The notes under the pieces: model-generated | Database searches by the model: none | What the model was told of the DNA's origin: nothing | Seen by the model: the letters and a program-made list of their open reading frames with translations, nothing else | Source: an uncultured Oscillospiraceae bacterium | GTDB taxonomy: Bacteria; Bacillota; Clostridia; Acetivibrionales; DTU013 | DNA: 64,000 nt | Assembly (NCBI GenBank): GCA_964490975.1 | Contig: CAZBEQ010000010.1 | Location: 8,837 to 72,836, forward strand | Reading direction: 5' to 3' | Shown: positions 1 through 64,000 of the stretch, piece by piece | Layout: each line of letters starts with the position of its first letter | Position numbering within the stretch: position 1 is the stretch's first letter | Program-made: the position numbers and the translations under genes

Positions 1-628
1 TACCCACTCGCGCAGCCGCCGTGACAGGTACGATAATGTAATCATCCTGCGTGCTCGTCTGCCCCGATTCCACCTCGTTCAGAACACCGACAACAGTAAA
101 AATAGCACCGTTTATCTTGATTTTCTGTCCAAGGGGGTCCTCTCCGTAAAACAGTGTATTTTCTACTGCAGTCCCAATTACCGCAACCTTGGATCTTCCC
201 TCAAGATCACTGTCCAGCAAAAATCTACCGGATGAAACAGACCTGCTGTTTATTTCCTCATATTCCGGCGATGTGCCCAGCATCGTAGTCGTTTTCATGC
301 TTTTCGAGCCGTTTTTAACTGTTATGCCGGAAGTAGAGAGCGATGGAGCGATACCTGATATAATATCACTGTTCTCATCTGCAAACTCCTTCAGCTGTTC
401 ATATGACACTTTACGATTGCTTCCTCTGCCGGTTATGTTTATTTGGATAAGATTAGTGCCCATGCTCGATATGGAATCGGTTATATTCTTTGTAGTGCCC
501 TGTGCATAACCGACTGCCGCAATTACCGCACCTACTCCGATAATGACTCCAAGCATTGTAAGTATTGAACGGCCCTTGTTTCCCAATATACTTTTTATAG
601 CCATTTTGTAAGCTTCAAAAAGGCCCAT
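1..628 (-). CDS. ABC transporter permease, MacB/FtsX family (N-terminal part; the C-terminus lies beyond the window edge)
   Basis: Absent from the ORF track because it runs off the window. The reverse-strand ATG at 626-628 abuts the stop of the ATPase gene. My translation starts MGLFEAYKMAIKSILGNKGRSILTMLGVIIGVGAVIAAV, which is a typical MacB N-terminal TM helix followed by a periplasmic domain. Confidence 0.8.
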   Translation of the reverse strand, partial: MGLFEAYKMAIKSILGNKGRSILTMLGVIIGVGAVIAAVGYAQGTTKNITDSISSMGTNLIQINITGRGSNRKVSYEQLKEFADENSDIISGIAPSLSTSGITVKNGSKSMKTTTMLGTSPEYEEINSRSVSSGRFLLDSDLEGRSKVAVIGTAVENTLFYGEDPLGQKIKINGAIFTVVGVLNEVESGQTSTQDDYIIVPVTAAARVG

Positions 629-1306
629 TCAACTCACCTCCGCATCGCTGTCTATCTGACCGTCTACTATCCTTATCACCCTGTCTGCCTGTTGTGCAAT
701 ACTGTTGTCATGCGTTATCAATATAACAGTATTGCCTTTGTCGTGAAGTTCATGGATGATTTTCATGATATCCTGTCCGGATCTGGTATCCAGGTTGCCG
801 GTAGGTTCATCGGCCAGCAGGATCGGCGGGTTGCTGACAAGCGCCCTGGCTATAGCGACTCTTTGCTGCTGTCCTCCCGAAAGTTCGTTCGGCGTATGCC
901 TGACACGTTCTTCAAGGCCTACGGCCGCAAGGGCTTCAATAGCTCTGCGATGCCTTTCCTTTTGACTTATGCCCCTATATATCAGCGGAAGCTCAACATT
1001 TTCTATGGCATTCAATTTTTTCAGCAAATTGAAGCCCTGAAATATGAATCCGATCTTTATGTTACGGATATCAGCCAGCTCGTTATCGTTCATATTGCTT
1101 ATCTCTTTCCCGTCAAGCATATAACTGCCCGATGTAGGTACATCAAGACAGCCCAGTATGTTCATCAGCGTCGACTTGCCGGACCCGGACGGACCTGTTA
1201 TAGCAACAAATTCATGTCTTTTTATATGCAATGTCACGCCGTTTAGAGCTGCCACACTGTTATCACCCATACTGTAAACCTTTTGGATATTGCTGAGTGT
1301 TATCAT
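629..1306 (-). CDS. ABC transporter ATP-binding protein (MacB/LolD-like)
   Basis: 225-aa ORF with Walker [10 protein letters not shown], signature LSGGQQQR and Walker B LLADEPT. ATG at 1304-1306. Confidence 0.92.
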
Positions 1307-1315
1307 ATCGACCTC

Positions 1316-3307
1316 CTAAAAGCCCTTTCCTCCGCCCATCATTCCTCCCATGGGCATACCGCCTCCGCCCATCATGTCTCCACCCCTGTCCTGCTGCGAG
1401 CCGCGCTCGTCAGTGGTGCTCGATGAAGAAGCGGCAGTCTTAGGCAGCAATACCTTCTGCCCCTCGGAAAGACCGCTTGTTATTTCTATATAAGTGTCAT
1501 TGCTGATTCCTGTTTCAACTTCAACCATGGTGTACCCGTCATAATAGGAATCAGTACCGGCTCCCATTCCTTTTCCCATCCCTTGCCTGCGACCGCTGGT
1601 ACTTTGAGAGGTGCTTGCCTGACCGCCTACGGCATTGCCGTCTTCCTGCGAGCCATTGCCTGTACTGTCGGGGGCCTTCGGGATAGTATTCGATCCTGTT
1701 GCCGGATCAGATACGGCGCTACCTTTGCTGCTGTTCGTGTCAGTGTCCTGACTGCTGCCTGGTCTGACTGGTCTGCTTCCCGGGCTACCATTTTCCCCTG
1801 CATTTGGCCTGCCTGCAGATGGATTCTCCATATTGCTTTTTTGTGCCGACCCTCCTGTTGCGTTTACATAGACAAAACTCTTGTTACCGATTTTCGTTAT
1901 TGCTTCAACAGGAACCATCAGCACATCCTGCTTGTCGCTTATATATATCTCCGCATCGATATTCATGCCGGTTTTCAATTTTCCCGCTGCATTATCATCT
2001 ACCGAGACTGTTACGGGATATGTGGTAACGCCATTCTGACTGCTGCCCTCCATTGCAACATTGCTCACCTTTCCGGTCAACGGATCTGACTGCGTATCCT
2101 CAAGTGCTTCCGCAGTTATTTCTACTGACTGGCCTTCAACTATTTGTGAAATATCCAGTTCATCTATATCAATTGAAAATTCTAGACGACTCATATCAGA
2201 AACAACAGCAAGCATTTCGCCCTGCTTCACTGTATCCCCTTCACTGGTATTTCCCATGCTTGTTATCGTGCCGTCAAACGGTGCTTTTATAGTATAGTAA
2301 TCAAGCTGTTTCTGTTTGATTTCCAATTGTGATTTGAGGTTTTCAAACTTTATAGCATTAGTTGAGGATGTTAGAATAAGATCATCATTTTCCAATTTAA
2401 CAAGTACATCTCCGGCATCAACTGACTCATTCTCCCGTACATTCAGTTTAGCAATGGTCCCGCCCGCCTCACTCCTTATAACCTTTTTTCTGACGTATGC
2501 AAGAGTGTCGCTTCCGGCACTGTCGGTCACAGTATCACCTGCAGTTATCTCTGCCGTCACCTGCATCCCTTCCGAAAGCGATCCCGGATTGTCCACAGTT
2601 ATCTCAATATTGTATACAGCAGAGCCTGATTCCGACAAATACGGCTTACTGCTCATATATGTAACATTCCCCTCAACAGAGATCAGCAGCTCCGGTATGT
2701 AAACAACAGCCATCTGACCCGGCTGCACCTTCTCAACAGCTGTACTGTTGAAAGGTAAAGTAACGCTCAGCTTTGACACATCTGTCAGTGTCATTAATGC
2801 TCCGTCCTTGTTAATGTTGTCCCCTTCCTTCACACTAATATCTGTAACCTGACCCAAATAAGGAGCCATCACTGTAAGTCCCTTGATACTGCTATATGTA
2901 CTGTCGATAGTAAGCTGCATCTGTTCAATGCTGTTTTTCGCATTTTCTATGTCCAACAGTGCATCCGTATTATCAAGAACAAACAATACATCGCCTGCCT
3001 TTACCTGATCCCCCTCTTTGCAGTTGATCTGCTGCAAAGTGGCAGTCACTTTGGGTGACAGCTCGCTCCTGCTTGATGAAACAACAGGTGCCGAGCCTGC
3101 GATGCTTTTTACGAGCCTGCCCTTGACAACTGTTGAAGTCCTTTGCTCCACAGCTGTTCCCGCATCTGCTTGTTTGGTTCTGATATAAATGAATACACCT
3201 CCTGCAATCAATGCTGCAATCAGACAGACAGCAATGACTCTGAATGTTTTTCTCCTTTTACCTGCTGATACAACACCCTTTTCTGACCCTGGTATTACCG
3301 TATCCAT
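1316..3307 (-). CDS. Efflux transporter periplasmic adaptor subunit (HlyD/MacA family) with a long low-complexity C-terminal tail
   Basis: 663-aa ORF with an N-terminal TM anchor and biotinyl/lipoyl-like hairpin motifs (GDQVKAGDVLFVLD, GDTVKQGEMLAVV). RBS GGAGG lies upstream of the ATG at 3307. The gene sits immediately upstream of the ABC ATPase and permease. Confidence 0.8.
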   Translation of the reverse strand: MDTVIPGSEKGVVSAGKRRKTFRVIAVCLIAALIAGGVFIYIRTKQADAGTAVEQRTSTVVKGRLVKSIAGSAPVVSSSRSELSPKVTATLQQINCKEGDQVKAGDVLFVLDNTDALLDIENAKNSIEQMQLTIDSTYSSIKGLTVMAPYLGQVTDISVKEGDNINKDGALMTLTDVSKLSVTLPFNSTAVEKVQPGQMAVVYIPELLISVEGNVTYMSSKPYLSESGSAVYNIEITVDNPGSLSEGMQVTAEITAGDTVTDSAGSDTLAYVRKKVIRSEAGGTIAKLNVRENESVDAGDVLVKLENDDLILTSSTNAIKFENLKSQLEIKQKQLDYYTIKAPFDGTITSMGNTSEGDTVKQGEMLAVVSDMSRLEFSIDIDELDISQIVEGQSVEITAEALEDTQSDPLTGKVSNVAMEGSSQNGVTTYPVTVSVDDNAAGKLKTGMNIDAEIYISDKQDVLMVPVEAITKIGNKSFVYVNATGGSAQKSNMENPSAGRPNAGENGSPGSRPVRPGSSQDTDTNSSKGSAVSDPATGSNTIPKAPDSTGNGSQEDGNAVGGQASTSQSTSGRRQGMGKGMGAGTDSYYDGYTMVEVETGISNDTYIEITSGLSEGQKVLLPKTAASSSSTTDERGSQQDRGGDMMGGGGMPMGGMMGGGKGF

Positions 3308-3515
3308 TCAATTACCTCCAAACTTTTTTGTGATACTGAGCATTGTTAAGCTCCACTTTTCCATTTTTACACTAAAACCTTAAAAGTTCCTTAAATGCAT
3401 ACGGTTTTTTGATCCCTGATTGTTAACATTTTGTGAACATTTATGCATGACAAATCAACAGGCTGCTTACGCCCTCGTGTTTCATAGTACCTGCCTTCAT
3501 TATTCAGTCTGAGAA

Positions 3516-4493
3516 TCATTGCGTGAAATTTTCTTCGATTATAGAAGATGCTTTTCTCTTGTCGTAGACGTACCACCATACACCATTGAGTAATTGGCTT
3601 TCACCAGGCAATACAAATGTCTTTATACTATCGCTCCTGACTTTTACCGCACTGCCGGCATATCTGGAAATATCCGATATGGATATATTGGTTTTTACAT
3701 GTTCATCAACTATGGCAAATATATCATCTATCTTCAAAATATAGTTGATATTCAGCTTCTGATCTATCAGCGCCTTAATGAAATCCTGCTGCATCTTTAT
3801 ACGGCCGATATCGCCCTCCATATATCCCTGTCCCTTGTAATTGCCTTTCCTGTAACGGACAAGCTGTTCAGACTTTTTGCCATTGAGCAGCTGCATGCCC
3901 TTTTTCAGATGGATATGTAGATTCTGCGTCGGATCATCGTAATCCATCCTGAATGGAACATAAAATTTGACTCCGCCCAGTGCATCAATAATTTTTCTGA
4001 AGCCCTCGAAATCAGCGGTAATGTAATAGTGGACCGGAAGCCCCGTGATCCTGGATATTTCTCTTGCAACTCGCTTCTCCCCGCCCCTTGAATAAGTGGC
4101 ATTGATCTTTCTGTATACCCTTCCGGTAAGGATCCTGGTATCTCTTGCAATCGACAGCATATTAAGGGACAACGACACAGGATCAAAATTGATTAGCATT
4201 ATGACATCACACCGGGTCTTATCTCTGTCAAGGCCGAGGACCATAATGTTGACAGGCGCTGACGCTTCATCTGTCCCCTCCGAAATCTCCGAACTTTTCG
4301 GGCTTTCCAGTCTCTCAGCTTCCAATAATATATCCGCGCTGTATCCATTATCGTTAAAATCAATGTAGCTTATGGGTTCCGGCACAATTTCGAGCATATT
4401 ACCAGCATACACCAGCATAAAGTACAAACCGTTTGCACTCAGCGCAAGCAGCACAATTAAAGCAGCTATGAATACAAGTCTGGTTAGCCTCAT
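3516..4493 (-). CDS. LCP (LytR-CpsA-Psr) family protein
   Basis: The ORF contains VLGLDRDKTRCDVIMLINFDP and RDTRI, typical of the LCP fold, plus an N-terminal TM anchor. I chose the start at ATG 4491-4493 (preceded by GAGG). The track ORF extends to a GTG at 4538. Confidence 0.78.
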   Translation of the reverse strand: MRLTRLVFIAALIVLLALSANGLYFMLVYAGNMLEIVPEPISYIDFNDNGYSADILLEAERLESPKSSEISEGTDEASAPVNIMVLGLDRDKTRCDVIMLINFDPVSLSLNMLSIARDTRILTGRVYRKINATYSRGGEKRVAREISRITGLPVHYYITADFEGFRKIIDALGGVKFYVPFRMDYDDPTQNLHIHLKKGMQLLNGKKSEQLVRYRKGNYKGQGYMEGDIGRIKMQQDFIKALIDQKLNINYILKIDDIFAIVDEHVKTNISISDISRYAGSAVKVRSDSIKTFVLPGESQLLNGVWWYVYDKRKASSIIEENFTQ

Positions 4494-4676
4494 AATAACC
4501 TCGGTGACAACAGACCTCAAAAGTCGCATTATTTTCACTTAGTATATGTCTGCCGCAGGTTTTAATTCGCATGTGAGACTCGCAAAAAAGCCTGCAGCAT
4601 TAAATGCAGATATATCCGCATTTTATACCACAGGCCTTTTAAATCTGAGAGAAAGTCGCTTATAACACTTCGGTTC

Positions 4677-4705
4677 AACGAGGTGGGGCAAATCTTGGCC
4701 TCGTT
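4677..4705 (-). terminator. Hairpin overlapping the dapL stop codon; member of the TTCAACGAGG repeat family
   Basis: AACGAGG (4677-4683) pairs with CCTCGTT (4699-4705). The flanks are shared with the copy at 5960-6006. Confidence 0.5.
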
Positions 4706-5945
4706 ATAACTTTAGCCTTGTCTTTATACGGTCAACGGCACGTTCTGTATTTTCCCTGCTTCCAAAGGCAGTTAACCTGAAATAGCCCTGTCCACTCGGA
4801 CCGAAACCGGCTCCAGGTGTTCCGACAATATATGCCTCGCCAAGCAGTTTATCATAGAAAGCCCATGAGTCAATGCCATTTGGTGTTTTCATCCATATAT
4901 ACGGTGCATTTACCCCTCCGAAAACCTCAAGCCCGATATCCATAAGTCCTTTTCTTATAATAGAGGCGTTTGCCATATAGTAATCTATCACGGTTTTGAT
5001 CTGTTTTTTACCTTCCTCACTGTACACCGCTTCGGCAGCTCTTTGTATGATATATGCAACACCATTGAATTTAGTGGTTTGCCTCCTGTACCAAAGCTGA
5101 TTGAGCGAAACCCTCCTTCCGCTTTCACTCTCAGCCATCACACCCTTTGGTATGACAGTGTAAGCACACCTGGTACCTGTGAAGCCTGCGGTCTTGGAGA
5201 AGCTTCTGAACTCGATGGCTACATTCTTCGCGCCATCTATCTCATAAATGCTGTGCGGGATATCAGGTTCGCTGATATAAGCCTCATAAGCAGAATCATA
5301 AAGTATCACACTATTGTTTTGTTCCGCATATTCTACCCATTTCTTCAGCTGTTCCCTTGTAATGGAGGCGCCGGTTGGATTATTCGGGAAGCAGAGATAA
5401 ATCATATCTACCCTTTCGGACGGCAATTCAGGCGAAAAACCGTTTTCAGATGTACACGGCATATAGACGACTTTGCTGAAACGTCCGCTCACACTGTCGT
5501 ATTCGCCCGTCCTGCCTGCCATAACGTTGCTGTCCAGATACACAGGATAAACAGGGTCAGTTAGAGCAACTACATTGTTTACCCCGAAGATTTCCTGGAT
5601 ATTTGCTGTATCGCTCTTTGCGCCGTCGCTAATGAATATTTCATCCATATCAAGCGAAACACCTCTTGATTTGTAGTCGTTCTCAATTATTGCTTTTATA
5701 AGAAAATCATAACCATAGCCGTCAGGTCCATATCCCTTAAAGGTTTTTTCATCAGCCATCTCATCAGCAGCCTTGTGAATGCCTTTGACGATCTCCGGCT
5801 GCAGCGGCCTGGTCACATCACCAATCCCCAGACTTATAACATCTGCCTCGGGATGTGCCTTCATAAAATTATTCCTTCGCCTTGCCACCTCTGCGAACAG
5901 GTAGTTTCCGGGCAGCTTCAGATAATTATCATTTAAATATGCCAT
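4704..5945 (-). CDS. dapL: LL-diaminopimelate aminotransferase
   Basis: The N-terminus [20 protein letters not shown] and the aminotransferase class I motif [12 protein letters not shown] match the DapL family. The start at ATG 5943-5945 is preceded by AGGAG. The track's GTG at 5954 is too close to the RBS. Confidence 0.85.
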
Positions 5946-5975
5946 TATTCCCACTCCTTTATAACACTTCGTTTC

Positions 5976-6000
5976 AACGAGGCTACATTATAGCCTCGTT
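5976..6000 (-). terminator. Hairpin overlapping the dapF stop codon; member of the TTCAACGAGG repeat family
   Basis: AACGAGGCTA (5976-5985) pairs with TAGCCTCGTT (5991-6000). Confidence 0.5.
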
Positions 6001-6824
6001 ATATCAATTTCTCCATCGAATACCTTGACAGCCGGGCCTGTCTTGTAGACATGGCCATCAGCCTCATTCCACTCTATCAGCAGCTCTCCTCCTGGAAGCA
6101 TTACAGTCACACTCCTGTCACACAGTCCGTTGAGCACAGCTGCTACAACAGATGCGCAGGCACCTGTTCCACATGCCAGCGTTTCGCCTGATCCCCTCTC
6201 CCACACTCTCATTTTGATTTTGTCCCGGCTGAGGATCTGAATAAACTCAACATTGGTCTTTTTGGGGAAAATTGCATTGTTCTCTAACTGCGGACCATAT
6301 AAAGGCAACTCACTTACATCGTCTGTAAAGATAACCGCATGAGGGTTACCCATTGATACACAGGTCACATTGAATATCCTGCCTTTTATTTCTACCGGCT
6401 CATCAATAAACTGTTCTTTAGAACTGATCACAGGTATACGTGCAGATTCAATCGCAGGCTTGCCCATATCTACCCTTACAGCAGCAACCTTTCCTTCAGT
6501 GACCTTCAGCTCAAGTATCTTAATGCCAGCCAGCGTTTCAAGCGTTATTCTTTCCTTATTGATGATCCCATTTTCATAGACATATTTCCCGATACATCTG
6601 CTGGCGTTCCCGCACATTTCCGCCTCGGACCCGTCGGAATTGAATATCCTCATCCTCACATCCGCAACATCCGATGGCATGATCAGGACAAGTCCGTCAG
6701 AACCTATGCCAAAATGCCTGTGGCTGATTTTTTGCGATAAAATTGCAGGATTTTGCAAGTTTTCATTCATACAATTGACGAATATATAGTCATTTCCTAT
6801 TCCATGCATCTTTGTAAACTTCAT
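5988..6824 (-). CDS. dapF: Diaminopimelate epimerase
   Basis: [16 protein letters not shown], the two catalytic Cys contexts (MCGNASRC and LACGTGACA) and a length of about 278 aa. ATG at 6822-6824 with an upstream GAGG. Confidence 0.9.
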
Positions 6825-6980
6825 TTTTGCAGCCTCATTTCTTGCTTCTTGCAAATATTATAACATGCAATCATTGAATGGCAATAGATAATTTAAATAA
6901 TATGGCCAAAAATATTGAGATTGACTCTTGCATTTTATATAATCAAAAGGAAAATAATACATATGAATGGAGGTACCGCC

Positions 6981-7886
6981 ATGAGTGAAGTAATAATCAA
7001 AAAAGTTGAATACAAAGGGTGGAAAAATTGTATTGAAATCACCAACGGTATAATAGATCTGATAGCAACGACCGATGTGGGACCGAGGATAATTCGCTTT
7101 GGCTTAGTCGGCAAAGAGAATGAATTCGTGGAATTTGCAGAGGATATGGGCAAGACCTGCTCGGAGGAATACGTATTTTATGGAGGCCATAGGCTCTGGC
7201 ACGGACCCGAGGATTTGGTACGCACCTATCAGCCTGACAATACGAAGGTTGCGTGGAGAAAGAAAAAATATGGCATAGTTCTCTCACAGGATACAGAGAC
7301 ACAGGCACAAATCAAAAAGGAGATGGAAATCTCCATGAGTCCGGACTCTGCCAGGATATCGATAATTCACAGGCTGACAAACAAGGGGCTTTGGGACGTG
7401 GAGTTCGCTCCCTGGAGCATCAGCATGATGGCGCCCGGAGGCGTAGAAATCGTACCACTGAACACCCGTGATACAGGCTTGCTCCACAACGGCAGCATAT
7501 CGCTGTGGTCATATACCAAAATGAATGACAAGAGAGTTAACTGGGGCGAAAAATACATAACTTTGTCACAGGATGAAAAAGCCGATACAGCATTCAAGAT
7601 CGGATTGCCGAACGAATCCGGCTGGGCAGCATATGCAAACCATGGGCGACTGATCGTGGTCCAGCATGAACACGAAGACGATATGGAATACCCCGACGGC
7701 AACTGCTCCTATGAAACCTACACCAACAGCAGGTTCCTTGAGATGGAGACACTGGGGCCGGTCGTACTGCTGGCACCCGAAGAGACCATTGAGCATATCG
7801 AGACCTGGTCGATTTATGACAACATATCGAGGCCGAAAAATGAAAAGGATATCGAGAGCAGTATCGTTCCGATGATCGGCAAGTAA
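6981..7886 (+). CDS. Conserved hypothetical protein, beta-rich (DUF4380 / galactose-mutarotase-like by recollection only)
   Basis: Long ORF. The ATG at 6981 is preceded by GGAGG. The domain assignment is from memory and was not verified. Confidence 0.55.
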   Translation: MSEVIIKKVEYKGWKNCIEITNGIIDLIATTDVGPRIIRFGLVGKENEFVEFAEDMGKTCSEEYVFYGGHRLWHGPEDLVRTYQPDNTKVAWRKKKYGIVLSQDTETQAQIKKEMEISMSPDSARISIIHRLTNKGLWDVEFAPWSISMMAPGGVEIVPLNTRDTGLLHNGSISLWSYTKMNDKRVNWGEKYITLSQDEKADTAFKIGLPNESGWAAYANHGRLIVVQHEHEDDMEYPDGNCSYETYTNSRFLEMETLGPVVLLAPEETIEHIETWSIYDNISRPKNEKDIESSIVPMIGK

Positions 7887-8057
7887 AGGCTTAAAGCGCT
7901 TAAAGCAATGCTTTGTATGAGTCCCGGATTTGCTTAGGTCCGGGACTTCTTATCAAATATCTAGTCACAATTAATCTATGAAGGGACTTGACAATGCACT
8001 TTGGAATTTAATACGGCAGCAGGAAAGCTAAAGAAATCCAAGTTATTTGCACAAATC

Positions 8058-8438
8058 ATGAACAAAGACTTTCTCGCACAGGTGATACGGTATCTGGTCA
8101 CCGGATTTTCCAGCGCAGCCATAGAATTTACACTTTTATTTATATTCAGGGACCTCGCAGGCTTATCCATTCTAGCCGCAAACACAGCAGCGCTGGCAAT
8201 AGTATTCTGGTTCAATTTTCTCGTGAACAGGCTTTGGTCCTTCAAATCAAAAATGAAACTCAGCAAGCAGCTTCCGATGTATCTTGTGCTTTTTGTTATC
8301 AATATAGGCGCTTCAGATCTGATAATGTATCTTTTGACAGACAAAGCCGGAATTCAATACCTTCTGGCAAAAGTTTTCGCAATAGGCGCAGTCGTCAGCT
8401 GGAATTTCATACTCTATAGGAAGGTGATTTACAAGTGA
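8058..8438 (+). CDS. GtrA family membrane protein
   Basis: FLAQVIRYLVTGFSSAAIEFTLLFIF plus four predicted TM helices and a size typical of the GtrA family. The start is uncertain (ATG 8058 or TTG 8001). Confidence 0.72.
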   Translation: MNKDFLAQVIRYLVTGFSSAAIEFTLLFIFRDLAGLSILAANTAALAIVFWFNFLVNRLWSFKSKMKLSKQLPMYLVLFVINIGASDLIMYLLTDKAGIQYLLAKVFAIGAVVSWNFILYRKVIYK

Positions 8439-8931
8439 CATCCTCTCCTCAATGAATTGAGGAGCTTCCTTGTAGAAGGCTGGTCGCCTTTTTCACATCC
8501 GAAATTATGGTAAACATTGAGATATCATTCCCATCGCACTACTCACTATATCAACTTTAGGACTGAACTATACTGTAAAACGGCCATTTTTATAGCCTAA
8601 CGTCAATAAAACAAGCCTTTTTCTTAAAAACAGCGTCCTAAAATCGAAATAATGAGTAGCGCGGTCTGCTTCTTCCGTATACTTCTGCCATCCATAAAGT
8701 GTCAGGCGCATAAATCTACTTGATATATTTCCTGTCAGCCGCAATATCAGAGGCCGAAACAAATGGATTGTGGCATCTCTTCCTCTTTCTAGGCAATCTC
8801 ATCACTTTGGTAATAGAAATATTGTATTTTTCTTTCATCTCAGGGCTAACGACATAATCAAAAAAGCCCCCTTGGGGCAATAAGCTACAAACGCTAAAAA
8901 GCCTGATAAATCAGGCTTTTTAGACAAAATG

Positions 8932-9016
8932 TGGTGGAGGGGGATGGATTCGGACCATCGAAGTCACTGACAACAGATTTACAGTCTGCCCCCTTTGGCC
9001 ACTCGGGAACCCCTCC
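8932..9016 (-). tRNA. tRNA-Tyr (GTA) with long variable arm, CCA encoded
   Basis: The reverse complement reads GGAGGGGTTCCCGAGTGGCC...CTGTAAATC...GGTCCGAATCCATCCCCTCCACCA. The acceptor stem GGAGGGG/CCCCTCC is intact. Confidence 0.9.
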
Positions 9017-9118
9017 ATATAAACCATGCGCGGTTATTTTGACCAGCGCATGTTATATATTACATTACGAAGTATAGCTTTGTCAAGTGCGAAAGTCCAT
9101 GTTTTTTATGGAATTTCT

Positions 9119-9835
9119 TCATGCAGTTATCAAGTGACAGCCTACAAGCTTGATATACTGTCCGTCACTGACCGTAATATACTTTTCAGTCTGGAAATTG
9201 TCATTTGATATTATGCTGTTCAATTTACCCGAAGAATCCTTTGCTATCTCAACATAGCTGCCTATCGCTGCATCATCGGGGACAAGCTTGTACTCACCCG
9301 GCTCGATATCTCTGTTGGCTTTATACATGCCTTCATTATATCTGCCGTCCTCAGCCCGGAGTACAGGCGCTTCAGCGGCCGGATAGCCCACAGCGTCTCT
9401 GAATTCAAGGTACTGTCCTTCTGCCGCCGTGACATATCTGTTCCCAGTAAAATTATCATTTGAAACAATACTCTCAAGATTTCCTGTACTGTCTGAAGAT
9501 AGCTGGTAATACGCAGCAAAAGCAGATTCGCTGATAAGCATATATTCGCCTGCGGGCAAATCCTTACCTATCTTGTACATACCAGACTTTATAGAAGCTT
9601 CCGCAGCTGTACCGGCGTCGGGTGCTGCCTGGACATTATCCTGGGCTGTGTTTGGAACTGTACCCTGTGTCGCATTATCGGTATTATCCGTTGTTGTCGG
9701 ATTCTGCGCACTGGGTGCAGGTGCGCCTGTATCATTATTGCCAAGGCTGCCGGCAATCCCGATTACTATTAAAACCGCCAGTACCCAGAACCACCATCTT
9801 TTGAAAATACTCTTTTTTACCTTCTCTGCGCTCAT
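9119..9835 (-). CDS. Membrane-anchored hypothetical protein with an internally duplicated ~65-aa domain
   Basis: N-terminal TM helix (WWFWVLAVLIVIGIAG) and a low-complexity linker. The repeated blocks are GMYKIGKDLPAGEYML...SNDNFTGNRYV and GMYKANRDIEPGEYKL...SNDNFQTEKYI. Confidence 0.7.
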   Translation of the reverse strand: MSAEKVKKSIFKRWWFWVLAVLIVIGIAGSLGNNDTGAPAPSAQNPTTTDNTDNATQGTVPNTAQDNVQAAPDAGTAAEASIKSGMYKIGKDLPAGEYMLISESAFAAYYQLSSDSTGNLESIVSNDNFTGNRYVTAAEGQYLEFRDAVGYPAAEAPVLRAEDGRYNEGMYKANRDIEPGEYKLVPDDAAIGSYVEIAKDSSGKLNSIISNDNFQTEKYITVSDGQYIKLVGCHLITA

Positions 9836-9965
9836 AATAATCCCTCCCGAAATACATTATGTCCAAATCAAGAAGAGATTATCGGCAATCAGGCTGTAGA
9901 TGAAAAATCAGAGGAAACACTCACGTCCCTCTGATTTGTCATCTTTGTTATATTCTTTATATTTT

Positions 9966-11237
9966 TTATATTTCAAAATACTCGTCCCTTCCGGGGCCTA
10001 CCGAGACATATTTTATAGGACAGTTGATATTGCGCTGTATGTAAGAAATATATTCCCGGGCCGCAGCCGGTAGCTTGTCAAAGCTCCTGCACTTTGATAT
10101 ATCACAGTTCCATCCTTCCAGATACTCATGTACCGGCTTCGCGCGCATAAGTCTTTCTCCTGACGGGAAAGCCTCTGTGATCTGGCTATCAATATCGTAA
10201 GCCTTGCAGACAGGTATTTTGTCAAAGCAGGACAACACATCCAGCTTGGTAAGCGCAATACAGGTCGCGCCCTGCACGCGTACTCCATATCTGGAAGCGG
10301 GAATGTCGAACCCGCCTACGCGGCGCGGTCTTCCGGTCGCAGCTCCATACTCGCTGCCGGCTTCGCGAAGCAGATTGCCCTGTTCACCGAACAGTTCAGC
10401 TGTAAACGGGCCTTCTCCGACACAGCTGGAATATGCTTTCATAACACCGATGACAGATTCCAGCTTCTTATCCGGTATGCCTGCTCCAATCGGCGCATAT
10501 GCAGCAATCGTCGAAGATGATGTCGTATATGGATATATGCCAAAATCGATATCGCGAAGAGCTCCGAGCTGTGCCTCAAACAAGATTGAACTGCCTCTGT
10601 CGCATACATTCCAGAGATATTCTGACGTATCGCATATATAATCCTTAAAAGGCAGGCCATACTTCTCAAGCCACTCCAGTATTTTCGAATATTCAAGCGC
10701 TTCGCTCTTGTATCCGTCACGGACAACAAGGTTTTTCCATTCTATTATCGCCGGCAGTTTCTTCCTGACACTATCCATGTCCAGCAGATCTCCCATACGA
10801 AATGACTTCTTCATGTACTTATCTGCATAAACCGGTGCGATACCACGTCTTGTAGAACCAAATTTCGCATCTCCAAGTCTGTCTTCTTCCAGTATGTCGA
10901 GCAGCTTATGGTATGGCATGCAAATTGTCGCCTTGTCGCTTATTTTAAGGTGCTCAGGTGTGATTTCTATACCGGCATCCCTCAGCTTCTTAACCTCTCC
11001 GTATAAATGCTCCAGATCTATTACCATCCCCGGACCCATAACATTAACAGTCTTGTCTCTCAATATTCCGGACGGGAGCAGATTCAGTATGAACTTGCCC
11101 TTTTCATTTACAACGGTGTGTCCTGCGTTGTTCCCACCCTGATAACGCACTACTATGTCATAACCTTCCGAAAGCAGATCCACCATTCTTCCTTTGCCTT
11201 CGTCGCCCCAGTTTATTCCAACTATGCCAGCAAGCAT
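9966..11237 (-). CDS. purA: Adenylosuccinate synthase
   Basis: 423 aa with GINWGDEGKGRMVD (P-loop), GGNNAGHT and TTRRGIGP-like motifs. Confidence 0.95.
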   Translation of the reverse strand: MLAGIVGINWGDEGKGRMVDLLSEGYDIVVRYQGGNNAGHTVVNEKGKFILNLLPSGILRDKTVNVMGPGMVIDLEHLYGEVKKLRDAGIEITPEHLKISDKATICMPYHKLLDILEEDRLGDAKFGSTRRGIAPVYADKYMKKSFRMGDLLDMDSVRKKLPAIIEWKNLVVRDGYKSEALEYSKILEWLEKYGLPFKDYICDTSEYLWNVCDRGSSILFEAQLGALRDIDFGIYPYTTSSSTIAAYAPIGAGIPDKKLESVIGVMKAYSSCVGEGPFTAELFGEQGNLLREAGSEYGAATGRPRRVGGFDIPASRYGVRVQGATCIALTKLDVLSCFDKIPVCKAYDIDSQITEAFPSGERLMRAKPVHEYLEGWNCDISKCRSFDKLPAAAREYISYIQRNINCPIKYVSVGPGRDEYFEI

Positions 11238-11357
11238 TCAAGTGTCCTCCTCAATTAACCAATTCAAGTGTAAATAAAAGTCATACGTTAAAATTATATA
11301 TTCATTTTTCTCATCCGTCTACTTATTAAACACTTCAGTAAAAAGAAAATTTTTCTG

Positions 11358-11390
11358 CTAAGCGTAATTTGCTTTGCAAATTACGCTTAG
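11358..11390 (-). terminator. 15-bp perfect hairpin downstream of pyrG
   Basis: CTAAGCGTAATTTGC / GCAAATTACGCTTAG with a 3-nt loop. The U-tract is poor. Confidence 0.45.
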
Positions 11391-11518
11391 TAAAAAGATT
11401 TTCTTACCCAAGCATAAAATTTTCAAAGGAAATTCTTATGCTACTGTGCATTTCAACGAGGCAATTGATATATTTGACGCCTCAGCTGTGTTTCAACGAG
11501 GGCTCGTCAATTATCGGG

Positions 11519-13126
<1,608 letters not shown>

Positions 13127-13239
13127 TTATACATCTATTATTCTTAACAGCACATAACCGCATACTAAACTAATAGAATGCGGTCTATGTTTTCTTTTAT
13201 CAAAAAAGTTTTAGAAAGCCTTCTCCAGGCTGATCTTAC

Positions 13240-13956
13240 TTAGTTCTGCACATACAGTTGTTTGTATGGATTATGGGTGTCCGGTGCCAGTACATGAAAC
13301 TCTTTGTCTGTTATTGTTTCATAAGGGACATCAAAGAGCTGTGAAAATTCAGCCAGATATTTCCCGATCATCTCCATGTCAGAGCTGTCAGCTTTTTTGC
13401 TACTCACCTGTCTTGGCAGTCTGAGGCCTTTAATATCGCCCCTCAGATATATTTTCCCTCCATGCATGCCGGTTCCGCAGAAGTTACCTGCCACCGGTCC
13501 ATTCCTGTCAAAGCCGAGTACTATAATAATGCCACCCGCCTGGTATTCGCCCAGAAAGCTTCCACAGCTGCCTCCAATTACCATGACCGGCAGTTTTCCG
13601 GCATATGCCTTCATGTGGATACCTGCTCGGTAGCCCGCATTTCCCCTGATATATATTTCGCCTCCGCGCATAGCATAGCCGGCAGCATCTCCTGCATTTC
13701 CGTATACCACTATTCTGCCGTCATTCATAGTATCCCCGGCAGCATCCTGCGCATTCCCTCTTACAGTGATATCAGCGCCATCCAGATATGCGCCAAGCGC
13801 ATTTCCCGGGGTACCGTTTATGAGGATTTTCACCTTATCCATACCGCTTGCAATAAACCTCTGACCGATACAATCATTGATAGTGACATCACTGCCGCTT
13901 TTTCTAATTTCCTCATTCAACGAACGATGGTCCATGCCTGCAGCGTTTATTATCAT
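13240..13956 (-). CDS. Glutamate synthase domain-3-like protein (GXGXG beta-helix)
   Basis: Repeated G-x-G-x-G type turns (GNAGDAAGYAMRGGEIYIRGNAGYRAG). The ATG at 13954-13956 lies one base after the stop of the upstream gene. The track ORF start at 14037 overlaps the neighbour. Confidence 0.8.
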   Translation of the reverse strand: MIINAAGMDHRSLNEEIRKSGSDVTINDCIGQRFIASGMDKVKILINGTPGNALGAYLDGADITVRGNAQDAAGDTMNDGRIVVYGNAGDAAGYAMRGGEIYIRGNAGYRAGIHMKAYAGKLPVMVIGGSCGSFLGEYQAGGIIIVLGFDRNGPVAGNFCGTGMHGGKIYLRGDIKGLRLPRQVSSKKADSSDMEMIGKYLAEFSQLFDVPYETITDKEFHVLAPDTHNPYKQLYVQN

Positions 13957-13957
13957 C

Positions 13958-15193
13958 TCAAACCACTCCTCCCAGCTTCTGCAGCCTGTATTTTCTCGAA
14001 AAAGCCATAAGTGACGGCTTCTCACAAATAAGCTCAAAATCTATATCATAGAGAGGCACCTTGTTCTGTATCAACGATGTATATATTCCTGCCTTTTCTA
14101 CATCGCCAACAAGTATATATCCCTTCAGCAGACCTTCTGCGTAAAAAAGCTTTTTATATGACCCGTCCGCATTTTTCTCGTAGCTATCTCCCGTGTAGCT
14201 TCCTGCAGTGATGATGTGGAGTCCGAAAAAGCTGATGGCATTCATTGGGATAGCTCGGTCGAATCTTTTTTCTCCGCCTGCCATGTTTATTCCGGCACAT
14301 TCTCCCTGCCTGTACGCATTCGGAAGCAATGCAAGCACCCGTCTCTGGCCGCATGATATATCAAAGCTCTCAGTACAGTCTCCCGCCGCAAATATGCCAT
14401 CTATATCAGTCCTCATAAATTCATCCGTTACTATCCCGCGGCTGGTTTCACCACCTATATCACGTATGAGTGAAGTATTAGGCCGCACCCCGACAGCAAG
14501 CACCAGAATATCAAAATCCACACTGCTGCCGCTACTGAGGTATGCAGTCATTGCGTCAAAACGGCTGACACTTTGCCCTAGTATGAAGGATATATTGTTA
14601 TTTTCAATATGTTTTTGCACCATCGCTGCAGAAGAATCATCCAATATACTGGAGAGTATTCTATTGCTCAGGTCGACTATAGTAATGTTTTTCACACAAC
14701 GTGCAATACCCTCGGCACATTTTAACCCTATTAGCCCGGCACCGATGATCAAAACACGCTTATCCTGACCCAGCACATCTTTGAGAGCAACAGCATCATC
14801 AAGTGACATAAAGCTGTATTTGCTACCTACGCTATCCAAACCTTCGAAATTTGGTATCAACGGAGTTGAGCCGGTTGCCGTGAGAAGTCTGTCATACGGT
14901 ATCTGTGTACCGTCTTCAAGAAGTACTGTTTTGCTTTCCTTGCTGATGCCGGTGACATTACTGCCGAGTATTGTCCGACAATTATTTTTCTCATAAAAAT
15001 CCAACGGACGGTATCTCATACGTTCAACATCTGTTTTCCCCTGTAGGAGATAGGATATGAGCGGTCTTGAATAGGTGTGGTATTTCTCGCTTGATATTAC
15101 CGTTATTTCACCGGTCTGATCCATCTGCCTTATACCTTCGATAGCACCGACAGCAGCAGTACTGTTTCCTATGATCACATATCTCATTGTCAT
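13958..15193 (-). CDS. FAD/NAD(P)-dependent pyridine nucleotide-disulfide oxidoreductase
   Basis: N-terminal dinucleotide fold IIGNSTAAVGAIEG, a second fold IIGAGLIGLKCAE and the GDC motif FAAGDC. Confidence 0.8.
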   Translation of the reverse strand: MTMRYVIIGNSTAAVGAIEGIRQMDQTGEITVISSEKYHTYSRPLISYLLQGKTDVERMRYRPLDFYEKNNCRTILGSNVTGISKESKTVLLEDGTQIPYDRLLTATGSTPLIPNFEGLDSVGSKYSFMSLDDAVALKDVLGQDKRVLIIGAGLIGLKCAEGIARCVKNITIVDLSNRILSSILDDSSAAMVQKHIENNNISFILGQSVSRFDAMTAYLSSGSSVDFDILVLAVGVRPNTSLIRDIGGETSRGIVTDEFMRTDIDGIFAAGDCTESFDISCGQRRVLALLPNAYRQGECAGINMAGGEKRFDRAIPMNAISFFGLHIITAGSYTGDSYEKNADGSYKKLFYAEGLLKGYILVGDVEKAGIYTSLIQNKVPLYDIDFELICEKPSLMAFSRKYRLQKLGGVV

Positions 15194-15631
15194 CTACCTC
15201 TCTTCATACACTATAGCCCCATTGGGACATCCCGCCACACACGCAGGAACTCCGGCATGGTTTTTGACACACAGCTCACACTTTTGCACGGCTCCGTTAT
15301 CCGATGGAGAAATAGCCCCATATGGGCAGGACAGGATACATGTATAACAACTGACGCATCTGTCCTCATCCACCATTATTATACCGTCCTTTATCGAAAG
15401 CGCGCCCGTGATACAGCCCTTAACGCAAAGCGGTTCATCGCAGTGCCTGCAGGAAACTGCAAAACATATGTCGTTGTTTTCCTCTATCCTGATCCTCGGG
15501 CGTATCTCCAGGTTTCTCAGTGCCAGAGCCATGTTCCTTTCTCCGGTATTGGCAAAAGCACAGTTATATTCACAAAGTCTGCATCCAAGACACCATTTTT
15601 CATTGACATAAACTCTTTTCATAAATCTCAC
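15194..15631 (-). CDS. 4Fe-4S dicluster ferredoxin-domain protein
   Basis: Several CxxCxxCxxxC(P) motifs (CLGCRLCEYNC, CVSCYTCILSCP). Confidence 0.8.
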   Translation of the reverse strand: MRFMKRVYVNEKWCLGCRLCEYNCAFANTGERNMALALRNLEIRPRIRIEENNDICFAVSCRHCDEPLCVKGCITGALSIKDGIIMVDEDRCVSCYTCILSCPYGAISPSDNGAVQKCELCVKNHAGVPACVAGCPNGAIVYEER

Positions 15632-17133
15632 TCCCCTGCGTGTGATATGCCGAGTATCCCGAGTTCCTTTTCATTGAGCCCAGTTCCTCTAAGCATCAGC
15701 CTGTTGCCCTTCAGCGCCTCGATGGAATTGATCCCCATGCCGCCCATAAGCTCTTTGATCTCATGGTCCCATGCAGTCAGCAGATTCACAAGGCGCTTGC
15801 AGCCCATATCGGGATTGAGCCGTTTTACAAGCTCGGGCCGCTGTGTTGCAATGCCCCAGTTACATTTTCCCATCTGACAGCTGCGGCAAAGATGACAACC
15901 CAATGCAAGCAGTGCACCTGTAGCTATATAAACCGCATCCGCGCCTAACGCAATAGCCTTGACCACATCGGCGCTGTTTCTTATGCTGCCTCCGGCAACA
16001 AGAGAGACATTGTTTCTGATCCCTTCATCGCGAAGACGTGAATCAACACTTGCCAAAGCCAGTTCGATAGGTATGCCTACATTATCACGTATCCTTGTTG
16101 GCGCAGCGCCGGTTCCTCCTCTGAAACCGTCAATTGCGATTATATCCGCGCCGCTTCGTGCTATACCGCTTGCGATAGCGGCTATATTATGGACAGCCGC
16201 CACCTTTACAATAACTGGCTTTTTATATTGTGTGGCTTCCTTCAGTGAAAATACAAGCTGTCTCAGATCCTCTATAGAGTAAATATCGTGGTGAGGAGCA
16301 GGTGAAATGGCATCCGAGCCCTCAGGTATCATTCTCGTTTTGGAAATATCTCCGACGATTTTTTCTCCGGGCAGATGACCACCTATACCCGGCTTTGCGC
16401 CCTGCCCCATTTTTATTTCAATTGCCGCCCCTGCTTCAAGGTATTGTCTGTGAACTCCGAAGCGTCCGGACGCAACCTGCACTATTGTATTCTTCCCGTA
16501 TTTGTAGAAGTCTTCGTGAAGCCCGCCTTCTCCCGTATTGTAAAAAATGCCAAGCTCGCTCGCTGCCCTGGCGAGGCTTTCATGCGCATTGTAGCTTATC
16601 GAGCCGTAGGACATAGCCGAAAACATAACAGGCATTGAAAGCTCCAGCTGCGGTGTCAGGTTGCATTTGAGGCTTCCGTCCGGATTACGTTCTATCCTTT
16701 CCGGCTTTTTACCAAGGAACACTTTTGTCTCCATAGGTTCACGAAGCGGATCTATAGACGGATTAGTAACCTGGGACGCATTTATCAGTATTTTATCCCA
16801 ATAAACCGGGTATTTTTCAGGATTCCCCATGGATGAAAGAAGTACACCACCGCTTCCCGCCTGCTTGTATATCTCCTTTATCGCCGACTGGTTCCAATTT
16901 GCGTTTTCCTTGAAGCAATGGTCACTTTTCACTATTTTCAAAGCCCTTGTCGGGCAGAGCGAAACACATCTGTGGCAGTTAACACATTTTGATTCATCGC
17001 TGAGCATAAAATTTCCGTTCTCCACATAAGAGTGAACTTCATTTGCACACTGCCTTTCACATACCCTACAGCGTATACAGCGGCTGTCGTTTCTTACAAT
17101 TTCATAATCAGGATACATATAATCTACCGGCAT
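15628..17133 (-). CDS. Glutamate synthase-related FMN-binding subunit (GltB domain 2) with an N-terminal 4Fe-4S domain
   Basis: CIRCRVCERQC and CVNCHRCVSLCP are followed by TIM-barrel motifs (GAKPGIGGHLPG, IAIDGFRGGTGAAP). The ATGA overlaps with both neighbours. Confidence 0.85.
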   Translation of the reverse strand: MPVDYMYPDYEIVRNDSRCIRCRVCERQCANEVHSYVENGNFMLSDESKCVNCHRCVSLCPTRALKIVKSDHCFKENANWNQSAIKEIYKQAGSGGVLLSSMGNPEKYPVYWDKILINASQVTNPSIDPLREPMETKVFLGKKPERIERNPDGSLKCNLTPQLELSMPVMFSAMSYGSISYNAHESLARAASELGIFYNTGEGGLHEDFYKYGKNTIVQVASGRFGVHRQYLEAGAAIEIKMGQGAKPGIGGHLPGEKIVGDISKTRMIPEGSDAISPAPHHDIYSIEDLRQLVFSLKEATQYKKPVIVKVAAVHNIAAIASGIARSGADIIAIDGFRGGTGAAPTRIRDNVGIPIELALASVDSRLRDEGIRNNVSLVAGGSIRNSADVVKAIALGADAVYIATGALLALGCHLCRSCQMGKCNWGIATQRPELVKRLNPDMGCKRLVNLLTAWDHEIKELMGGMGINSIEALKGNRLMLRGTGLNEKELGILGISHAGE

Positions 17134-18242
17134 TGCTCAGCACCTCCATCCAATGTCACTATAACAGGCTCTCCTCCCGCAGGCGACCATATCCTTTCCA
17201 ACTCCGGTTCCATAATCCTTATGGCACATTCCTCACTTGCGGCGTATACCATGTCGCCCTTTTCGGCTATGACCATGGAACGCAGCTTCAAGCGGTCATT
17301 CAGCGCCATCATCCCTCCGCTGAAGCCAAGCAGGATCGAAAATGGCCCGGTGATGAGAAGGCTCGAAAAGGCATTTCTTAGATACGTCAGCCTCTCTCTT
17401 TCCGCCGGCGGCTTGCTCTTGATAGTGCTCCAGAACGGTGCCGCAATTATGTTTGCAACTTCTGTCAAGGTCAGCTTCTGTTTTCTTACCAAATAGTCAA
17501 TTATATAAGTTATAACCTCTGTATCTGTTAAAAGCGTACATTTGTAGCCATACATTTCTATAAAGCGACGGTTTGCATCATAGGAGGATATCTCTCCGTT
17601 ATGCACTATGGAATAATCCAGCATCGAAAACGGATGGGCTCCCCCCCACCAGCCCGGAGTATTGGTAGGGTATCTGCCATGTGCAGTCCATGAGTAGCCC
17701 TCATATTCGTCAAGACGGTAAAAGACTCCAACGTCCTCAGGAAACCCAACGGCTTTGAACGAGCCCATGTTCTTTCCACTGGAGAAGACATATGAGCCCT
17801 TGAAGGTTGTGTTGATTCTGATCACAGCACGCACGACATATTCATCCTCATCGAGCTGGCTGTCGATCAGTTTATTATGGTGTGGCGTCACAAAATACCT
17901 CCATATGAGCGGCTCATCAGTGATCTTTTTAGTCTTCCGTATCGGTATCCTTGACAGGTTGATTACTTCAAATGCCTTGTCAATATACTTCTCACACTCT
18001 TCCTTTGCGGCTGTATTATTGTAAAAAACATGAAGCGCATACAGATCCTTGTACTGCGGATATATCCCGTAACCGGCAAATCCGCCTCCAAGTCCGTTTG
18101 ACCTGTCATGCATGACTGTCATCGCTTTTATTATCCTCTCACCTGAGATGCTTTTCCCCGATCTGGAAAACAGGCCTGCAATGGCACATCCCGACGGTAT
18201 CCTTATCTGTCCTTCTTTTTGAATCAAATCTTCATTTATCAT
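17124..18242 (-). CDS. Class II glutamine amidotransferase (GltB domain 1-like)
   Basis: PSGCAIAG near the N-terminus and HGRYPTNTPGWWGGAHPF fit the Ntn amidotransferase family. I chose ATG 18240-18242 rather than the track start at 18332. Confidence 0.78.
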   Translation of the reverse strand: MINEDLIQKEGQIRIPSGCAIAGLFSRSGKSISGERIIKAMTVMHDRSNGLGGGFAGYGIYPQYKDLYALHVFYNNTAAKEECEKYIDKAFEVINLSRIPIRKTKKITDEPLIWRYFVTPHHNKLIDSQLDEDEYVVRAVIRINTTFKGSYVFSSGKNMGSFKAVGFPEDVGVFYRLDEYEGYSWTAHGRYPTNTPGWWGGAHPFSMLDYSIVHNGEISSYDANRRFIEMYGYKCTLLTDTEVITYIIDYLVRKQKLTLTEVANIIAAPFWSTIKSKPPAERERLTYLRNAFSSLLITGPFSILLGFSGGMMALNDRLKLRSMVIAEKGDMVYAASEECAIRIMEPELERIWSPAGGEPVIVTLDGGAEQCR

Positions 18243-18495
18243 CACGGGATCCGTCCTTTCCTGTACATTTTGTCTTATAAAATGACAATGACGCTCAATA
18301 TGCAAATTATTGCTCTGCAAAATGAACGTCATTGTTCATTACTTACTATAAAACAAACGAAGTCATGTGTCAATGTGTTTTGCAACTTTTATAAATATTT
18401 CATGCAAATTAACCATTTTATAAAGTGATTCATGGCCTGTGCTTCGATTGTTTTGCATGAGTAGTTGTGAAGTCCTGCATATTTTAAAAAAACTA

Positions 18496-18525
18496 TTGAC
18501 AGCCAATTTTTTAGTGATATATAAT
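18496..18525 (+). promoter_or_regulatory. SigA-type promoter for the glutamine synthetase gene
   Basis: TTGACA (18496-18501), an 18-nt spacer, then TATAAT (18520-18525). Confidence 0.5.
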
Positions 18526-18536
18526 ATCGTTATAAA

Positions 18537-18592
18537 CGGCAAAGGTGCCGCGCAGATTTTTTCTGCAGCACCTTTGCCGTTTTTTATTTTTT
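18537..18592 (+). terminator. Intrinsic terminator inside the glutamine synthetase leader (candidate attenuator)
   Basis: CGGCAAAGGTGC (18537-18548) pairs with GCACCTTTGCCG (18568-18579), followed by TTTTTTATTTTTT. It lies between the promoter and the RBS/ATG at 18619. Confidence 0.6.
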
Positions 18593-18618
18593 ATCAGAAT
18601 TGAAAGGAGCAAATAATT

Positions 18619-20715
18619 ATGAAAACAGTTCCGGAGTATTTTGGAAGTCTTGTATTTGATGAGAGCGTAATGAGGTCAAAACTGCCAAAAGAGATCTACA
18701 AGTCAATCAGAAAAACTATCCACGATGGTGAGACCCTTGATATAGAAGTAGCCAATGTGGTTGCAAACGCGATGAAGGATTGGGCCGTCGAAAAAGGGGC
18801 AACACACTTCACCCACTGGTTCCAGCCTATGACCGGTATAACAGCCGAAAAGCACGACAGCTTTATCTCTCCTGCCGAATACGGCAGGGTGATAATGGAG
18901 TTTTCAGGCAAAGAGCTTGTCAAGGGAGAACCTGATGCATCCAGCTTCCCGTCCGGCGGGCTGCGTTCCACCTTCGAAGCGCGCGGATATACGGCATGGG
19001 ATCCTACATCATGTGCATTTATAAAAGATAATACACTTTGCATACCTACAGCCTTCTGTTCATACGGTGGAGAAGCACTGGATCAGAAGACACCTCTGCT
19101 GCGTTCAATGCAAGCGATCAACAAGCAGGCTCTCAGAGTCCTGAAGCTTTTCGGGAAAAGCGATGTAACTTCTGTCAAGACAACCGTGGGACCGGAGCAG
19201 GAATATTTCCTTGTTGAAAAAGAACTGTTTGATAAACGAAAAGACCTTATCTATACCGGGCGCACACTGTTTGGCTCCAAACCTCCGAAGGGACAGGAGC
19301 TCGAGGATCACTATTTTGGTACGATCAAGCCACGTGTAGCTGCTTTTATGGAAGAGCTGGATGAAGAGCTGTGGAAACTTGGAATATTTGCAAAAACAGA
19401 GCATAATGAAGTTGCTCCTGCGCAGCATGAGCTTGCGCCGATCTTCACAACTACCAACATCGCAACGGACCATAATCAGCTGACCATGGAAATGATGCAG
19501 AAGGTTGCAAAAAGGCATGGGCTCGTCTGTCTACTCCATGAAAAACCGTTTGCCGGTGTCAATGGCAGCGGCAAGCACAATAACTGGTCCATTTCCACCA
19601 ACACAGGCATCAATCTCCTTGAGCCGGGTGAAACTCCTCATGAGAATGCCCAGTTCCTTCTGTTTCTGTGCGCGGTAATCAAATCCGTTGACGATTACCA
19701 GGATCTGCTGAGGATCTCAGTTGCAAGTGCAGGAAACGACCACCGTCTAGGAGCCAATGAAGCACCACCTGCTGTTGTATCCATATTTGTAGGTAATGAT
19801 CTTAATGAACTGCTGGAATCCATCGATAACGGCAAGGCCTATGGCGCAAGGGAAAAAGAGCAGATCAAGATAGGTGTCCATGTACTGCCGAGATTCCCGA
19901 AGGATACTACTGACAGGAACAGGACCTCTCCATTTGCATTCACCGGAAACAAATTCGAGTTCCGCATGCCCGGCTCATCATGCTCCATAGCATTGGCAAA
20001 TACAGTCTTGAACACCGCAGTTGCCGATTCGTTGAGACAATTTGCAGATATCCTCGAAGGAGTTGAGGATTTCAATAATGCCCTTGATGAACTTATAAAG
20101 AAGACTATACACGAGCATAAACGCATTATTTTTAACGGGAACGGCTATGATGATGCCTGGATAAGTGAAGCTGTAAAAGAAAGAGGGCTGCTTAATCTAA
20201 AAGCTACACCTGACTGTCTGCCATATTTCCTGCATGATAAGAATATCAAGCTGTTCACAAAACACAAGGTATTCTCAGAGGTGGAGATGCATTCAAGGTA
20301 CGAGATCATGTTGGAGAATTACTGCAAAACATTGAATATCGAGGCATTGGCTATGATCGAAGTGGCACGCAGAGATATACTGCCTGCAGTGCTGAGCTAT
20401 ATGAAGGAGCTTGGAGATACCGCAACATCAAAAAAGAGCCTGAACGTAAATATTGAATGCGGTTATGAAGAAAAAGCCATCACAAAACTGTCGTCACTGG
20501 CATCTGCAATTTACAACAGCACAGATACCCTTGAAAATATACTGGATATGCTGAAAGAGACATCTAACATCTTGAAATTAGCTTCAGAGTATAAGGACAA
20601 GGTCATTGCTGAAATGTACAGACTGCGTGCTGCAGCTGATCAGGCCGAATGCCTTACCGCTCAGAAATACTGGCCGTACCCGACATACGGCGAGTTGCTC
20701 TTTGGGGTACGTTGA
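18619..20715 (+). CDS. Glutamine synthetase, type III
   Basis: 698 aa. The length and motifs (FHWFQPMTG-like [34 protein letters not shown]) are typical of GSIII. RBS AAAGGAG. Confidence 0.9.
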
Positions 20716-20720
20716 TAGTG

Positions 20721-20804
20721 AAAACAGCGGGGTCAGGCTTGAATAATTCCCTTATTTGGATAAAATCAAATAAGGGAATTATTCAAGCCTGACCCCGCTG
20801 TTTT
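20721..20804. terminator. Bidirectional terminator: 38-bp perfect inverted repeat
   Basis: AAAACAGCGGGGTCAGGCTTGAATAATTCCCTTATTTG, an 8-nt loop, then the exact reverse complement, flanked by A and T tracts. It sits between convergent genes. Confidence 0.75.
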
Positions 20805-22514
20805 TTATTCTATTGTCTTGTCAATGGCAAAACGTAATATTTTCTTTGAAGTATTCTTCTGGAATTCCTCATTACGTATCTTGACCATCTTTATTGCCTT
20901 ATATGAAACCATCTGGCTGTTTATGCTTCTGATTTCGTCTTCGAAGTACTCTTGAGCATTCTTTATATCTTTTTCCTTAAGAGCTTCAAAGTCAGGGAAA
21001 ATCTCAGCTACTATAACTTCCTTGTTTGGGAGCAATTCGCTTTCACCGGCGTAGACAATGCACTCGTTGACTCCGTATACTTTCGAGATCTCCATTTCCA
21101 GCTCTTCAGGATATACATTCTTTCCATTGCTAAGTATTATTACATTTTTCAGCCTGCCGGTAATATATATCCAGCCTTCTTCATCAAGTCTGCCAAAATC
21201 GCCGGTCTTGAAATACCCATCTTCATCAAAAGCTGCTTCTGTAGCAGCCGGATCCTTGTAATACCCGAGCATGACATTGGGACCCTTGACACATATTTCG
21301 CCTTCGCCATTTCCGTCAGGATTTTTAATTTTTACTGATTCTCCTATGATCGGACAGCCAACACTACCCTTTTTCTGATACTTATTTCTGTTGCAGGATA
21401 TCAATGGTGCACATTCAGTAATGCCATAACCGTTCAGTATTGTTATGCCTATGGCATCAAAGGTATCTATTATATCCTGGTTCAGATTGGCGCCCCCGCA
21501 TATGATCATTTCCAGCTTTCCTCCATAGCCGTCTATAACGTCCTTGAAGAATTTCTTTCGCATGTCTATTCCCAATTTTCTCATTGAATTGCTGGTTTTT
21601 ATTGCGCGACGCAATGTCTCTGCCTTTCCCGCCTTTTCTGCCGTAGACCACATTTTTTTGTAGAGCGCCTCGACAAAAAGCGGTACCAATATCAGATGCG
21701 ATGGCTGCTGTTCCTTGATTTCCTCAGCAATATACTTGAGACCACTGGAAATATAGATTTCAGAGCCCTGCGAAAAATGTCCTACAAAATTAACTGTCGA
21801 ACCAAAGGTATGATGAGGCGGCAGTACATTCATAGTCTTCGGAGTTATCGCGAAGTTGTACATACCCTGGGTCATGTCGGATACTATATTCTTCTGAGAC
21901 AGCATAACTCCCTTGCCTTTGCCTGTGGTGCCGGAAGTGAATACGATCGAGGCAAGCCTGTCACGGTCTATTTTATAGTTATAATATGAATTATCTCCAT
22001 TTTTGAAGCGTTCTCTGCCGCTGGCGACTATGTCAAAAAGATCAACAGCACCTTCCACCTTAGACTTGCTCATACTTATATAAGTTTTAACTTTTGGCAG
22101 CTTATCTTTTATTTCCAGTATTTTATCTTCAACGACCTTGCTGTACATGACAAATTCGCAGTCGGCAAAATTGATCAGTCCTTCCATCTCATCGACAGGA
22201 AAGTCTTTATCTATCGGTACAACTACAGCCCCTATAGACATAAGGCTGAAATATGAACAAATCCATTTGTAGGAGCTCTCCCCTATCAGCGCAACATGTT
22301 TATCACTCAAGCCCATATGGATCAGTTCCGTCCCCATATGGCGTATGTAATCTCTTGCTTCCGTATAGGTCACTTTGACTGTCTCTTTATCTTTGGGATT
22401 CTTTTTGTAAGAGATTGCAATCCTGTCGGGATACTTCTTTGCAGCATTTTCCGTCATGATTCGAAAATCTTCAAAGACAGTTGTTTCGTATAGTGGATAA
22501 TTTGAGTTTGCCAT
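20805..22514 (-). CDS. AMP-dependent long-chain acyl-CoA ligase
   Basis: 569 aa with AMP-binding motif FTSGTTGKGKGVMLS, plus GYGITE and TGDFGRLDEEG. Confidence 0.85.
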   Translation of the reverse strand: MANSNYPLYETTVFEDFRIMTENAAKKYPDRIAISYKKNPKDKETVKVTYTEARDYIRHMGTELIHMGLSDKHVALIGESSYKWICSYFSLMSIGAVVVPIDKDFPVDEMEGLINFADCEFVMYSKVVEDKILEIKDKLPKVKTYISMSKSKVEGAVDLFDIVASGRERFKNGDNSYYNYKIDRDRLASIVFTSGTTGKGKGVMLSQKNIVSDMTQGMYNFAITPKTMNVLPPHHTFGSTVNFVGHFSQGSEIYISSGLKYIAEEIKEQQPSHLILVPLFVEALYKKMWSTAEKAGKAETLRRAIKTSNSMRKLGIDMRKKFFKDVIDGYGGKLEMIICGGANLNQDIIDTFDAIGITILNGYGITECAPLISCNRNKYQKKGSVGCPIIGESVKIKNPDGNGEGEICVKGPNVMLGYYKDPAATEAAFDEDGYFKTGDFGRLDEEGWIYITGRLKNVIILSNGKNVYPEELEMEISKVYGVNECIVYAGESELLPNKEVIVAEIFPDFEALKEKDIKNAQEYFEDEIRSINSQMVSYKAIKMVKIRNEEFQKNTSKKILRFAIDKTIE

Positions 22515-22804
22515 TATGAACGCTCCCTTCTTTCAGATTAAATAAAAACAAATAATAGGGGTGAAATAAAGCTTATATATTCTTCTGATATTAGTATTTA
22601 TCATTGAAATTCTTATATTATTAATATTAACGCTTATTTCAAGTAATATCAATACAAATAGACCTTTACCAAGTAAAAGTAATTTTTTGAGCTATGAATG
22701 TTATATACAAAATAACATAATTTATCCATTTATGCAACAATAGACTTAATACTCAATAATTATAACATAATTTTCTTAAAATAGTAAAGGTGCCTGGCAC
22801 CTTT

Positions 22805-25258
22805 CTACACAGATAGAAATCGGAGCGCATCGTCCCTTGGTATCGGTCTGCTATAAAAATACCCCTGGACATTATCACAATTTAATTCTTTAAGCAACTC
22901 CACTTGATTCTCCTGCTCCACACCTTCGGCTACAATATCGACACCAAGCTTGTGTGAAAGCCTGATAATTCCTTCCGTCATGATACGGCTCCTGTCATCC
23001 CTTAACAAATCGTCAATGAACAGTTTATCGATTTTTACAGTATTTATTGGTAACGTCCTCAGATGGTTCAGGGAAGAAAATCCCATTCCAAAGTCGTCAA
23101 GCGATATACGAATTCCCTTCCTTCTGAGGATGTCAATTTTCTCTGCCACTGTTCTGAAGGATTCCAGCAGCGCCGTTTCGGTAATCTCGATACCTAGCAT
23201 ATCCGGCTCGATTTCAGTTTCACGGATGATCCTTTGAACGGTCTCCAAGAAATCCAATTGCATTATTTCAAGGGGCGAAATATTGACCGATACATACTTT
23301 CGCTTATCAGTAATTTCTTTATTCAATTCTTTAGAGAATAGACATGCCTCACGCAGAACCCACCTGCCGAGTTGGATTATGATCCCGGTTTCTTCTGCGA
23401 GCGGTATGAACCGTACAGGACTTACCATGCCAAAAATAGGACTGTTCCAGCGAACCAGAGCTTCGAAGCCGACGACACTGTTCTCAAGGATATTGACCTG
23501 TGGCTGATAGAAGAGAGTCACTTCTCTATTTTCAACAGCCTTTCGCAGATGGCTCATCATCATAATTTTCTCAGAAGACTCTATCTCGAGCCTGTTCTCA
23601 AAGAAACACCAGCCATCCTTACCCCTTTCTTTAGCATTATACATGGCTATGTCAGCATTCTTTAAAAGCTTTTCTACACTCCTTCCGTCTTCTGGATACA
23701 CGGTAATTCCCATGCTTATCGTAAGATGGATCATTCTTCCGTTTACCTCATAAGGAGTTGAAAAGGCTTCAGATATTACTTTTGCCTTACGATTGATCTC
23801 CTCCCTGTCATAACTGCCATACAAAACAATGACAAATTCGTCTCCTCCCACCCTGCTGATGAACCAGTTATCACTATCGGCAAGTAACCGGAGCCTGTCG
23901 CCCGTTTCCCGCAGGATGTCATCACCGGCATTGTGCCCTAGCAAATCATTGATATATTTGAAATTATCAGTATCAATGAAAAATAGTACTCCATGTATCG
24001 CCCCATCCTTGTTTGCCTTAAGCTTTGCCTCTAATTTCTCGATGAGCGCTCTTCTGTTGGGAAGCCTGGTCAAGCTGTCGGTATATGCCATATCCAGGAT
24101 CTTATGTTCGTACTCCTTGACTTGTGTAATGTCAAGAATAGAGCCTACAAGCCCCATTTCTTGTCCATTTTTATACATGAACCTGGCCGACTTGACTCTC
24201 ACCCATATATAGCGTCCATTCTTGTGCCTCATTCGGTATTCTATAACAAACTGGTTTACCCTTCCTGAAATCAGGTTCTGTTCGTATTCTTCCACCATAA
24301 TCGCATCATCCGGGTGCAGTAATTTCAAACGGTTTTCTTCAAACTCATTAGCTTCATGTATTTTATATCCGAACATTTCAAGAAGCCTTTCAGAATACTT
24401 TAATTTGTTGCCTTCATAGTCACTTCTCCAAAGAACTTCGTTTCCCACGTTGAAAAGTGTCTCAAATTCCTCTTCAGACTTGGCAATCCGCTCATAGGCA
24501 TCTTGGATTTCCTCATTCTGAGCTCGTAATTCCTCCTCTGAAGCAGCCAGCTGTTCATAGGCATCCTGTAACTCCCTTTTCTGTTGTGTCAGGCCTTTGT
24601 TGGCTACATTCAGGTCACTGTTTACCTTTTCGAGATCCCGTGTCTTTTTTTCTATTTCAAGCTCCGTCTTGAGTATCAAGCCAACACTGAAAGAAATAAG
24701 CAAGAAGAATATCGCCTTGTGCAAACCTGAATCGATAAGGCTGATCTTCATCCCCGACAAATTCAGGATCAGGTATTTCCATATCACTGCCTGCATCGAA
24801 AGAATGCTTCCAAAAATCAGGTTAAGAATCTGCCACATCTTCTCTTTACCATTATGCTGTCTGCCTAGAAGCCACAGAACATAGCCTGTCAATGTGCATG
24901 ATACTAAAGCTAAAACTAATACTTGTACTGCAAAGCTTGTCCCATATATAACAATCGAGCAGATCACAATCATGATCAATGCTATACCGGCCGTAATGAT
25001 CCCGAAGAAGGTCGAGATAATTCCTATCATAACCAGCTTCGCATCAATAAGGTCACTGTTCCGGAGATAAAGGTTTATCCAAATCAGTAGACAGGAAATA
25101 ATTCCGAAATAAAACCCGAGCAGGATTTGAACTGTTCTTGGATTTAACCTTCTCGTCCACTTCTTGATCAGGAAAGACATATAGAAGATTGACAGTAGAG
25201 TTGCTATTGTTTGGATAGTCCTGAATAATATACTTTCATAAACAATCTCTGTGCCCAT
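22805..25258 (-). CDS. Membrane-bound PAS-GGDEF-EAL signalling protein (c-di-GMP turnover)
   Basis: Multi-TM N-terminus, a coiled coil and a PAS-like segment. Also RVGGDEFVIV (GGDEF), EALVRW and DDFGMGFSSL (EAL). Confidence 0.9.
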   Translation of the reverse strand: MGTEIVYESILFRTIQTIATLLSIFYMSFLIKKWTRRLNPRTVQILLGFYFGIISCLLIWINLYLRNSDLIDAKLVMIGIISTFFGIITAGIALIMIVICSIVIYGTSFAVQVLVLALVSCTLTGYVLWLLGRQHNGKEKMWQILNLIFGSILSMQAVIWKYLILNLSGMKISLIDSGLHKAIFFLLISFSVGLILKTELEIEKKTRDLEKVNSDLNVANKGLTQQKRELQDAYEQLAASEEELRAQNEEIQDAYERIAKSEEEFETLFNVGNEVLWRSDYEGNKLKYSERLLEMFGYKIHEANEFEENRLKLLHPDDAIMVEEYEQNLISGRVNQFVIEYRMRHKNGRYIWVRVKSARFMYKNGQEMGLVGSILDITQVKEYEHKILDMAYTDSLTRLPNRRALIEKLEAKLKANKDGAIHGVLFFIDTDNFKYINDLLGHNAGDDILRETGDRLRLLADSDNWFISRVGGDEFVIVLYGSYDREEINRKAKVISEAFSTPYEVNGRMIHLTISMGITVYPEDGRSVEKLLKNADIAMYNAKERGKDGWCFFENRLEIESSEKIMMMSHLRKAVENREVTLFYQPQVNILENSVVGFEALVRWNSPIFGMVSPVRFIPLAEETGIIIQLGRWVLREACLFSKELNKEITDKRKYVSVNISPLEIMQLDFLETVQRIIRETEIEPDMLGIEITETALLESFRTVAEKIDILRRKGIRISLDDFGMGFSSLNHLRTLPINTVKIDKLFIDDLLRDDRSRIMTEGIIRLSHKLGVDIVAEGVEQENQVELLKELNCDNVQGYFYSRPIPRDDALRFLSV

Positions 25259-25340
25259 ACATGCCCCCTATTATGATAATATGTAATTATATTTACCCTA
25301 TTTCTGTCACCAAACACACACAATTCAAAATAAAGAGTAT

Positions 25341-25411
25341 AAGGGTGCCAGGCACAACAGATAGACACTTATTGCTTTGATAAGTGTCTATCTGTTGTGT
25401 CTGGCACCCTT
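25341..25411 (-). terminator. 32-bp stem hairpin terminating the tRNA-Glu/Asp/Thr cluster
   Basis: Left arm 25341-25372, 7-nt loop, right arm 25380-25411, with one mismatch. A T-tract follows on the minus strand. Confidence 0.7.
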
Positions 25412-25421
25412 ATACTCTACT

Positions 25422-25497
25422 TGGAGCTGGTGGACGGAATCGAACCCCCGACCTGCTGATTACAAGTCAGCTGCTCTACCTGCTGAGCTACACCAGC
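25422..25497 (-). tRNA. tRNA-Thr (TGT)
   Basis: The reverse complement reads GCTGGTGTAGCTCAGCAGGTAGAGC...CTTGTAA...GGTTCGATTCCGTCCACCAGCTCCA. Confidence 0.9.
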
Positions 25498-25575
25498 GTA
25501 TGATGCTGCAAAATGCAACCTTTCTCTTGTTCCGCGCCCTCTCAGGTTCTCGTCCCTTAATGGCACTTGGAAAAT

Positions 25576-25652
25576 TGGCGACCCGGAAGGGGCTCGAACC
25601 CTCGACCTCTAGCGTGACAGGCTAGCGTTCTAACCAACTGAACTACCGGGCC
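25576..25652 (-). tRNA. tRNA-Asp (GTC)
   Basis: The reverse complement reads GGCCCGGTAGTTCAGTTGGTTAGAAC...CTGTCAC...GGTTCGAGCCCCTTCCGGGTCGCCA. Confidence 0.9.
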
Positions 25653-25776
25653 ATGTCGCCAACAATACATCTGCAAACTTGCATCATAGATTATGCCGCT
25701 TGAGCGGATAATCAATGATTTTTGCTGAAGCAAAAATTTACATCTATCAGTTATACTGCCTTTGGCAGATAACTAT

Positions 25777-25852
25777 TGGTGACCCATAGGGGACTCGAAC
25801 CCCTGTTACCGCCGTGAAAGGGCGGTGTCTTAGACCGCTTGACCAATGGGCC
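25777..25852 (-). tRNA. tRNA-Glu (TTC)
   Basis: The reverse complement reads GGCCCATTGGTCAAGCGGTCTAAGAC...CTTTCAC...GGTTCGAGTCCCCTATGGGTCACCA. Confidence 0.9.
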
Positions 25853-26464
25853 ATATTTCTTCGGCGCTAAAGCCGACAAAGTATATTCTATAGGCGGAAG
25901 GCTAAAAAGTCAAGCAAAAAAATATAACTTCACGGCGAAATCACGAACCCATATTTCCCCTAGTCCCTCACTTGAGAGATTTTTTAAATGTCCTTTCGGA
26001 TATATTCATTTTTTATCAACATATTGGCTGCTCGTCTGAAGCAAGCAGCCTACCTATATTAGTCAAGCTGAGGGTTAGCCCGGCCTTTGTGCAAAGGTGA
26101 GTGATACTGCTATTTAGTACGTGAATAGCAGCTTTATGACAACCATTTATAGCAGAAGGGTGGCCCCTAGTTCAAATTTTGAACAGTTTTTTACAAACTC
26201 TAGAGTAGGCATTAGGAATAATATAGGTTTGCGTTTTTGCATTCTGGGCTGATTATTATGTAATTCTTCCCAGCAAGTGCTTCATCGTGCCTCATTACAG
26301 CACCGGCAAATCCAGCATTAACAGCATCTCCGGCAATATGACAAGTCAGTGCCGATATAGCTTGAATAATGCCTGGCATTATTTACTTGCATAAAGAGAG
26401 CGTGGTCTATGATATGATTTATGTAAACTTTATCGTCTCAACTACCAACAGGAGGAAAACAAGC

Positions 26465-27781
26465 ATGGTACATAAAAAACTAATTGCAGGTATCCTTTCT
26501 CTAGGGGTAATGTTAGGAAGTTCGGTCACTGTATTTACACAAAGTGCAAACTACACTGTCCAATCAGGTGATACCTTCTATCTGATAAGTCAAAGATTCG
26601 GAATTTCAGTCACCGACCTGATGAAAGCAAACAATGCAACTATAGCCACAATTTTGTACCCCGGTAATGTGATCTCAATTCCTTCAGCCGTCACCAATAC
26701 TATCCACACTGTCTCAGCAGACGATACATATTGGACAATAAGCCAAAAATATGGGGTAAGCTTCTCTGAACTGCTGAAAGCAAACAATGCGACTGACAGC
26801 TCTTGGCTTAATATCGGTGACAAGGTCATTATCCCGTCCACAACTGCCACTCCCATAACATCAAATTCATTTACCCACACTGTTCAGGCAGGAGATACCT
26901 TCTATTTGCTGAGCAAGAAATATAATGTAAGCATAACTGAACTTATCAAGCTCAATAATGCAACATCTACAACGGTACTTTATGTGGGCCAAAAGCTTCA
27001 GATCCCAGAAACACAACCGCAGCCGACTTTACCATCAATACCCGAGGTTCCATTACCCAACCCTGAACCGGCTCCGCAGCCTGATATACAGCCAACCTCT
27101 CCTGAAGACCAATCCAAACCTTATGTAACATACACCAGTTATACTGTGAAAGCAGGCGACACTTTATGGTCAATAGCTGATAATGCTGGAATTCAAATGG
27201 CTGAGCTTATCAAGGAAAACAACATGACAGAGTCGACCTGGCTTACAATAGGTCAGATAATAAAGATACCAGTACACCATGTACCAATTAAGCCTACACC
27301 GGGCGACGAATACGGAGAATACCTCGACTGGTGGACTGAGGCACAATATGTCGTATCCATACAAAGTGTTTTTGAGATAGTTGACTTTTATACAGGAAAA
27401 TCTTTTACAGTAAAGCGTACAACAGGAAGCGGCCATGCTGATGTAGAAACACTTACCGCTGCCGATTCACAGATAATGAAGGAGATATGGGGCGGTACCT
27501 ATGGTTGGGACAGGCGCCCCGTGATTGTAAAAATAAATGGCAGGAAAATAGCTGCAAGCATGTCCAGTCTCCCCCACGCCGGTGACGAAAACTCTCCCGG
27601 AGGTATCAACGTCTCATGGAGAAGTGATAATTATGGCGCCGGATACAATCTTGACTGGGTCAAAGGCAATGGCATCAGCGGTGTAGTCGATCTGCATTTT
27701 GTAAACAGCATTCGTCACAAGGATGGACTGATAGACACTGACCACCGAGATAAAATAAAAATAGCTGCAGGCATAGAATAA
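26465..27781 (+). CDS. Secreted protein with four LysM repeats and an uncharacterised C-terminal domain
   Basis: The ATG at 26465 is preceded by AGGAGG, and a signal-like N-terminus follows. Four YTVQSGDTFYLIS-type LysM repeats are present, then a Pro-rich linker. The track start at 26369 is unlikely. Confidence 0.8.
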   Translation: MVHKKLIAGILSLGVMLGSSVTVFTQSANYTVQSGDTFYLISQRFGISVTDLMKANNATIATILYPGNVISIPSAVTNTIHTVSADDTYWTISQKYGVSFSELLKANNATDSSWLNIGDKVIIPSTTATPITSNSFTHTVQAGDTFYLLSKKYNVSITELIKLNNATSTTVLYVGQKLQIPETQPQPTLPSIPEVPLPNPEPAPQPDIQPTSPEDQSKPYVTYTSYTVKAGDTLWSIADNAGIQMAELIKENNMTESTWLTIGQIIKIPVHHVPIKPTPGDEYGEYLDWWTEAQYVVSIQSVFEIVDFYTGKSFTVKRTTGSGHADVETLTAADSQIMKEIWGGTYGWDRRPVIVKINGRKIAASMSSLPHAGDENSPGGINVSWRSDNYGAGYNLDWVKGNGISGVVDLHFVNSIRHKDGLIDTDHRDKIKIAAGIE

Positions 27782-27814
27782 AATACTGCAAGTACCCACA
27801 GAAAAACACAATAT

Positions 27815-27849
27815 AAAAGGAAACAGCTGCAGATCAGCTGTTTCCTTTT
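27815..27849. terminator. Bidirectional hairpin terminator
   Basis: AAAAGGAAACAGCTG / CAGCTGTTTCCTTTT with a 5-nt loop, between convergent genes. Confidence 0.7.
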
Positions 27850-28042
27850 ATATTGCCGCCGTAGAGGCTACCTTTTTATCCTGACATCTTTTACAAACCT
27901 TCAGAGTTTTCCCATCGTCTGCAACCAGATCATACAGTATCTTGATCCTTGTATTTTTACATACCGGGCAGGTCCCTCTGCCATGTGTCGGCAATTTCCA
28001 CAACGTTTTGCCCCTATGTGTCTTTGAAGCCATAAAATTCAT
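27848..28042 (-). CDS. Small zinc-ribbon protein (CxxC...CxxC)
   Basis: 64-aa ORF with CPVC and CKRC pairs. No function could be assigned. Confidence 0.45.
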   Translation of the reverse strand: MNFMASKTHRGKTLWKLPTHGRGTCPVCKNTRIKILYDLVADDGKTLKVCKRCQDKKVASTAAI

Positions 28043-28108
28043 CCTTTCCTATAGCATTTACAAACAACCATAAATCAACTTTAGCACAGGCCTGCAGGCA
28101 TTTCCATA

Positions 28109-28408
28109 TCACAAACAGTTATGTACAGAACTTGAGCAGCTGTTCTTTTCCTGACTGATGATCCTTCTTACGCTTTGCTCGGAAAGAAAGAATTCGCCGC
28201 ATATGGCCTCGACCTTAACACCAGCAGAATACTTTTCATAAATGCTTGTGTTACGCTCCTTCAGGCTGTTCCTGGCGCCGCTCTTCTCTCCCCATGCCTT
28301 TTGGCTTCCATCCCTGCGGGGTATATATATGTATTCACCATCAATATATATCTGTATCAGCTTAATTACCTCTTCAGGCAGAACATTCTGCGCTTTGACA
28401 TATCTCAT
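28109..28408 (-). CDS. Small HTH protein (CD3324 / Mor-like family by recollection)
   Basis: 99 aa. MRYVKAQNVLPEEVIKLIQIYIDGEYIYIPRR plus a C-terminal HTH-like LSEQSVRRII. The family name is from memory. Confidence 0.65.
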   Translation of the reverse strand: MRYVKAQNVLPEEVIKLIQIYIDGEYIYIPRRDGSQKAWGEKSGARNSLKERNTSIYEKYSAGVKVEAICGEFFLSEQSVRRIISQEKNSCSSSVHNCL

Positions 28409-28589
28409 TTCTTTGCTCCTCCAAATTTATTTTGGTTTGAAGCAAAGACCACATTGGAAAATTCCAATAAAAAAACTGCAGTAAAGGCAGTGCCTGCTGC
28501 AGTCTTGTTTTATAAACAATCCCTATCCTGTAACTCGCAATAACTGTGCTGCAAAAAAACAACCCAAAACCAATGTGTACCGCAATCCA

Positions 28590-28667
28590 GCCACAACTCT
28601 AAAAGGTCACAACTCTAAAAGGTTACAACTCTCAAAGGCCTCGGCTCTTATAGGCCACAATCTCAAG
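28590..28667. repeat. Five tandem 16-nt units (consensus CCACAACTCTAAAAGG), decaying 5' to 3'
   Basis: Units start at 28590, 28606, 28622, 28638 and 28654. The first three are near identical. Confidence 0.8.
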
Positions 28668-29283
28668 GATCTATATCTTACGATGCACTACCTTAAGAGC
28701 ATGAGCATTACAACCTTCAGGCTTCGACAAAATAAGTACGTGGATATCATAGAAATCATGATATGTACATACACCGGTTTTACAGGTTATCCAATTCCAG
28801 CATCAGCTACTTCAAATCCAGGCTCCGAGCAAAGCATCGCCGACAATAGTTTGTGGTCTTTGCGCGGAGCATATTTTTCGGTCATACGCTTGAAGCGAGT
28901 TCATAAGAGTCAATCCTTTCGAAAATTTCTAAAACAATCAAATAAATCTTACTACTATAGGTATTTTTAATCAATGATAAGAAATTTTTATAATCATTTT
29001 TTCTACAATGCCAGCATAATGTCCGGGTATTGCCTATCTTCCATTTCACATTATCCAAATATAGAATCGGCCCGCTCTATATTTGAAATAACATCAACAC
29101 CAAAGGGACATATCTCCATACAAGATTCAGTTTTAAGTCTGGAGAGCAGATCATTGACATACTCCTCACAAATAGCTTTATCCCTGGTTTTCAGTTACTG
29201 GCCGTCTTTCTCAACAGACCCATATGCCGAACATTTTTTCTATGTCAAGTTGCTTCTGGTTATTTATCCTCCTCCAATACGGC

Positions 29284-30183
29284 TTATGCCAATACAGCCT
29301 CCATAATGGCATTTTGGCTGTGCAGCAGATATTCCTTAGCTTTGTAGTTCAAACAGAAATCAGACTTCATTGCATCGTTCGAAACCTCCTGTCCTCTTGT
29401 AACAGGCGGGCATGGCAGAAACAAGGATTTATCATTGAGGTTTGACAAAAGCTTGCCGGTAATTTGATAAGGAAGAAACTGTTCACTGATTCTTTTTGCC
29501 GATTCCGCATCCTGCGCTTTTGGCCAGCAGTCAGTATAGATCAAGTCAGCTTTCGCTATCAGAGGCTCAAGTTCGGTACTTGTTCCAATAGCCCCCATGC
29601 CATTGGCATAAATGCTTTCGACCACCCTGGAATCAGCCAGATATTCAGCAGGAGCAACCTGTGTCACCTTTATGTTGAATCTCGCGGCAGCCTCGAACCA
29701 GCTCATGCAAAGATTGGTGACCTCTCCTGCAAAAACAACATTTAATCCATCAAGAGAACCCCTATATTTTCGGATAAACTGCAGATCACCCATTATTTCG
29801 CATGGGTGGCTGTAATTTGTTCTGGCGTTGATAACCGGTATCGAAATGTTGTTTGCCAGATAGACGATATCTTCATGGCTTTTTGCCCGAACCACCAGCA
29901 GGTCGTACCAATTTTCAAGATAATGGCCAATATCCTCAAGCGGCTCATTCACGCCCAATTCGCCTGGTATGTAGGAGACCGATGCCCCCATTGCCCCTGC
30001 TCCGATTTCAAATGCAAGCCTGTTGCGAAAACCGTTACCGTAAAACCACAGACCTACCTGTTTGTTCAGCAGGTTCTTCGGCATCGAATGCTTGCTCCAT
30101 GCATCTGCAAGGAAGTCTGCTCTGTCCAGCAAATCATTCAATTCTTCATGTGAGTAGTCCAGCAGTGAAATAAAATGTTTCAT
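29284..30183 (-). CDS. Aspartate/ornithine carbamoyltransferase-family protein, divergent (STRTR motif replaced)
   Basis: 299 aa. HPCE (the HPxQ equivalent) and an LPCPP...GQEV region align with the OTC/ATC layout. The carbamoyl-phosphate motif reads GFRNR instead of STRTR. Confidence 0.75.
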   Translation of the reverse strand: MKHFISLLDYSHEELNDLLDRADFLADAWSKHSMPKNLLNKQVGLWFYGNGFRNRLAFEIGAGAMGASVSYIPGELGVNEPLEDIGHYLENWYDLLVVRAKSHEDIVYLANNISIPVINARTNYSHPCEIMGDLQFIRKYRGSLDGLNVVFAGEVTNLCMSWFEAAARFNIKVTQVAPAEYLADSRVVESIYANGMGAIGTSTELEPLIAKADLIYTDCWPKAQDAESAKRISEQFLPYQITGKLLSNLNDKSLFLPCPPVTRGQEVSNDAMKSDFCLNYKAKEYLLHSQNAIMEAVLA

Positions 30184-30219
30184 AAATGCCTCCCCCTTTG
30201 ATCGCTATAATTAATGCTC

Positions 30220-30504
30220 TTACTCATTATCATCTTCTAAGCTTTGTTCTTCCTTCCAGTAACTTGCTCCATTTCTTGTTCGCGAAAGAAATTTATGGTC
30301 TACGAGCTCTCTCCTGAGAAGAAAGTAGTCCCCAAATGTATGCCAATCGTTAATAATGCTGTTTACCGCTTTCTCGTTATAGACCCGCCCGCATTCAAAC
30401 TTGGTTGCTAGGTATGCCAGAATGTCCAGTTTCTTTTGCCCTTTCGACGGCCATGCCTTTATTCTGTTTTCGTTATCTAAAAATTTTGAAATATCATCAT
30501 TCAT
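30220..30504 (-). CDS. DUF2087 domain protein
   Basis: 94 aa. The pattern KAWPSKGQKKLDILAYLATKFECGRVYNEKAVNSII...FGDYFLLRRELVD is typical of DUF2087 (recollection). There is a 4-nt overlap with the upstream gene. Confidence 0.65.
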   Translation of the reverse strand: MNDDISKFLDNENRIKAWPSKGQKKLDILAYLATKFECGRVYNEKAVNSIINDWHTFGDYFLLRRELVDHKFLSRTRNGASYWKEEQSLEDDNE

Positions 30505-31271
30505 ATTAACCAGTACTCCTTACAATCATTTGTCCGACCCATAAATCCATATTCGATCATATAGCGACGAATTGTAGCAAAATCCTCATAAATCTTAATA
30601 ATTACATCGTTTATCTCTTTTTCAGAGTATTTTCGATCTCTTTCAAACTGTTCAGCTATTTTCTTGAGAATAATAATCTTATTTTTCTCCTTTGACGAAA
30701 ATGTTTTCAATTTAAGAGGCTCCAGAGAAGAAAACATGTTTGACAATACCTTTTCCTCTTCGGTTTTTGTAATGAAATATCTGTCATCGACCATTTTCGC
30801 GCCTCGATGGACATCAAGAAGCTCTTCATTTATACTGGTCTGTGTTTTGACTTTTTCAGGCCCCTGCACAGCAAGTTCGTAAATTACCAGAAACAGCTTG
30901 GCCTGTTTAGCTTTCTCCCTAAAAACAAACCTCTGATGGCGAATCGTCGCAGCGGCAACTCCTGTTGCTTTTGCAATTTCATTATCGCTCATGCCCGAAT
31001 ACATCATCTTAAGCAGCTCTTTCTGATTTTCAGTTATACCGGTGTATTTTTTATCATAGGAGAACAATATGTCCAACATATCAGGATGGTCTTTCCGATT
31101 ATGCAGCTTTATCATTTTGCCCGCACTAAAATATCGGCCATTAGCCTCGAACACCTCTCCATTTCCGAACTCTTTGCCGCAGATATTGCAAATGTAGCTA
31201 TCCTTTTGGCTATCATATGAATAACCATTCCTGATGTCCTCTATTGACATAGCATAAATTTTATCAAGCAT
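30501..31271 (-). CDS. Putative transcriptional regulator: zinc-finger-like N-terminus, LuxR/sigma-70 region 4-like HTH and C-terminal DUF2087
   Basis: 256 aa with CNICGKEF...HNRKDH, MSDNEIAKATGVAAATIRHQRF (HTH) and a C-terminal KKIAEQFERDRKYSEKEINDVI (DUF2087-like). Confidence 0.68.
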   Translation of the reverse strand: MLDKIYAMSIEDIRNGYSYDSQKDSYICNICGKEFGNGEVFEANGRYFSAGKMIKLHNRKDHPDMLDILFSYDKKYTGITENQKELLKMMYSGMSDNEIAKATGVAAATIRHQRFVFREKAKQAKLFLVIYELAVQGPEKVKTQTSINEELLDVHRGAKMVDDRYFITKTEEEKVLSNMFSSLEPLKLKTFSSKEKNKIIILKKIAEQFERDRKYSEKEINDVIIKIYEDFATIRRYMIEYGFMGRTNDCKEYWLI

Positions 31272-31398
31272 TTTTGCACCTCAAAGTATGTTTATTATTT
31301 TAATAAACTTATATTAATACCGTTTATTAAAAATGTCAACACGCAGAATGCTAAACTGGAGATAACAGTAACGCTGCTCTATCTGACTATTTGCTATA
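31256..31398. repeat. 143-bp direct repeat, copy 1 (promoter, 5'UTR and first codons of the 30501..31271 gene)
   Basis: Aligns colinearly without gaps to 31492-31634, with about a dozen mismatches by eye. Confidence 0.85.
31311..31339 (-). promoter_or_regulatory. SigA-type promoter of the DUF2087 operon, flanked by a 9-bp inverted repeat
   Basis: On the minus strand: TTGACA (31334-31339), a 17-nt spacer, TAATAT (31311-31316). TTAATAAAC...GTTTATTAA brackets the -10. Confidence 0.55.
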
Positions 31399-31491
31399 CC
31401 GCCACTGCTCCTGAAAAGCAGAGAAGAGGCGCAAACCTTGAAATTTCAACGTTTATCGCCTCTTTCATATTCTTCAACTGTCAAACTCGGG

Positions 31492-31634
31492 AAATTCTAT
31501 CAAGCACTTTTGCATCTCAAAATATGCTTATTATTTTTATAAACGTATATTAATACCGTTTATCAAAAATGTCAACACGCAGAGTGCTAAACTGGGGATA
31601 ACAGTAACACTGCTCTATCTGACTTTTTGCTATA
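31492..31634. repeat. 143-bp direct repeat, copy 2 (orphan promoter copy followed by a dead start)
   Basis: See copy 1. Downstream of this copy the reading frame stops after 8 codons (VLDRISRV*). Confidence 0.85.
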
Positions 31635-32478
31635 TCTCTGCTGCTTTCGATTGGCACTTCTGCCGGCCGCATCTGATTTTTCGCAGCCATATAGCCACTC
31701 CCAACATAATCAATAAGCTTATGATTCCCGTTGTAGGTTCCATAATAAATGACACATTAGCTTTTAGTTGGATAATGCCGCTTGTAATCATCAGTGTTGT
31801 CACAACCCCATCCTCAATAGCGTGCATCAGCACGCATGGCCATACTGAATTTGTAAGTCTGTATATTTCTCCGAACAAAATCGACCAGATTGTCAAAACA
31901 ACACAGCCCCATGTCACTAACGTAATCCGCTGAGACATGTTCACCAGATCATCCGGCAGGAAAACCATATAGTATGCACTATGCCACAGATTCCAGACAA
32001 GACCTGTTACCAGATAGACCTGCCAATCCTTGCATCTGAAGGCTACAAGCTTTTGCGTAAGATACATCCGCCATGAAAATTCTTCCGAAATATTTTTAAA
32101 GAAATTAGCTCCGACAGAGGAACACATAACTGGTAAAAACAAACCCCAGGAAAACTTACTTTTTTCTATCAGACCTGCCATAAATGCAATTGCCAGTAAA
32201 ATGATCATTATAGCCGGAAAAATTAAAATGGAAAGAGCATACAATTTACCATTCCCTTTGAAATTTGGCTTAATGCTCGAATGCTTCCAATCCTTTTCAA
32301 TCGTTCGTATAATTATTGACAGAAACAGTGGTGTCACGAGCCACACCAAACTTCCCAATGATTCCACTGCCTGCTCTTGCCCGAGTAAATTATTCAATTG
32401 TACTCCAACCCAGCCAATAACAAGAGCCACAATAATAAAAACTATTAAATGTACCTTTTCTCGTTTTTCGTAATTCAT
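31630..32478 (-). CDS. CPBP family intramembrane glutamic endopeptidase (CAAX protease-like)
   Basis: 282 aa and polytopic. EEFSWRMY (the EExxxR motif) and a later H-containing helix (LMHAIED). Confidence 0.8.
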   Translation of the reverse strand: MNYEKREKVHLIVFIIVALVIGWVGVQLNNLLGQEQAVESLGSLVWLVTPLFLSIIIRTIEKDWKHSSIKPNFKGNGKLYALSILIFPAIMIILLAIAFMAGLIEKSKFSWGLFLPVMCSSVGANFFKNISEEFSWRMYLTQKLVAFRCKDWQVYLVTGLVWNLWHSAYYMVFLPDDLVNMSQRITLVTWGCVVLTIWSILFGEIYRLTNSVWPCVLMHAIEDGVVTTLMITSGIIQLKANVSFIMEPTTGIISLLIMLGVAIWLRKIRCGRQKCQSKAAEI

Positions 32479-32488
32479 CTTTTTTTAC

Positions 32489-33061
32489 CTACTTTCTGAT
32501 AATATCCAGTATCCAGTCTGCTTCCGGCATTACACTATCCGGTGCATCCGCTTTTCTCTGTGCAATTCCCTGTACCGCACAGCTAAGTGCTATAGATAAG
32601 GCAACAGGATCTCCTTCTTTGACAAAACCGGCTTTCTGCGCATTCTTCACCAATGGCACGATATGTTTAGTAATATCCTGTTCCGCTAATCTCGTGTTTA
32701 TACGCTCCGATACTTCCGGTGTACGCTGTGCCTGGTCCATGAAAATGAACATATTGCAAAAATATGAATTATGTTCAATTCCACTGAAGATACCCCGAAT
32801 AATTTCTTCCAACACCGACATCGGATCACAATCCTCTTCAGGAATCCACTTGCCCATTTCATTGCAGCCAATTTCAATGAGTGCTTCATATAACGCCAAT
32901 TTACTGTCAAAGTAATAAAACATCAGACCAGAACTGATACCTGCGATTTTCGATATCTCTCTTGTTGAGGTACCGTAATAGCCTTTACTGATAAATTCGT
33001 CAAGTGCAAGCATCAGAAGCTGTTGATAACGTTGTTCATTCTGCTTTTCTCTTAATGACAT
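32489..33061 (-). CDS. TetR/AcrR family transcriptional regulator
   Basis: 190 aa with an N-terminal HTH: GYYGTSTREISKIAGISSGLMFYYFDSK. Confidence 0.9.
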   Translation of the reverse strand: MSLREKQNEQRYQQLLMLALDEFISKGYYGTSTREISKIAGISSGLMFYYFDSKLALYEALIEIGCNEMGKWIPEEDCDPMSVLEEIIRGIFSGIEHNSYFCNMFIFMDQAQRTPEVSERINTRLAEQDITKHIVPLVKNAQKAGFVKEGDPVALSIALSCAVQGIAQRKADAPDSVMPEADWILDIIRK

Positions 33062-33205
33062 AGGCCACCTTCAAAATTACGTCACTCCTTTTGCCTTAAA
33101 AGTATTAATCACATGCTTATTGAGCACATGCTTAATATATCACGCCAGTTTTTGGAAGTCAATACCATAGTCCACACTCATTCCATCAATAGCTATAACC
33201 AGTCT

Positions 33206-33442
33206 CTATAGATTCAACAGTTCTAATACTTTATAGACTGCGAATGCAGGCCAGACAAATGCTTTTAATATGCCAAGAACCCCGCCCCAAAAAGATGCTG
33301 CATTTTGAAGAAAGTAAACTGTCGCGCCTACTATAGTCATAAAATATACCCCACCAAGCATTCCGCCGCCGTTTACATTGTTTTTACCCGAGCTATTATT
33401 CTCCATACCATTACCCCCACTGAATTTTTTGCCAAACATCAA
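33206..33442 (-). CDS. Small Gly/Asn-rich membrane protein
   Basis: 78-aa ORF with two predicted TM helices. No homology could be inferred. Confidence 0.45.
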   Translation of the reverse strand: MMFGKKFSGGNGMENNSSGKNNVNGGGMLGGVYFMTIVGATVYFLQNAASFWGGVLGILKAFVWPAFAVYKVLELLNL

Positions 33443-33682
33443 AAAATTTCGTCTGATATATTTATATACTTCAAATCAGTAAGAAAGTCTAATTATCCTA
33501 TGACAAAATATGTACGCAGTTATCCATTTATAACATTTCATGTATAATAACACCTGCAACCATTTGGTTACAGGCACCTCTGAGCCTCACTGAACATAGC
33601 TTCTGTAAAGTTAATAAAAAGCCTTCCTGCGTGTTTTTTTTGTTAACCTGCATTCTGTCAAAATGGGAATCAGAACCCCGCC

Positions 33683-33970
33683 TTAAGTGAACAATTTTTC
33701 AGCCAAATGAGCATATTTCTGAGACATTGTTTCGGACTCATCTTTATTTTCAACATCTGCATATCCATATGTTTTCTCAAATACTTTCTTATCCTGAGTA
33801 ATGACAGATACCCTAACCGCAGCAGTGGCAGCTTGATTTTCATCTACATATTTATCAAGTTCATTCTCAAATTCAGTGATAGTTCTCCCTGATGGCAAGT
33901 TACATTCCTCACTCATTAAGCTTCTAGAATCCTCATAGTTGCAGACATACATGTACAAGTCTATTAGCAA
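33683..33970 (-). pseudogene. N-terminal fragment of a serine hydrolase / class C beta-lactamase-like protein
   Basis: VRVSVITQDKKVFEKTYGYADVENK resembles the segment preceding the SxxK motif of these enzymes. The ORF then ends after about 20 aa. Confidence 0.4.
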
Positions 33971-34092
33971 AGGCCGGTACAGATCATCTCTATATTCAAA
34001 AGATTCTCGGTCATACCGATTATACCCTCACCGCAAACACATATACCCATACTGATATTGAAGAACTCAGAAAAGCAATTAACATGATTTAA
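33928..34092 (+). pseudogene. C-terminal fragment (about 55 aa) of a tyrosine recombinase
   Basis: My translation reads ...HSCRHTCTSLLAKAGTDHLYIQKILGHTDYTLTANTYTHTDIEELRKAINMI*. It has the HxxR box and the catalytic Tyr context (YTH). An in-frame stop lies immediately upstream. Confidence 0.6.
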
Positions 34093-34212
34093 TCCTTTTT
34101 TATTTATTAATTTTGTTAGTTACCTGTTAGTTACCTACTCAAACCTCTCAAAACCTCTCGCATTTTATAGGCATTAAAAAACCGCCTGCCCTTACGGAAT
34201 AGCGGTCTTTAC

Positions 34213-34260
34213 TGGTGAGCCATCGCGGATTCGAACCGCGGACACCTTGATTAAAAGTCA
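34213..34260 (-). repeat. att site: 48-bp duplicate of the 3' half of tRNA-Lys (distal island boundary)
   Basis: TGGTGAGCCATCGCGGATTCGAACCGCGGACACCTTGATTAAAAGTCA is identical to 49641-49688. The flanks diverge on both sides. Confidence 0.88.
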
Positions 34261-34403
34261 TATACTGGCTTTCTTTATGTTGAACACTTTACATTCAGTG
34301 TGTTTGCACCTGTTGCATATGATTTTTATGTAGGTCAGAACCTATGATTATATTGTAGCATACACAAGGAAGGTTATCTACAGACCAAAGAGTATTACAA
34401 AAC

Positions 34404-35174
34404 TTACCTTGGTATTGGGTAACTTCCGATTTTAATTAAACTATTAATAGCATTTTTCATAACTTCAAAATCTGTCAAATGAATAAAGTGACCGCTGTTT
34501 GGAGCTATTATATGTTCAGCATCACTTGACAAAACAAGGTATCTTTTCATAATATCCTGCCAGAGATATTCAACCTTTTTCGCAGTTTGTTCACCCATAT
34601 TTCCATAATACTTTAGCTCTTCAATATAAAAATCACTTGAATGTGTTATAAGCCTAATTGGCATATTCTGTAGTGCTGAAGTATCAATGGCTTTAACTAC
34701 ATCCGCAGTCTCTACACCATTATGAGTTGATGCATATTCAGCAAGTGCAGTTTTATAGGTATTTTTCCTACTCGATGCCTTTAGAAGATACTCTGACGCA
34801 TCATTTAAAAAATTATAATAGTAAAAAGGTGGTGCTTTTTTCAATAAAGGTTTTATGGCAAATCCCAATCCTAGAGATGTTATAATGAGTCCAGCTTTGT
34901 ATGAAATGGTTTTGTCTACCCCGCTTTTTTTAAATTCCTCTGCTGTTAGCTTTTCTCTAAACATATTGTCAAATGGCGTGGCAGGGTCTAAAAGGAGAAG
35001 ACCTTTAACTTTGCTTGGGTATGTGTATGCATACTCCACAGCATATAACCCACCTTGTGAATGACCAATTAATATAAAATCTTTTTCTATGCCTACCAAA
35101 TTGAGTAGTCTATCCAACTCTAAAGCAATATTTCTGGGTGTTCGTTCAAGCGTAGACATAGAACTCAACTTCAT
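34404..35174 (-). CDS. Alpha/beta hydrolase, probably N-terminally truncated
   Basis: Nucleophile elbow GHSQGG and a C-terminal SGHF (catalytic His). Only about 37 aa precede the elbow, and an in-frame stop lies just upstream. Confidence 0.6.
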   Translation of the reverse strand: MKLSSMSTLERTPRNIALELDRLLNLVGIEKDFILIGHSQGGLYAVEYAYTYPSKVKGLLLLDPATPFDNMFREKLTAEEFKKSGVDKTISYKAGLIITSLGLGFAIKPLLKKAPPFYYYNFLNDASEYLLKASSRKNTYKTALAEYASTHNGVETADVVKAIDTSALQNMPIRLITHSSDFYIEELKYYGNMGEQTAKKVEYLWQDIMKRYLVLSSDAEHIIAPNSGHFIHLTDFEVMKNAINSLIKIGSYPIPR

Positions 35175-35475
35175 AAGAGTCTACAGACATGGGTAAAAGC
35201 GGGATTTTACTTTATACAGGTCTTAATGAAATAATTACATAAAATCACTTACCATTTTTGAGCATTTTTCTATAAATAAACCAATTGGAAACATTTTACT
35301 CTCAAGCTCTGAAAAATCAAAACCCACTCTGCAAATGGCTCTGGAACATGAAAACGAAGGTTACCCCTATAGAGATATAATTCTTTATAAAATAGATACT
35401 ATTGGTGAAACTGTTTATTCTTAAGCCGCACAAGAAAAAGAGAAGCGGTTAAGCTTCCCTTAAAATATTTATTCC

Positions 35476-36090
35476 CTATTTAACTTTTATCTTTGTCGGG
35501 CTTTGTAGTTTATTAAACAGATTAAAGCTGTCGGTATTGGACAAGGCTTCAACTCCATAAAGATTTACATATCTGCGGCTCATTTCCAATATACTGTGTC
35601 CCAACTGCCTTTGAAGCTGAAAGTTATTACCACCACTCAAGACCCAGTTTCGGGCAAAGGAATGTCGCAATAGATGTACCGATGTCTTGGATATACCCCT
35701 GCTTCTATTATAATCAGCAATAGCCTGTGACGCTGAATGTGGCAGAAGCTTCTTCCCGACATTATTACTGAAAAGATAATTACCACCTGAACCCTGCCTA
35801 TACCTGATATATTCCTTTAGTATGGAAATTAAAGAGGGCGGGAGCGGTAATATCTGTGCCGATTTATTTTTGGTATGAGAGAGCGTTACCACAGCACTTT
35901 CAAGGTCTACTTCCTGCATCTTGATGTTAACAACAGAACCAATTCTACAGCCTGTAGCAGTGATGAAATTAATCATTACCCAGTTCCGATACTCTGTAAA
36001 ATCACAATGCTTTGTATTAGGCTTTTTAAGGAGTATGGACAGTTCCTGCTCTGTATATATCTCCTTAAGCCAATTTAAGAAAGCAGATGT
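35476..36090 (-). pseudogene. Tyrosine recombinase lacking its N-terminal domain
   Basis: The catalytic region GCRIGS...HLLRHSFARNW...LGHSILEMSRRYVNLY is present. The open frame begins right after a TAG at 36091-36093, with no plausible full-length start. Confidence 0.65.
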
Positions 36091-36244
36091 CTAAACCTTA
36101 AGCAATTGCAGACTATTCCAAAGAAGGTATATTTAATTTTCATAGGAAAAACGGATAGAGAAATAAATGGACATTGTTAATGAAACAATACAAAATCGAA
36201 ATATCTATCAAAACAACATCGTAAGTATATAGAATGGAATTGAA

Positions 36245-36280
36245 TTTAAAAGCCGTAGGAATTAAATATCCTGCGGCTTT
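36245..36280 (-). terminator. Hairpin terminator after the small-ORF pair
   Basis: AAGCCGTAGGA / TCCTGCGGCTT imperfect stem followed by a T-tract on the minus strand. Confidence 0.55.
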
Positions 36281-36291
36281 CAGTTACTTAT

Positions 36292-36630
36292 TTAGTACCA
36301 AGTATGGTCATTTTTTACGTGTAACCACTTCGGGCATCCATAAAATTGGTACTTAAACCTTATATATATACCATTGCCCTTGTCTTTACAATATGCAACT
36401 GCCAACGGTTGAATTTCTCCCCTGGCTTCAAGTCCCCATCCATTCAAATAGTTAATAAAAAACCTATTGAAGATTTCTGCAGAATAAGCATGCATTTGGT
36501 TTAGTTTATTCATGCCGTAAATATTAGCCATGTCAATTCCATAGATTGCTTTTACATCATCTGCCGTTCTGAGTCTATAATCACCAATTCCTAGTTTTTG
36601 ATACTTTTCAGCAATTGTATTATAATCCAA
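36292..36630 (-). CDS. Hypothetical protein (112 aa)
   Basis: ORF only, with ATG and plausible coding composition. It sits 17 nt downstream of the preceding ORF. Confidence 0.5.
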   Translation of the reverse strand: MDYNTIAEKYQKLGIGDYRLRTADDVKAIYGIDMANIYGMNKLNQMHAYSAEIFNRFFINYLNGWGLEARGEIQPLAVAYCKDKGNGIYIRFKYQFYGCPKWLHVKNDHTWY

Positions 36631-36647
36631 AACTAACCTCCTTCTTA

Positions 36648-37040
36648 TTAAACTTGCATTTTTCGTTTACATTTCAGCTTTATATCCATATCTGTATTAA
36701 ATCTTACAAGTATTGCATTATAGGCTATAAACCTTATTTCATCATCATAATGGAAAATATACCTTGGATTTGTGTATTCGTCCGAATAGCCATTTAGCAA
36801 GTTATAACCCAACCTTATCAATATACGTTCCGGAAGGGTAAATTCACCTTTTTGCTTTTTATTTAGAGCGATTACTTGATTTTTTTCGAGATTGTACACT
36901 GTTTCTAACTTTGCATATAACAAATCCGTCGATGATAAAATATAAAACAACGCTTTTCGCTCGCAGTCAGAACGCTCAATTCCCGATTTCACAAGTAAAC
37001 TCACATAACGCATCTTATGTTTTTGGCTTAAAAACTGCAA
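36648..37040 (-). CDS. Hypothetical protein (130 aa; pattern reminiscent of DUF6075, unverified)
   Basis: ORF only. The N-terminal FLSQKHKMRYVSLL and C-terminal IAYNAILVRF resemble my recollection of DUF6075 proteins from Firmicutes mobile elements. Confidence 0.45.
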   Translation of the reverse strand: MQFLSQKHKMRYVSLLVKSGIERSDCERKALFYILSSTDLLYAKLETVYNLEKNQVIALNKKQKGEFTLPERILIRLGYNLLNGYSDEYTNPRYIFHYDDEIRFIAYNAILVRFNTDMDIKLKCKRKMQV

Positions 37041-37385
37041 TGATATGCTCCTTTCATTTTTTTATATTATAGTAGAGTATGTTTCAAATTATTCCATTCT
37101 GATGTTTAGTCCGACATTATTCTAAGAAATTAACAATAAGAATTTAAGAGGTATTGCTGACATATTACACCGGACGGTACGTTGGTAGGATCTGTAATTG
37201 GTGGTGAACCGATGGAGCCGAACTCACAGCAATAGATTAAACTGTGTATGACATACAAGATGAGAGCCTTGCAAAGAGACAGCAAGGTGCGATCTGATTA
37301 TGTAAATTAATGCTAGCAGAGTGGCGGAAGTATTTATGAGTGAGAAAACTTATATAGAGCTGTTCCTACATTCCTATGACAAAAT

Positions 37386-37841
37386 TTATGACTCAATATT
37401 TCGCCTCATCCTGATACATTCAGGTTTCAACATTCCAAAAAGTCTCTTCTTATAGTAGATTATGTAGTTTCCAGCTAATCCAATTTCGGCCTGCTTTACA
37501 TTTCTAAATACTTCAGTTAAAGGAACAAGCGCTTTAGCTGTATCTATTGAAACAACTTGTTTGTTCGTACATGCTTCACACTGATTTGTATTGGGATCAA
37601 TGCACTGTTCACAATACACAAAGCCGCAGCCTTCACATTTCACTGCCTTATGGCAGTTTGTACACGAATACCTCCCACACCAATTGCATTTTTTCGTATG
37701 CTCATAACATGAAGCTGCATGACATTTATCACAAGTGATAGTATCCTCATCACAAAGCGCTTCAGAACATATATGGCAATTCGTATGGTGACCATTGCAA
37801 AAGAGCTTCTTGTATTCCTTACAAGCAGTTGCATCTTCCAC
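37386..37841 (-). CDS. Cys-rich multi-zinc-ribbon protein (151 aa from GTG); start uncertain, possibly 5'-truncated
   Basis: At least 22 Cys in about 95 aa, arranged as CxxC/CxxxxC pairs, then a Cys-poor 55-aa tail. No ATG and no SD are present. The frame stays open 10 codons upstream and encodes another CxxC (NCSICDAVLC). Confidence 0.5.
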   Translation of the reverse strand: MEDATACKEYKKLFCNGHHTNCHICSEALCDEDTITCDKCHAASCYEHTKKCNWCGRYSCTNCHKAVKCEGCGFVYCEQCIDPNTNQCEACTNKQVVSIDTAKALVPLTEVFRNVKQAEIGLAGNYIIYYKKRLFGMLKPECIRMRRNIES

Positions 37842-37869
37842 GCATAATACGGCATCACATATACTGCAG

Positions 37870-37884
37870 TTCTATGTTAATACA
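37870..37884. promoter_or_regulatory. 15-bp palindrome ATACAAATTTTGTAT, related to the operator at 48031-48046
   Basis: Perfect half-sites ATACAAA/TTTGTAT. It abuts a weak -10-like TAGGAT (37883-37888, minus strand), about 30 nt upstream of the Cys-rich ORF. Confidence 0.5.
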
Positions 37885-37963
37885 AATTTTGTATCCTATT
37901 GTTAAAAAATTTGGTTGGCATTGGCAGCCTATCTTATCAAATTAATCCACATGAACATCAAAT

Positions 37964-40900
37964 CTAATTGTTAGTTCCATTCAATCCAATTCTCTTTCGA
38001 ATTTCTGAATCGGCTTTTGGAAGTGCATTGGACAACATTTTATCCGAGATTGCTACAGCATCTGCAGGAATGCGAGAATATGTAGGGCTCCACATAGCTG
38101 GATATACAAAAATATCCCTTCTGGTCCCATCTGCAACAACGTAATGCTTTATCCCATCATCTTCAATTCTAAATTGAGATTTTAACTCATTCAGTGGTGC
38201 CAATAGTTCATGTTGCCTATCGAAAGATAATGGAGAAGGAAGAACAGATCCTTCACACCAATTGAGCAGATCCAATGCTGCAAACCTGTCCAATTTATCA
38301 TGGACTCGCTGATTCCAGAAATGCATTAGACATTCGTGACAGGCACTATCACAATCGGCTCTACATTCAGACAATACCTTTTTGGTTTCTACAAAGAGCT
38401 CCCGTGTCCGATCTGCCAGCGCAGCACAATAACCAGCCCCACTTGATAGACTGTCAAACAGGAAAACATCAATATATGTTTTACCTGCTGCATATCTCAA
38501 CCGATATCCACTTTTGATATCATTAAACTCAATGTCCAGTAAACGTCCACCAGCAAGAATCATTGCTTCTGCAAGGGTTTGACCAGCAGTGCGAATCCAC
38601 ATTCCATCAGGGTTGTCATTGACCAGTAAGGGATTTATGGCAATTTCATACACTACAAGGTCAGTTAAAAACTGATGTCCCAGGTATGTATTAACAATAC
38701 CCGATGAATGGGGGCAGTTATAAATTTTATGTGGATGACGGTAAGGTTTGTCAATCTTTTTTAATTCTTTCTCATCATCTCCAGGAACAGCAGCACCACA
38801 ATCTTTACATACCATAAAGCCCTTTGATTTCGGGCCCTTATTAAGAATAATGAGCGGCTCATCTGACCTTCTTGAATACCTTAGATTTTTAAATTCGGCA
38901 GGCTTAATCATTTCAACATCAGCAGGTGTTATGGAATAACACGGGTCTTCTGCATAAGTCATTTCACTATCGGAATCAATTTCTCGAGAACTTCTACCGC
39001 CTACTGGAGCAAAGCCCCATGGCTTAAGAAGATTTTGCTCCTTAATACTTGCTTGTCCACAGAATGGACAGACATCATGGTGCAGAAGGCCCATCCAATT
39101 ACATGCTCGGTTTCCGCAGTAGAAAAGCTGTCTAAAGTAATCCTTACTACTAAAGAATGGACGTGCAGGATGCTCCTGATTACCAGCACGAAATTTCGAG
39201 TGGAAACTGTATATACCGCCCGACTTATATGTGGTCTTATTGACTACTACCAGTCTGCCGGGAGCATATTCAGTGATAGCAATATCTAAGGCTCTATCCG
39301 GCATTTGCTCTATTTCTGAGCCTTTATAGTTCTCAATATAGAAGCCAACTACATTTTTGGGGAAGGAATAGGTCGGGAAAATTCCGACTTCCAACATTAC
39401 GTCGAGAACACTTTTTTCGGAGTTCTCATCACTCCTATATTCATCTGGAAACGCTTGAACCTTTGTGAATAAATCATCCATCTCTTGGACAATGTGCGCT
39501 TTGTACTTATCAATTTCCATTACCACCCCGGCTGGCAAAAGCTTACTAAGCTCGGATGAGGAGAAATCCTTCTGAGCAATATGTTTCTTAAATTCTTCAT
39601 AGTATGAGTTAAAGAATTCGCAAACGCCAATGTCATCAGCACCTTTGCAGATGGTCCCAAAGTATTCAGAAAAACATATAACATTCAGGTGTCGCGATGT
39701 CAGCTTCATGTTGTTTACATCGATCCAGGGAAGGCGGGGTTCACCGGAAATGATTTTATCTGGGTTATAAAAATAGTAGCTATCATGAGGACGGTTATCA
39801 GTATAAGTCAGAATCGTTGAAATTGCAGCACTTCGACGTCCTGCTCGCCCAGCTCGCTGCTGATAGTTTTCCCGCATTGGAGGAATGTTACGGAGACCAA
39901 CTGCTGTCAGGGAACCGATATCAATACCGACCTCCATAGTAGTTGTACAACTAAGGACATCCACAGGCCTGTCATTGTTAACATGGACATTTTGAAACCG
40001 CATTTCGAAGTCTTCCGTCGTTGACCACGTCTTCTGTCGTTGATCCTTATGGGATAGTTGAGCCGTATGCTCTTCGGTATTGATTCTGGTCATCAGAGCC
40101 TGTGGTTCACCGTGAACCGCCGCAATTACAGGTGATCTCCAGAAGTTAACTCCTCCAAAATTCTTTACTGTCATAAGTTTCGGTATACCCACCCCGCAGT
40201 GTGCGCATTTGCCCCAAAGCATAAAAGGGAAGATTCCGCTACAGCGAGAGCATTTATACCAATCGTGATGCTCACCAAATTGCAATGTCACCATATCTAG
40301 GTTCAAATACTTGTTTGCTGTATCACTCCCTTTTGACAGGAATTTAGCAAGAGCTTCCGCTATAACCTTTATTTGTTCTCCTGTATAATTCTGTGCCTTA
40401 AGCATCCGCTCAATTCTTTGCGGTAATTTTCTGTCATCCTCAACACCCAAACGTTGATAATATGGTGTCACATCACGGCGTACCTTATCTGCAATTTCCG
40501 AGCCCAGCGCATAGGATGAGGTCATAATCTCCATACTCCACGCTGCAAACAATTTCTTGAAATCCTCTATAGAAATACCAATGTCAGCACTTTCAAATAA
40601 CTCGATAATTTCATCGAAGGTTTCATCTATGTCATAAGGCTCTAGCCAGCACATCCCAATATCCGTTAATGAACGGAAGTTACTGCACATCTGCCTGAGG
40701 AGATGCTCATAATATTGCTCTGGAATGGATTTGAACTCAGATTTCTTCGATGCCATCAAATAATTGATAGAGCCACCCTTCTTTTGAAAATACCTTCCCA
40801 TCGCTTCAAGGGCGTCGCGAAGCTCTTGCTCATTACTGCCATAAAAAAACCTTAAATTATTTTCATAGGCAACTTTAAGAAATGCCACGTACAAAAGGTT

Positions 40901-43216
40901 AAGAGTGGGGTCATTATGAGTTTTCGTTGCCCATATCTGCAACTCATTGGCAGCAACAGTCAACGCCTTCTTCATTGCATCTTCATCGGCTGCACGAGTT
41001 AGGTCTTTTGCCAATACTGCGGCCCGCTGGCGGCTATCAGAGAATAGCAACACCTTTCTCCCCTTATTAACAAGGTTTTGAAGTTTTGGGTTCGGCGGTT
41101 GCACATGAAACTGTTCGGACACTAGGTTGAAGAACGGCTCATCGCCTTTTGTGGAGAAGTCAGTAGCTTTGAAATGAGACTTGTTACAGTTGGGACAGGT
41201 CTTAAAGGTCAGAAGATCGGGGCGCCCCTTTATTTCTGCAGTATGATATGCGACATACAGAAAACCATTTTCTCCAGTGTGATCATCATTGTAAAGGCGA
41301 CCTGTCTTGCTATTCAGCCAGGCCACTTCCACCTCATCCTTTGGTTTTGGAAAACTACCATCCTGCGGAATAATGTAATAGTGAACTTCTTTGAAATTTT
41401 CATCGAATTGCGCACCTGTTTGATTCCAGACGAATGGAGTAAGCTTCTCGCTTTTATCACGGTAACCTCTGAAAAATAGAGCACCACAGGTACGTTCGTT
41501 CATCAGTTCATATATCATGCCGCCACAGTTACAGCGCTGATATTGCGTATTCAAATACACCCGTCCGAATCCAAGCATGGGGTTGGTATTAACAGTTTCG
41601 GTACAGTTAGGGTTGGAACAGGCATAAATACCCTGCAATCCACGGAACATCATATGTAATCTTGCTGGAAACAAAACATGCTCGTCCGAATTTTTTGCCA
41701 TCGGAGCGATTGCCAGTAAAACACTTGTTGCTTTCTCGGCAATTGATTGCTCAACATTTGGAAACGTGGATGCTGAAAGTTGTTCAAACCTTGTAGCATG
41801 GCCACGTGATTTGTCCATGATACGGAGCATTGGATCAGAAACAGATAGTTCCCTGTAAAGCCATTGTTCAACCTCTTTCTCTGATGAGAAATCACATTTG
41901 CTACTGAAGCCTGCTAATCTTCCTAACTCCTCCAAGGCTTTAATGCGTTCTGGCCACTCCCCCTGCAGCCTGTCAATGTCAAAATCCTTAAATAAGGACG
42001 GATCAATTTCTTTGCTTGTATAGACAATTTCATCTACCTCGCCGGTGATCAAAGAAAAGGTATCGTGTGAAGGATCCTGCGCACTCAGCTCGCAAGCGAA
42101 TTTCTTAACAGAATCTTCTTTCCCTGAAGGAATACTTGCGCTTGTAAGTATGAATTGAACCCTGTCTCGGCCAATTCCAAGCTTATAAAGGACACGTCTA
42201 ACGAGAAGCGCAACTTCACCACCGGAGGATCCCCGATACATATGTGCTTCATCTATGATAAACAGTAGTTTTTCTGAGCTCTTTTCTAGCCATTCTTTTG
42301 TCTTTGACCATATACCCTGCTCAATCGGCCGCATAAGCATATATTCTAACATAGAATAGTTCGTGATCAATATATCCGGACAGGACTGATGCATCTCATG
42401 GCGCATAATCAATTCCGCGTCATTCGAATCTGTGTATGGCTGAACATTAGTACGAAGTTGTTCGATAAAAGCTTCCAAGTTATGCTTTGACGGATATTTC
42501 CCCAGATCGACAAGTTGAGCCTTTATCTCATCGCTTTGTTGAACCAAATCCCTTTCTAGAGTATCAGCTAGACCTCTATTTTGGTCAAGATTAGGCCTTC
42601 CTGGATAAGGCGTTCTGCCTGTGTACATACCAAACTGCGGGAAACGCCTGTCAGGTGCTATTTCAGATAAGAACTCATGAAATCCATACTGATCTTGTCG
42701 ATTTCCAATCATCCTGCGAAGTCTACCCAGTTGGTCAGAAACCAATGCATTCATGGGATAAAGCATGATTGCCCGCACGCCGCGCACTTTCCATGAGTCG
42801 GGAGATTGAACAGCTTCCCTGACTATTTTGCTTACCATGGGCCACATAAAGCATTCTGTCTTACCTGAACCTGTACCGGTTGCTATGAACAAATCCCGAC
42901 CTTCATAAAAATCCTCAAGTGCCTTTACTTGGTGCTGATAGGGGTGAGGGAATACACCCAGACCTTTTTCTGACATAGTAGTCAGAATTTCTTTTAGCCC
43001 ATTTTCAAGAGAACTATTCTGAATTCCGTTTTTACACAGCTTGTACGACACACTGGCTTCTATGTATGGTTCCTGATAAAGAATTTTATTTTCCTGGATT
43101 TCAGTTTCGCAAGCCTTTCGTAATTCGTCATTCTTACCTAGATAATCCGTATTGATATAATCCCTGAATCTATTCTTTAGCGCTTCATGTGTGCTTTTAA
43201 CACCATACTTATCCAT
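37964..43216 (-). CDS. Giant SF2 DEXH helicase with zinc-ribbon insertions and a DUF1998-like C-terminal domain (MrfA/DruE-like architecture)
   Basis: 1750 aa. Motif I ATGTGSGKT (42857-42883), motif II DEAH (42242-42253), motif VI QQRAGRAGRR (about 39833-39862). C-terminal cluster CRADCDSACHECLMHFWNQRVHDKLDR (about 38284-38366). RBS GAGGAGG lies inside the end of the upstream gene. Confidence 0.9.
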   Translation of the reverse strand: MDKYGVKSTHEALKNRFRDYINTDYLGKNDELRKACETEIQENKILYQEPYIEASVSYKLCKNGIQNSSLENGLKEILTTMSEKGLGVFPHPYQHQVKALEDFYEGRDLFIATGTGSGKTECFMWPMVSKIVREAVQSPDSWKVRGVRAIMLYPMNALVSDQLGRLRRMIGNRQDQYGFHEFLSEIAPDRRFPQFGMYTGRTPYPGRPNLDQNRGLADTLERDLVQQSDEIKAQLVDLGKYPSKHNLEAFIEQLRTNVQPYTDSNDAELIMRHEMHQSCPDILITNYSMLEYMLMRPIEQGIWSKTKEWLEKSSEKLLFIIDEAHMYRGSSGGEVALLVRRVLYKLGIGRDRVQFILTSASIPSGKEDSVKKFACELSAQDPSHDTFSLITGEVDEIVYTSKEIDPSLFKDFDIDRLQGEWPERIKALEELGRLAGFSSKCDFSSEKEVEQWLYRELSVSDPMLRIMDKSRGHATRFEQLSASTFPNVEQSIAEKATSVLLAIAPMAKNSDEHVLFPARLHMMFRGLQGIYACSNPNCTETVNTNPMLGFGRVYLNTQYQRCNCGGMIYELMNERTCGALFFRGYRDKSEKLTPFVWNQTGAQFDENFKEVHYYIIPQDGSFPKPKDEVEVAWLNSKTGRLYNDDHTGENGFLYVAYHTAEIKGRPDLLTFKTCPNCNKSHFKATDFSTKGDEPFFNLVSEQFHVQPPNPKLQNLVNKGRKVLLFSDSRQRAAVLAKDLTRAADEDAMKKALTVAANELQIWATKTHNDPTLNLLYVAFLKVAYENNLRFFYGSNEQELRDALEAMGRYFQKKGGSINYLMASKKSEFKSIPEQYYEHLLRQMCSNFRSLTDIGMCWLEPYDIDETFDEIIELFESADIGISIEDFKKLFAAWSMEIMTSSYALGSEIADKVRRDVTPYYQRLGVEDDRKLPQRIERMLKAQNYTGEQIKVIAEALAKFLSKGSDTANKYLNLDMVTLQFGEHHDWYKCSRCSGIFPFMLWGKCAHCGVGIPKLMTVKNFGGVNFWRSPVIAAVHGEPQALMTRINTEEHTAQLSHKDQRQKTWSTTEDFEMRFQNVHVNNDRPVDVLSCTTTMEVGIDIGSLTAVGLRNIPPMRENYQQRAGRAGRRSAAISTILTYTDNRPHDSYYFYNPDKIISGEPRLPWIDVNNMKLTSRHLNVICFSEYFGTICKGADDIGVCEFFNSYYEEFKKHIAQKDFSSSELSKLLPAGVVMEIDKYKAHIVQEMDDLFTKVQAFPDEYRSDENSEKSVLDVMLEVGIFPTYSFPKNVVGFYIENYKGSEIEQMPDRALDIAITEYAPGRLVVVNKTTYKSGGIYSFHSKFRAGNQEHPARPFFSSKDYFRQLFYCGNRACNWMGLLHHDVCPFCGQASIKEQNLLKPWGFAPVGGRSSREIDSDSEMTYAEDPCYSITPADVEMIKPAEFKNLRYSRRSDEPLIILNKGPKSKGFMVCKDCGAAVPGDDEKELKKIDKPYRHPHKIYNCPHSSGIVNTYLGHQFLTDLVVYEIAINPLLVNDNPDGMWIRTAGQTLAEAMILAGGRLLDIEFNDIKSGYRLRYAAGKTYIDVFLFDSLSSGAGYCAALADRTRELFVETKKVLSECRADCDSACHECLMHFWNQRVHDKLDRFAALDLLNWCEGSVLPSPLSFDRQHELLAPLNELKSQFRIEDDGIKHYVVADGTRRDIFVYPAMWSPTYSRIPADAVAISDKMLSNALPKADSEIRKRIGLNGTNN

Positions 43217-43217
43217 G

Positions 43218-44225
43218 TCATACCTCCTCTATCTTAACTCCCATTCCTTCAATATGAGCCTTGACATAGGGCCAAATGAAATTAGGCATATCCCATTCCC
43301 CTCTGTCAACAATCGATCTATGTGGCCACGCAAATGTTTCAAGTATGATACGTTCTTTATCTGGCAGATAGGTTTTTATTAATAGCTTCACATGGTCATC
43401 ATATTCACATTTTTCTACTGGTACCGGGCTTTGGGCAATTGAACGCAGAGCAAACATGATACGTCTGTGTTCCCCCATCTTCTGCAAGTGTGTATCTACT
43501 TTGTGATAAGAAATAGCTCCATGCTCTTCCTTTTCGAGGAAATATTCGTATGCCCCATGGTGTAGCGGATGTCGTATTAGTATGACTGAATTGAATCTTC
43601 GACCTCTTCTCGAAGTCCAACAGGTATAGTTGCTGACTGAATCCATTTCTGCTTCAAAGTACTCCGTTCTATCATCTATACAATTTCCGGCCTTCCACCA
43701 AGCATTTTTAACATACTCCCGAAACCATTCAACTGTAGATACGATAGGTGATTTCAAATCATCCTTTATGGATGGAGCAGCAAGAGCGATCCCAGTATAA
43801 ATAAATCCAGTTTCCTTAAATGAACCAATAAGCTGCCGTACTCCATAACCAAGCTCGATTTCTTGCTTGATAGCGAGTCCAATATTTGTATCATATCCGA
43901 CATTCACCAAATCGCCATTTTGAAGTAGCCGTCGTCTGATGATATCGATTGGATCATCTTCATCTTTTATCTCGAACCATGCAACCGATTGTGGGAAGCG
44001 TAACAGCATTTCATTAAGAATATGGGAACATTTTTCGAAAATATGCTTTCTGCTCACTCCCTGCGTTGTCTTATCTGTTATGGATTGATCCACCGCAGCA
44101 GCTTTGACCCAACAAGACATGGCTGAATACAATATGCGATTGATATATTGTACTTCTGATTCATTACAGAATCTCTTTATATTAAGATCTCTGGCCATTG
44201 TTGCGATCATTTCATGAACTATCAT
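43218..44225 (-). CDS. Hypothetical protein (335 aa), third gene of the helicase operon
   Basis: Long ORF. Its stop lies 1 nt before the helicase ATG. I could recognise no motif. Confidence 0.8.
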   Translation of the reverse strand: MIVHEMIATMARDLNIKRFCNESEVQYINRILYSAMSCWVKAAAVDQSITDKTTQGVSRKHIFEKCSHILNEMLLRFPQSVAWFEIKDEDDPIDIIRRRLLQNGDLVNVGYDTNIGLAIKQEIELGYGVRQLIGSFKETGFIYTGIALAAPSIKDDLKSPIVSTVEWFREYVKNAWWKAGNCIDDRTEYFEAEMDSVSNYTCWTSRRGRRFNSVILIRHPLHHGAYEYFLEKEEHGAISYHKVDTHLQKMGEHRRIMFALRSIAQSPVPVEKCEYDDHVKLLIKTYLPDKERIILETFAWPHRSIVDRGEWDMPNFIWPYVKAHIEGMGVKIEEV

Positions 44226-44236
44226 ATCATTATTCT

Positions 44237-46333
44237 CTACAGATATTGGGCAAGAAGGTCAGTATATTTTTCATTCACTCCCAGTGCCTCTAAGATATCT
44301 GTAAGCCTATCCTCCTTGTGCCTTGCTTTTGCATTAACGCATAACTGTAGTAATACAAGCCAGTCGGATTTAATATCGCTATTTATATCAACCATGAGCT
44401 TTGCACACAATACAGCCGCAGTGTTGCTTAGGATACCTGCCTCTAGCAAGGGCTTCAGTAATTTTTTCTTCTCTTCTATTTCATTCTCTTTATAAAAACG
44501 CTCAAAGGGAAATCCTTTTACTGTAGCAGATTTCATTATCTCATTCTCACAATAATCAAAAGCCAAATCTATATCAAGGAATAACGCACTGGACCATACT
44601 GCCGAAGATAGCATACCTGCATCCACACCATCAGCAGCTATCAATAGAATTTTGTTGTTACACGAATCCTTTATCGCATGGAATACATTTTCACTAAAGC
44701 CGTCAAATACACCTGTCAAATACACAACTGGGCCATAAACATTTCTAATTCTATCTGTAATACCCGCCAGATCCGTATAACCCAAAGGAATATTGACAAT
44801 AGCTGCGCCTTCTCCGCAGAAGAGAACAGATAAGCAATTAGCAATAGACAATCCGTTACTTGATACAATAAGAGGCCTGCTATTCAAAGCGCAATGTACG
44901 ATGAGTTGTGCTATTTCATAGGCTTTGACTCTATATCCACATAACGCAAGGTTCTCAGCCAATTCTTCTTCTAAACTTTCTTTATCAATGATTTCAGTAT
45001 TAGAGCCTTCAATGCACTTTGGAATGCTTGTATACGAATGAATCGGAGAGCTACTTTTCTCTGTACCTCCGATACTGCGAACCAATGAGCTGATAGCAAC
45101 GTGATGAACAATTTTATCGGAGAAACCCCTAAGTTCGTTTTCGATATCAGCATTAATCTGTTCTAGTTTTCCCTTAGCTATCATTTGGTCGTTCTGAATC
45201 TGCTGGATTTCATTTTCAAGTTCTACTCGGCGCTTATCTGCCTGTTCTGCTGAGGCAATAATCGTATCACGCCTTAGGGATTCCGTAGCGACTTCTCGAC
45301 TAAACTTTTCAATTTCTGCAAGTAGTGCTTCCTTCTCCGTATTCTTTTCAGAAAGCCATTGCCCTTTAGCAATATCAACGCATTTCTGCCTGACATCAAC
45401 TATTTTGAAAAGGTTCTGGGATATAATACGGTCAGCATCAGTATCATTCAAGAGTGTTTTGCAGATTTCATCAGCATACCTGGGTAAAACCTCTCCTAGC
45501 TGAGTCAGATCATAACCAGTAACTTGGAAGTAATTTTGCACTTGATCGTAATCACATATGATTTCTCTAATACATATTGAGATATTCTGGATATCATGAT
45601 CAGATAATTGTAACATAGCTTTCTTCTGCTTTAAGCACTTAGAAATGTAGTGAGGCACATATCTCTGTAAATCAAGTAATGGAAAATTGCATATTTTTTT
45701 AGGCAAGTCCGTGTAGCGATAAAAGTATCTGGTCGGAACCTTTCCACCGTCAGCATCTGTGATCAAAGAGTTATCTGTATCAAGTACATCCGGTTTATCT
45801 ATATAGTATTCATCTAGGTAATGGATTGAGTGCAGCATATCCGACATACTTGAATGTATCTTATAAATAGAACCTGTATGTATCATGTTCTTTTTGGAGC
45901 AATGAAGAGCTACATATTGCGACGAAATGCTGCCTATAATGATAAGCAGCTCGTCTCCCGCATTTTTATCAATCATGATCCCATCGAATAGAACCTCCCG
46001 AATCCTACTCTGATCTGTAATATCAATTGTGTTTAATTCTTGCGGAAATATCACCTCGTAAACATTGGCGGGATATCTAGTTGATATGGTTCGATTACTA
46101 CCATCCTCCTTGAATCCCCACTCACGGATCACTGCCATGTTTGCTGCGGCATCTTTAGGCAATGCTCCAATAATTCTGGGATAGGTCAAGTCCTCTTCAC
46201 TGACAGAAAAAAATGTAGCTGGTGTTAAGCTACGTGTATCGATGTCATAATCAGCAATACGAAAAAACAAATATTGACCTAACATATTCTTATTTGGATA
46301 TGTTACACACAAGGAATATCTTTTTTCAGACAT
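44237..46333 (-). CDS. Hypothetical protein (698 aa) with a central coiled coil, second gene of the helicase operon
   Basis: The ATG directly abuts the stop of the upstream gene. A heptad-rich segment is present (EKEALLAEIEKFSREV...RRVELENEIQQIQNDQMIAKGKLEQINADIENEL). No Walker A was seen. Confidence 0.8.
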   Translation of the reverse strand: MSEKRYSLCVTYPNKNMLGQYLFFRIADYDIDTRSLTPATFFSVSEEDLTYPRIIGALPKDAAANMAVIREWGFKEDGSNRTISTRYPANVYEVIFPQELNTIDITDQSRIREVLFDGIMIDKNAGDELLIIIGSISSQYVALHCSKKNMIHTGSIYKIHSSMSDMLHSIHYLDEYYIDKPDVLDTDNSLITDADGGKVPTRYFYRYTDLPKKICNFPLLDLQRYVPHYISKCLKQKKAMLQLSDHDIQNISICIREIICDYDQVQNYFQVTGYDLTQLGEVLPRYADEICKTLLNDTDADRIISQNLFKIVDVRQKCVDIAKGQWLSEKNTEKEALLAEIEKFSREVATESLRRDTIIASAEQADKRRVELENEIQQIQNDQMIAKGKLEQINADIENELRGFSDKIVHHVAISSLVRSIGGTEKSSSPIHSYTSIPKCIEGSNTEIIDKESLEEELAENLALCGYRVKAYEIAQLIVHCALNSRPLIVSSNGLSIANCLSVLFCGEGAAIVNIPLGYTDLAGITDRIRNVYGPVVYLTGVFDGFSENVFHAIKDSCNNKILLIAADGVDAGMLSSAVWSSALFLDIDLAFDYCENEIMKSATVKGFPFERFYKENEIEEKKKLLKPLLEAGILSNTAAVLCAKLMVDINSDIKSDWLVLLQLCVNAKARHKEDRLTDILEALGVNEKYTDLLAQYL

Positions 46334-47944
46334 TTATACCATCCCCCTAATATCTGCCAGGTATCTTAAGGCCCCTGTATGCATATTGCCGCAATTGATC
46401 ATATTCTTAAGTACGCTGGTAAACTCTGTATATTCATGTTCTATCATTAACTTTACATATTGGCGTACCCATCCAGGAATCGGCACTTCGGTTCCTTTCG
46501 CGCTCGATAGAAGTCCCTTCGCCAAGACATGATCTTCGAAAATATCAACAGAACTTTCTGGCTTTTTAAAAGATATACCAAATATCTTTCTTGACTCGAC
46601 ATAAATATCGAGGTTATCATGAATGTTTAAATCCGTTATACTTACTGTCTGAGCATCACGAAAAGAAATATGCTTGTATTGCTCCCTCCTATTCTTATGA
46701 TACAATTCCGCCTTGGCGTTCAATGAAAGGCTTATACCACCTTCTATTACACTAGTCGGTAGAGGCAAACAAAAATCCATTGCATTTCCTTCCTTGTCCA
46801 CTACTGAAAGCGAGTAGCAATTCTTTGATGAAGTTAATAGCCTCTTTCTATATATACTTTCAACCCCCACATATTTTCTGTCTACTGAAGCTATGATTTG
46901 GGGTCCATAAAACAGTAAGGCTACTGAATAGTTTCCACTTCCATCACTTTCTACTTGGGCAGTCGATACACTCGCTCCATTGTATGTATAAACTTTGGGA
47001 ATATCATTACCACTTATAGCAGCGCAGAATATTTTTGCCGCTTGCAGTACAGGAACCAATCCTTCGTTTTCGGCAACAGGAGGCCAGAGTGTAATCAACT
47101 CAGGAGATTTCTCAAGTAACCATACTCCAAATATGGATTTCAAGTAGTTGTTGATCCCTGCAAACCTTGACGGATTAGTGGTTGAAGCATTTATTCGAAT
47201 CACATAAACGTTATACAAATAATTATCAAGATACATAGTACCAGCAATACGATTATTGATTTCGGGATAGGACGGTGGGGGCCTTCGTGTTATCAAGAAA
47301 TACTCCTTTTCAGTCGTGATACAATCGCCACGCCTGATCTTCTTTCCACCTGATTCTGTATAGGTAAAAATAGCACTTTCATTTTGAAAGCCGTCAGCAT
47401 AATCAGACCATACCGCTCGTAGCTTCGAAGAGACTGCTGACTCAGAATAGTTTATCGAATAATTCTGCCCATTTGGCGGTATAAAGTCAACCGGAACTAG
47501 AGTTGTCTGATCCTCATAGAAGTTCGTTCGTGTTATTGGTATCAATCGTTCTGTTCTACCATGAGAAACTCCATTGCTGATCTTTATTTGAACCTTGTCT
47601 TCAAAAGCTCGTTGAAAAAGAACCTCCCCCAGAGAAGGAAAGCCAAAATATAGCTTGAATGAGCTTTCAGAATTACATTTGAGATAAAGCGGTAGACCTA
47701 CCCGTTCATAAAGAGTCAAACCCGATCTTCCATCGACCCGTTTATCGCATTCCGGTGATGCTTGCGAGCGGTTGTGATGGCGGAAATAGGCAGTAGTATC
47801 AACTCTTTCAACAAGAGTAACAGTCTCATTGCACTCAGGGCAGCTAAACCGTCCAGTACGAAAACAATGCTTATCTTGAACTATATCAGAGGCGGATACT
47901 TCGCGCTGCTTGCCGATCTCATAGTTATCGATTGCATATAGCAT
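46334..47944 (-). CDS. Hypothetical protein with an N-terminal CoiA-like zinc finger, first gene of the helicase operon
   Basis: CPECNETVTLVERVDTTAYFRHHNRSQASPEC resembles the CxxC...HF(A/R)H...C element of CoiA-type proteins. The ATG at 47942-47944 is preceded by GGGAGA. The track ORF begins at a TTG at 48001. Confidence 0.75.
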   Translation of the reverse strand: MLYAIDNYEIGKQREVSASDIVQDKHCFRTGRFSCPECNETVTLVERVDTTAYFRHHNRSQASPECDKRVDGRSGLTLYERVGLPLYLKCNSESSFKLYFGFPSLGEVLFQRAFEDKVQIKISNGVSHGRTERLIPITRTNFYEDQTTLVPVDFIPPNGQNYSINYSESAVSSKLRAVWSDYADGFQNESAIFTYTESGGKKIRRGDCITTEKEYFLITRRPPPSYPEINNRIAGTMYLDNYLYNVYVIRINASTTNPSRFAGINNYLKSIFGVWLLEKSPELITLWPPVAENEGLVPVLQAAKIFCAAISGNDIPKVYTYNGASVSTAQVESDGSGNYSVALLFYGPQIIASVDRKYVGVESIYRKRLLTSSKNCYSLSVVDKEGNAMDFCLPLPTSVIEGGISLSLNAKAELYHKNRREQYKHISFRDAQTVSITDLNIHDNLDIYVESRKIFGISFKKPESSVDIFEDHVLAKGLLSSAKGTEVPIPGWVRQYVKLMIEHEYTEFTSVLKNMINCGNMHTGALRYLADIRGMV

Positions 47945-48030
47945 TGTATGTCTCCCACAATAAAAGCTCTCAAATATAGTAACCACGATTTTTTGTATCA
48001 ATCGTAATGATTTTTACAGTAATGGTGGAA

Positions 48031-48046
48031 TTACAAATATTTGTAA
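48031..48046. promoter_or_regulatory. 16-bp perfect palindrome TTACAAATATTTGTAA (candidate operator)
   Basis: Lies 4 nt downstream of the predicted -10 of the operon promoter. Confidence 0.55.
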
Positions 48047-48050
48047 CATA

Positions 48051-48079
48051 ATTCTACCCTTCTTTCTGAAATCTTTCAA
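48051..48079 (-). promoter_or_regulatory. Candidate SigA-type promoter of the four-gene operon
   Basis: On the minus strand: TTGAAA (48074-48079), a 17-nt spacer, TAGAAT (48051-48056). Confidence 0.5.
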
Positions 48080-48522
48080 CATTCGCGCAGAATTTGTTAC
48101 AATAGATTGGTCTTGAACCAAATGAAGAGAAGTGAGTTTGCTCACTTCCCTCTATCTGGCTTTCTCCATTTCACTTTAAAATCATTATTTTTTATCTGAT
48201 ACTATAAACTATATTCTGCTACTAGCTCTATTTTTGAAGCATCCTATACACTATAAGTGCAACATCAACACGTTTTGCAGGCTTTGTACTATCTAGCTCC
48301 ATGCCTTCTGTCATATAATTTTCTTTTAAGTATTTTAGATAATTTTCCTCTGCGTTTTACTATTATATTATTACGGGTCTGCTTGTATTTTCTCATCAAC
48401 AATAAAAGCTTTTGATACTATTTTTGCCCACTGACCATTGGTTAAGGTATCCTTTGGCCCTAAATTCTCTTTGAATTAAATAACTATATAGTGATTACTT
48501 ACCTGTACCAGAATTCAGAGGT

Positions 48523-49533
48523 TTATATCTTTATCCGATCAATTAGCGATAGACTTTTATCTTTGATATGTACAATTGTACTGGCAAGATGAACATAATT
48601 GTTCAATACCGAGAAACTCTCGTGTCCAGTACTGAGTCTTAGGCTAAAAATATCTCCGCCTGCGGCGAGATACATAGTGCAATATGTATGTCTGAGTAGG
48701 TGCGGGTATATTTTTGTTATCCCTGTTTTTCCCCGTAGCCGCCGAAATAATTGTTTTATTGTTGCCTGAGTGATTGCCGTGCCATCCTCCTTCAAAAATA
48801 AGCTTTCAACCTTTACGCTGGCTGGCTCCGGCCTTTCTTGATTGACATACCTGAATATCATCTTCTGCATGTTAATTCCGAAACTTATAAATCGTTCCTT
48901 ATTACCCTTTCCCAAAACTTTCAAGGTGTTCTGATTAAGCCTAACATTAGCAAGCTTCAGTTTTGTAACTTCCTCAAGTCTGAGTCCACACTCAATCATA
49001 ATTGAGATAATTACCAGGTCTCGAAGATGGTTTGTCTTCTTGCTATCAAGATATTTTAAAATAGTATGTATTTCTTCTTCTGTTAAAATCTCAATAGCAG
49101 GTGCTGTAGCCCTCGGGAGTTTAATTTCAGATGAAACAGTCCCATTCAGATAGCCTTCATCTTCCATCCATGCCGTCCAAGCCTTTAGTGCCCTTATATA
49201 TGTTTGTACCGACTTTGAGGTTAATTGCCCATCAGATTCGATGTGTTGGGTTTTAGCCCACTTTTTAGCGGTCTTAAGGTATAGAATATACTTTTTGATT
49301 TGTTCCTTGGTAATGCTGGATGTGTCTGTATCCAAACACTGTTCTTCAAGATAGGATATAAATCTGTCAATGTTGCCTTTGTAGTACTCCACTGTGGCCT
49401 TTGAGTTCCCTCGGCAGCTTTGCTCAAACAGAAACCCATCCTTCATTTTTTCCAGACTGAATACATGAATAGCATCCTTCCCGCAATCCATAAAACCTTT
49501 TCCTGAGTTGTTTTGATTCCTTGATTTGTTCAT
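48523..49533 (-). CDS. Site-specific tyrosine integrase
   Basis: N-terminal SAM-like core-binding domain (KATVEYYKGNIDRFISYL) and a catalytic domain with GLRLEE, HLLRHTYCTMYL and LNNYVH. The ATG at 49531-49533 is preceded by GGAGG. The longer track ORF reads through two tRNA genes. Confidence 0.9.
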   Translation of the reverse strand: MNKSRNQNNSGKGFMDCGKDAIHVFSLEKMKDGFLFEQSCRGNSKATVEYYKGNIDRFISYLEEQCLDTDTSSITKEQIKKYILYLKTAKKWAKTQHIESDGQLTSKSVQTYIRALKAWTAWMEDEGYLNGTVSSEIKLPRATAPAIEILTEEEIHTILKYLDSKKTNHLRDLVIISIMIECGLRLEEVTKLKLANVRLNQNTLKVLGKGNKERFISFGINMQKMIFRYVNQERPEPASVKVESLFLKEDGTAITQATIKQLFRRLRGKTGITKIYPHLLRHTYCTMYLAAGGDIFSLRLSTGHESFSVLNNYVHLASTIVHIKDKSLSLIDRIKI

Positions 49534-49563
49534 ATTACGCCTCCGAAATTTATTCATGAGCGA

Positions 49564-49595
49564 AAAATCAAGGTGCCTCAAAATCAAGGTGCCTG
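49564..49595. repeat. Two tandem 16-nt repeats AAAATCAAGGTGCCT(C/G) between int and att
   Basis: Exact 15/16 duplication. AATCAAGGTG also occurs inverted inside the att core (tRNA anticodon stem region, about 49671-49684). Confidence 0.8.
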
Positions 49596-49607
49596 GTCCA
49601 AGACAAT

Positions 49608-49640
49608 AAAAAACCCCGTAACCTTTGAGATTACAGGGTT
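49608..49640 (-). terminator. Terminator immediately after tRNA-Lys (island-borne)
   Basis: On the minus strand: AACCCTGTAA...TTACGGGGTT stem (one G-U pair) followed by TTTTTT. Confidence 0.7.
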
Positions 49641-49716
49641 TGGTGAGCCATCGCGGATTCGAACCGCGGACACCTTGATTAAAAGTCAAGTGCTCTGCCA
49701 ACTGAGCTAATGGCCC
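49641..49716 (-). tRNA. tRNA-Lys (TTT); its 3' 48 nt form the proximal att repeat
   Basis: The reverse complement reads GGGCCATTAGCTCAGTTGGCAGAGCACTTGACTTTTAATCAAGGTGTCCGCGGTTCGAATCCGCGATGGCTCACCA. Confidence 0.92.
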
Positions 49717-49720
49717 GTAC

Positions 49721-49797
49721 TGGCTGGGATGGCTGGACTCGAACCAGCGAGATGCAGGAGTCAAAGTCCTGTGCCTTACCGGCTTGGCTACATCCCA
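49721..49797 (-). tRNA. tRNA-Gln (TTG)
   Basis: The reverse complement reads TGGGATGTAGCCAAGCCGGTAAGGCACAGGACTTTGACTCCTG...GGTTCGAGTCCAGCCATCCCAGCCA. Confidence 0.88.
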
Positions 49798-49818
49798 TCA
49801 TTTTATAACGCAAAGACA

Positions 49819-49847
49819 ATTATAAAGGCAAGTACGCCATTTGTCAA
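49819..49847 (-). promoter_or_regulatory. Consensus SigA promoter for the tRNA-Gln/tRNA-Lys pair
   Basis: On the minus strand: TTGACA (49842-49847), a 17-nt spacer, TATAAT (49819-49824), about 20 nt upstream of the tRNA-Gln 5' end. Confidence 0.75.
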
Positions 49848-50427
49848 GCGAAATAACTGACATCGAGGCATCACCCCGAAGCATCTCATTTGAAAAAGTA
49901 AATTCCACCTCAATTTCAAAGGTGGCGGAATTAAGTTCTGCAAATTAGGGGGAATAGGAGAAGTGGAAGTTACTTTTGCAAACATTTGTATTATGTGATA
50001 TTCGTTCACGGCACCCCGGGATGTCAAGGGCGGGTGGTTTCTGCCTGTTCATCGTAGGCAAAGCCGAAGACCCTTTACATCCATTGCACGTATATCCTTT
50101 TGTCTCCGGTCTGTTTTTACGACAGACCGGCTGCCCTTCGGCGAGGACAGAGTTTGGAACAGAGTCCCAAGGTTTTGTGTTTTTAACAATTCAAATTTCC
50201 AGAACCAATAGGGAAATCTGTCTTTCATAAAGTTATGATGTCTTTGGTGGTGCCTTTTAAGAGGTACGTATGAAGAAGAAGCCAGAGTAAAATAAGCCAT
50301 TCAAAACTGAATAAACGCAGATATAATCAACAATACGGAGTCCTGTAGAATTTACTTTTGCAAAGTGGAAATTACTATTTCAATTGACCTCACCCCGAAG
50401 CATCACCAATACAAGCACTTAGCTATT

Positions 50428-51300
50428 TTACCCTTGAATTAAGTTATACCCGCTGTATGTTACCACCAAAGCCTGTTTATCATTTAGTGATATGTGCGGT
50501 AATGGCAGATCTGTTCTTGCCTCAGCATCATCCTTACAGTGTACGGATATATAGGCATTAATCAAGCACAAACCTGCTGCGTTTTCGTCAAATGGGCTAC
50601 AAATATTTGGAGTGGCAATTATGCTGCCAGCGCTCACACCAATATAGACCTTGTTTGCGTAAACCATCTTTTTTATGATAGTGTCAAAGCCCGTTTCTTT
50701 GATCCTCTGAAGCAAATGGCCGGTATCCCCTCCTGTGAAGTAAATGATGTCATATTTCATTGCATCATTTTCAGACAAGCTGCCATCAATCTCATGCTCA
50801 AAAATATTTTCCAGAGATATACCAATATTTATCAGTTCACGTCTGCACTTATTTACCATTTCTTTTGCCACATCATCAATAGCTGCAGTTGGTATAAATA
50901 GTACTTTAGCGATGCCCACAGGTTTAGCAAGCATTTTTCGGAAACAATCAACAATATTCTGCTTTTGGTTTCCATCCATATCCTCAAATCCGGCTGACGT
51001 GAGCAACACATTCTTCCAAACCTGCTTTCCGCTTTCAGCTGCCCAATGGCGGCAGACCTCTACCCTAGCACCTTGTGGCTTGTCGCCGTGTTCCGGGTCT
51101 AGATATGAATAAGCATAGAGCTTGGCACATGGAATAGTATCGCACTCGCCACAGTGTATTAGTCCTTTATCCTGACAGCATATTGCTATCGGACATTTGC
51201 CATGAAACGGCTGACCCATTGTTTCGATACAACCACCACAACCACAGGTTTCCTTCCACTCGCAGTCTGTACAGTGCAATCCGCAGCGTGAATCAATCAT
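50428..51300 (-). CDS. Fusion protein: Cys-rich DUF3795-like N-terminus plus peptidase E (S51) / class I glutamine-amidotransferase-like domain
   Basis: N-terminus CGLHCTDCEWKETCGCGGC...CPIAICC...CGECDTIPC. C-terminal part LLTSAGFED...FIPTAA...IYFTGGDTGHLL...IGVSAGSII (S51-like nucleophile context). Confidence 0.72.
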   Translation of the reverse strand: MIDSRCGLHCTDCEWKETCGCGGCIETMGQPFHGKCPIAICCQDKGLIHCGECDTIPCAKLYAYSYLDPEHGDKPQGARVEVCRHWAAESGKQVWKNVLLTSAGFEDMDGNQKQNIVDCFRKMLAKPVGIAKVLFIPTAAIDDVAKEMVNKCRRELINIGISLENIFEHEIDGSLSENDAMKYDIIYFTGGDTGHLLQRIKETGFDTIIKKMVYANKVYIGVSAGSIIATPNICSPFDENAAGLCLINAYISVHCKDDAEARTDLPLPHISLNDKQALVVTYSGYNLIQG

Positions 51301-51466
51301 GTTTACACCTCTGTTCGTTTTTTGATAGAACTTCCTGTTCCTCTCCCAATATGGCCGGGAGACTGTGACCGGGAGACAGCCACAATATCTTAAGCCGAGT
51401 CCCCCCGTCTCTCTTTTACAATCATACCATTGTAAACATGACAGCAGTCTGTCATGTTCATTTTAT

Positions 51467-52420
51467 TCACCGTATCTTAGTTATGACATGTTCGTCGATA
51501 CGCCTTACAACACCGTATGTGTACGGTGTGAAGTATTTGAGCCAGAAGCCATGAGCCGCCGGGTTGATACTTTCGAAGTCAACGCCCAGATAGGTATAGT
51601 CCTCACTTTTCAGGGTGCTAACCACTAAATTTAGCAGATGCTGAGGTACTCCCATACCGCGGTATTCAGGGAGGCAGAAAGCGCCATTTACATGAATATA
51701 ATCGGGCATTTCGCATATAAAGGTTTCTCCGGTCCTTTCAACTTTAAAGAAGGCAATTATTTTACCCTTACTTTTTGCCGCAAAATAACGGGAATGGTTT
51801 TGGATCGAGTTATCTGTAAATGATGTCTCTGTTTCGGACTGCCGCAGAATGAATGTCGGGCTTGATGCCATATGTACATCCAGCATATGTACAAGCGTCA
51901 GGACATTTATATACTCATCAGGCACAAGTTCTACATATTCAAAGTCATTGCTTTTCAGTGTCTCAACCTCATCCATTCCCCGTATTGCATCAATACAGCG
52001 TATACCAAAGCCATAACAGAAAAACTGTTCCTGCCCCGCAATATCATGGGCATACAGGCAAACCGCATGGCTTGATGCCCCGGCCTTTGCCCATTTATCG
52101 CCCGCTGCCTGATACATCCTGGCATATATTGATGCACGGTTTTCGAGCATTGTCCCATTTGCGTACATAGGTGAGAATACCCCAACTGCATCAGTTGAGC
52201 CAAAAGCATTGCCAAACGGCGATACAGTACACATGAAACCGACCATATTGCCTCCCTCAAAGGCTGCGACGCCAAGATTGTTCTCAGCAAACGGCCTCAG
52301 GTCAGGAATTTCATTTACAGGTGGCAGCATATGGCAATAACGGCACTCTGCCTCATAATTTTGGCAGGCTATTTGCCTGGCCGCCTCAATATGTTCAATA
52401 CCAAAATCAACAATTTTCAT
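51467..52420 (-). CDS. GNAT family N-acetyltransferase (two-domain)
   Basis: 317 aa. The C-terminal acetyl-CoA motif region is YRGMGVPQHLLNLVV. Confidence 0.7.
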   Translation of the reverse strand: MKIVDFGIEHIEAARQIACQNYEAECRYCHMLPPVNEIPDLRPFAENNLGVAAFEGGNMVGFMCTVSPFGNAFGSTDAVGVFSPMYANGTMLENRASIYARMYQAAGDKWAKAGASSHAVCLYAHDIAGQEQFFCYGFGIRCIDAIRGMDEVETLKSNDFEYVELVPDEYINVLTLVHMLDVHMASSPTFILRQSETETSFTDNSIQNHSRYFAAKSKGKIIAFFKVERTGETFICEMPDYIHVNGAFCLPEYRGMGVPQHLLNLVVSTLKSEDYTYLGVDFESINPAAHGFWLKYFTPYTYGVVRRIDEHVITKIR

Positions 52421-52461
52421 AATGATTAACTCACCTCATTAAATCAATAGCAATATAGATT

Positions 52462-53472
52462 TTACCTTCTGTTCTTTAGCCTTGATCTGCGCTCAACGAA
52501 AACTGCCTCACGCTTTTGATCAAGATATCTCTCCCATTGTATTCCCGACAGGCTGCCATCCTTAAGTGCCTTTTGTACGGCACATCCCGGTTCGGTTTTA
52601 TGTGTACAGTCTGAAAAACGGCACCTGCTGATAAGCTCCTCAACGTCTGAGAAAGCTGCGCTGATTCCCTCTTCTGCATCCCAAAGACCAAGTTCACGCA
52701 TACCGGGTGTATCAATTATCATAGCACCGGAAGGCAGCCTTATCAATTGCCTGTGTGTCGTTGTATGACGGCCGCGTGCGTCATCTTCACGTATCTGCCT
52801 GACAGTCATCAGGTCCTCACCCGCCAAAGCGTTCAGCAAGGATGATTTTCCAACGCCGGACATTCCAAGGAACACAATAGTTTTTCCAGTCTTCAGATAA
52901 TTGTCCAGTCTGTCAAATCCAAACCGCGTATGGCTGCTCAAAACAATAATATCTACATCATTTGCAATTTCACGTATTGCCTTGACCTGCTCATCCCAGT
53001 TCCCGCATAGGTCAGCCTTGGTCAGGATCATGACCGGTATGCCGCAGCTTTGCCTTGCCTGTGTAAGATAGCGCGAGATACGTTTCACATTGAAATCCTT
53101 ATTCAATGACGACACAATAAATACATAATCAAAATTAGCAGCCACCACCTGTTCCAATACTGTTTTGACATAACCCGCTGCGTGGCCTGAAAAATCCGTG
53201 CGTGAAAACTTTGATTTGCGCGGTAATACCTCTGCAATGCTTGAATTGCCGCAATCGTTGTATTTGAGCAGTACAAAATCACCTACTGCAGGATAATCAC
53301 TTCTTTCTAAATTCCTTTGAAAAAATGAGCCTTTGATATTCGCTGAAACTTCTCCATACTCACATATTGCTTTATACAGCTCACGATGTACCTCTGTGAT
53401 CCTCGCAGGGATAAGATTATCATTAGTATTTACTTCATTGGAACAATATCCGTAATCCTTCATATTTATCAT
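52462..53472 (-). CDS. rsgA: Ribosome small-subunit-dependent GTPase A
   Basis: Circularly permuted GTPase with TKADL (G4), GMSGVGKSSLLNAL (G1) and DTPGMRE (G3), plus the C-terminal zinc motif CRFSDCTHKTEPGCAV. Confidence 0.9.
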   Translation of the reverse strand: MINMKDYGYCSNEVNTNDNLIPARITEVHRELYKAICEYGEVSANIKGSFFQRNLERSDYPAVGDFVLLKYNDCGNSSIAEVLPRKSKFSRTDFSGHAAGYVKTVLEQVVAANFDYVFIVSSLNKDFNVKRISRYLTQARQSCGIPVMILTKADLCGNWDEQVKAIREIANDVDIIVLSSHTRFGFDRLDNYLKTGKTIVFLGMSGVGKSSLLNALAGEDLMTVRQIREDDARGRHTTTHRQLIRLPSGAMIIDTPGMRELGLWDAEEGISAAFSDVEELISRCRFSDCTHKTEPGCAVQKALKDGSLSGIQWERYLDQKREAVFVERRSRLKNRR

Positions 53473-53904
53473 AAAAAATCCTCCAAATCATTTTTGTTGA
53501 CGTTACTGTGGGAAAACACAACCATTTTTCATCATTCCTTTCTTCATAACAGGCCATAGGCGCAAAAATACCGCAAACAAGCAGCCTCGATGGAGACTGC
53601 GTCTGCGGTATTTATCAGGTAATGCCTACAAATAAAAAGAACACGACCTAAATCGTATTCACACGAAAGCAGTATGCACGAAAGGTTACTATTATGCGGC
53701 GCATAAATATAAAGAGGTCATCCCCTTAAATTGATATCAATTATGCGCCTATTATTCAGTTTCGAGTCAAAACCACCAAACTGTTATAAAATGTCATACT
53801 TGAACATCCCCTTTCGTACTCATATTACCAAAATCTGATATGATTAGTATAGCCTATAATATTAGCGAGGTCAATAGATGATGTCCCATCAGCCTTGCAG
53901 CAAG

Positions 53905-54054
53905 CCTCAACTTTTTGCTCAGTTTTCTAAGTGATGGTAATTCTATAGCATTACACTCAACTTCTTGCTCAACTTTTCCGGTAAGGGCAATTGTATAGCT
54001 CGCACCTCTATTTTTTGCTCATTTTTTTCGGTAAGGGCAGCTTTTATTAATATA
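53905..54054. repeat. Three tandem ~50-bp degenerate repeats
   Basis: Units start at 53905, 53955 and 54005. They share CTCAACTTnTTGCTCA...TTTTCCGGTAAGGGCA. Confidence 0.7.
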
Positions 54055-54315
54055 TTATTGAATCATCTCCATGAATAGGTAACATAATTAGCTCATAACC
54101 TGCTTTTTGACAACCAGCTATGGCTGTATGGCTACCCTTAGCGTAAATTTTGAGCAGTTTTTGACTAGAGTATGAGTTAGGGAAATAAGAGTTAGCAATT
54201 TCGCCATAGATATCCCGGCCTTACAATCAGGAGCAGAGTCAAGATAAAAGGCTCTTTGCCGGCGGCGGTACCTTTAGACAAAATAAAAAAGAGACCGTAT
54301 CAACAGCCTCTTTTT

Positions 54316-54393
54316 TGGGGTGAGCTATGGGAGTCGAACCCACGACCTCCAGGGCCACAACCTGGCACTCTAACCAACTGAGCTAAGCCCACC
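54316..54393 (-). tRNA. tRNA-His (GTG) with encoded G-1
   Basis: The reverse complement reads GGTGGGCTTAGCTCAGTTGGTTAGAGTGCCAGGTTGTGGCCCTGG...GGTTCGACTCCCATAGCTCACCCCA. Confidence 0.9.
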
Positions 54394-54591
54394 ATACATA
54401 TGACGTTTTTAGCGACATATGCTATTTTAAGGCACGTAACGTCTTTTGTCAAGTGGGAATTCAACAACCATGTGAATTCAACAACCACTAAACCCACTCA
54501 ACCAACTACTCAACCAATCAGCATGTTATTAGCTTGACGCAAGGCTCGGACGCACTCACTTGCTTGCTATGCTATGGCATGAATTTTCTAT

Positions 54592-56619
54592 TCATTCGAG
54601 CTCCACGAGCCATATCTCAGCTGAAGCATCGCTCGGCATGCGCCAGTCTCCCCTTGGTGACAGGCTGATGGTACCAACCTTCGGTCCGTCAGGCAGACAT
54701 GACCGTTTGAACTGCTGTGAGAAAAACCGCTTGATAAAGACCTTCAGCCATGACTTTATTGTCTGCGGATCATACTGTTCTTTAAATGCCTGCTCTGCCA
54801 GGTAAAGCAGTTTTTTAGGCGCTGCACCGTAACGCAGCATATGATAAAGAAAGAAATCGTGCAGCTCATAAGGCCCGACTATATCTTCAGTTTTTTGTCT
54901 TATCTCCCCATTTTCATCAGGAGGCAAAAGTTCAGGAGATATCGGTGTGTCCAATATCCTCAGCAAAACCTCCGCTGTAGCCTTGTCAGTTACATTGTCA
55001 GCAGCCCATTGTACGAGATACTTAACAAGCGTTTTTGGTATCCCACAGTTTACCGAGTACATAGACATGTGATCACCATTATATGTGCACCAGCCCAACG
55101 CAAGCTCTGAAAGGTCGCCAGTTCCAATGACAAGTCCGCCCAGCTTGTTCGCCGTGTCCATTAGTATCTGAGTGCGTTCCCTTGCCTGGACATTTTCATA
55201 GGTTACATCATGAACCGACGGATCGTGGCCGATGTCTTCAAAATGCTGCAGGCAGGACTTTTTTATATTCACTTCTCGCAGTTCGGCGCCAAATGATTTT
55301 ATCAGCTGCACTGCATTATCATAAGTTGCATCAGTGGTACCGAATCCCGGCATAGTTATCGCCAATATGTTTTCCCTCGGTATATCGAGCATATCAAATG
55401 TCTTGACAGCTACTATGAGTGCCAGAGTTGAATCCAATCCGCCAGAGATACCCAGAACCGCTTTCTTCAAGCCTGTATGCTCCAGTCGCTTCGCAAGTCC
55501 TGCCGTCTGGATGGCAAATATCTCACTGCACCTCTTGTCCCTTGCCAACTTATCGGAAGGTACAAAAGGATGAGGATCCACATATCTTAATATCTTTGCA
55601 GCTTTATTCGTCTGATTGCCCTCGTCTGGCGAAGCAACTACTAGCCTACCCGATATTGGCGTACTGGCAGTGATTTCAGGCAATTCCTGATACATTTCAC
55701 AAAGCCTGAATGGTATCTTTCTGTAGCTGCGTTCCGGCACAGCCTCCATAAAGGTCGTATTTTTGATCCTGTCGTTGCGTAGGCGATGAACATCGATATC
55801 ACTGATCAACAGGCTTTCTTCCCGCAAATATCTTTCAGCTTCACTCAGGATGCCGCCATTTTCCGCGATAAGCGCATGACCACCGAAAACAACATCCGTA
55901 GTTGATTCATGTACACCGCATGAGGCGAACACGTAGCCTGCGACACACTTGCCCGATTGCTGTTTTACGAGCTCTCTCCTGTACTCTGCCTTGCCTATTA
56001 TCTCATTGCTGGCAGAAAGGTTGAATATAATGGTTGCACCGGCAGTTGCCTGATATGAACTCGGAGGTATCGGAGCCCATAGGTCTTCACAAATTTCAAC
56101 TCCGAAACAGACGCTCTCCAATCCTGATGTTATTGCATTAACACGTGACTCAAACAGCAAGTCGGCACCAAAGGGCACATTTTTGCCAAATAGTTCAACA
56201 TAGCTGCTTTTTACATTTCTCCCCGATGCGAACCAGCGCTCCTCATAAAATTCATTATAGCCGGGTATGTATGTCTTAGGCACAATGCCCAGTATTTCTC
56301 CTTTTTGAAGAACCGCCGCACAGTTAAAGAGCTGATTGTCGATCTGCAGCGGCAGTCCGACTATAGTTGTGATCCTGAGATCCTTCATTGCCTCCGCTAT
56401 TTTGCCAAGCCCTGCGGCAGCAGCTCTGAGGAGCTGGTCCTGATGGAACAGATCGGCGCATGTATAAGCGGTGATTGACAGCTCAGGGAAAACTATAAGT
56501 TCAACATCCGCGGCTTCGGCTTCTTTTATCATACTGATGATATTATCCGTATTATAATTACAGGCAGCTACCTTCAGTTTGGGAACCGCTGCAGCTGCTC
56601 TGATGAATCCATGGTCCAT
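54592..56619 (-). CDS. nadE: Glutamine-dependent NAD+ synthase
   Basis: 675 aa. N-terminal CN-hydrolase domain (EICEDLW) and a C-terminal synthetase domain with GISGGLDST. Confidence 0.9.
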   Translation of the reverse strand: MDHGFIRAAAAVPKLKVAACNYNTDNIISMIKEAEAADVELIVFPELSITAYTCADLFHQDQLLRAAAAGLGKIAEAMKDLRITTIVGLPLQIDNQLFNCAAVLQKGEILGIVPKTYIPGYNEFYEERWFASGRNVKSSYVELFGKNVPFGADLLFESRVNAITSGLESVCFGVEICEDLWAPIPPSSYQATAGATIIFNLSASNEIIGKAEYRRELVKQQSGKCVAGYVFASCGVHESTTDVVFGGHALIAENGGILSEAERYLREESLLISDIDVHRLRNDRIKNTTFMEAVPERSYRKIPFRLCEMYQELPEITASTPISGRLVVASPDEGNQTNKAAKILRYVDPHPFVPSDKLARDKRCSEIFAIQTAGLAKRLEHTGLKKAVLGISGGLDSTLALIVAVKTFDMLDIPRENILAITMPGFGTTDATYDNAVQLIKSFGAELREVNIKKSCLQHFEDIGHDPSVHDVTYENVQARERTQILMDTANKLGGLVIGTGDLSELALGWCTYNGDHMSMYSVNCGIPKTLVKYLVQWAADNVTDKATAEVLLRILDTPISPELLPPDENGEIRQKTEDIVGPYELHDFFLYHMLRYGAAPKKLLYLAEQAFKEQYDPQTIKSWLKVFIKRFFSQQFKRSCLPDGPKVGTISLSPRGDWRMPSDASAEIWLVELE

Positions 56620-56744
56620 AATAATCTGATCCTGCCTTTTTTATCGATTTTCATTGCTTTCTTATTCTATTACCCTCTAATTATAGCACTTGTACATCCA
56701 TTTGGATATACAGGTGATTACACGACACTAACAACTGAAACATT

Positions 56745-56822
56745 TCGATCACTTAAGTCGATCGCTTAGGTCGGTCGTTTAAGTCAATCGCTTAGGTTGA
56801 TGGTTTAGGTCGATCGCTTTGA
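56745..56822. repeat. Six tandem 13-nt units (consensus TCGATCGCTTAGG)
   Basis: Units start at 56745, 56758, 56771, 56784, 56797 and 56810. They lie 125-200 nt upstream of the nadE start. Confidence 0.85.
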
Positions 56823-57080
56823 CAATTTTTCAACTTTGGTGCATAATATTCTAGTCTTCATTAACATAAGGTCGCATATTTCGTATTATGCAAACCTTTT
56901 CATGGAATAAATTCAATAAAAGCAGTGATACATTGCACCCAACTTGAATTTTTGACAATAATTTTAAGGTAACTTGATATGTAAACTCAATATGGGCAGT
57001 AAAACCGAGCTGCTGCACATACTCTGGTGGGGCTAGGCCGCCCCCGCATTACTGCTACCCCTGCCGTTCGCATCATACAT

Positions 57081-57115
57081 AAAAATCTGCAGACGGTCTT
57101 GACCCCGCCTGCAGA
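57081..57115 (-). terminator. Hairpin terminator downstream of valS
   Basis: TCTGCAG...CTGCAGA stem (57086-57115) followed on the minus strand by TTTTT. Confidence 0.55.
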
Positions 57116-57187
57116 CGCTTACCTCAATCAATAACTCCTCCTGATTACTTGGTTATACCGGTAGCATTTGCTTATGCCGGGACCTGT

Positions 57188-59827
57188 CTATTTCTTCAGA
57201 CTTGCGATACGTTCCATGAGCTTGTCATACATCTCTGCATACTTGACCTTTTTTGCCTTCTCCTCTTCGATAAGCTTCGCAGGCGCCTTGGCAACGAAGC
57301 CTTCATTGTTGAGCTTGCTGTCCACCCTTTCCAGTTCCTTCTCGAGGTTTACCTTTTCCTTTTCCAGTCTTTCAAGTTCCTTCCGGATGTCTACCAGGTC
57401 CTCGAGCGGTATGAATATCTCTGCACCGGCTATCACGGCAGAGACTGCATCAGATGGTATTCCTGATTTGTCATTCTGCACTTTTATCTCTGAGGCTCCA
57501 GCCAGACGTTCAAAGAACTTCGTGCCGCTTCCAAGGATACTGCTTTCAGCTTGTCCTGCAACAAATATCAGCTTGTTCTTCCTTGACGGTGGAACATTCA
57601 TTTCTACCTTGATATTCCTGACCGCTTTGATCGCATCCATTATCAGCTGCATGTCCTTCTCAGCCTCAGGGAAGTGCAGTCCTTCATCATATTTGGGCCA
57701 CGAGGATATCATGATGCTTTCATCCTCGTTGATCAGATGCCTGTAAATCTCCTCGGTTACAAACGGCATATACGGATGGAGCAGCTTCATTGCAGTGCCA
57801 AGAACATGGTTCAGTACCCATTGGGCCTCTTGCCTGGTCTCATCCTCCCTGTCAAAGAGCCTTGGCTTGACAAGCTCGATATACCAGTCGCAGAATTCTT
57901 CCCATATAAATTCATATACCTTCTGGAGAGCTATGCCCAACTCAAAGTTTTCAAGGTTTTCCGTTACTTCACGGGCAAGTGTGTTGACCCTGCTCAGGAT
58001 CCATTTGTCGGGAGTGGTGAGCTTGGTCATGTCGACCTTGCTGAAATCCACATCTTCATCGAAATTCATCAATACGAACCTTGTTGCATTCCATATCTTG
58101 TTGGCAAAATTCCTGCTGGATTCTACCTTCTCAGTTGAGAACCTCAGGTCGTTTCCGGGTGAATTTCCTATAGTCAGAGCAAAGCGCAATGCATCCGTTC
58201 CATACTGGGATATGACCTCAAGCGGATCGATACCGTTGCCAAGGGATTTGCTCATTTTCCTTCCCTGTGCATCCCTTACGATACCATGTATGAATACATG
58301 CTTGAACGGTTCTTTTCCCATATGTTCAAGGCCTGAGAAGATCATTCTGGCAACCCAGAAGAAAATGATATCATAGCCTGTAACAAGTACATTCGTGGGA
58401 TAGAAGTATTCCAGATCACTGGTTTTCTCCGGCCACCCAAGCGTCGAGAACGGCCACAGTGCAGAGCTGAACCATGTATCCAGCGTATCCGGATCCTGTT
58501 CCAGTTTCGAGCTGCCGCACTTGGGGCACTTGCCAGGCTGCTCTCTTGCAACGATCATCTCGCCGCATCCACGGCAATAATATGCCGGTATCCGGTGTCC
58601 CCACCAGAGCTGTCTGGATATACACCAATCCTGGATATTCTCCATCCAGTTGTAATATATCTTCGAGAATCTATCGGGCACAAATTTTATGGTACCGTTC
58701 CTGACAGCTTCTATAGCTGGCTCAGCCAACGGCTTCATATTAACAAACCACTGTCTTGACATGATAGGCTCGATAACAGTGCTGCACCTGTAGCAGGTAC
58801 CAACATTATGCTTATGGCCCTTGATCTTCACCAACAGTCCGAGTTCCTTCAGGTCTTTCACTATGCATTTCCTTGCTTCATACCTGTCCATGCCTGCATA
58901 CTTGCCGGCTGCCTCGTTCATCCTTGCACTGTCGTCCATGACTCTTATCTGAGGAAGATCGTGGCGCAGGCCCACTTCAAAGTCATTCGGGTCATGAGCC
59001 GGTGTTATTTTCACCGCGCCCGTGCCGAATTCCTTATCAACATATGAGTCGGCTATGATAGGTATTTCTCTGTTCATAAGAGGCAATACCACTGTTTTGC
59101 CAATCAAGCCGGCATATCTCTCATCCTCCGGATTAACTGCAACTGCCGTATCACCAAGCATAGTTTCCGGTCTTGTAGTTGCAACAATGATAAATTCCTC
59201 GCTGTCCTTCACAGTATACTTCAGATGCCAGAAGCTGCCCTCCTGCTCTTCATACTCAACCTCTGCATCAGATATTGATGTGCAGCATTTCGGACACCAG
59301 TTGATTATACGATCTCCCCTGTAAATAAGGCCTTTTTCGTAGAGCTTTACAAAAACCTCCAGCACAGCCTTTGAAAGGCCTTCGTCCATGGTGAACCTTT
59401 CGCGTTCCCAATCGCATGAGCTGCCCAGCTTCTTCAGCTGCTCAACGATACGTCCGCCGTAGACCTTCTTCCACTCCCAGGCTCTCTCAAGGAACTTTTC
59501 CCTTCCGAGGTCTTCCTTCTTAATGCCCTCCTTTGCCATGCTCTCCACTATCTTTGCCTCGGTGGCAATACTGGCATGATCTGTTCCGGGAAGCCAAAGA
59601 GCACTGAAGCCCTGCATCCTCTTCCACCTGATCAGGATGTCCTGCAGTGTATTGTCAAGAGCATGTCCCATATGAAGCTGCCCCGTAATATTCGGCGGTG
59701 GTATGACTATCGTATAAGGTGTTTTCTTGCTATCGGGTTCTGCATGGAAATATCCCTTTTCCATCCACTCCTTGTACAGCTTATCCTCTACCTGCGACGG
59801 ATCGTATGTTTTCGCTAGTTCTCTCAT
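57188..59827 (-). CDS. valS: Valine--tRNA ligase
   Basis: 879 aa with the HIGH motif (GQLHMGHAL), KMSKS, and a C-terminal coiled coil. Confidence 0.96.
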
Positions 59828-59921
59828 GTTTTATCCTCCTTAATACAGGGACAGGTCCATTGTCACATTTTGAACCACGTGGCCGCAGTCTGCTCCTGCG
59901 TTTATTAATCGAATATCCTGT

Positions 59922-60164
59922 TTATCTGAACGCAATCAGCGTCAGTATGAGCCCTGGCAATACGATAAGCATTCCGTAGAGTTTAATACTCACCGTAGCC
60001 TTGAGCTTCCTGTAATCTTCAGCTTCATCGGCATCCATTTCGTGCTCATTTTCCAGCTTGACCTTTTTGTCAAGGCTGAACTTCTTCATTATATTCTTTG
60101 CTTCTATTACTGTCGCAAAGCCTGCTAAAAGAAAAAATCCAGCCAGTATCTTCAGTGCCAGCAT
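59922..60164 (-). CDS. Small two-TM membrane protein (80 aa) between the T-box leader and valS
   Basis: The ATG at 60162-60164 is preceded by GGGAGG and lies just downstream of the T-box terminator. The 132-aa track ORF extends into the riboswitch and is rejected. Confidence 0.55.
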   Translation of the reverse strand: MLALKILAGFFLLAGFATVIEAKNIMKKFSLDKKVKLENEHEMDADEAEDYRKLKATVSIKLYGMLIVLPGLILTLIAFR

Positions 60165-60184
60165 ATGTTCCTCCCTTTTCCAAA

Positions 60185-60500
60185 TTAAAAGCCCCTCATC
60201 CAGATCTATTGGACGAAGGGCTATACTCCGCGGTACCACCAAAATTCCCCAAAGGGGCAGCTTATGGAAATAACGGTTCCTTGCCGCTGCAATTTCACAT
60301 TTGTCATACTGCCGATACAAAGCACCGGAATGTATGTCATTCAGCTTTTTTGCAGAACTCCCGGACGACCTTCAGCGTTCTTATCCCGAAAGGCTTTCCA
60401 GCCTGTGAGCCTTTCTCTCTGTCAGCGTCTGCGCGATGTCTCCCACCGATTGCAAACGCCCTTTGGGCAGATGTCCGCCTACTCCTCCCGATCATTGTCA
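60185..60500 (-). promoter_or_regulatory. T-box riboswitch leader (expected tRNA-Val specific)
   Basis: On the minus strand: AATTTTGGTGGTACCGCGG (T-box core, 60228-60247). A terminator follows: GCCCTTCGTCC...GGATGAGGGGC plus TTTT (60187-60221). Upstream are AGAGAG and GGAGTA (GA/K-turn-like) elements. The 5' boundary is approximate. Confidence 0.75.
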
Positions 60501-60858
60501 TTTTGGCTTATTTTCAATGTATCAATAATATATTAATGAAAAAAGCAAGTCAAGGGATAATACTCAATTTGTCCGACTTCATTATAACGCATTTTCTTAC
60601 CTCTGCGCGTTTCAACGAGACGGGAGATATACTCTCATCGTTTACTTTCGATTAATCGAAAGTAATTATCTGAAAGGGGAATCGGTACCCGCCACCAAGC
60701 GTTTTCAACTGAATGGTTGAAAATACGTAGCAGAGATGGTGGAAGTCCTTCGCCTTATTATTTCTTCATTTTATTGAATATGCTGGCATATTTATGTATA
60801 ATTTATTTAATTAAAGCAAAAGGTAAAAAAAATTCTTATACATGGTTGGAGTGATGTG

Positions 60859-62061
60859 ATGAATACCATAAATGGAGGGGTCACAGCCCCGGAAGGCTTT
60901 TTTGCAACAGGTGTAGCTTGCGGTCTGAAAAAAAATGGAAAGAAGGATCTAGCCATAGTCTGTTCTGAGGACAGCGCTGCAGTAGCAGGTGTTTTTACAA
61001 CCAATAAAATAAAGGGTCATTCTCTGCAGCTGACTATGGAGAACATAAAAAGCGGATATGCAAATGCATTGGTCATCAACAGCGGAAATGCGAATGCTTG
61101 TGTAGGAGAACAGGGTCACGCCGATGCGCTCGAGATCGCCGCAATCACCTCGGGACTGCTTGAATGCAGCGCTCAAAACATACTTGTTGCATCGACAGGC
61201 GTAATAGGCAAGCCTTTGAATATGGATGCCATCCGCCCCGGCCTGGAAGCCCTTGTTTCAGGTATGGATCCGGACGGCGGCCATGATGCCGAGGAAGCTA
61301 TCATGACGACTGACACTGTAGCAAAGGAGATTGCCATTGAACTGGAGCTGCAGGATACAAAGGTCGTAATAGGTGGAATGGCAAAGGGCTCCGGAATGAT
61401 ACACCCCAATATGGCAACTATGATAGGAGTCATTACGACCGATGCCAACATTTCAAAAAAGCTGCTGGATAAGGCGTTGAAGGACGCTGTAAAATCAACC
61501 TTCAACAGAGTCTCAGTAGATGGTGATACCAGTCCATGCGATATGGTGGTCATCTTCGCCAACGGTATGGCTGACAATGCTGGTATAATCAATGAAGGAG
61601 AAGATTATGAACTGTTCTTGAAGGGCCTTGAGTATGTATGCAGTTACCTGGCCAAGCTCATAGCAAAGGATGGAGAAGGTGCGACAAAGCTTATAGATGT
61701 CGTGATCGAAGGTGCCGAAAGTTCTGACGACGCATACAAGGCTGCAATCGCAGTGGCAAAATCGCCGCTGGTCAAGACGACCGTATTCGGCGAGGATGCC
61801 AACTGGGGCAGGATAATAACTGCCGTCGGTTATTCAGGCGCTGAATTCGACCCCAATTATACAGACATTTATATTGGAGATGTGCTCGTCTGTAAAAACG
61901 GATATGCGGCAGACTATGACGAAGCCCTTGCAACGCAGCAGCTTAAAAAAAGCGAGGTAAAGCTGCTTGTTAAGCTAAATAAGGGAGTATATACTGATCA
62001 TGTGTGGACCTGTGATTTTACATATGATTATGTAAAAATAAATGCAAGTTATCGCTCATAA
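60859..62061 (+). CDS. argJ: Bifunctional glutamate N-acetyltransferase / amino-acid acetyltransferase
   Basis: About 400 aa with the autoprocessing site context PNMATMIGVITTDA. ATG at 60859 after GGAG. Confidence 0.9.
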   Translation: MNTINGGVTAPEGFFATGVACGLKKNGKKDLAIVCSEDSAAVAGVFTTNKIKGHSLQLTMENIKSGYANALVINSGNANACVGEQGHADALEIAAITSGLLECSAQNILVASTGVIGKPLNMDAIRPGLEALVSGMDPDGGHDAEEAIMTTDTVAKEIAIELELQDTKVVIGGMAKGSGMIHPNMATMIGVITTDANISKKLLDKALKDAVKSTFNRVSVDGDTSPCDMVVIFANGMADNAGIINEGEDYELFLKGLEYVCSYLAKLIAKDGEGATKLIDVVIEGAESSDDAYKAAIAVAKSPLVKTTVFGEDANWGRIITAVGYSGAEFDPNYTDIYIGDVLVCKNGYAADYDEALATQQLKKSEVKLLVKLNKGVYTDHVWTCDFTYDYVKINASYRS

Positions 62062-62105
62062 TAGCCGATATAATTATCGAATATAGTTAACAGGGAGGGG
62101 TCTAT

Positions 62106-62573
62106 TTGGGTATCAGCAAGTATGCCGTATTTGTGATCGATGGAGAAGAATTTGGCCTGGCAATAGAAAAAATAAGTATTATTGAAAAAATGCTTGAAAT
62201 TTATAAAATTCCCAATACACCTAGCTACATTGAAGGTCTGACGAATTTGCGGGGCAAGGTGCATACAGTATTCAATCTTAGGAAACGTTTTAATTTGCCC
62301 TGTACAGAATTTAACGATGAAACCAAGGTTATTATCGCAAATGCCCAGGATTCCGTTATCGGCCTTATCGTTGACGGAGTCCGTGAAATAATCAAGGTTG
62401 AGGACGATCAGTTCGAGCCTATACCAAAAAGTCTGGCCAGTATCAAAAACAGGTTCCTAAGTGGGACTGTAAAAGTTAACGGCAGGCTTATTCTGATACT
62501 CGATCTTGATAAAGTGATCACAGAAGAGGATGTCGCATTGGCCGACGTGAATAAGGCAAGCTCAAAGTCATAA
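62106..62573 (+). CDS. cheW: Chemotaxis coupling protein CheW
   Basis: 155 aa with FVIDGEEFGLAIEKISII and GLTNLRGKV, typical of CheW. TTG start after GGGAGGGG. Confidence 0.82.
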   Translation: MGISKYAVFVIDGEEFGLAIEKISIIEKMLEIYKIPNTPSYIEGLTNLRGKVHTVFNLRKRFNLPCTEFNDETKVIIANAQDSVIGLIVDGVREIIKVEDDQFEPIPKSLASIKNRFLSGTVKVNGRLILILDLDKVITEEDVALADVNKASSKS

Positions 62574-62588
62574 CAAGCAGCCCTCACA

Positions 62589-63128
62589 TTAGGTTCGGAC
62601 ACCTGCTATATGCAGAAATCTGATGTACGCCGGCTCGAAGTCCATCAGCCTGTAGTAATCAGTATCAAAAGTATGGGCGGCAACAAGTATGCCGTCCTTA
62701 TTTTTTTGATCAGATACTTGTACAATGACCGGAGAATGTTCGAACCGTTTACTTTCTGAAAATGATATCTGTACGATGTCTCCCGGTTCTGCGCCAGAAG
62801 CTTCTACCACCTCTGCAAAGGGTCCTATTTCCTTATTATTAATCAGGAAATCATATAAATAATCAACTCCGGTCCAGGACGCTGTCCTTTTATTCAGATT
62901 TGCATAATACCAGCCATAAACCGGTGAATAATTCATTATATCGCTCCCTGCGTATATGCACTGTGAAGCGAAATTTGTGCAATCACCACCAAGCTTTTCA
63001 AAATCATAGTACATAGGATTCCTCGCATATGCCCATTTGTGCGCATAATGCAGCACATTCTCCCTGTTGTATGGTCTTATTGTTCTTTTACCTTGGGCAC
63101 TTGTGAAAAACACCTTGCCACCTCGCAA
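62589..63128 (-). CDS. Putative amidase-domain protein
   Basis: 179 aa. YAHKWAYARNPMYYDF...GGDCTNFASQCIYAG...ASWTGVDYLYDFL matches my recollection of the putative amidase domain (catalytic Cys in DCTNF). TTG start. Confidence 0.65.
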   Translation of the reverse strand: MRGGKVFFTSAQGKRTIRPYNRENVLHYAHKWAYARNPMYYDFEKLGGDCTNFASQCIYAGSDIMNYSPVYGWYYANLNKRTASWTGVDYLYDFLINNKEIGPFAEVVEASGAEPGDIVQISFSESKRFEHSPVIVQVSDQKNKDGILVAAHTFDTDYYRLMDFEPAYIRFLHIAGVRT

Positions 63129-63332
63129 TCTTAATTTTCATCTCCTTCATTCTATGCATACAGCCATATAAAATTAACCATAAGTTAACAATGGATTAAT
63201 CTGCTCTTAAATTTTAGATTATACGATGTATATGTAAACTTTTGAAATGATGTGCCGGATATCAAATCAAATACTCCATTAACGAATAACAACACTCATG
63301 TAAGAAAAAATATGCTTAGGAGGCAAAAAAAA

Positions 63333-64000
63333 ATGAAGAATAGTATAATCAATAAAAAAGCATTGTCTGTAATAACCATCGCTATGTCCGCAACACTTTT
63401 TTTCACAGCCTGCGGTACGGAGCAAAGCGCACCATCTGAAAACGGCGCTGCCAATACAGGTGCCGTGTCCGGAACAGTTTCAATGTCCGGTTCCACCTCA
63501 GTTCAACCTTTAGCACAGGACCTCGCTGATGTATTTTTTGATACTAATCCCGATATAACAATAGAAATCCAGGGTGGAGGCTCAAGTCAGGGCATCAAGG
63601 ATGCAACCAGCGGCATATCGGATATTGGCAACTCATCACGCGATCTGAAAGAGGAAGAAAAAGAAGGAATTACAGAGCATGTTATCGCCTATGATGCTAT
63701 TGCAGTCGCAACGCATCCGTCAAATAAAATCGAAGGGCTTACCGGTGATCAGATTAAGAAAATCTTTAGTGGCGAGATAACTAACTGGAAGGATGTCGGC
63801 GGTGCAGACCAGGAAATACTCGTGATTACCCGTGAGGCAGGTTCAGGAACCAGATCTGCATTTCAGGAGCTCCTGGGCCTTGAAGAAAAGACAGCCGATG
63901 GCACACGGTCGCTTATCAGGCAGGATGCACTAGTCACCGATGGAAACGGACCTGTAAAAGCAAACATCTCATCAAAGGAAAATGCCATTGGATACATCTC
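63333..64000 (+). CDS. pstS: Phosphate ABC transporter substrate-binding lipoprotein PstS (N-terminal part; continues beyond the window)
   Basis: Not in the track because it is open-ended. AGGAGG lies 9 nt upstream of the ATG. There is a lipobox-like LFFTAC. GSTSVQPL, GGGSSQGI and GNSSR are typical PstS-family motifs. Confidence 0.85.
   Translation, partial: MKNSIINKKALSVITIAMSATLFFTACGTEQSAPSENGAANTGAVSGTVSMSGSTSVQPLAQDLADVFFDTNPDITIEIQGGGSSQGIKDATSGISDIGNSSRDLKEEEKEGITEHVIAYDAIAVATHPSNKIEGLTGDQIKKIFSGEITNWKDVGGADQEILVITREAGSGTRSAFQELLGLEEKTADGTRSLIRQDALVTDGNGPVKANISSKENAIGYI

What the first reader, a model, noticed from the sequence alone, without database searches (positions are those of the whole stretch)
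34213..49688. tRNA-Lys(UUU) integration: 48-bp att duplication delimits a 15.4-kb island
- The last 48 nt of tRNA-Lys, from the anticodon loop to CCA (49641-49688), are repeated exactly at 34213-34260 in the same orientation.
- The sequence diverges immediately outside both copies.
- The intact tyrosine integrase starts about 100 bp from the tRNA 3' end.
- The element supplies its own terminator for the tRNA (49608-49640). A second terminator-like hairpin follows the orphan half-tRNA (about 34178-34212).
- This is the classical signature of integrase-mediated insertion into a tRNA 3' end.
- The interior is visibly more AT-rich than the flanking core genes.
Basis: partly seen in the sequence, partly recalled or inferred. 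Interest (0 to 1): 0.7.

Follow-up and report, generated by a model that had tools for sequence, protein, structure and literature searches.

The report
Defence island inserted in tRNA-Lys gene
A 15.4-kb piece of foreign DNA carrying its own integrase and a Druantia-type anti-phage system has inserted into a lysine tRNA gene of an uncultured Clostridia-class bacterium; this is the ordinary, well-known way bacteria pick up such islands.

Summary
tRNA-Lys(UUU) lies on the minus strand at 49641-49716. Its last 48 nt (tRNA positions 29-76) recur exactly, in the same orientation, at 34213-34260. An intact Xer-like tyrosine integrase starts 107 nt from the tRNA end. Both terminator hairpins fold.

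Twelve or more related integrases (64-91% identity) from other metagenomes all sit directly after a tRNA-Lys(UUU) gene. They share the arm layout (own terminator, 2-3 CACCTTGATT repeats, invariant CTCATGAATAA box, GGAGG) and carry different cargo. In a syntenic sister species the integrase has dS 0.49 against 1.25 to above 2 for flanking core genes, which points to horizontal exchange.

The cargo is a four-gene type I-like Druantia operon (DruB-like, divergent DruC, DruD, DruE) without DruA. The same DruA-less module recurs in two unrelated defence islands.

The island lacks the regulator and nuclease backbone of its relatives and carries two truncated genes. A third integrase remnant lies just outside the orphan repeat, so the site was used repeatedly.

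No empty site or excised form could be found. Verdict: a real, classical tRNA-integrated defence island and a new member of a known kind, of modest interest.

The parts
49641..49716 (-). Regenerated tRNA-Lys(UUU). The 5' 28 nt come from the host; the 3' 48 nt lie inside the identity block.
   Evidence: ARAGORN; Rfam tRNA 69.8 bits
49641..49688 (-). att copy at the tRNA side (attL core), tRNA positions 29-76. It contains the anticodon stem-loop palindrome CTTGA-CTTTTAA-TCAAG, the probable crossover region.
   Evidence: Exact 48-nt repeat. The position within the tRNA was derived. The crossover location is inferred from the anticodon-centred class of Islander/Williams (PMC4383910).
34213..34260 (-). 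Displaced 3' fragment of tRNA-Lys (attR core), which marks the far end of the island.
   Evidence: Exact repeat. No tRNA is called there. No 5' half sits next to it and there is no third copy.
49611..49641 (-). Element-supplied intrinsic terminator for the regenerated tRNA.
   Evidence: 14-bp stem plus U run; dG -17.7, z -4.4. The hairpin is conserved, with compensatory changes, in 7 related loci.
49562..49595 (-). Two tandem copies (16-nt period) of CACCTTGATT, the reverse complement of tRNA positions 36-45. These are candidate integrase-binding sites in the int-proximal arm.
   Evidence: The 10-mer occurs exactly four times in the 64 kb: the 2 att cores plus these 2 copies. Two to three copies are conserved at the same place in all 7 aligned relatives. 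The binding function is inferred.
49540..49560 (-). Invariant CTCATGAATAA box (49550-49560) and GGAGG Shine-Dalgarno (49540-49544) upstream of int. The box can pair with the SD.
   Evidence: Invariant in 7 loci. The alifold pairing shows no covariation, so the structure is untested.
48523..49533 (-). Intact Xer-like tyrosine integrase, 336 aa.
   Evidence: Pfam Phage_integrase 101 bits plus SAM-like N-terminal domain. NCBIfam XerC/XerD/XerA models score about 158 bits, below their cut-offs. Catalytic residues align to XerD 1a0p. Relatives at 64-91% identity are all next to tRNA-Lys.
48125..48152 (-). Terminator after int. The AT-rich 578-nt spacer that follows carries promoter-like sites (48079->48051 and 48001->47973) ahead of the Druantia operon.
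   Evidence: Scan; spacer GC 0.32.
46334..48001 (-). DruB-like protein (555 aa from TTG; more likely 536 aa from the ATG at 47944).
   Evidence: PADLOC DruB1 1.5e-08, weak. hhalign to a canonical DruB aligns only the N-terminal CPxC...H...SPxC zinc ribbon. Orthologues occupy the same operon position in L103 and L104.
44237..46333 (-). Divergent DruC (698 aa).
   Evidence: No direct PADLOC or Pfam hit. Of 59 sampled family members, 29 hit PADLOC DruC1. The family profile against canonical P. putida DruC gives hhalign probability 86%, E 4.8e-6.
43218..44225 (-). DruD (335 aa).
   Evidence: PADLOC DruD1 7.7e-19.
37964..43216 (-). DruE, type I (1750 aa): a DEAD/DEAH helicase with the MrfA Zn-binding (DUF1998) domain.
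   Evidence: PADLOC DruE1 E=0, 1883 bits, full length. Pfam DEAD, Helicase_C and MZB.
37386..37841 (-). Cysteine-rich 151-aa ORF (many CxxC motifs), function unknown. It is not conserved next to DruE in L103 or L104.
   Evidence: No family hits; contexts.
36648..37040 (-). DUF6075 protein (130 aa).
   Evidence: Pfam DUF6075 5.8e-18.
36292..36630 (-). 112-aa element backbone gene. Its homologues follow int directly in two related islands.
   Evidence: tblastn gives 45-47% identity to L086 3845-4159 and L110 2003-2326.
35476..35976 (-). 5'-truncated second tyrosine recombinase, catalytic domain only, from a different lineage (20% identity to int).
   Evidence: Pfam; BLASTP. A stop codon and non-coding DNA lie just upstream of the catalytic-domain start.
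34404..35174 (-). N-terminally truncated alpha/beta hydrolase (256 aa).
   Evidence: Pfam matches start at profile positions of about 59-63 and later.
34176..34210 (-). Terminator hairpin directly after the displaced tRNA fragment. It lies outside the island.
   Evidence: Fold dG -16.1, z -2.3.
33928..34159 (+). Outside the island: a C-terminal remnant (54 aa) of a third tyrosine recombinase, pointing toward the orphan att (33928-34092). Next to it are two pairs of tandem repeats, GTTAGTTACCT x2 (34115-34136) and CTCAAA(A)CCTCT x2 (34138-34159). This is probably the end of an older, decayed element at the same tRNA.
   Evidence: Translation. Pfam Phage_integrase 38.3 bits, profile positions 128-169 of 172. 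The stretch 33495-34212 has no counterpart in the syntenic sister genome.

Best explanation
The 15.4-kb segment 34213-49688 is a genomic island that entered the chromosome by site-specific recombination between its attP and the anticodon stem-loop region of tRNA-Lys(UUU). The reaction was catalysed by the island's own Xer-like tyrosine integrase.

The island brought a copy of tRNA positions 29-76 plus its own terminator, so the tRNA gene was regenerated at 49641-49716. The original 3' part was pushed 15.4 kb away to 34213-34260.

The cargo is a four-gene type I-like Druantia anti-phage operon (DruB-like, DruC, DruD, DruE; no DruA) with its own promoter region.

The island belongs to a family of small tRNA-Lys(UUU)-specific elements of uncultured Clostridia-class bacteria. 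These share the int plus arm module (terminator, 2-3 CACCTTGATT repeats, CTCATGAATAA box) and carry variable, often defence-like, cargo. Compared with fuller relatives, this copy is reduced and may be unable to control its own excision.

Shown here: the repeat, the integrase, the terminators, the family-wide tRNA-Lys linkage, the arm conservation, the variable cargo, the low dS of int and the Druantia gene identities.

Inferred: the crossover inside the anticodon loop, integrase binding to the CACCTTGATT repeats, present-day mobility and defence activity.
For: - The 48-nt direct repeat is exact and the regenerated tRNA is intact.
- The integrase is intact, with all catalytic residues, and starts 107 nt from the tRNA end.
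- Both terminators fold.
- Integrase relatives at 64-91% identity lie directly downstream of tRNA-Lys(ttt) in every locus with upstream sequence. The chromosomal contexts differ: NadE-tRNAHis-Gln-Lys (L088-L095, L100), purA-tRNALys (L086, L108), PGI-tRNALys (L096-L099), and others (L083, L106, L110).
- The arm architecture is conserved in 7 aligned loci, with compensatory changes in the terminator stem.
- Homology between the window and the syntenic sister genome L088 covers both flanks and the tRNA-int module (90% nt), but stops 45 nt after the int stop codon. The cargo is entirely different.
- Between those two genomes, int has dS 0.49. ValS has 1.5, OTCase 1.25, NadE 2.2 and DUF2087 is saturated.
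- Island GC is 0.392 against 0.436 for the rest of the window.
- Druantia identities: DruE1 E=0, DruD1 7.7e-19, DruB1 1.5e-08; DruC by transitive and profile evidence.
- The same B-C-D-E module sits inside defence islands L103 (next to Lamassu and a relaxase) and L104 (next to a methyl-directed REase, NERD/UvrD and EcoRII-C).
- The general principle (regenerated tDNA plus displaced fragment mark the island ends; anticodon-centred attP in 2083 of 3919 islands) comes from PMC4383910. tRNA-integrated elements carrying Druantia are described in PMC12458937.
Against: - No empty tRNA-Lys site, attP circle or attB junction could be found. Exact attB patterns gave 0 hits in genome and metagenome collections. 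The only contigs of the same organism break inside the repeat.
- None of the relatives shows a second att copy within the 10-11 kb or less available. In L088 the far flank is reached without one.
- Three related species carry an integrase of this family at the same syntenic locus, so long residence at the site is possible.
- No excisionase, regulator, replication or transfer gene was recognised in the island. The HTH pair, 70-aa and PD-(D/E)xK backbone genes of relatives are absent.
- Two internal genes are truncated.
- DruA, which is part of canonical type I Druantia, is absent.
- A perfect 48-nt repeat is weak evidence for recency. At 1% divergence, about 60% of such repeats would still be perfect.
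Confidence: 0.85

Rival explanations
1. The island is real in origin but is now an immobilised remnant. The integrase and its arm are long-term residents of this tRNA-Lys locus in the lineage. Cargo turns over by recombination or deletion rather than by excision and integration of whole elements.
For: - Three related species have an integrase of this family at the same ValS-NadE-tRNAHis-Gln-Lys locus.
- The sister genome L088 has no second att copy although the conserved far flank is reached.
- The window island lacks the regulator and nuclease backbone found in relatives and contains truncated genes.
- No excisionase was recognised.
Against: - The 48-nt repeat in the window is perfect and the integrase is intact.
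- dS of int between window and L088 is about one third or less of that of flanking core genes, which points to more recent horizontal exchange of the module.
- The same integrase family occurs at tRNA-Lys genes in unrelated chromosomal contexts.
Confidence: 0.3
2. The 15.4 kb is a composite of two elements that integrated one after the other into the same tRNA-Lys. The newer one is int-Druantia-Cys151-DUF6075-p112. The older one is integrase fragment-hydrolase fragment. The middle att copy and the 5' half of the older integrase were lost in one deletion. The present repeats therefore bracket a tandem array, not a single element.
For: - A second, 5'-truncated integrase at 35476-35976 has the same orientation as int. 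It lies exactly where the integrase of an older, tRNA-distal element would lie.
- A third integrase remnant just beyond the orphan att shows that the site was used repeatedly.
- Tandem arrays at tDNAs are known (PMC4383910).
Against: - No trace of a middle att copy was found.
- The fragment is only 20% identical to int, so it belongs to another lineage whose target is unknown.
- Truncated genes can equally be junk cargo carried by a single element.
Confidence: 0.3
3. The arrangement is an artefact of metagenome assembly. A circular or unrelated contig was wrongly threaded into the chromosome through a shared 48-nt tRNA segment.
For: The source is a metagenome-assembled contig. In the k=31 Logan assembly of SRR8925805 the island is a separate 15,438-nt contig, and both flanks break inside the repeat. 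That graph cannot tell integrated from excised-plus-empty.
Against: - An 84-kb NCBI contig carries the integrated form. Assemblers with k above 48 need reads that span the junctions.
- Twelve independent contigs from other samples show the same tRNA-Lys-terminator-repeats-int junction.
- Even if the element were excised, it would still be the same tRNA-Lys-specific element.
Confidence: 0.03
4. The 48-nt copy is an unrelated tRNA-Lys pseudogene or a chance segmental duplication, and the integrase is nearby by coincidence.
For: None specific. tRNA gene fragments do occur in genomes.
Against: - The copy begins at the anticodon stem and ends exactly at CCA, in the same orientation, with no 5' half.
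- The integrase family is consistently linked to tRNA-Lys.
- The segment between the copies is absent from the syntenic sister genome.
Confidence: 0.02

Closest known systems
Islander-type tDNA genomic islands with anticodon-centred attP (Williams 2002; Hudson, Lau & Williams 2015, PMC4383910)
   Same: - A tyrosine integrase is present.
- The tRNA gene is split and regenerated by island sequence.
- A displaced 3' fragment in the same orientation marks the far end.
- The identity block runs from the anticodon stem to the 3' end.
- Size is in the usual range.
- There are signs of repeated use of the same tDNA.
   Different: - The integrase is a short Xer-like protein with no recognisable arm-binding N-terminal domain.
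- Its closest phage integrase is 34% identical or less.
- The arm carries tandem copies of a core-like half-site.
tRNA-Phe/tRNA-Leu mobile elements of E. coli carrying Zorya II-Druantia III-ARMADA II (Bell et al. 2025 preprint, PMC12458937)
   Same: Defence cargo that includes a Druantia system is carried by an integrase-bearing element. The element is flanked by direct repeats, one of them in the 3' end of a tRNA gene.
   Different: Those elements are larger and prophage-like, with excisionase and HUH rolling-circle endonuclease genes and 16-20-nt repeats. Here the repeat is 48 nt, the host is a Clostridia-class bacterium, no excisionase or replication gene was found, and the cargo is type I-like Druantia.
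Type I Druantia (druABCDE; Doron et al. 2018, from my own knowledge; example on P. putida plasmid pKF715A)
   Same: - DruE1 matches over its full length and DruD1 is detected.
- The DruB N-terminal zinc ribbon is present.
- DruC is recognisable by profile comparison.
- Gene order (B-C-D-E) and gene sizes are the same.
   Different: - There is no DruA (DUF4338) gene in the island or in the two other loci with this module.
- DruB and DruC are too divergent for the PADLOC models to call confidently.
Chromosomal XerC/XerD/XerA recombinases
   Same: The fold family, SAM-like core-binding domain and catalytic residues match.
   Different: - Scores (about 158 bits) are far below the NCBIfam equivalog cut-offs of 220-335.
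- The gene lies next to a tRNA att site with variable cargo, not at a housekeeping locus.
- It evolves as a mobile gene.

Membership tests
tDNA-integrated genomic island (Islander criteria) | An intact tRNA gene plus a displaced fragment of the same tRNA in the same orientation on the same replicon | tested here: met
   tRNA-Lys at 49641-49716(-). Its 3' 48 nt are repeated exactly at 34213-34260 in the same orientation.
tDNA-integrated genomic island (Islander criteria) | A tyrosine integrase gene inside the interval | tested here: met
   Int at 48523-49533(-): Pfam Phage_integrase 101 bits, with the catalytic residues R, K, HxxR, H and Y.
tDNA-integrated genomic island (Islander criteria) | The interval is foreign: absent from related genomes, or an empty site or excised circle is detectable | tested here: inconclusive
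   The syntenic sister genome L088 lacks all of the cargo but has its own int and different cargo at the site. No empty site was found. int dS is lower than in the flanks.
tDNA-integrated genomic island (Islander criteria) | Anticodon-centred (class A) attachment site | tested here: met
   The identity block starts at tRNA position 29 in the anticodon stem and runs to CCA. The crossover point itself was not determined.
Type I Druantia | DruE: a large DEAD/DEAH helicase with the DUF1998/MZB domain, type I clade | tested here: met
   PADLOC DruE1 E=0, 1883 bits, profile positions 2-1773 of 1776. Pfam DEAD, Helicase_C and MZB.
Type I Druantia | DruD | tested here: met
   PADLOC DruD1 7.7e-19. Orthologues in L103 and L104 score 1e-20 to 9e-26.
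Type I Druantia | DruC | tested here: met
   There is no direct hit. Of 59 sampled family members, 29 hit DruC1. The family profile against canonical DruC gives hhalign 86%, E 4.8e-6 over 150 columns. This is a divergent member.
Type I Druantia | DruB | tested here: inconclusive
   PADLOC DruB1 1.5e-08 for the window protein only, with none for the L103 and L104 orthologues. hhalign aligns only the N-terminal zinc ribbon. Position and size fit.
Type I Druantia | DruA (DUF4338) | tested here: not met
   No DruA or DUF4338 hit for any island ORF. It is also absent upstream of the module in L103 and L104. The canonical locus L105 has DruA annotated.
Type I Druantia | Protects against phage | not testable with these tools
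   This needs plaque assays.
Prophage or phage satellite | Phage structural, packaging, replication or lysis genes | tested here: not met
   PHROGs hits are integrase only. There is no DNA match in phage records and no relative in IMG/VR.
Integrative conjugative or mobilisable element | Relaxase, oriT, coupling protein or T4SS genes | tested here: not met
   No such Pfam or NCBIfam hits in the island.
Housekeeping XerC/XerD | Score above the NCBIfam equivalog cut-off | tested here: not met
   158.6 bits against cut-offs of 335 (XerC), 330 (XerD) and 220 (XerA).

The most novel reading that the evidence does not exclude
The island represents an undescribed family of minimal tRNA-Lys(UUU)-specific elements of uncultured Clostridia. 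Their short Xer-like integrase has no arm-binding domain and would use tandem copies of a core-like half-site (CACCTTGATT) in the arm for directionality or autoregulation. The conserved int-arm module would act as a docking platform where defence cargo is swapped. One such cargo would be a four-gene, DruA-less Druantia that is a functional, self-sufficient variant of type I.
Probability: 0.3. Interest if true: 0.5.

Novelty: new member of a known kind. Interest (0 to 1): 0.3.

Why it matters
It is a clean, precisely bounded example of how an anti-phage system travels: a small integrase cassette targets a tRNA gene and repairs it. The boundaries, the conserved arm motifs and the set of related loci give a ready-made system for testing a simple Xer-like integrase with a tRNA anticodon-stem target. 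The recurrent DruB-C-D-E module without DruA offers a natural experiment on what DruA contributes to type I Druantia, whose mechanism is still unknown. None of this changes current concepts.

Tried and rejected
1. Empty-site search. An exact attB pattern (11 nt of left flank + 48 nt + 11 nt of the tRNA 5' part) gave 0 hits in genome contigs and metagenome contigs.
2. Synteny through the RsgA-like gene 52462-53472 in 185k species genomes. The best relative is only 71% identical, and none of the 28 top loci has a tRNA nearby. That gene block is itself an insertion relative to the sister species.
3. Exact-protein look-ups of the flanking genes return only Logan contigs of the same sample, and these end inside the repeat. 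They cannot distinguish the integrated from the excised state because k=31 is shorter than 48.
4. The 48-mer and the integrase have no match in IMG/VR. The island has no DNA match in phage or plasmid records.
5. A second att copy was searched for in all related loci with seeded and Smith-Waterman scans and none was found. The native distal arm of the family therefore remains unknown.
6. Tandem integration of two elements of the same family was rejected as such, because the inner integrase fragment is only 20% identical to int. A mixed-family composite remains a rival.
7. A shallow (3-sequence) profile against canonical DruC and DruB gave no support. A deeper profile was needed.
8. The word-index search for homologues of the 112-aa ORF found only itself. 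Its homologues were found by tblastn in fetched loci.
10. Rfam finds only the two tRNAs in 33-51 kb.

Full report
**Observation**

ARAGORN finds tRNA-Lys(ttt) on the minus strand at 49641-49716, 4 nt downstream of tRNA-Gln at 49721-49797. Rfam agrees. The repeat finder reports one long repeat in 30-54 kb: an exact 48-nt direct repeat, 34213-34260 = 49641-49688. The neighbouring bases differ on both sides.

In tRNA numbering the repeat covers positions 29-76. It therefore starts 3 bp inside the 5' strand of the anticodon stem and ends at the encoded CCA. A Smith-Waterman scan of the whole window finds no third copy above the level of shuffled queries.

- The integrase ATG is at 49533, behind a GGAGG, 107 nt from the tRNA end.
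- A 14-bp-stem terminator abuts the tRNA at 49611-49641 (dG -17.7, z -4.4).
- A second hairpin with a U run follows the orphan fragment at 34176-34210 (dG -16.1, z -2.3).
- The AT-richness claim is half right. Island GC is 0.392 against 0.436 elsewhere, lower than any other 15.4-kb segment (minimum 0.413). However, druE is 0.425 and the 5 kb left of the island is just as AT-rich at 0.395.

**What is inside**

Read in the direction of the tRNA, the island contains the following.
- int, 336 aa. It has Pfam Phage_integrase plus a SAM-like domain. Its XerC/XerD/XerA-like scores of about 158 bits fall below the NCBIfam cut-offs. All catalytic residues align to XerD.
- A terminator and an AT-rich 578-nt spacer with promoter-like sites.
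- Four co-directional, tightly packed genes of 536/555, 698, 335 and 1750 aa.
  - The 1750-aa protein matches PADLOC DruE1 over its full length (E=0).
  - The 335-aa protein matches DruD1 (7.7e-19).
  - The first protein matches DruB1 weakly (1.5e-08).
  - The 698-aa protein matches nothing directly.
- A Cys-rich 151-aa ORF, a DUF6075 protein and a 112-aa ORF.
- A 5'-truncated second tyrosine recombinase. It is 20% identical to int, and a stop codon lies just upstream of its catalytic domain.
- An N-terminally truncated alpha/beta hydrolase.

No phage, conjugation, replication or excisionase genes were recognised.

**The DruC question**

A profile search with the 698-aa protein and its two word-index relatives found 380 relatives among 1.84 billion representatives. 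Of 59 sampled members, 29 hit PADLOC DruC1. The 59-sequence profile aligns to the DruC of a canonical druABCDE locus on P. putida pKF715A with hhalign probability 86%, E 4.8e-6. The 698-aa protein is therefore a divergent DruC.

DruA is absent from the island. It is also absent from the only two other loci that carry close relatives of this module:
- L103: relaxase, LmuA, LmuB, then genes of 571, 699, 340 and 1752 aa.
- L104: methyl-directed REase, then genes of 518, 697, 345 and 1893 aa, then NERD/UvrD, Dcm and EcoRII-C.

The cargo is best called a type I-like Druantia B-C-D-E module without DruA. It fails one defining feature of type I, and its activity is untested.

**Is it an integrative element? 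Comparative evidence**

Relatives of int are rare. There are none in IMG/VR, five in JGI metagenome contigs and 56 in the 5.8-billion-protein collection. Wherever upstream sequence exists, a tRNA-Lys(ttt) gene lies immediately upstream. The chromosomal settings differ:
- NadE-tRNAHis-tRNAGln-tRNALys (L088-L095, L100)
- purA-tRNALys (L086, L108)
- PGI-tRNALys (L096-L099)
- others (L083, L084, L106, L110)

Aligning the stretch from the tRNA end to the int ATG in seven loci shows a conserved architecture:
- a terminator hairpin whose stem changes by compensatory substitutions;
- two or three direct copies of (R)RCACCTTGAYT;
- an invariant CTCATGAATAA box;
- TTCGGAGG, then ATG.

CACCTTGATT is the reverse complement of tRNA positions 36-45. 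In the 64-kb window the 10-mer occurs exactly four times: the two att cores and the two arm copies. I infer that these are integrase-binding sites resembling the core half-site. That would suit a short Xer-like protein with no separate arm-binding domain. Binding has not been shown.

**Sister genome**

L088 is an 88-kb scaffold, and seven further contigs belong to the same population at 99% nt identity. It is syntenic with the window on both sides: ValS, NadE and tRNA-His on one side; the 78-aa protein, DUF2087 and OTCase on the other. It carries a 91%-identical int behind tRNA-Lys.

Homology stops 45 nt after the int stop codon. Instead of Druantia, L088 has CBM_2 surface-type proteins. The Nei-Gojobori figures are given below.

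| Gene | dS (window vs L088) |
|---|---|
| int | 0.49 |
| OTCase | 1.25 |
| ValS | 1.5 |
| NadE | 2.2 |
| DUF2087 | saturated |

dN of int (0.040) is like that of ValS (0.043). The int module therefore shares a much more recent ancestor than the two chromosomes, which means it moved horizontally.

The tRNA-Lys genes of the two species differ by two compensatory T-stem pairs, yet the two copies inside the window are identical.

**Other relatives**

Other relatives carry other cargo:
- PD-(D/E)xK plus an SMC-like ATPase with weak LmuB similarity (L096)
- HATPase_c/DUF4325 and DUF5677 (L106)
- an HNH-like protein and a 623-aa protein (L083)
- ClpP-like and cREC_REC proteins (L087)
- an ArgS paralogue (L100, L110)

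Several relatives share a backbone that the window island lacks: an HTH_3 pair, a protein of about 70 aa, a PDDEXK_1 protein of 310-334 aa and a protein of about 100 aa. The window island shares only int and the 112-aa ORF, whose homologues follow int directly in L086 and L110. The window copy is thus a reduced derivative.

**History of the site**

A further surprise lies just outside the island, next to the orphan att and its hairpin:
- two pairs of tandem repeats (34115-34136 and 34138-34159);
- on the plus strand, pointing toward the att, the last 54 codons of a third tyrosine recombinase at 33928-34092. These score Pfam Phage_integrase 38.3 bits over profile positions 128-169 of 172, and the upstream frames are full of stops.

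The 718 nt between the conserved 78-aa gene and the orphan att have no counterpart in L088. The simplest reading is that an older element had already used this tRNA-Lys and decayed before the present island arrived. The hairpin after the orphan fragment would then be that element's terminator rather than the host's. Together with the inner integrase fragment, this makes tRNA-Lys a repeatedly used site. It also leaves open that the 15.4 kb is a composite whose middle att was deleted.

**What could not be shown**

- No empty site, attP or attB was found.
- The organism has no close relative among 185k species genomes; the best RsgA match is 71%.
- The only same-sample contigs come from a k=31 assembly that breaks inside the 48-nt repeat. 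The island is a separate 15,438-nt contig. That graph cannot tell the integrated state from the excised one.
- None of the relatives shows its distal att within the 10-11 kb or less available, and L088 has lost it.
- Present-day mobility is therefore open. A perfect 48-nt repeat is only weak evidence of recency.

**Comparison with what is known**

The arrangement is the textbook tDNA island. The regenerated target and the displaced fragment mark the ends, and anticodon-centred attP sites account for 2083 of 3919 Islander islands (PMC4383910). Elements integrated in tRNA genes and carrying Druantia with other defence systems have been described in E. coli (PMC12458937).

What is new here is limited to three points:
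- the particular integrase family and its conserved arm motifs;
- its strict link to tRNA-Lys(UUU) in uncultured Clostridia-class bacteria;
- the DruA-less four-gene Druantia module.

**Verdict**

This is a new member of a known kind, of modest interest.

Noticed in passing
window 33928-34159: A third tyrosine-recombinase remnant (C-terminal 54 aa, plus strand) lies just outside the island, next to the orphan att. Beside it are two pairs of tandem repeats (GTTAGTTACCT x2, CTCAAA(A)CCTCT x2). This is probably the decayed end of an older element at the same tRNA.
   Followed up: partly
window 49860-54285: A 4.4-kb block lies between tRNA-His and tRNA-Gln: DUF3795/Peptidase_S51 (290 aa), a GNAT-like protein (317 aa) and an RsgA-like GTPase (336 aa). 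It is absent from the syntenic sister genome L088, where the two tRNAs are about 200 nt apart. It is a second indel at this tRNA cluster, with no integrase.
   Followed up: partly
window 31630-33061: The TetR regulator and the Rce1-like/CPBP membrane protease are absent from sister genome L088, which has an SNF-family transporter at the equivalent place. The whole 30-34 kb left flank is AT-rich (GC 0.395).
   Followed up: partly
window 31256-31409 and 31492-31645: A 154-nt direct repeat (90% identity, 236-nt spacing) lies in the intergenic region between the DUF2087 gene and the Rce1-like gene.
   Followed up: no
window 49540-49560 (and A3 columns 109-133): The invariant CTCATGAATAA box upstream of int can pair with the GGAG of the Shine-Dalgarno sequence in all seven related loci. 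This is a possible translational control hairpin. It cannot be tested by covariation because nothing varies.
   Followed up: partly
window 37386-37841: A 151-aa ORF directly after druE has about 28 cysteines arranged in many CxxC pairs. It has no hit in Pfam, PADLOC, NCBIfam or PHROGs and is not conserved next to DruE in L103 or L104.
   Followed up: no
window 49819-49847 (minus strand): A perfect 12/12 sigma-70 consensus promoter (TTGACA-17-TATAAT) lies upstream of the tRNA-Gln-tRNA-Lys pair.
   Followed up: no
L100 11162-12850; L110 2394-4082: Two related islands (int 64-65% identical) carry a full-length arginyl-tRNA synthetase gene right after int and the p112-like gene. L100 also has a tRNA-synt_1c/DUF2726 fusion. 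These may be aminoacyl-tRNA synthetase paralogues carried as island cargo.
   Followed up: no
L087 302-4467: A disrupted integrase of this family is followed by a ClpP-like protease and a cREC_REC (cyclic-phosphate processing receiver) protein. This may be conflict-system cargo.
   Followed up: no
L103 401-18379: On a 1.2-Mb contig, the same DruA-less DruB-C-D-E module lies directly after a Lamassu pair (LmuA 3e-78, LmuB 6.5e-182) and a relaxase gene. The module therefore also travels on a different kind of mobile element.
   Followed up: partly

Follow-up and report, generated by a model that had tools for sequence, protein, structure and literature searches.

A four-gene operon on a tRNA-Lys island

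The window, by which we mean the whole 64-kb stretch of DNA that was analysed, carries four minus-strand genes in a tight array encoding, according to the ORF listing, proteins of 536, 698, 335 and 1750 aa. These are gene 1, DruB-like (46334..47944), gene 2, DruC-like (44237..46333), gene 3, DruD-like (43218..44225), and gene 4, DruE (37964..43216). The gene 1 stop codon (46334-46336) directly abuts the gene 2 ATG (46333), genes 2 and 3 are 11 nt apart (44226-44236), and a single nucleotide (43217) separates genes 3 and 4. These coordinates bear out the four-gene minus-strand operon, with its sizes and junctions, that a sequence-only reading of this DNA had described. An ORF opening with TTG would extend gene 1 to 48001 (555 aa). 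Translation almost certainly begins at the ATG at 47944 instead, giving 536 aa, since a GGGAGA ribosome binding site precedes it, the N-terminus matches the family consensus, and the identical database protein P0195 has the same start.

A promoter-like site (TTGAAA-17 nt-TAGAAT; 48051..48079, minus strand) is located ~100 nt upstream of the gene 1 ATG. An upstream promoter and operator are plausible by position, and the site is the best-placed match, but a promoter/terminator scan returned 32 promoter-like sites compared with 32.5 expected from shuffled sequence. With no enrichment in the count, the support for this site is positional.

ARAGORN placed tRNA-Gln and tRNA-Lys genes at 49641-49797 on the minus strand. 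The tRNA-Lys (UUU) gene (49641..49716, minus strand) is the integration target; its 3´ 48 nt (49641-49688) constitute attL and recur with 100% identity at 34213..34260 (minus strand; repeat family D2), where ARAGORN calls no tRNA. Because of this exact recurrence, we take the second copy as attR, the far end of the island, and set the island limits at 34261-49640 (15,380 bp, or 15.4 kb). A tyrosine integrase gene (48523..49533, minus strand; 336 aa from the ATG at 49533, with a GGAGG ribosome binding site) adjoins the operon, and its product matches Pfam Phage_integrase (E=1.3e-28) and SAM-like N-domains. GC content is 0.34-0.44 in the island compared with 0.42-0.48 in the flanks. Together, the att repeats, the integrase and the GC difference confirm the operon as cargo of a tRNA-Lys island next to an integrase. 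We also noted an integrase fragment within the island, at 35476-35976. A 15,438-bp Logan contig was considered as the excised circle and rejected, its length fitting an assembly break at the 48-nt repeats. That the host is a Firmicute is supported by its ValRS, which is ~80% identical to Acetivibrio enzymes.

The four proteins and their probable type I Druantia counterparts

Type I Druantia reportedly consists of druA-druB-druC-druD-druE (Doron et al. 2018), and the druB-druC-druD-druE order and sizes that the sequence-only reading had suggested were upheld by the PADLOC DruE1 match of gene 4 and by hhalign comparisons of its partners. Gene 4 matches DruE1 over essentially its whole length (E=0, 1883 bits, residues 1-1742 on positions 2-1773 of the 1776-position profile), and matches to DruE2, DruE3 and DruE4 reach 538-622 bits, about a third of the DruE1 score, with the DruE3 models at 342-538 bits. 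It is a YprA-like SF2 helicase with the Pfam domains DEAD, Helicase_C and MZB, the MZB/DUF1998 zinc module lying at residues 1549-1630. The residues singled out beforehand as belonging to the helicase motifs, K119 of Walker A and D322/E323 of the DEAH box (322-325), are invariant in the DruE alignment. Identity to the DruE proteins of druA-containing loci is 32-34% over the full length. Type I DruE carries at its C-terminus a Vsr-like domain that is predicted to be inactive (Bell et al. 2025, PMC12458937).

The three partners are far more divergent. PADLOC gives B 32 bits and D 66 bits and scores no match for C, compared with 538-902 bits for the canonical B, C and D proteins. The sequence-only reading had said that high-confidence matches of all four proteins to existing profiles would mark the system as known; E matches its profile with high confidence, whereas the match is weak for D, marginal for B and absent for C. 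As canonical partners in hhalign comparisons we used the proteins of druA-containing loci of P. putida pKF715A and Ralstonia pUW163a; matched pairs gave probabilities of 93-96%, and the three mismatched pairs gave at most 1.3%. HMMs trained on DruA-less loci alone recover canonical DruB, DruC and DruD (E=1.5e-5, 3.7e-9 and 5.4e-6). As far as sequence comparison can tell, the ties of genes 1-3 to Druantia are thus probably ones of remote homology.

For gene 1, an AlphaFold model (mean pLDDT 85.8), with an alignment built from database proteins, predicts a zinc ribbon (CxxC...H...C) at the N-terminus, followed by tandem Ig-like beta-sandwich domains and, at the C-terminus, a small helical domain. 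Foldseek matches it to Ig-like arrays (LILRB3, leptin receptor, filamin; E=3e-5 to 1e-3), and in a comparison of the family profile with PDB sequences only the zinc ribbon was recovered, matching Zn-ribbon proteins. PF25164 is recorded on some gene 1 homologues. The PADLOC DruB1 match is partial and marginal (residues 42-239, E=1.5e-8), relatives of gene 1 score no DruB1 match, and BLASTP finds no similarity between gene 1 and canonical DruB. With hhalign, the gene 1 family aligns to canonical DruB over 240 columns at 96.2% probability (E=2.7e-9), compared with 1.3% for the mismatched control.

The gene 2 model (mean pLDDT 84.9) opens with a domain rich in beta strands (about residues 1-220), followed by a helical region and a long 100-residue helix (312-411) predicted as a coiled coil. 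Its C-terminal domain is AAA+-like, of alpha/beta type and topped by a helical lid, and appears to have no Walker A motif. Its best Foldseek matches are AAA+ ATPases (ClpC, BchI, RuvB) and are weak (E=2e-3 to 1e-2, probability up to 0.98). Gene 2 is matched by none of the PADLOC DruC models, nor does DruC1 match its two closest relatives; some other relatives match DruC1 at E=1e-5 to 4e-8. BLASTP shows no similarity between gene 2 and canonical DruC, the family profile compared with PDB sequences yields only coiled-coil noise, and a Pfam scan of 41 DruC-like homologues gave no recurrent family. The hhalign match of the gene 2 family to canonical DruC (93.2% probability, E=2.9e-7; mismatched control 0.1%) runs from the coiled coil on into the C-terminal domain, where the P-loop region is degenerate. 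Gene 2 had seemed nearly unique in a word-index search, which gave only three proteins; an exhaustive profile search found 380 representative relatives, so that the apparent rarity is an artefact of divergence. DruC-like proteins fall into two size classes, with an N-terminal domain that is extra or variable; a Macro domain occurs in one homologue.

According to Bell et al. 2025 (PMC12458937), the Druantia I and II systems contain coiled-coil homologues of the McrB-like CnuB that have been inactivated, and these systems are classed as Type IV CoCoNuT. The gene 2 model appears to fit this description of Druantia I. A direct hhalign comparison with E. coli McrB was not significant, with the alignment placing a gap at GPPGVGKT, so the McrB-like reading of gene 2 rests on the predicted fold and on the literature. 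Models, Foldseek and profile searches of genes 1 and 2 identified no active nuclease.

Gene 3 matches PADLOC DruD1 weakly (E=7.7e-19), and its relatives match DruD1 over the full length (E=1e-20 to 9e-26). With hhalign, the gene 3 family aligns to canonical DruD over 252 columns at 94.8% probability (E=5e-8), compared with 0.06% for the mismatched control. As in the order B-C-D-E, the DruD homologue sits directly upstream of druE. Among 48 homologues scanned, no Pfam family recurred, and gene 3 has no PDB sequence relative and no fold recognisable by sequence. We make no McrC claim for gene 3, because its hhalign comparison with E. coli McrC was not significant.

Related loci and alternative explanations

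With DruE as the anchor, we gathered 215 DruE relatives in species-representative genomes and surveyed the four genes in the best 80 of these, plus two further loci, L001 and L002. All four genes are colinear as B-C-D-E in 75 loci of that survey (76 counting the window's own), often beside defence genes, which answers the earlier question of whether they co-occur in other genomes. Median intergenic gaps in these loci are -4, 1 and -8 nt. The hosts are mostly Clostridia, with a patchy distribution across phyla and domains that takes in Clostridia, Paenibacillus, Selenomonas, Succinivibrionaceae, Desulfovibrionaceae, Synergistaceae and Methanogenium. Neighbours among the relatives include Lamassu LmuA/LmuB with a relaxase, Mrr, NERD, EcoRII-C, GmrSD and type II R-M genes. 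DruE is 40-77% identical to the window copy across the 75 loci, and the medians of identity to the proteins of the window copy are 52% for E compared with 31% for B, 25% for C and 27% for D. Judging from these identities, the faster change of B, C and D than of E is an arms-race signature.

The sequence-only reading had found no DruA with the operon, and this held within the 64-kb window and in the 80 related loci. Searches for DruA by tblastn, phmmer and a DruA HMM (E<=10, 4,178 ORFs) returned nothing beyond three control loci with a DUF4338 gene, and DUF4338 was not recurrent in a Pfam scan of 107 upstream ORFs. One DruA-like tblastn match, at 31973-32173, was rejected: it is a 69-aa match outside the island, antisense to a CAAX-protease gene, with E=0.005 from a tiny database. 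Our literature search, covering DruB/C/D, DUF4338 and a DruA-less type I, found no description of a DruA-less type I variant, and the hidden diversity of the Druantia family has already been pointed out in print (Bell et al. 2025, PMC12458937).

We consider the locus to be a four-gene, DruA-less Druantia type I anti-phage system, complete and probably functional, on a tRNA-Lys island, and give this reading a probability of roughly 0.78. The same genes might instead be the remains of a canonical type I Druantia that lost DruA, perhaps during integration or rearrangement of the island, and whose other four genes no longer defend. Canonical druA lies directly upstream of druB, where the window has a 520-nt non-coding gap by the integrase, and the integrase fragment shows that the island has seen some decay. 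However, none of the four ORFs is broken and the residues invariant in the family are retained, tblastn finds no DruA remnant in the window, and the recurrence of the same DruA-less layout in 75 other loci, at the DruE identities given above, would not be expected of independent decay; we regard a decaying system as quite improbable. A little less doubtful, and still unlikely, is that the operon belongs to a larger unit of C5 methyltransferase, GGNCC-type endonuclease and B-C-D-E, with methylation as the mark by which the DruC N-terminal domain would know self DNA; in that case the copy in the window would be stripped, and either dependent on a host methyltransferase encoded elsewhere or unregulated. 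A C5 methyltransferase and RE_EcoO109I or RE_Eco47II are found upstream of druB in 17 of the 75 other four-gene loci (two of the 17, L014 and L035, show the endonuclease only, at a contig edge). The pair is co-directional, its endonuclease end lies between a 7-nt overlap with druB and a 51-nt gap from it, and it occurs in more than one DruE subclade and alongside DruC of either size class. In addition, the closest relative, L001, has RE_EcoO109I 33 nt after its druE, Type II Druantia have their own methylase, and type I has been reported to alter m6A patterns (bioRxiv 10.1101/2024.04.14.589459). Since 17 relatives have the upstream pair and the window copy does not, the latter could be a reduced form. 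Against the larger unit, the pair is absent from 58 of the 75 other four-gene loci as well as from the window copy, R-M genes are frequent defence-island neighbours anyway, and both endonuclease families comprise type II enzymes that are self-sufficient. The 64-kb window has no detectable methyltransferase or endonuclease, and the island contains no PLD protein or methylase.

Two further explanations would remove the locus from Druantia altogether. That it is a new system sharing just the helicase with Druantia, its partners being analogous rather than homologous to DruB, DruC and DruD, could be argued from the PADLOC DruC models missing gene 2, the marginal DruB match and the BLASTP results with canonical DruB and DruC. 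This is very improbable given the separation of matched from mismatched hhalign pairs, the identical gene order and sizes, and a C match that runs past the coiled coil into the C-terminal domain. The suggestion of an undescribed system is likewise not supported, given the full-length DruE1 match and partners that are each linked, specifically though remotely, to canonical DruB, DruC or DruD. We find it more improbable still that the genes form a housekeeping, core-genome DNA-repair operon of the MrfA/YprA type. The DEAD, Helicase_C and MZB/DUF1998 core is held in common with MrfA, but the operon sits between att repeats with an integrase, is patchy across phyla and domains, and has defence-gene neighbours; it encodes a DruE1 family member and fast-evolving accessory proteins, and fixed chromosomal synteny across a clade was not seen. 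Because the operon probably encodes strongly divergent forms of DruB, DruC, DruD and DruE and the same layout occurs in at least 75 other genomes, we read it as a divergent, fast-evolving and poorly catalogued subtype of a known defence system, not a new system.

A proposed model for a probable DruA-less Druantia and its place among known systems

For this DruA-less type I system, we infer complex formation, a trigger, partner roles and a non-abortive mode of defence along the following lines. The four products would come from one coupled transcript in fixed proportion and assemble on DruE. DruE would act as an ATP-driven motor that loads where phage DNA, on replication or injection, exposes ssDNA or fork junctions, and that unwinds 3´-to-5´, a mode suggested by analogy with type III DruE, whose motor mechanism was shown biochemically in 2026 (bioRxiv 10.64898/2026.05.13.724758, 10.64898/2026.05.13.724313). 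The DruC-like protein may be the sensor or adaptor that chooses which DNA is engaged, given its McrB-like layout of a variable beta-rich N-domain, a coiled coil and a catalytically dead AAA+ domain. The DruB-like protein, with its zinc ribbon and Ig-like repeats, could serve as a DNA-binding scaffold, and the DruD-like protein is the best remaining effector candidate. The outcome would be that phage DNA replication is blocked or phage DNA is cleared, and that the cell is not killed.

In E. coli screens, type I Druantia was reported to be among the systems with the broadest action (bioRxiv 10.1101/2024.04.14.589459), and only type III has been mechanistically dissected so far; type I is potent but opaque in mechanism. 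A widespread natural form without DruA suggests a minimal core of B-C-D-E and offers a smaller construct for reconstitution. It is possible, and we put it forward tentatively, that B-C-D-E is a self-sufficient type I core to which DruA is a lineage-specific accessory, that the clostridial clade is a distinct subtype with the variable DruC N-domain as specificity module, and that about a quarter of the loci are wired to a GGNCC R-M pair. If so, the R-M-paired loci would hold a helicase system coupled to an epigenetic self-mark, and Gram-positive anaerobes would clear phage DNA either without a nuclease or with the help of host nucleases. The recurrent GGNCC R-M pairing suggests that methylation may be linked to how Druantia selects its targets. 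Both the B model (zinc ribbon and Ig-like) and the C model (reader-like domain, coiled coil, dead AAA+) are directly testable. The HMM sets now in use overlook B and C in Clostridia, and for this reason gut and rumen Firmicutes probably have more Druantia I than has been counted.

Compared with known systems, the operon shares the combination of an SF2 helicase and a DUF1998/MZB zinc module with DISARM (DrmA/DrmB) and with MrfA. It differs from DISARM in that its DrmA matches are local, on the helicase C-domain, and reach at most 47 bits, and in having neither the DrmC PLD protein nor the DrmMI/MII methylase. MrfA is a helicase of ~750 aa with the exonuclease MrfB as its partner and a conserved chromosomal setting; gene 4, in contrast, is more than twice as long (1750 aa), has no MrfB-like partner, and is island-borne and patchy. 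With type III Druantia (DruH-DruE) the operon has in common the YprA-like DruE motor, and likely also ssDNA or fork loading and directional unwinding. Unlike type III, it has three other accessory proteins in place of DruH, and gene 4 scores 342-538 bits against DruE3. None of the four proteins has a PADLOC match to the partners of Druantia II, III or IV (DruM/F/G, DruH, DruL/F). Type III DruE has an active C-terminal PLD nuclease, and the Vsr-like C-domain of type I is predicted to be inactive (PMC12458937).

A probable likeness to Type IV CoCoNuT lies in the pairing of a YprA-like helicase with a coiled-coil AAA+/McrB-like protein that, as the model of gene 2 predicts, has lost its nucleotide-binding loop. 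The operon departs from Type IV CoCoNuT and McrBC in that no McrC/CnuC-like nuclease was recognised and the similarity of C to McrB is weak and at the level of the fold. Type I Druantia itself is the nearest comparison. The window operon differs from it in having no DruA (DUF4338/GNAT-like), in very divergent B, C and D proteins and a DruE that is 32-34% identical, in the mostly clostridial rather than proteobacterial hosts of its type, and in the extra or variable N-domain and two size classes of DruC. It resembles type I Druantia in its full-length DruE1, in probable homologues of DruB, DruC and DruD by position and at the profile level, in the B-C-D-E order, and in similar sizes, coupling and mobile carriage.

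A tRNA-Lys island and its four-gene operon

The operon is carried by a 15.4-kb island (34261-49640), as delimited by an exact copy at 34213-34260 of the 3´ 48 nt of tRNA-Lys (49641-49688). tRNA prediction and a reading of ORFs and domains placed tRNA-Gln and tRNA-Lys next to a 336-aa tyrosine integrase (48523-49533). The sequence-only reading had proposed an integrase-bearing tRNA-Lys island, and the exact repeat, together with a GC content below that of the flanks, bears this out and sharpens it. Besides the operon, the cargo comprises three small ORFs, one of them a DUF6075 gene (36648-37040), a truncated C-terminal tyrosine integrase fragment (35476-35976) and an alpha/beta hydrolase gene near attR (34404-35174), all three located features being on the minus strand. 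The island may be a composite with decayed remnants of a second element.

Several smaller features were recorded around the island. The 15-nt sequence AAAATCAAGGTGCCT occurs twice without mismatch at 49564-49594, the two starts being 16 nt apart; both copies are in the interval from the tRNA-Lys terminator to the integrase start and could be arm-type or regulatory sites of the integrase. Outside the island, a 154-nt direct repeat (31256-31409 and 31492-31645, 90% identity, starts 236 nt apart) occupies an intergenic region between genes for a DUF2087 regulator and a CAAX protease. DUF6076 genes recurrently adjoin related loci (n = 4). The identical operon is found in an independent assembly, on a Logan contig (SRR8925805_127483, L087) whose 15,438 bp are nearly the island length; we considered an excised circle, but most likely the assembly broke at the two 48-nt att copies. 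The host is an uncultured member of the Clostridia, with a ValRS ~80% identical to those of Acetivibrio.

All four genes are on the minus strand: gene 1 (46334-48001, 555 aa from a TTG), gene 2 (44237-46333, 698 aa), gene 3 (43218-44225, 335 aa) and gene 4 (37964-43216, 1750 aa). The stop codon of gene 1 directly abuts the gene 2 ATG, and 11 nt and 1 nt separate genes 2 and 3 and genes 3 and 4, so both the positions and the junctions agree with those first read from the sequence. The gene 1 start is most likely the ATG at 47944, giving a 536-aa product, since a GGGAGA ribosome-binding site precedes it, the resulting N-terminus is common to the family and an identical database protein (P0195) begins there. 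The upstream promoter proposed earlier has a suitably placed counterpart in a consensus-type scan, TTGAAA-17-TAGAAT (48079-48051, minus strand), but such matches are as frequent in shuffled sequence (32 found, 32.5 expected), and we therefore regard it as a positional candidate.

Relationship of the four proteins to type I Druantia

Against PADLOC, the 1750-aa protein is a full-length DruE1 match (1883 bits, E=0), with 538-622 bits for DruE2, DruE3 and DruE4 and local matches only for DrmA and DpdJ. It carries the Pfam domains DEAD, Helicase_C and MZB/DUF1998, and K119 and D322/E323 are invariant in an alignment of its relatives. In type I DruE, the C-terminal Vsr-like domain is predicted to be inactive (Bell et al., PMC12458937). 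As a small reminder of the neighbourhood link between Druantia and McrBC, the yjiV pseudogene of E. coli K-12 immediately adjoins mcrBC (L086, 4574135-4579337), and its Pfam family, YjiV_N, matches DruE of the closest relative (L001), of L002 and of the window (L087).

The partners are less readily recognized. For comparison, the five proteins of the druA-containing P. putida pKF715A locus score 538-2332 bits on PADLOC DruA1 to DruE1. Gene 3 matches DruD1 (E=7.7e-19), gene 1 gives a weak, partial match to DruB1 (E=1.5e-8) and gene 2 matches none of PADLOC's Druantia models. The earlier suggestion that all four might fit existing profiles confidently holds for DruE over its full length; the fit of gene 3 is weak, that of gene 1 marginal, and gene 2 has none.

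Because the partners differ from this baseline, their homology was tested independently. When HMMs trained on DruA-less loci alone were run on canonical loci, DruB, DruC and DruD were the top ORFs (E=1.5e-5, 3.7e-9 and 5.4e-6). With hhalign, the family alignments were compared with P. putida and Ralstonia pairs, giving probabilities of 96.2% for B over 240 columns, 94.8% for D over 252 columns and 93.2% for C over 201 columns, which include C-terminal domain sequence beyond the coiled coil; three mismatched control pairings gave 0.06-1.3%. At the level of sequence profiles, these comparisons support a distant yet specific homology of genes 1-3 to DruB, DruC and DruD, in canonical order.

A DruA-less clade and its neighbours

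The absence of a DruA-like (DUF4338) gene had been noted before any database work, and tblastn of the 64-kb window with three DUF4338 queries (DruA of P. putida, DruA of Ralstonia and a 705-aa haloarchaeal protein) returned nothing beyond one 69-aa match (31973-32173, E=0.005), which lies outside the island, antisense to the CAAX-protease gene, and is taken as chance. A DruE scan of species-representative genomes gave 215 relatives, of which the top 80 (40-66% identity) were retrieved together with flanks of 10 kb. Among these and two metagenomic loci, B, C, D and E are all present in 75 (76 with that of the window), colinear and with median gaps of -4, 1 and -8 nt. Neither phmmer nor a DruA HMM run at E<=10 over 4,178 ORFs found a DruA homologue in the related loci, and DUF4338 is not among the recurrent Pfam families of the 107 upstream ORFs with a length of 280 aa or more. 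By these searches, DruA absence is a property of the clade. We found no description of a DruA-less type I Druantia in the searchable literature. An archaeal variant on Halalkaliarchaeum plasmid pAArc-CO (L005, 3374-14415) encodes a 705-aa DUF4338 protein and, next to it on the other strand, an operon of three genes (a DruB-like ORF, a gene for a 608-aa protein and druE), in which no DruC or DruD homologue was recognized.

Hosts are chiefly Lachnospiraceae, Oscillospiraceae and Ruminococcaceae, and extend to Paenibacillus, Selenomonas, Succinivibrionaceae, Desulfovibrionaceae, Synergistaceae, Butyricimonas and a Methanogenium, a range that indicates horizontal spread. Defence genes are frequent neighbours: Lamassu LmuA/LmuB and a relaxase in L001; Mrr, a WYL protein, NERD and a Dcm-type C5 methyltransferase with an EcoRII-C endonuclease in L002; and GmrSD and type II restriction-modification (R-M) genes elsewhere. 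Median identity to the window proteins is 52% for E and 31%, 25% and 27% for B, C and D, so, judged by sequence divergence, the three partners have changed much faster than DruE.

In 17 related loci, a C5 methyltransferase and a GGNCC-family type II endonuclease are encoded upstream of druB (at ~2600-4700 in L007, L012, L017, L024, L029-L031, L033 and L045; also in L014, L015, L021, L022, L027, L035, L037 and L053). The endonuclease is RE_EcoO109I in nine and RE_Eco47II in eight; both genes of the pair are co-directional, and the spacing from the endonuclease gene to druB ranges from a 7-nt overlap to a 51-nt gap. L008 has the methyltransferase alone. In nine other loci (L006, L054-L057, L061-L063 and L075; for example L054:4377-4610), druB is preceded at a distance of 7-85 nt by a small gene of the Cro/C1-type HTH_26 family. 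Its product, of 75-88 aa in eight of them and 177 aa in L056, is probably a regulator; this HTH also occurs as a fusion with the methyltransferase in the Eco47II-type loci, where the contig extends far enough. The window has neither enzyme of the R-M pair, nor an HTH_26 ORF upstream of druB. Type I Druantia has been reported to alter m6A patterns (bioRxiv 10.1101/2024.04.14.589459).

Predicted architecture, proposed mechanism and probable identity

Gene 2 had seemed nearly unique in a word-index search (3 matches), which an exhaustive profile search overturned with 380 representative relatives in two size classes. Among the homologues in L006-L085, these are ~650-720 aa and ~880-1030 aa, the latter with an N-terminal extension (for example L009:6063-8969, compared with 44237-46333 in the window). 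A Macro domain (E=4e-31) occurs in 1 of 41 DruC homologues scanned, and the DruC-like N-terminus may be a swappable sensor module. The AlphaFold model of gene 2 (mean pLDDT 84.9) has a beta-rich N-terminal domain (~1-220), a helical region, a single helix (312-411) and a C-terminal alpha/beta domain with a helical lid. Its best Foldseek matches are AAA+ ATPases (ClpC, BchI, RuvB and katanin; E=2e-3 to 1e-2, probability <=0.98), and the Walker A motif of E. coli McrB, GPPGVGKT, falls opposite a gap, in an alignment that is itself non-significant. This predicted architecture agrees with the interpretation of Druantia I and II as Type IV CoCoNuT systems with an inactivated McrB-like CnuB (Bell et al., PMC12458937). 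The gene 1 model (mean pLDDT 85.8) begins with a zinc ribbon (CxxC...H...C) that matches Zn-ribbon proteins in the PDB, PF25164 being recorded on some homologues, and continues with tandem Ig-like beta-sandwiches (LILRB3, leptin receptor and filamin by Foldseek, E=3e-5 to 1e-3) and a small helical C-terminal domain. No nuclease was recognized in B or C, and for gene 3 we found no Pfam family, PDB sequence relative or McrC similarity.

We consider the locus to be a functional DruA-less variant of type I Druantia, with a probability of about 0.78. A canonical system in decay is unlikely, given that the layout recurs in 75 other loci and every ORF is intact. A larger functional unit would include the R-M pair, which lies close to druB in 17 relatives across DruE subclades and both DruC size classes, and of which RE_EcoO109I follows druE by 33 nt in L001 (18412-19146); the pair is absent from the window and from most loci, however, and dependence on it is therefore improbable. 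An unrelated new system, the other option of the sequence-only reading beside a DruA-less Druantia, is contradicted by the gap between matched (93.2-96.2%) and mismatched (0.06-1.3%) hhalign comparisons, and the locus is more probably a type I variant than a near-unprecedented system. A core-genome housekeeping repair operon, which it had also entertained, is contradicted by the island context and the distribution.

The locus is a coupled, conserved and mobile four-gene block in defence neighbourhoods, with an intact SF2 motor. We would give about even odds to the following sketch of its action. The B, C, D and E proteins would assemble in one complex, in which DruE, once loaded on fork junctions or exposed single-stranded DNA, would unwind 3´-to-5´, by analogy with type III DruE, for which both steps have been shown (bioRxiv 10.64898/2026.05.13.724758, 10.64898/2026.05.13.724313). 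A DruC that is McrB-like, presumably without catalytic activity, and variable in its N-domain could serve together with the zinc-ribbon/Ig-repeat DruB as sensor and scaffold, and DruD or a host nuclease could supply the destructive step; defence would be direct, not abortive.

Since B and C fall outside the curated models, the locus is poorly recognized by them, and PADLOC-type annotation alone would recognize little beyond DruE and perhaps DruD. The locus should be useful for defining the minimal type I Druantia core and for improving Druantia detection in Firmicutes. By sequence it appears to descend from type I Druantia and is predicted to work likewise, but it differs in lacking one defining feature of that type, DruA, and in B and C proteins that diverge beyond the reach of its curated models.

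Follow-up and report, generated by a model that had tools for sequence, protein, structure and literature searches.

Published work already covers the zinc-ribbon-rich layout of the Druantia helicase DruE, including a solved structure for type III: cryo-EM reveals five zinc motifs, two of them touching DNA, with two zinc motifs in an OB-zinc domain, and the MZB module is required for unwinding, mutants in its cysteines losing defence (Himpich et al., 2026, 10.64898/2026.05.13.724758). Type III DruE unwinds in the 3'-to-5' direction and requires a 3' overhang (10.64898/2026.05.12.722862), but three studies conflict over whether a 3' or a 5' overhang is preferred, and over whether the PLD acts as a nuclease or is dispensable (2026.05.12.722862, 2026.05.13.724758, 2026.05.13.724313). 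For type I DruE (Doron et al., 2018), an HTH insert in RecA1 and an inactivated Vsr-like C-terminal domain have been described, and the DruE/ARMADA lineage carries a beta-barrel zinc module and a zinc module after a MarR-like domain (Bell et al., 2025, PMC12458937); neither structure nor mechanism was found for type I DruE, DruB, DruC or DruD in the literature searched. Two further comparisons are instructive, i.e. MrfA/YprA of B. subtilis (6znp/6znq/6zns; Roske et al., 2021), a repair helicase of 751 aa whose partner is the exonuclease MrfB, and DISARM, in which helicase and DUF1998 module are separate proteins accompanied by a methylase and a PLD protein.

Here we describe an open reading frame in a 64-kb window (the whole stretch of DNA analysed, 64,000 nucleotides) that is very probably druE, the signature helicase of a Druantia type I-class anti-phage system and the last gene of a druB-druC-druD-druE operon (Table 1). 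The assigned ATG start is right, since the N-terminus of the protein (MDKY...) is almost unvarying among homologues. The PADLOC profile DruE1 (PDLC00013) matches with 1883 bits, aligning residues 1-1742 of 1750 with profile positions 2-1773 of 1776; it is the sole end-to-end PADLOC match, leading the next by more than 1200 bits. Profiles for other DruE types reach 340-620 bits with partial coverage of the protein, and those for DpdJ, DrmA and BrxH 67 bits or less, also partial. In Pfam, MZB (PF09369) covers aa 1549-1630 across profile positions 2-80 of 80 (40.4 bits, E 4.9e-10, cut-off 24.2), and both DEAD (72.4 bits, split in two stretches) and Helicase_C (aa 1078-1128, 32.5 bits) score above their cut-offs. 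NCBIfam has no model naming DruE, and all of its matches fall far below cut-offs; a precomputed annotation assigns PF27116 (YjiV_N), listed without a position. Sequence and profile searches of the PDB recovered 9tu7 (2.3e-93), 9wae (3.2e-85) and MrfA 6znp (1.9e-18). The first two of these are cryo-EM structures of type III DruE.

Table 1. Features of the druBCDE locus and its island, with coordinates in the window.
Feature	Coordinates	Strand	Basis
druE	37964..43216	-	single intact ORF, 1750 aa, ATG start
DruE RecA1, about aa 70-395	42032..43009	-	motif positions, Pfam DEAD, AlphaFold secondary structure
DruE helical domain after RecA1, about aa 400-510	41687..42019	-	helices 406-506, pLDDT 82-91; boundaries approximate
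DruE beta-rich double zinc-binding domain, about aa 515-715	41072..41674	-	beta strands 518-705; seven clustered Cys
DruE RecA2 start, aa 716-744, motif IV-like KVLLFSDSRQRA	40985..41071	-	invariant block
DruE helical insertion within RecA2, about aa 745-985	40262..40984	-	all-helical 729-957, pLDDT mostly 80-90
DruE Cys4 zinc ribbon, C989-x2-C992 ... C1004-x2-C1007	40187..40261	-	invariant in 67/67 homologues
DruE remainder of RecA2, about aa 1011-1165, motifs V (1091) and VI (1120)	39722..40186	-	Pfam Helicase_C 1078-1128
DruE winged-helix-like helical domain, about aa 1166-1280	39377..39721	-	helices 1170-1277 in C-terminal model
DruE OB and connector region, about aa 1281-1464, Cys4 C1367/C1372/C1383/C1386	38825..39376	-	invariant Cys
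DruE MZB/DUF1998 module, about aa 1465-1650	38267..38824	-	PF09369, C1470/C1473/C1501(/H1503) and C1618/C1622/C1626/C1629
DruE C-terminal alpha/beta domain, about aa 1651-1742	37967..38266	-	pLDDT 86-95
druD, 335 aa	43218..44225	-	PADLOC DruD1 E 7.7e-19; jackhmmer reaches proteobacterial DruD
druC, 698 aa, central coiled coil	44237..46333	-	jackhmmer and conserved position
druB, 536 aa from ATG at 47944	46334..47944	-	PADLOC DruB1 E 1.5e-8; jackhmmer to proteobacterial DruB 3.9e-20
tyrosine integrase of island	48523..49560	-	Pfam Phage_integrase 1.3e-28; NCBIfam Xer-like matches
attL, 3' 48 nt of intact tRNA-Lys(ttt) gene (49641-49716)	49641..49688	-	
attR, perfect 48-nt copy of tRNA-Lys 3' end, far island border	34213..34260	-	

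Annotated type I DruE proteins from P. putida pKF715A (WP_096427124.1) and R. solanacearum pUW163a (WP_247543885.1) are about 32-33% identical to the window protein and belong to the same length class (1841-1851 vs 1750 aa). They share with it the helicase motifs, the short C-terminal domain without PLD, the upstream DruB-DruC-DruD and all five cysteine clusters, except that C564 is Ser in both. The window locus differs from theirs in having no DruA, in its gut Clostridia-like rather than proteobacterial origin and in its location on a small tRNA-Lys island. Points against a type I reading are the missing DruA of the original five-gene definition, the lack of a PADLOC match for DruC and the weakness of the DruB match. 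DruE is ordinary for its family, the absent druA alone being mildly new, and an exotic-looking protein of 200 kDa thus turns out to be the usual motor protein of an anti-phage system already known, a result that is mainly one of clean annotation.

The helicase motifs are intact. PYQHQ starts at aa 92, ATGTGSGKT at 112, LYPMNALVSDQ at 152, DEAH at 322, TSAS at 358 and QRAGRAGRR at 1120, with WNQRVHDKLDR near the C-terminus at 1634, so that each of the superfamily 2 motifs quoted in an earlier, sequence-only reading of this DNA is found in the 1750-aa translation; to these can be added LLFSDSRQ at 725, which resembles motif IV, and TTTMEVGIDIG at 1091, which is motif V. Walker A (GSGKT, 116-120), DEAH (322-325) and motif VI (1120-1128) are invariant in homologues. 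The same reading had placed a single insertion of about 800 aa before motif VI. A large insertion is indeed present, but some 760 aa separate motifs III and VI, and AlphaFold secondary structure divides the additional sequence in two: a helical domain followed by the beta-rich double-zinc domain at the RecA1-RecA2 junction (about 400-715), and, within RecA2 and past motif IV, a helical cap bearing a Cys4 ribbon (about 745-1010). Its DUF1998 module in the manner of MrfA and DrmB was borne out by the PF09369 match and by the fold comparison described below, and the comparison with DruE that it had suggested proved apt, given the end-to-end DruE1 match and the two type III structures among the PDB matches. 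We also checked whether the protein instead lacked DUF1998 similarity and belonged to an unrelated family with a housekeeping role, and found neither to be so.

Several of these domains have acquired more than one name in the literature. The helical domain after RecA1 has been called BrxA-like, a five-helix domain or WH, and the helical insertion in RecA2 a cap, stalk, duplex-binding or MarR-like domain; our label for aa 1166-1280, winged-helix-like, is given by analogy with MrfA and DruE structures. In RecA1 itself, AlphaFold secondary structure shows motifs Ia and II to be separated by an additional helical insert (about aa 205-270). The protein ends about 117 aa beyond the WNQR motif of MZB, and its C-terminal domain (aa 1651-1742) has no recognisable catalytic signature, D1725 being the only conserved acidic residue. 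Pfam searches of isolated segments (the RecA1 insert, aa 501-1033, aa 751-1083 and the C-terminal 117 aa) with E up to 10 returned nothing usable.

Conserved cysteines are the other hallmark of the protein. They fall into the groups C533/C538/C562/C564/C577/C674/C677, C989/C992/C1004/C1007, C1367/C1372/C1383/C1386, C1470/C1473/C1501 and C1618/C1622/C1626/C1629, or into six conserved clusters when counted as two in the double-zinc domain, one in the ribbon that follows the cap, two in the OB-connector region and the MZB Cys4. All 22 are at least 94% conserved among 67 homologues (33-66% identical to DruE), a level reached by 19% of all positions in the protein and by two of its 15 unclustered cysteines; conservation of the clusters is thus far beyond chance (hypergeometric p about 1e-16). 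Within the double-zinc domain six cysteines are invariant in the 67 homologues, and C564 is replaced, by Ser, only in the two proteobacterial sequences.

Four of the five groups have aligned counterparts in type III DruE (9tu7 or 9wae). The double-zinc block LHMxFRGLxGxxACSNxxC...CxCG...CG aligns to 9tu7, the cap ribbon C989-C1007 to WRCSNC...CTRC of 9wae and the MZB Cys4 to the 9tu7 block DC--SCDKFCHHC, in which Cys mutants abolish type III defence, while no 9tu7 cysteine is placed opposite C1367/C1372/C1383/C1386 in the printed part of the alignment; the assignment of cysteines to putative zinc sites follows from these sequence alignments. The earlier count of at least five CxxC pairs was accurate, every quoted cluster being present and conserved. 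What it called unusual, namely so many zinc ribbons and so large an insertion, is the norm for DruE, with clusters conserved across type I and mostly aligned in type III. Of its suggestion that they are modules for recognising nucleic acids or partners, the nucleic-acid half is supported in part, and for type III, where two of five zinc motifs contact DNA (10.64898/2026.05.13.724758).

Beyond the zinc modules, type III DruE (E. coli, P. aeruginosa; 9tu7, 9wae) has in common with the window protein a YprA-like core, the double zinc domain, the RecA2 cap or stalk, OB-zinc and MZB. Motifs Q, I, Ia, II, IV, V and VI align, e.g. the KVLLFSDSRQRA block with RRLLTFTDSRQ of 9tu7, and the cysteine motifs of ZBM_L, cap ribbon and MZB do so residue by residue. 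Profile region 1301-1662 aligns with 9tu7 1368-1723, and aa ~1011-1165 are the stretch best aligned to both 9tu7 and MrfA. Alignment with the type III proteins nevertheless falls into two to five separate stretches, and those proteins are longer (1970-2108 aa), end in two PLD-like domains and have DruH as partner, whereas the window protein is accompanied by DruB, DruC and DruD. No Pfam match to PLD was found in the DruE tail at E 10, DruE3 profiles match parts of the protein only, and a PADLOC scan of the nine neighbouring ORFs (34404-49764) gave no DruH match.

Fold comparison leads to MrfA. The AlphaFold models are of moderate quality (pLDDT 69 and 73), and in Foldseek searches MrfA was the top match of both, 6znp_B for aa 1-1200 (E 7.7e-8) and 6znp_A for aa 1131-1750 (E 3.9e-6), with DrmB 7s9v_B third and weak for the C-terminal model (E 1.4e-2, probability 0.66). 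TM-scores against MrfA are low because of the additional domains, and as the PDB library searched ends in April 2026 and returned no DruE structure, the model comparison is limited to MrfA and DrmB. In RecA2 the best-conserved stretch (aa 1042-1149) was modelled with pLDDT below 50, as were the OB strands, probably because of a shallow alignment (58-79% identity). DruE has the same RecA1-RecA2-OB-connector-MZB core as MrfA, with a RecA2 sequence match of E 6.5e-15, but MrfA has no counterpart of its post-RecA1 helical domain, double zinc domain, cap or additional zinc ribbons. Likeness to DISARM is more limited: RecA2 resembles that of DrmA (PADLOC E 3.6e-13), whose profiles match aa 1083-1152 only, and the DUF1998 subunit DrmB (7s9v) is weakly similar in structure to the C-terminal model. 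What are separate helicase and DUF1998 proteins in DISARM form one fused protein in the window, and neither DrmC nor an MTase was found in the island with Pfam or PADLOC.

The three genes upstream of druE are tightly coupled to it: druB abuts druC (0 nt), druC and druD are 11 nt apart, and 1 nt separates the druD stop from the druE ATG. The order B-C-D-E is kept wherever the sequence of a related locus reaches far enough upstream. Jackhmmer ties window DruB, DruC and DruD to their P. putida and R. solanacearum counterparts with E of 1e-11 to 1e-31; DruC, which has no DruC match in PADLOC, reaches the P. putida protein at 2.1e-31 and the R. solanacearum protein at 1.7e-11. Coiled-coil-type Pfam matches occur in relatives. 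DruB has a DUF7830 match at aa 30-62 and an N-terminal CoiA_N-like zinc finger, and among pooled relatives of DruB, DruC and DruD, not told apart by protein, 16 match CoiA_N (best 3.4e-9) and 11 match DUF7830. No domain is recognisable in DruD. Searches of the PDB with DruB, DruC and DruD gave noise only, and PHROGs held nothing for DruB, DruD or three small island ORFs and one sub-threshold match of unknown function for DruC (E 0.0013). The ORF list starts druB at TTG 48001 instead of the ATG used here. We claim no promoter upstream of druB, as the promoter-like sites there (48079-48051) do not exceed the frequency found in shuffled sequence.

The locus departs from the original definition in having no DruA. 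Jackhmmer searches with two annotated DruA seeds found no homologue in the 64-kb window or within 10 kb either side in 72 related loci, and DUF4338 (PF14236) is absent by Pfam and PADLOC from the ten ORFs scanned around druE (34404-49764); upstream of druB lie 520 nt of non-coding DNA and then the integrase. The related loci are mostly from Clostridia, and about a third have a 5-methylcytosine methylase and an EcoO109I-like nuclease directly upstream and co-directional. It appears that DruA is unnecessary in this clade, and the methylase and nuclease may take over its role in self/non-self recognition. We also put forward, tentatively and with some doubt, that druBCDE is a subtype in its own right within Druantia type I, self-sufficient and dispersed among gut Clostridia by small integrative islands, with some Bacteroidota, Proteobacteria and Desulfovibrionaceae having acquired it by transfer. 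No description of a DruA-less variant was found in the literature searched (PADLOC/DefenseFinder rule files and the supplementary tables of Bell et al. lay outside that search). If functional, druBCDE with a DruE that lacks a nuclease domain would be a natural minimal system in which to ask which partner kills and what DruA adds elsewhere.

The same absence could also reflect decay: formation of the island may have cost a five-gene type I system its druA and left a non-functional remnant. That annotated DruA adjoins DruE in all five plasmid-borne type I loci examined (Proteobacteria, Haloarchaea, Deinococcota) is consistent with such a loss, as is a truncated second integrase in the island. 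Decay is, however, difficult to reconcile with four intact and closely spaced genes, or with a 5.2-kb frame that keeps all catalytic motifs and cysteines, which would not be expected absent selection. The same B-C-D-E arrangement without DruA recurs in all of the 72 related loci, which span many genera, and the closest relative (77% identity) has it too; no other conserved fifth gene was found. We therefore regard a remnant as unlikely.

Two further explanations concern the helicase itself. Other YprA-based defence systems (ARMADA, BRIGADE, TALON, DISARM or Dpd) have the same lineage-specific insertions and zinc modules (PMC12458937), and the weak, partial PADLOC matches to DpdJ, DrmA and BrxH would fit an origin in one of them; yet DruE1 is far ahead as the sole end-to-end match (in PADLOC-DB 2.0.0, which predates ARMADA, BRIGADE and TALON) and the neighbours are homologues of DruB, DruC and DruD rather than DrmC, DrmD, an MTase, or Dpd or ARMADA partners, making such an origin very unlikely. 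A housekeeping helicase of the MrfA/YprA type, repairing mitomycin adducts, would account for MrfA being the best structural match of both models and for the shared MZB domain, but not for 1750 rather than 751 aa (6znp_A), about 1000 aa of them in domains specific to DruE, nor for the lack of an MrfB-like exonuclease partner. The gene also lies on an island with an integrase and bounded by tRNA repeats, and its patchy spread over unrelated gut taxa indicates horizontal transfer, so that a repair role seems exceedingly improbable.

As a type I DruE, the protein likely functions, by analogy, as an ATP-driven 3'-to-5' DNA helicase and the motor of anti-phage defence, its direction, substrate and effector step being extrapolated from type III proteins to which it aligned only in separate stretches (phmmer/profile, PDB). 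On the model of type III DruE and MrfA, it would load onto exposed single-stranded DNA or ss/ds junctions in phage DNA that is replicating or recombining, and move 3'-to-5' with ATP while unwinding the duplex. The OB-zinc and MZB modules may close over RecA1, the former needed for DNA binding and the latter for unwinding, and the duplex would enter at the double-zinc domain and the cap; structural roles are expected for most zinc sites, and contact with DNA for one or two. Because this type I protein has no PLD nuclease domain and no catalytic signature in its C-terminal domain, inactivation of phage DNA is probably not the work of DruE itself, and we suggest that DruB, DruC or DruD, or host factors, carry it out.

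The four genes are the cargo of a 15.4-kb island inserted at tRNA-Lys between 48-nt repeats, together with a tyrosine integrase whose true start is probably an ATG near 49557-49533, the listed ORF extending into the tRNA genes. A second, truncated integrase is also present. Looked up by exact protein sequence, DruE and the product of one flanking gene (54592..56619) turned up in a single Logan assembly, SRR8925805. A Logan contig equal to the island was considered as an excised circle and rejected, its ends falling inside the 48-nt repeat as an assembly-graph break predicts. With its exact 48-nt att repeats, the island is a defined unit of horizontal transfer for a Druantia system.

The 1750-residue helicase that closes the druB-druC-druD-druE operon adds one more, new sequence to a known family, DruE, whose architecture has already been published. 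Pfam places DEAD (72.4 bits) and Helicase_C (32.5 bits) domains in the protein, both above curated cut-offs, together with MZB (PF09369, the former DUF1998; 40.4 bits, cut-off 24.2, with the whole profile covered), confirming the DUF1998-like C-terminal module proposed in the sequence-only reading; the precomputed annotation of the exact protein also names PF27116, YjiV_N. The PADLOC DruE1 profile matches residues 1–1742 with 1883 bits; the other DruE types reach 340–620 bits over parts of the protein only, and DpdJ, DrmA and BrxH at most 67 bits. By profile search the nearest solved structures are those of type III DruE, 9tu7 (E = 2.3e-93) and 9wae (E = 3.2e-85), followed by MrfA/YprA (6znp, E = 1.9e-18). 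MrfA is also the best Foldseek match for both AlphaFold models of the protein, aa 1–1200 (pLDDT 73; E = 7.7e-8) and aa 1131–1750 (pLDDT 69; E = 3.9e-6), with DISARM DrmB a weak third for the C-terminal model (E = 1.4e-2), in keeping with the likeness to MrfA and DrmB drawn earlier from the last cysteine cluster. The family is large, with at least 6317 database proteins at E ≤ 1e-10, the closest among the matches listed being 77% identical. The sequence-only interpretation, which had named DruE as a comparison, was correct.

Every helicase motif quoted in that reading was located in the translation (see table), and the cysteine clusters it pointed out are real. All 22 clustered cysteines are at least 94% conserved in an alignment of the query with 64 full-length relatives from a scan of species-representative genomes and two canonical proteobacterial proteins (aligned relatives 33–66% identical to the query), compared with 19% of all positions (p ~1e-16) and two of the 15 unclustered cysteines. 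The 'insertion of about 800 aa' before motif VI stands as extra sequence but not as a single block: some 760 residues separate motifs III and VI, and they include two separate insertions. Nor are the number of zinc ribbons and the insertion size unusual, as had been suggested; both are family traits. Four of the five cysteine clusters align to type III DruE, and the modules have been described by Bell et al. (2025; PMC12458937), who report for the DruE lineage a BrxA-like domain past RecA1, a beta-barrel zinc module with at least two CxxC pairs where RecA2 begins, a MarR-like domain plus another zinc module and, in types I and II, an inactivated Vsr-like C-terminal domain. The block LHMxFRGLxGxxACSNxxC...CxCG...CG of our protein aligns residue for residue with type III DruE of E. 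coli (9tu7), where AICLSCG and DC--SCDKFCHHC lie opposite C1470/C1473 and the Cys4 cluster C1618/C1622/C1626/C1629; in 9wae, WRCSNC...CTRC lies opposite the ribbon C989/C992/C1004/C1007. Himpich et al. (2026; 10.64898/2026.05.13.724758) resolve five zinc motifs in the type III protein: the double zinc domain and the OB-zinc domain have two each, the MZB has one, and only two of the five contact DNA. In that work defence was abolished when the MZB cysteines were mutated, and unwinding needed the MZB. From its sequence, our DruE is predicted to hold six zinc sites, the five published ones plus a cap ribbon.

Coordinates of DruE motifs and of genes at the druBCDE locus and two related loci (nt in the window unless a locus is named; aa in DruE)
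Feature	Position	Strand	Remark
druB	46334..47944	-	likely ATG at 47944, GGGAGA before it
druC	44237..46333	-	abuts druB, no gap
druD	43218..44225	-	11 nt past druC
druE	37964..43216	-	single ORF, 1750 aa, ATG start
PYQHQ	aa 92
Motif I ATGTGSGKT	aa 112
Motif Ia LYPMNALVSDQ	aa 152
Motif II DEAH	aa 322
Motif III TSAS	aa 358
Insertion 1	about aa 400-715		between RecA1 and RecA2; helical domain and beta-rich double-zinc domain
Motif IV-like LLFSDSRQ	aa 725		added to the sequence-only list
Insertion 2	about aa 745-1010		inside RecA2, past motif IV; helical cap, Cys4 ribbon at its end
Motif V TTTMEVGIDIG	aa 1091		added to the sequence-only list
Motif VI QRAGRAGRR	aa 1120
WNQRVHDKLDR	aa 1634
Truncated tyrosine integrase	35476-35976	-	downstream of druE
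DUF6075 ORF	36292-36630	-	downstream of druE
Unmatched ORF	36648-37040	-	downstream of druE
Unmatched ORF	37386-37841	-	downstream of druE
Methylase, EcoO109I-like gene	3499-4698, 4689-5429		related locus L017
Methylase, EcoO109I-like gene	2609-3817, 3657-4544		related locus L001

A single nucleotide separates druE from druD, and druE is the final gene of a packed operon. PADLOC type I profiles recognize DruD (7.7e-19) and DruB (1.5e-8), with no DruC profile match for our DruC; with jackhmmer, all three proteins reach annotated counterparts on P. putida pKF715A and R. solanacearum pUW163a (E = 1.7e-11 to 2.1e-31). PDB sequence and PHROGs searches returned no solved relative and no recognizable catalytic domain for any of the three. 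The N-terminus of DruB carries a zinc finger, CPEC...H..H...C (47761–47944, minus strand), which would fit the CoiA_N (16 proteins, best 3.4e-9) and DUF7830 (11 proteins) matches, counted over the pool rather than protein by protein, in 68 DruB, DruC and DruD relatives; DruB itself has a weak DUF7830 match at aa 30–62, and the scan showed no CoiA nuclease domain following the finger. Scattered coiled-coil-type Pfam matches in the same pool agree with a central coiled coil in DruC (about aa 330–420 in our form). DruC falls into two length classes, ~700 aa (here and in L057 and L014) and ~950–1030 aa, the longer form being that of many of the nearest relatives (e.g. L034, 6057–8966; L069, 5871–8972).

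No homologue of DruA (DUF4338) was found by jackhmmer with two annotated seeds, either in the 64-kb window or within 10 kb on either side in 72 related loci, most of them from Clostridia, and clustering of all neighbouring ORFs yielded no conserved replacement fifth gene. On its upstream side, druB is separated from a tyrosine integrase by 520 nt of non-coding DNA; the closest relative, L080 (77% identity), likewise has B-C-D-E only, without DruA. Annotated DruA stands beside DruE in all five plasmid-borne type I loci that we examined, which come from other phyla (hosts P. putida, R. solanacearum, Haloplanus, Nitrosococcus and Meiothermus). Immediately upstream of druB, and in the same orientation, are a C5 cytosine methylase in 20 related loci, scoring almost equally with the DruM profile and generic type II MTase profiles, and an EcoO109I-like restriction nuclease in ~19; neither gene is present in the window. 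In L080 an EcoO109I-like gene is instead found immediately downstream of druE. Lacking DruA, druBCDE may be a subtype of its own that is self-sufficient and common among gut Clostridia.

One could instead see here a decayed remnant that has lost DruA, but this is unlikely, since the same intact four-gene layout is repeated in the 72 loci, across many genera. That the helicase comes from another YprA-based system is also improbable: its neighbours are DruB, DruC and DruD, and DruE1 leads by more than 1200 bits in a PADLOC set that holds no ARMADA, BRIGADE or TALON profiles. A housekeeping repair role like that of MrfA is also unlikely, as MrfA is ~1000 residues shorter and works with MrfB, whereas MrfB is absent here and the gene sits on an island.

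The analysis establishes that the protein belongs to the family, that its ATPase and helicase motifs are intact and its zinc ligands conserved, that its core is MrfA-like, and that its gene is coupled in an operon with those of DruB, DruC and DruD and carried on an island. By analogy with type III DruE and MrfA, our DruE would load on ssDNA or ss/ds junctions in intermediates formed as phage DNA replicates or recombines, and move 3'-to-5' with ATP, unwinding duplex DNA; the OB-zinc and MZB modules would be required for binding and unwinding, and the double zinc domain and cap would guard the duplex entrance. Type III DruE unwinds 3'-to-5', requires a 3' overhang and has a closed toroidal architecture (Hu et al., 2026; 10.64898/2026.05.12.722862), and Loeff et al. 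(2026) describe a PLD nuclease coupled to the helicase, judging the Cys-rich motifs probably structural. Our type I protein, unlike type III DruE, has no PLD domain, and its C-terminal domain (aa 1651–1742; pLDDT 86–95) has one conserved acidic residue only and matched no Pfam family. From these features we tentatively assign the destructive step to one of DruB, DruC and DruD or to host factors, and it is here that the explanation is weakest. Type I Druantia has been linked to m6A patterns and the small phage inhibitor Druad1 (preprint 10.1101/2024.04.14.589459).

The operon lies between perfect 48-nt direct repeats (34213–34260 and 49641–49688) that correspond to the 3' end of a tRNA-Lys(ttt) gene (49641–49716). 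Within the 15.4-kb island so bounded, druBCDE is accompanied by the integrase, a truncated second integrase, an alpha/beta hydrolase and three small ORFs, one of which is DUF6075; GC falls to 0.34–0.36 at its far end (34–38 kb). None of the four ORFs downstream of druE is conserved beside druE at other loci, and two match nothing in Pfam, PADLOC, NCBIfam or PHROGs; the truncated integrase (166 aa) retains the C-terminal half only. The exact DruE protein occurs on one public contig only, L075 (Logan SRR8925805_127483), whose 15,438 nt are 100% identical to window positions 34231–49668 and end inside the 48-nt repeats; we rejected this contig as evidence of island excision, the cut inside the repeats being an assembly effect. 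The flanking NAD synthase gene, like the exact DruE, was found only in run SRR8925805, so the host genome seems to be represented by one sequencing run.

A strong hairpin of 12 pairs (48125–48152, minus strand) lies between the integrase and druB, and the best promoter-like match (48079–48051, 10/12) comes after it; the promoter count of this region does not exceed what shuffling predicts. AAAATCAAGGTGCCT occurs in two adjacent exact copies (49564–49578 and 49580–49594) in the stretch that separates the tRNA-Lys gene from the start of the integrase, and a related 22-nt motif (GTGCCTGGTCCA...) occurs at 49589–49610 and again outside the island at 32728–32749; these repeats may represent arm sites for the integrase or what is left of an older insertion. 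Just outside the island, a 154-nt direct repeat (31256–31409 and 31492–31645), whose copies are 90% identical and begin 236 nt apart, overlaps the ends of two minus-strand ORFs.
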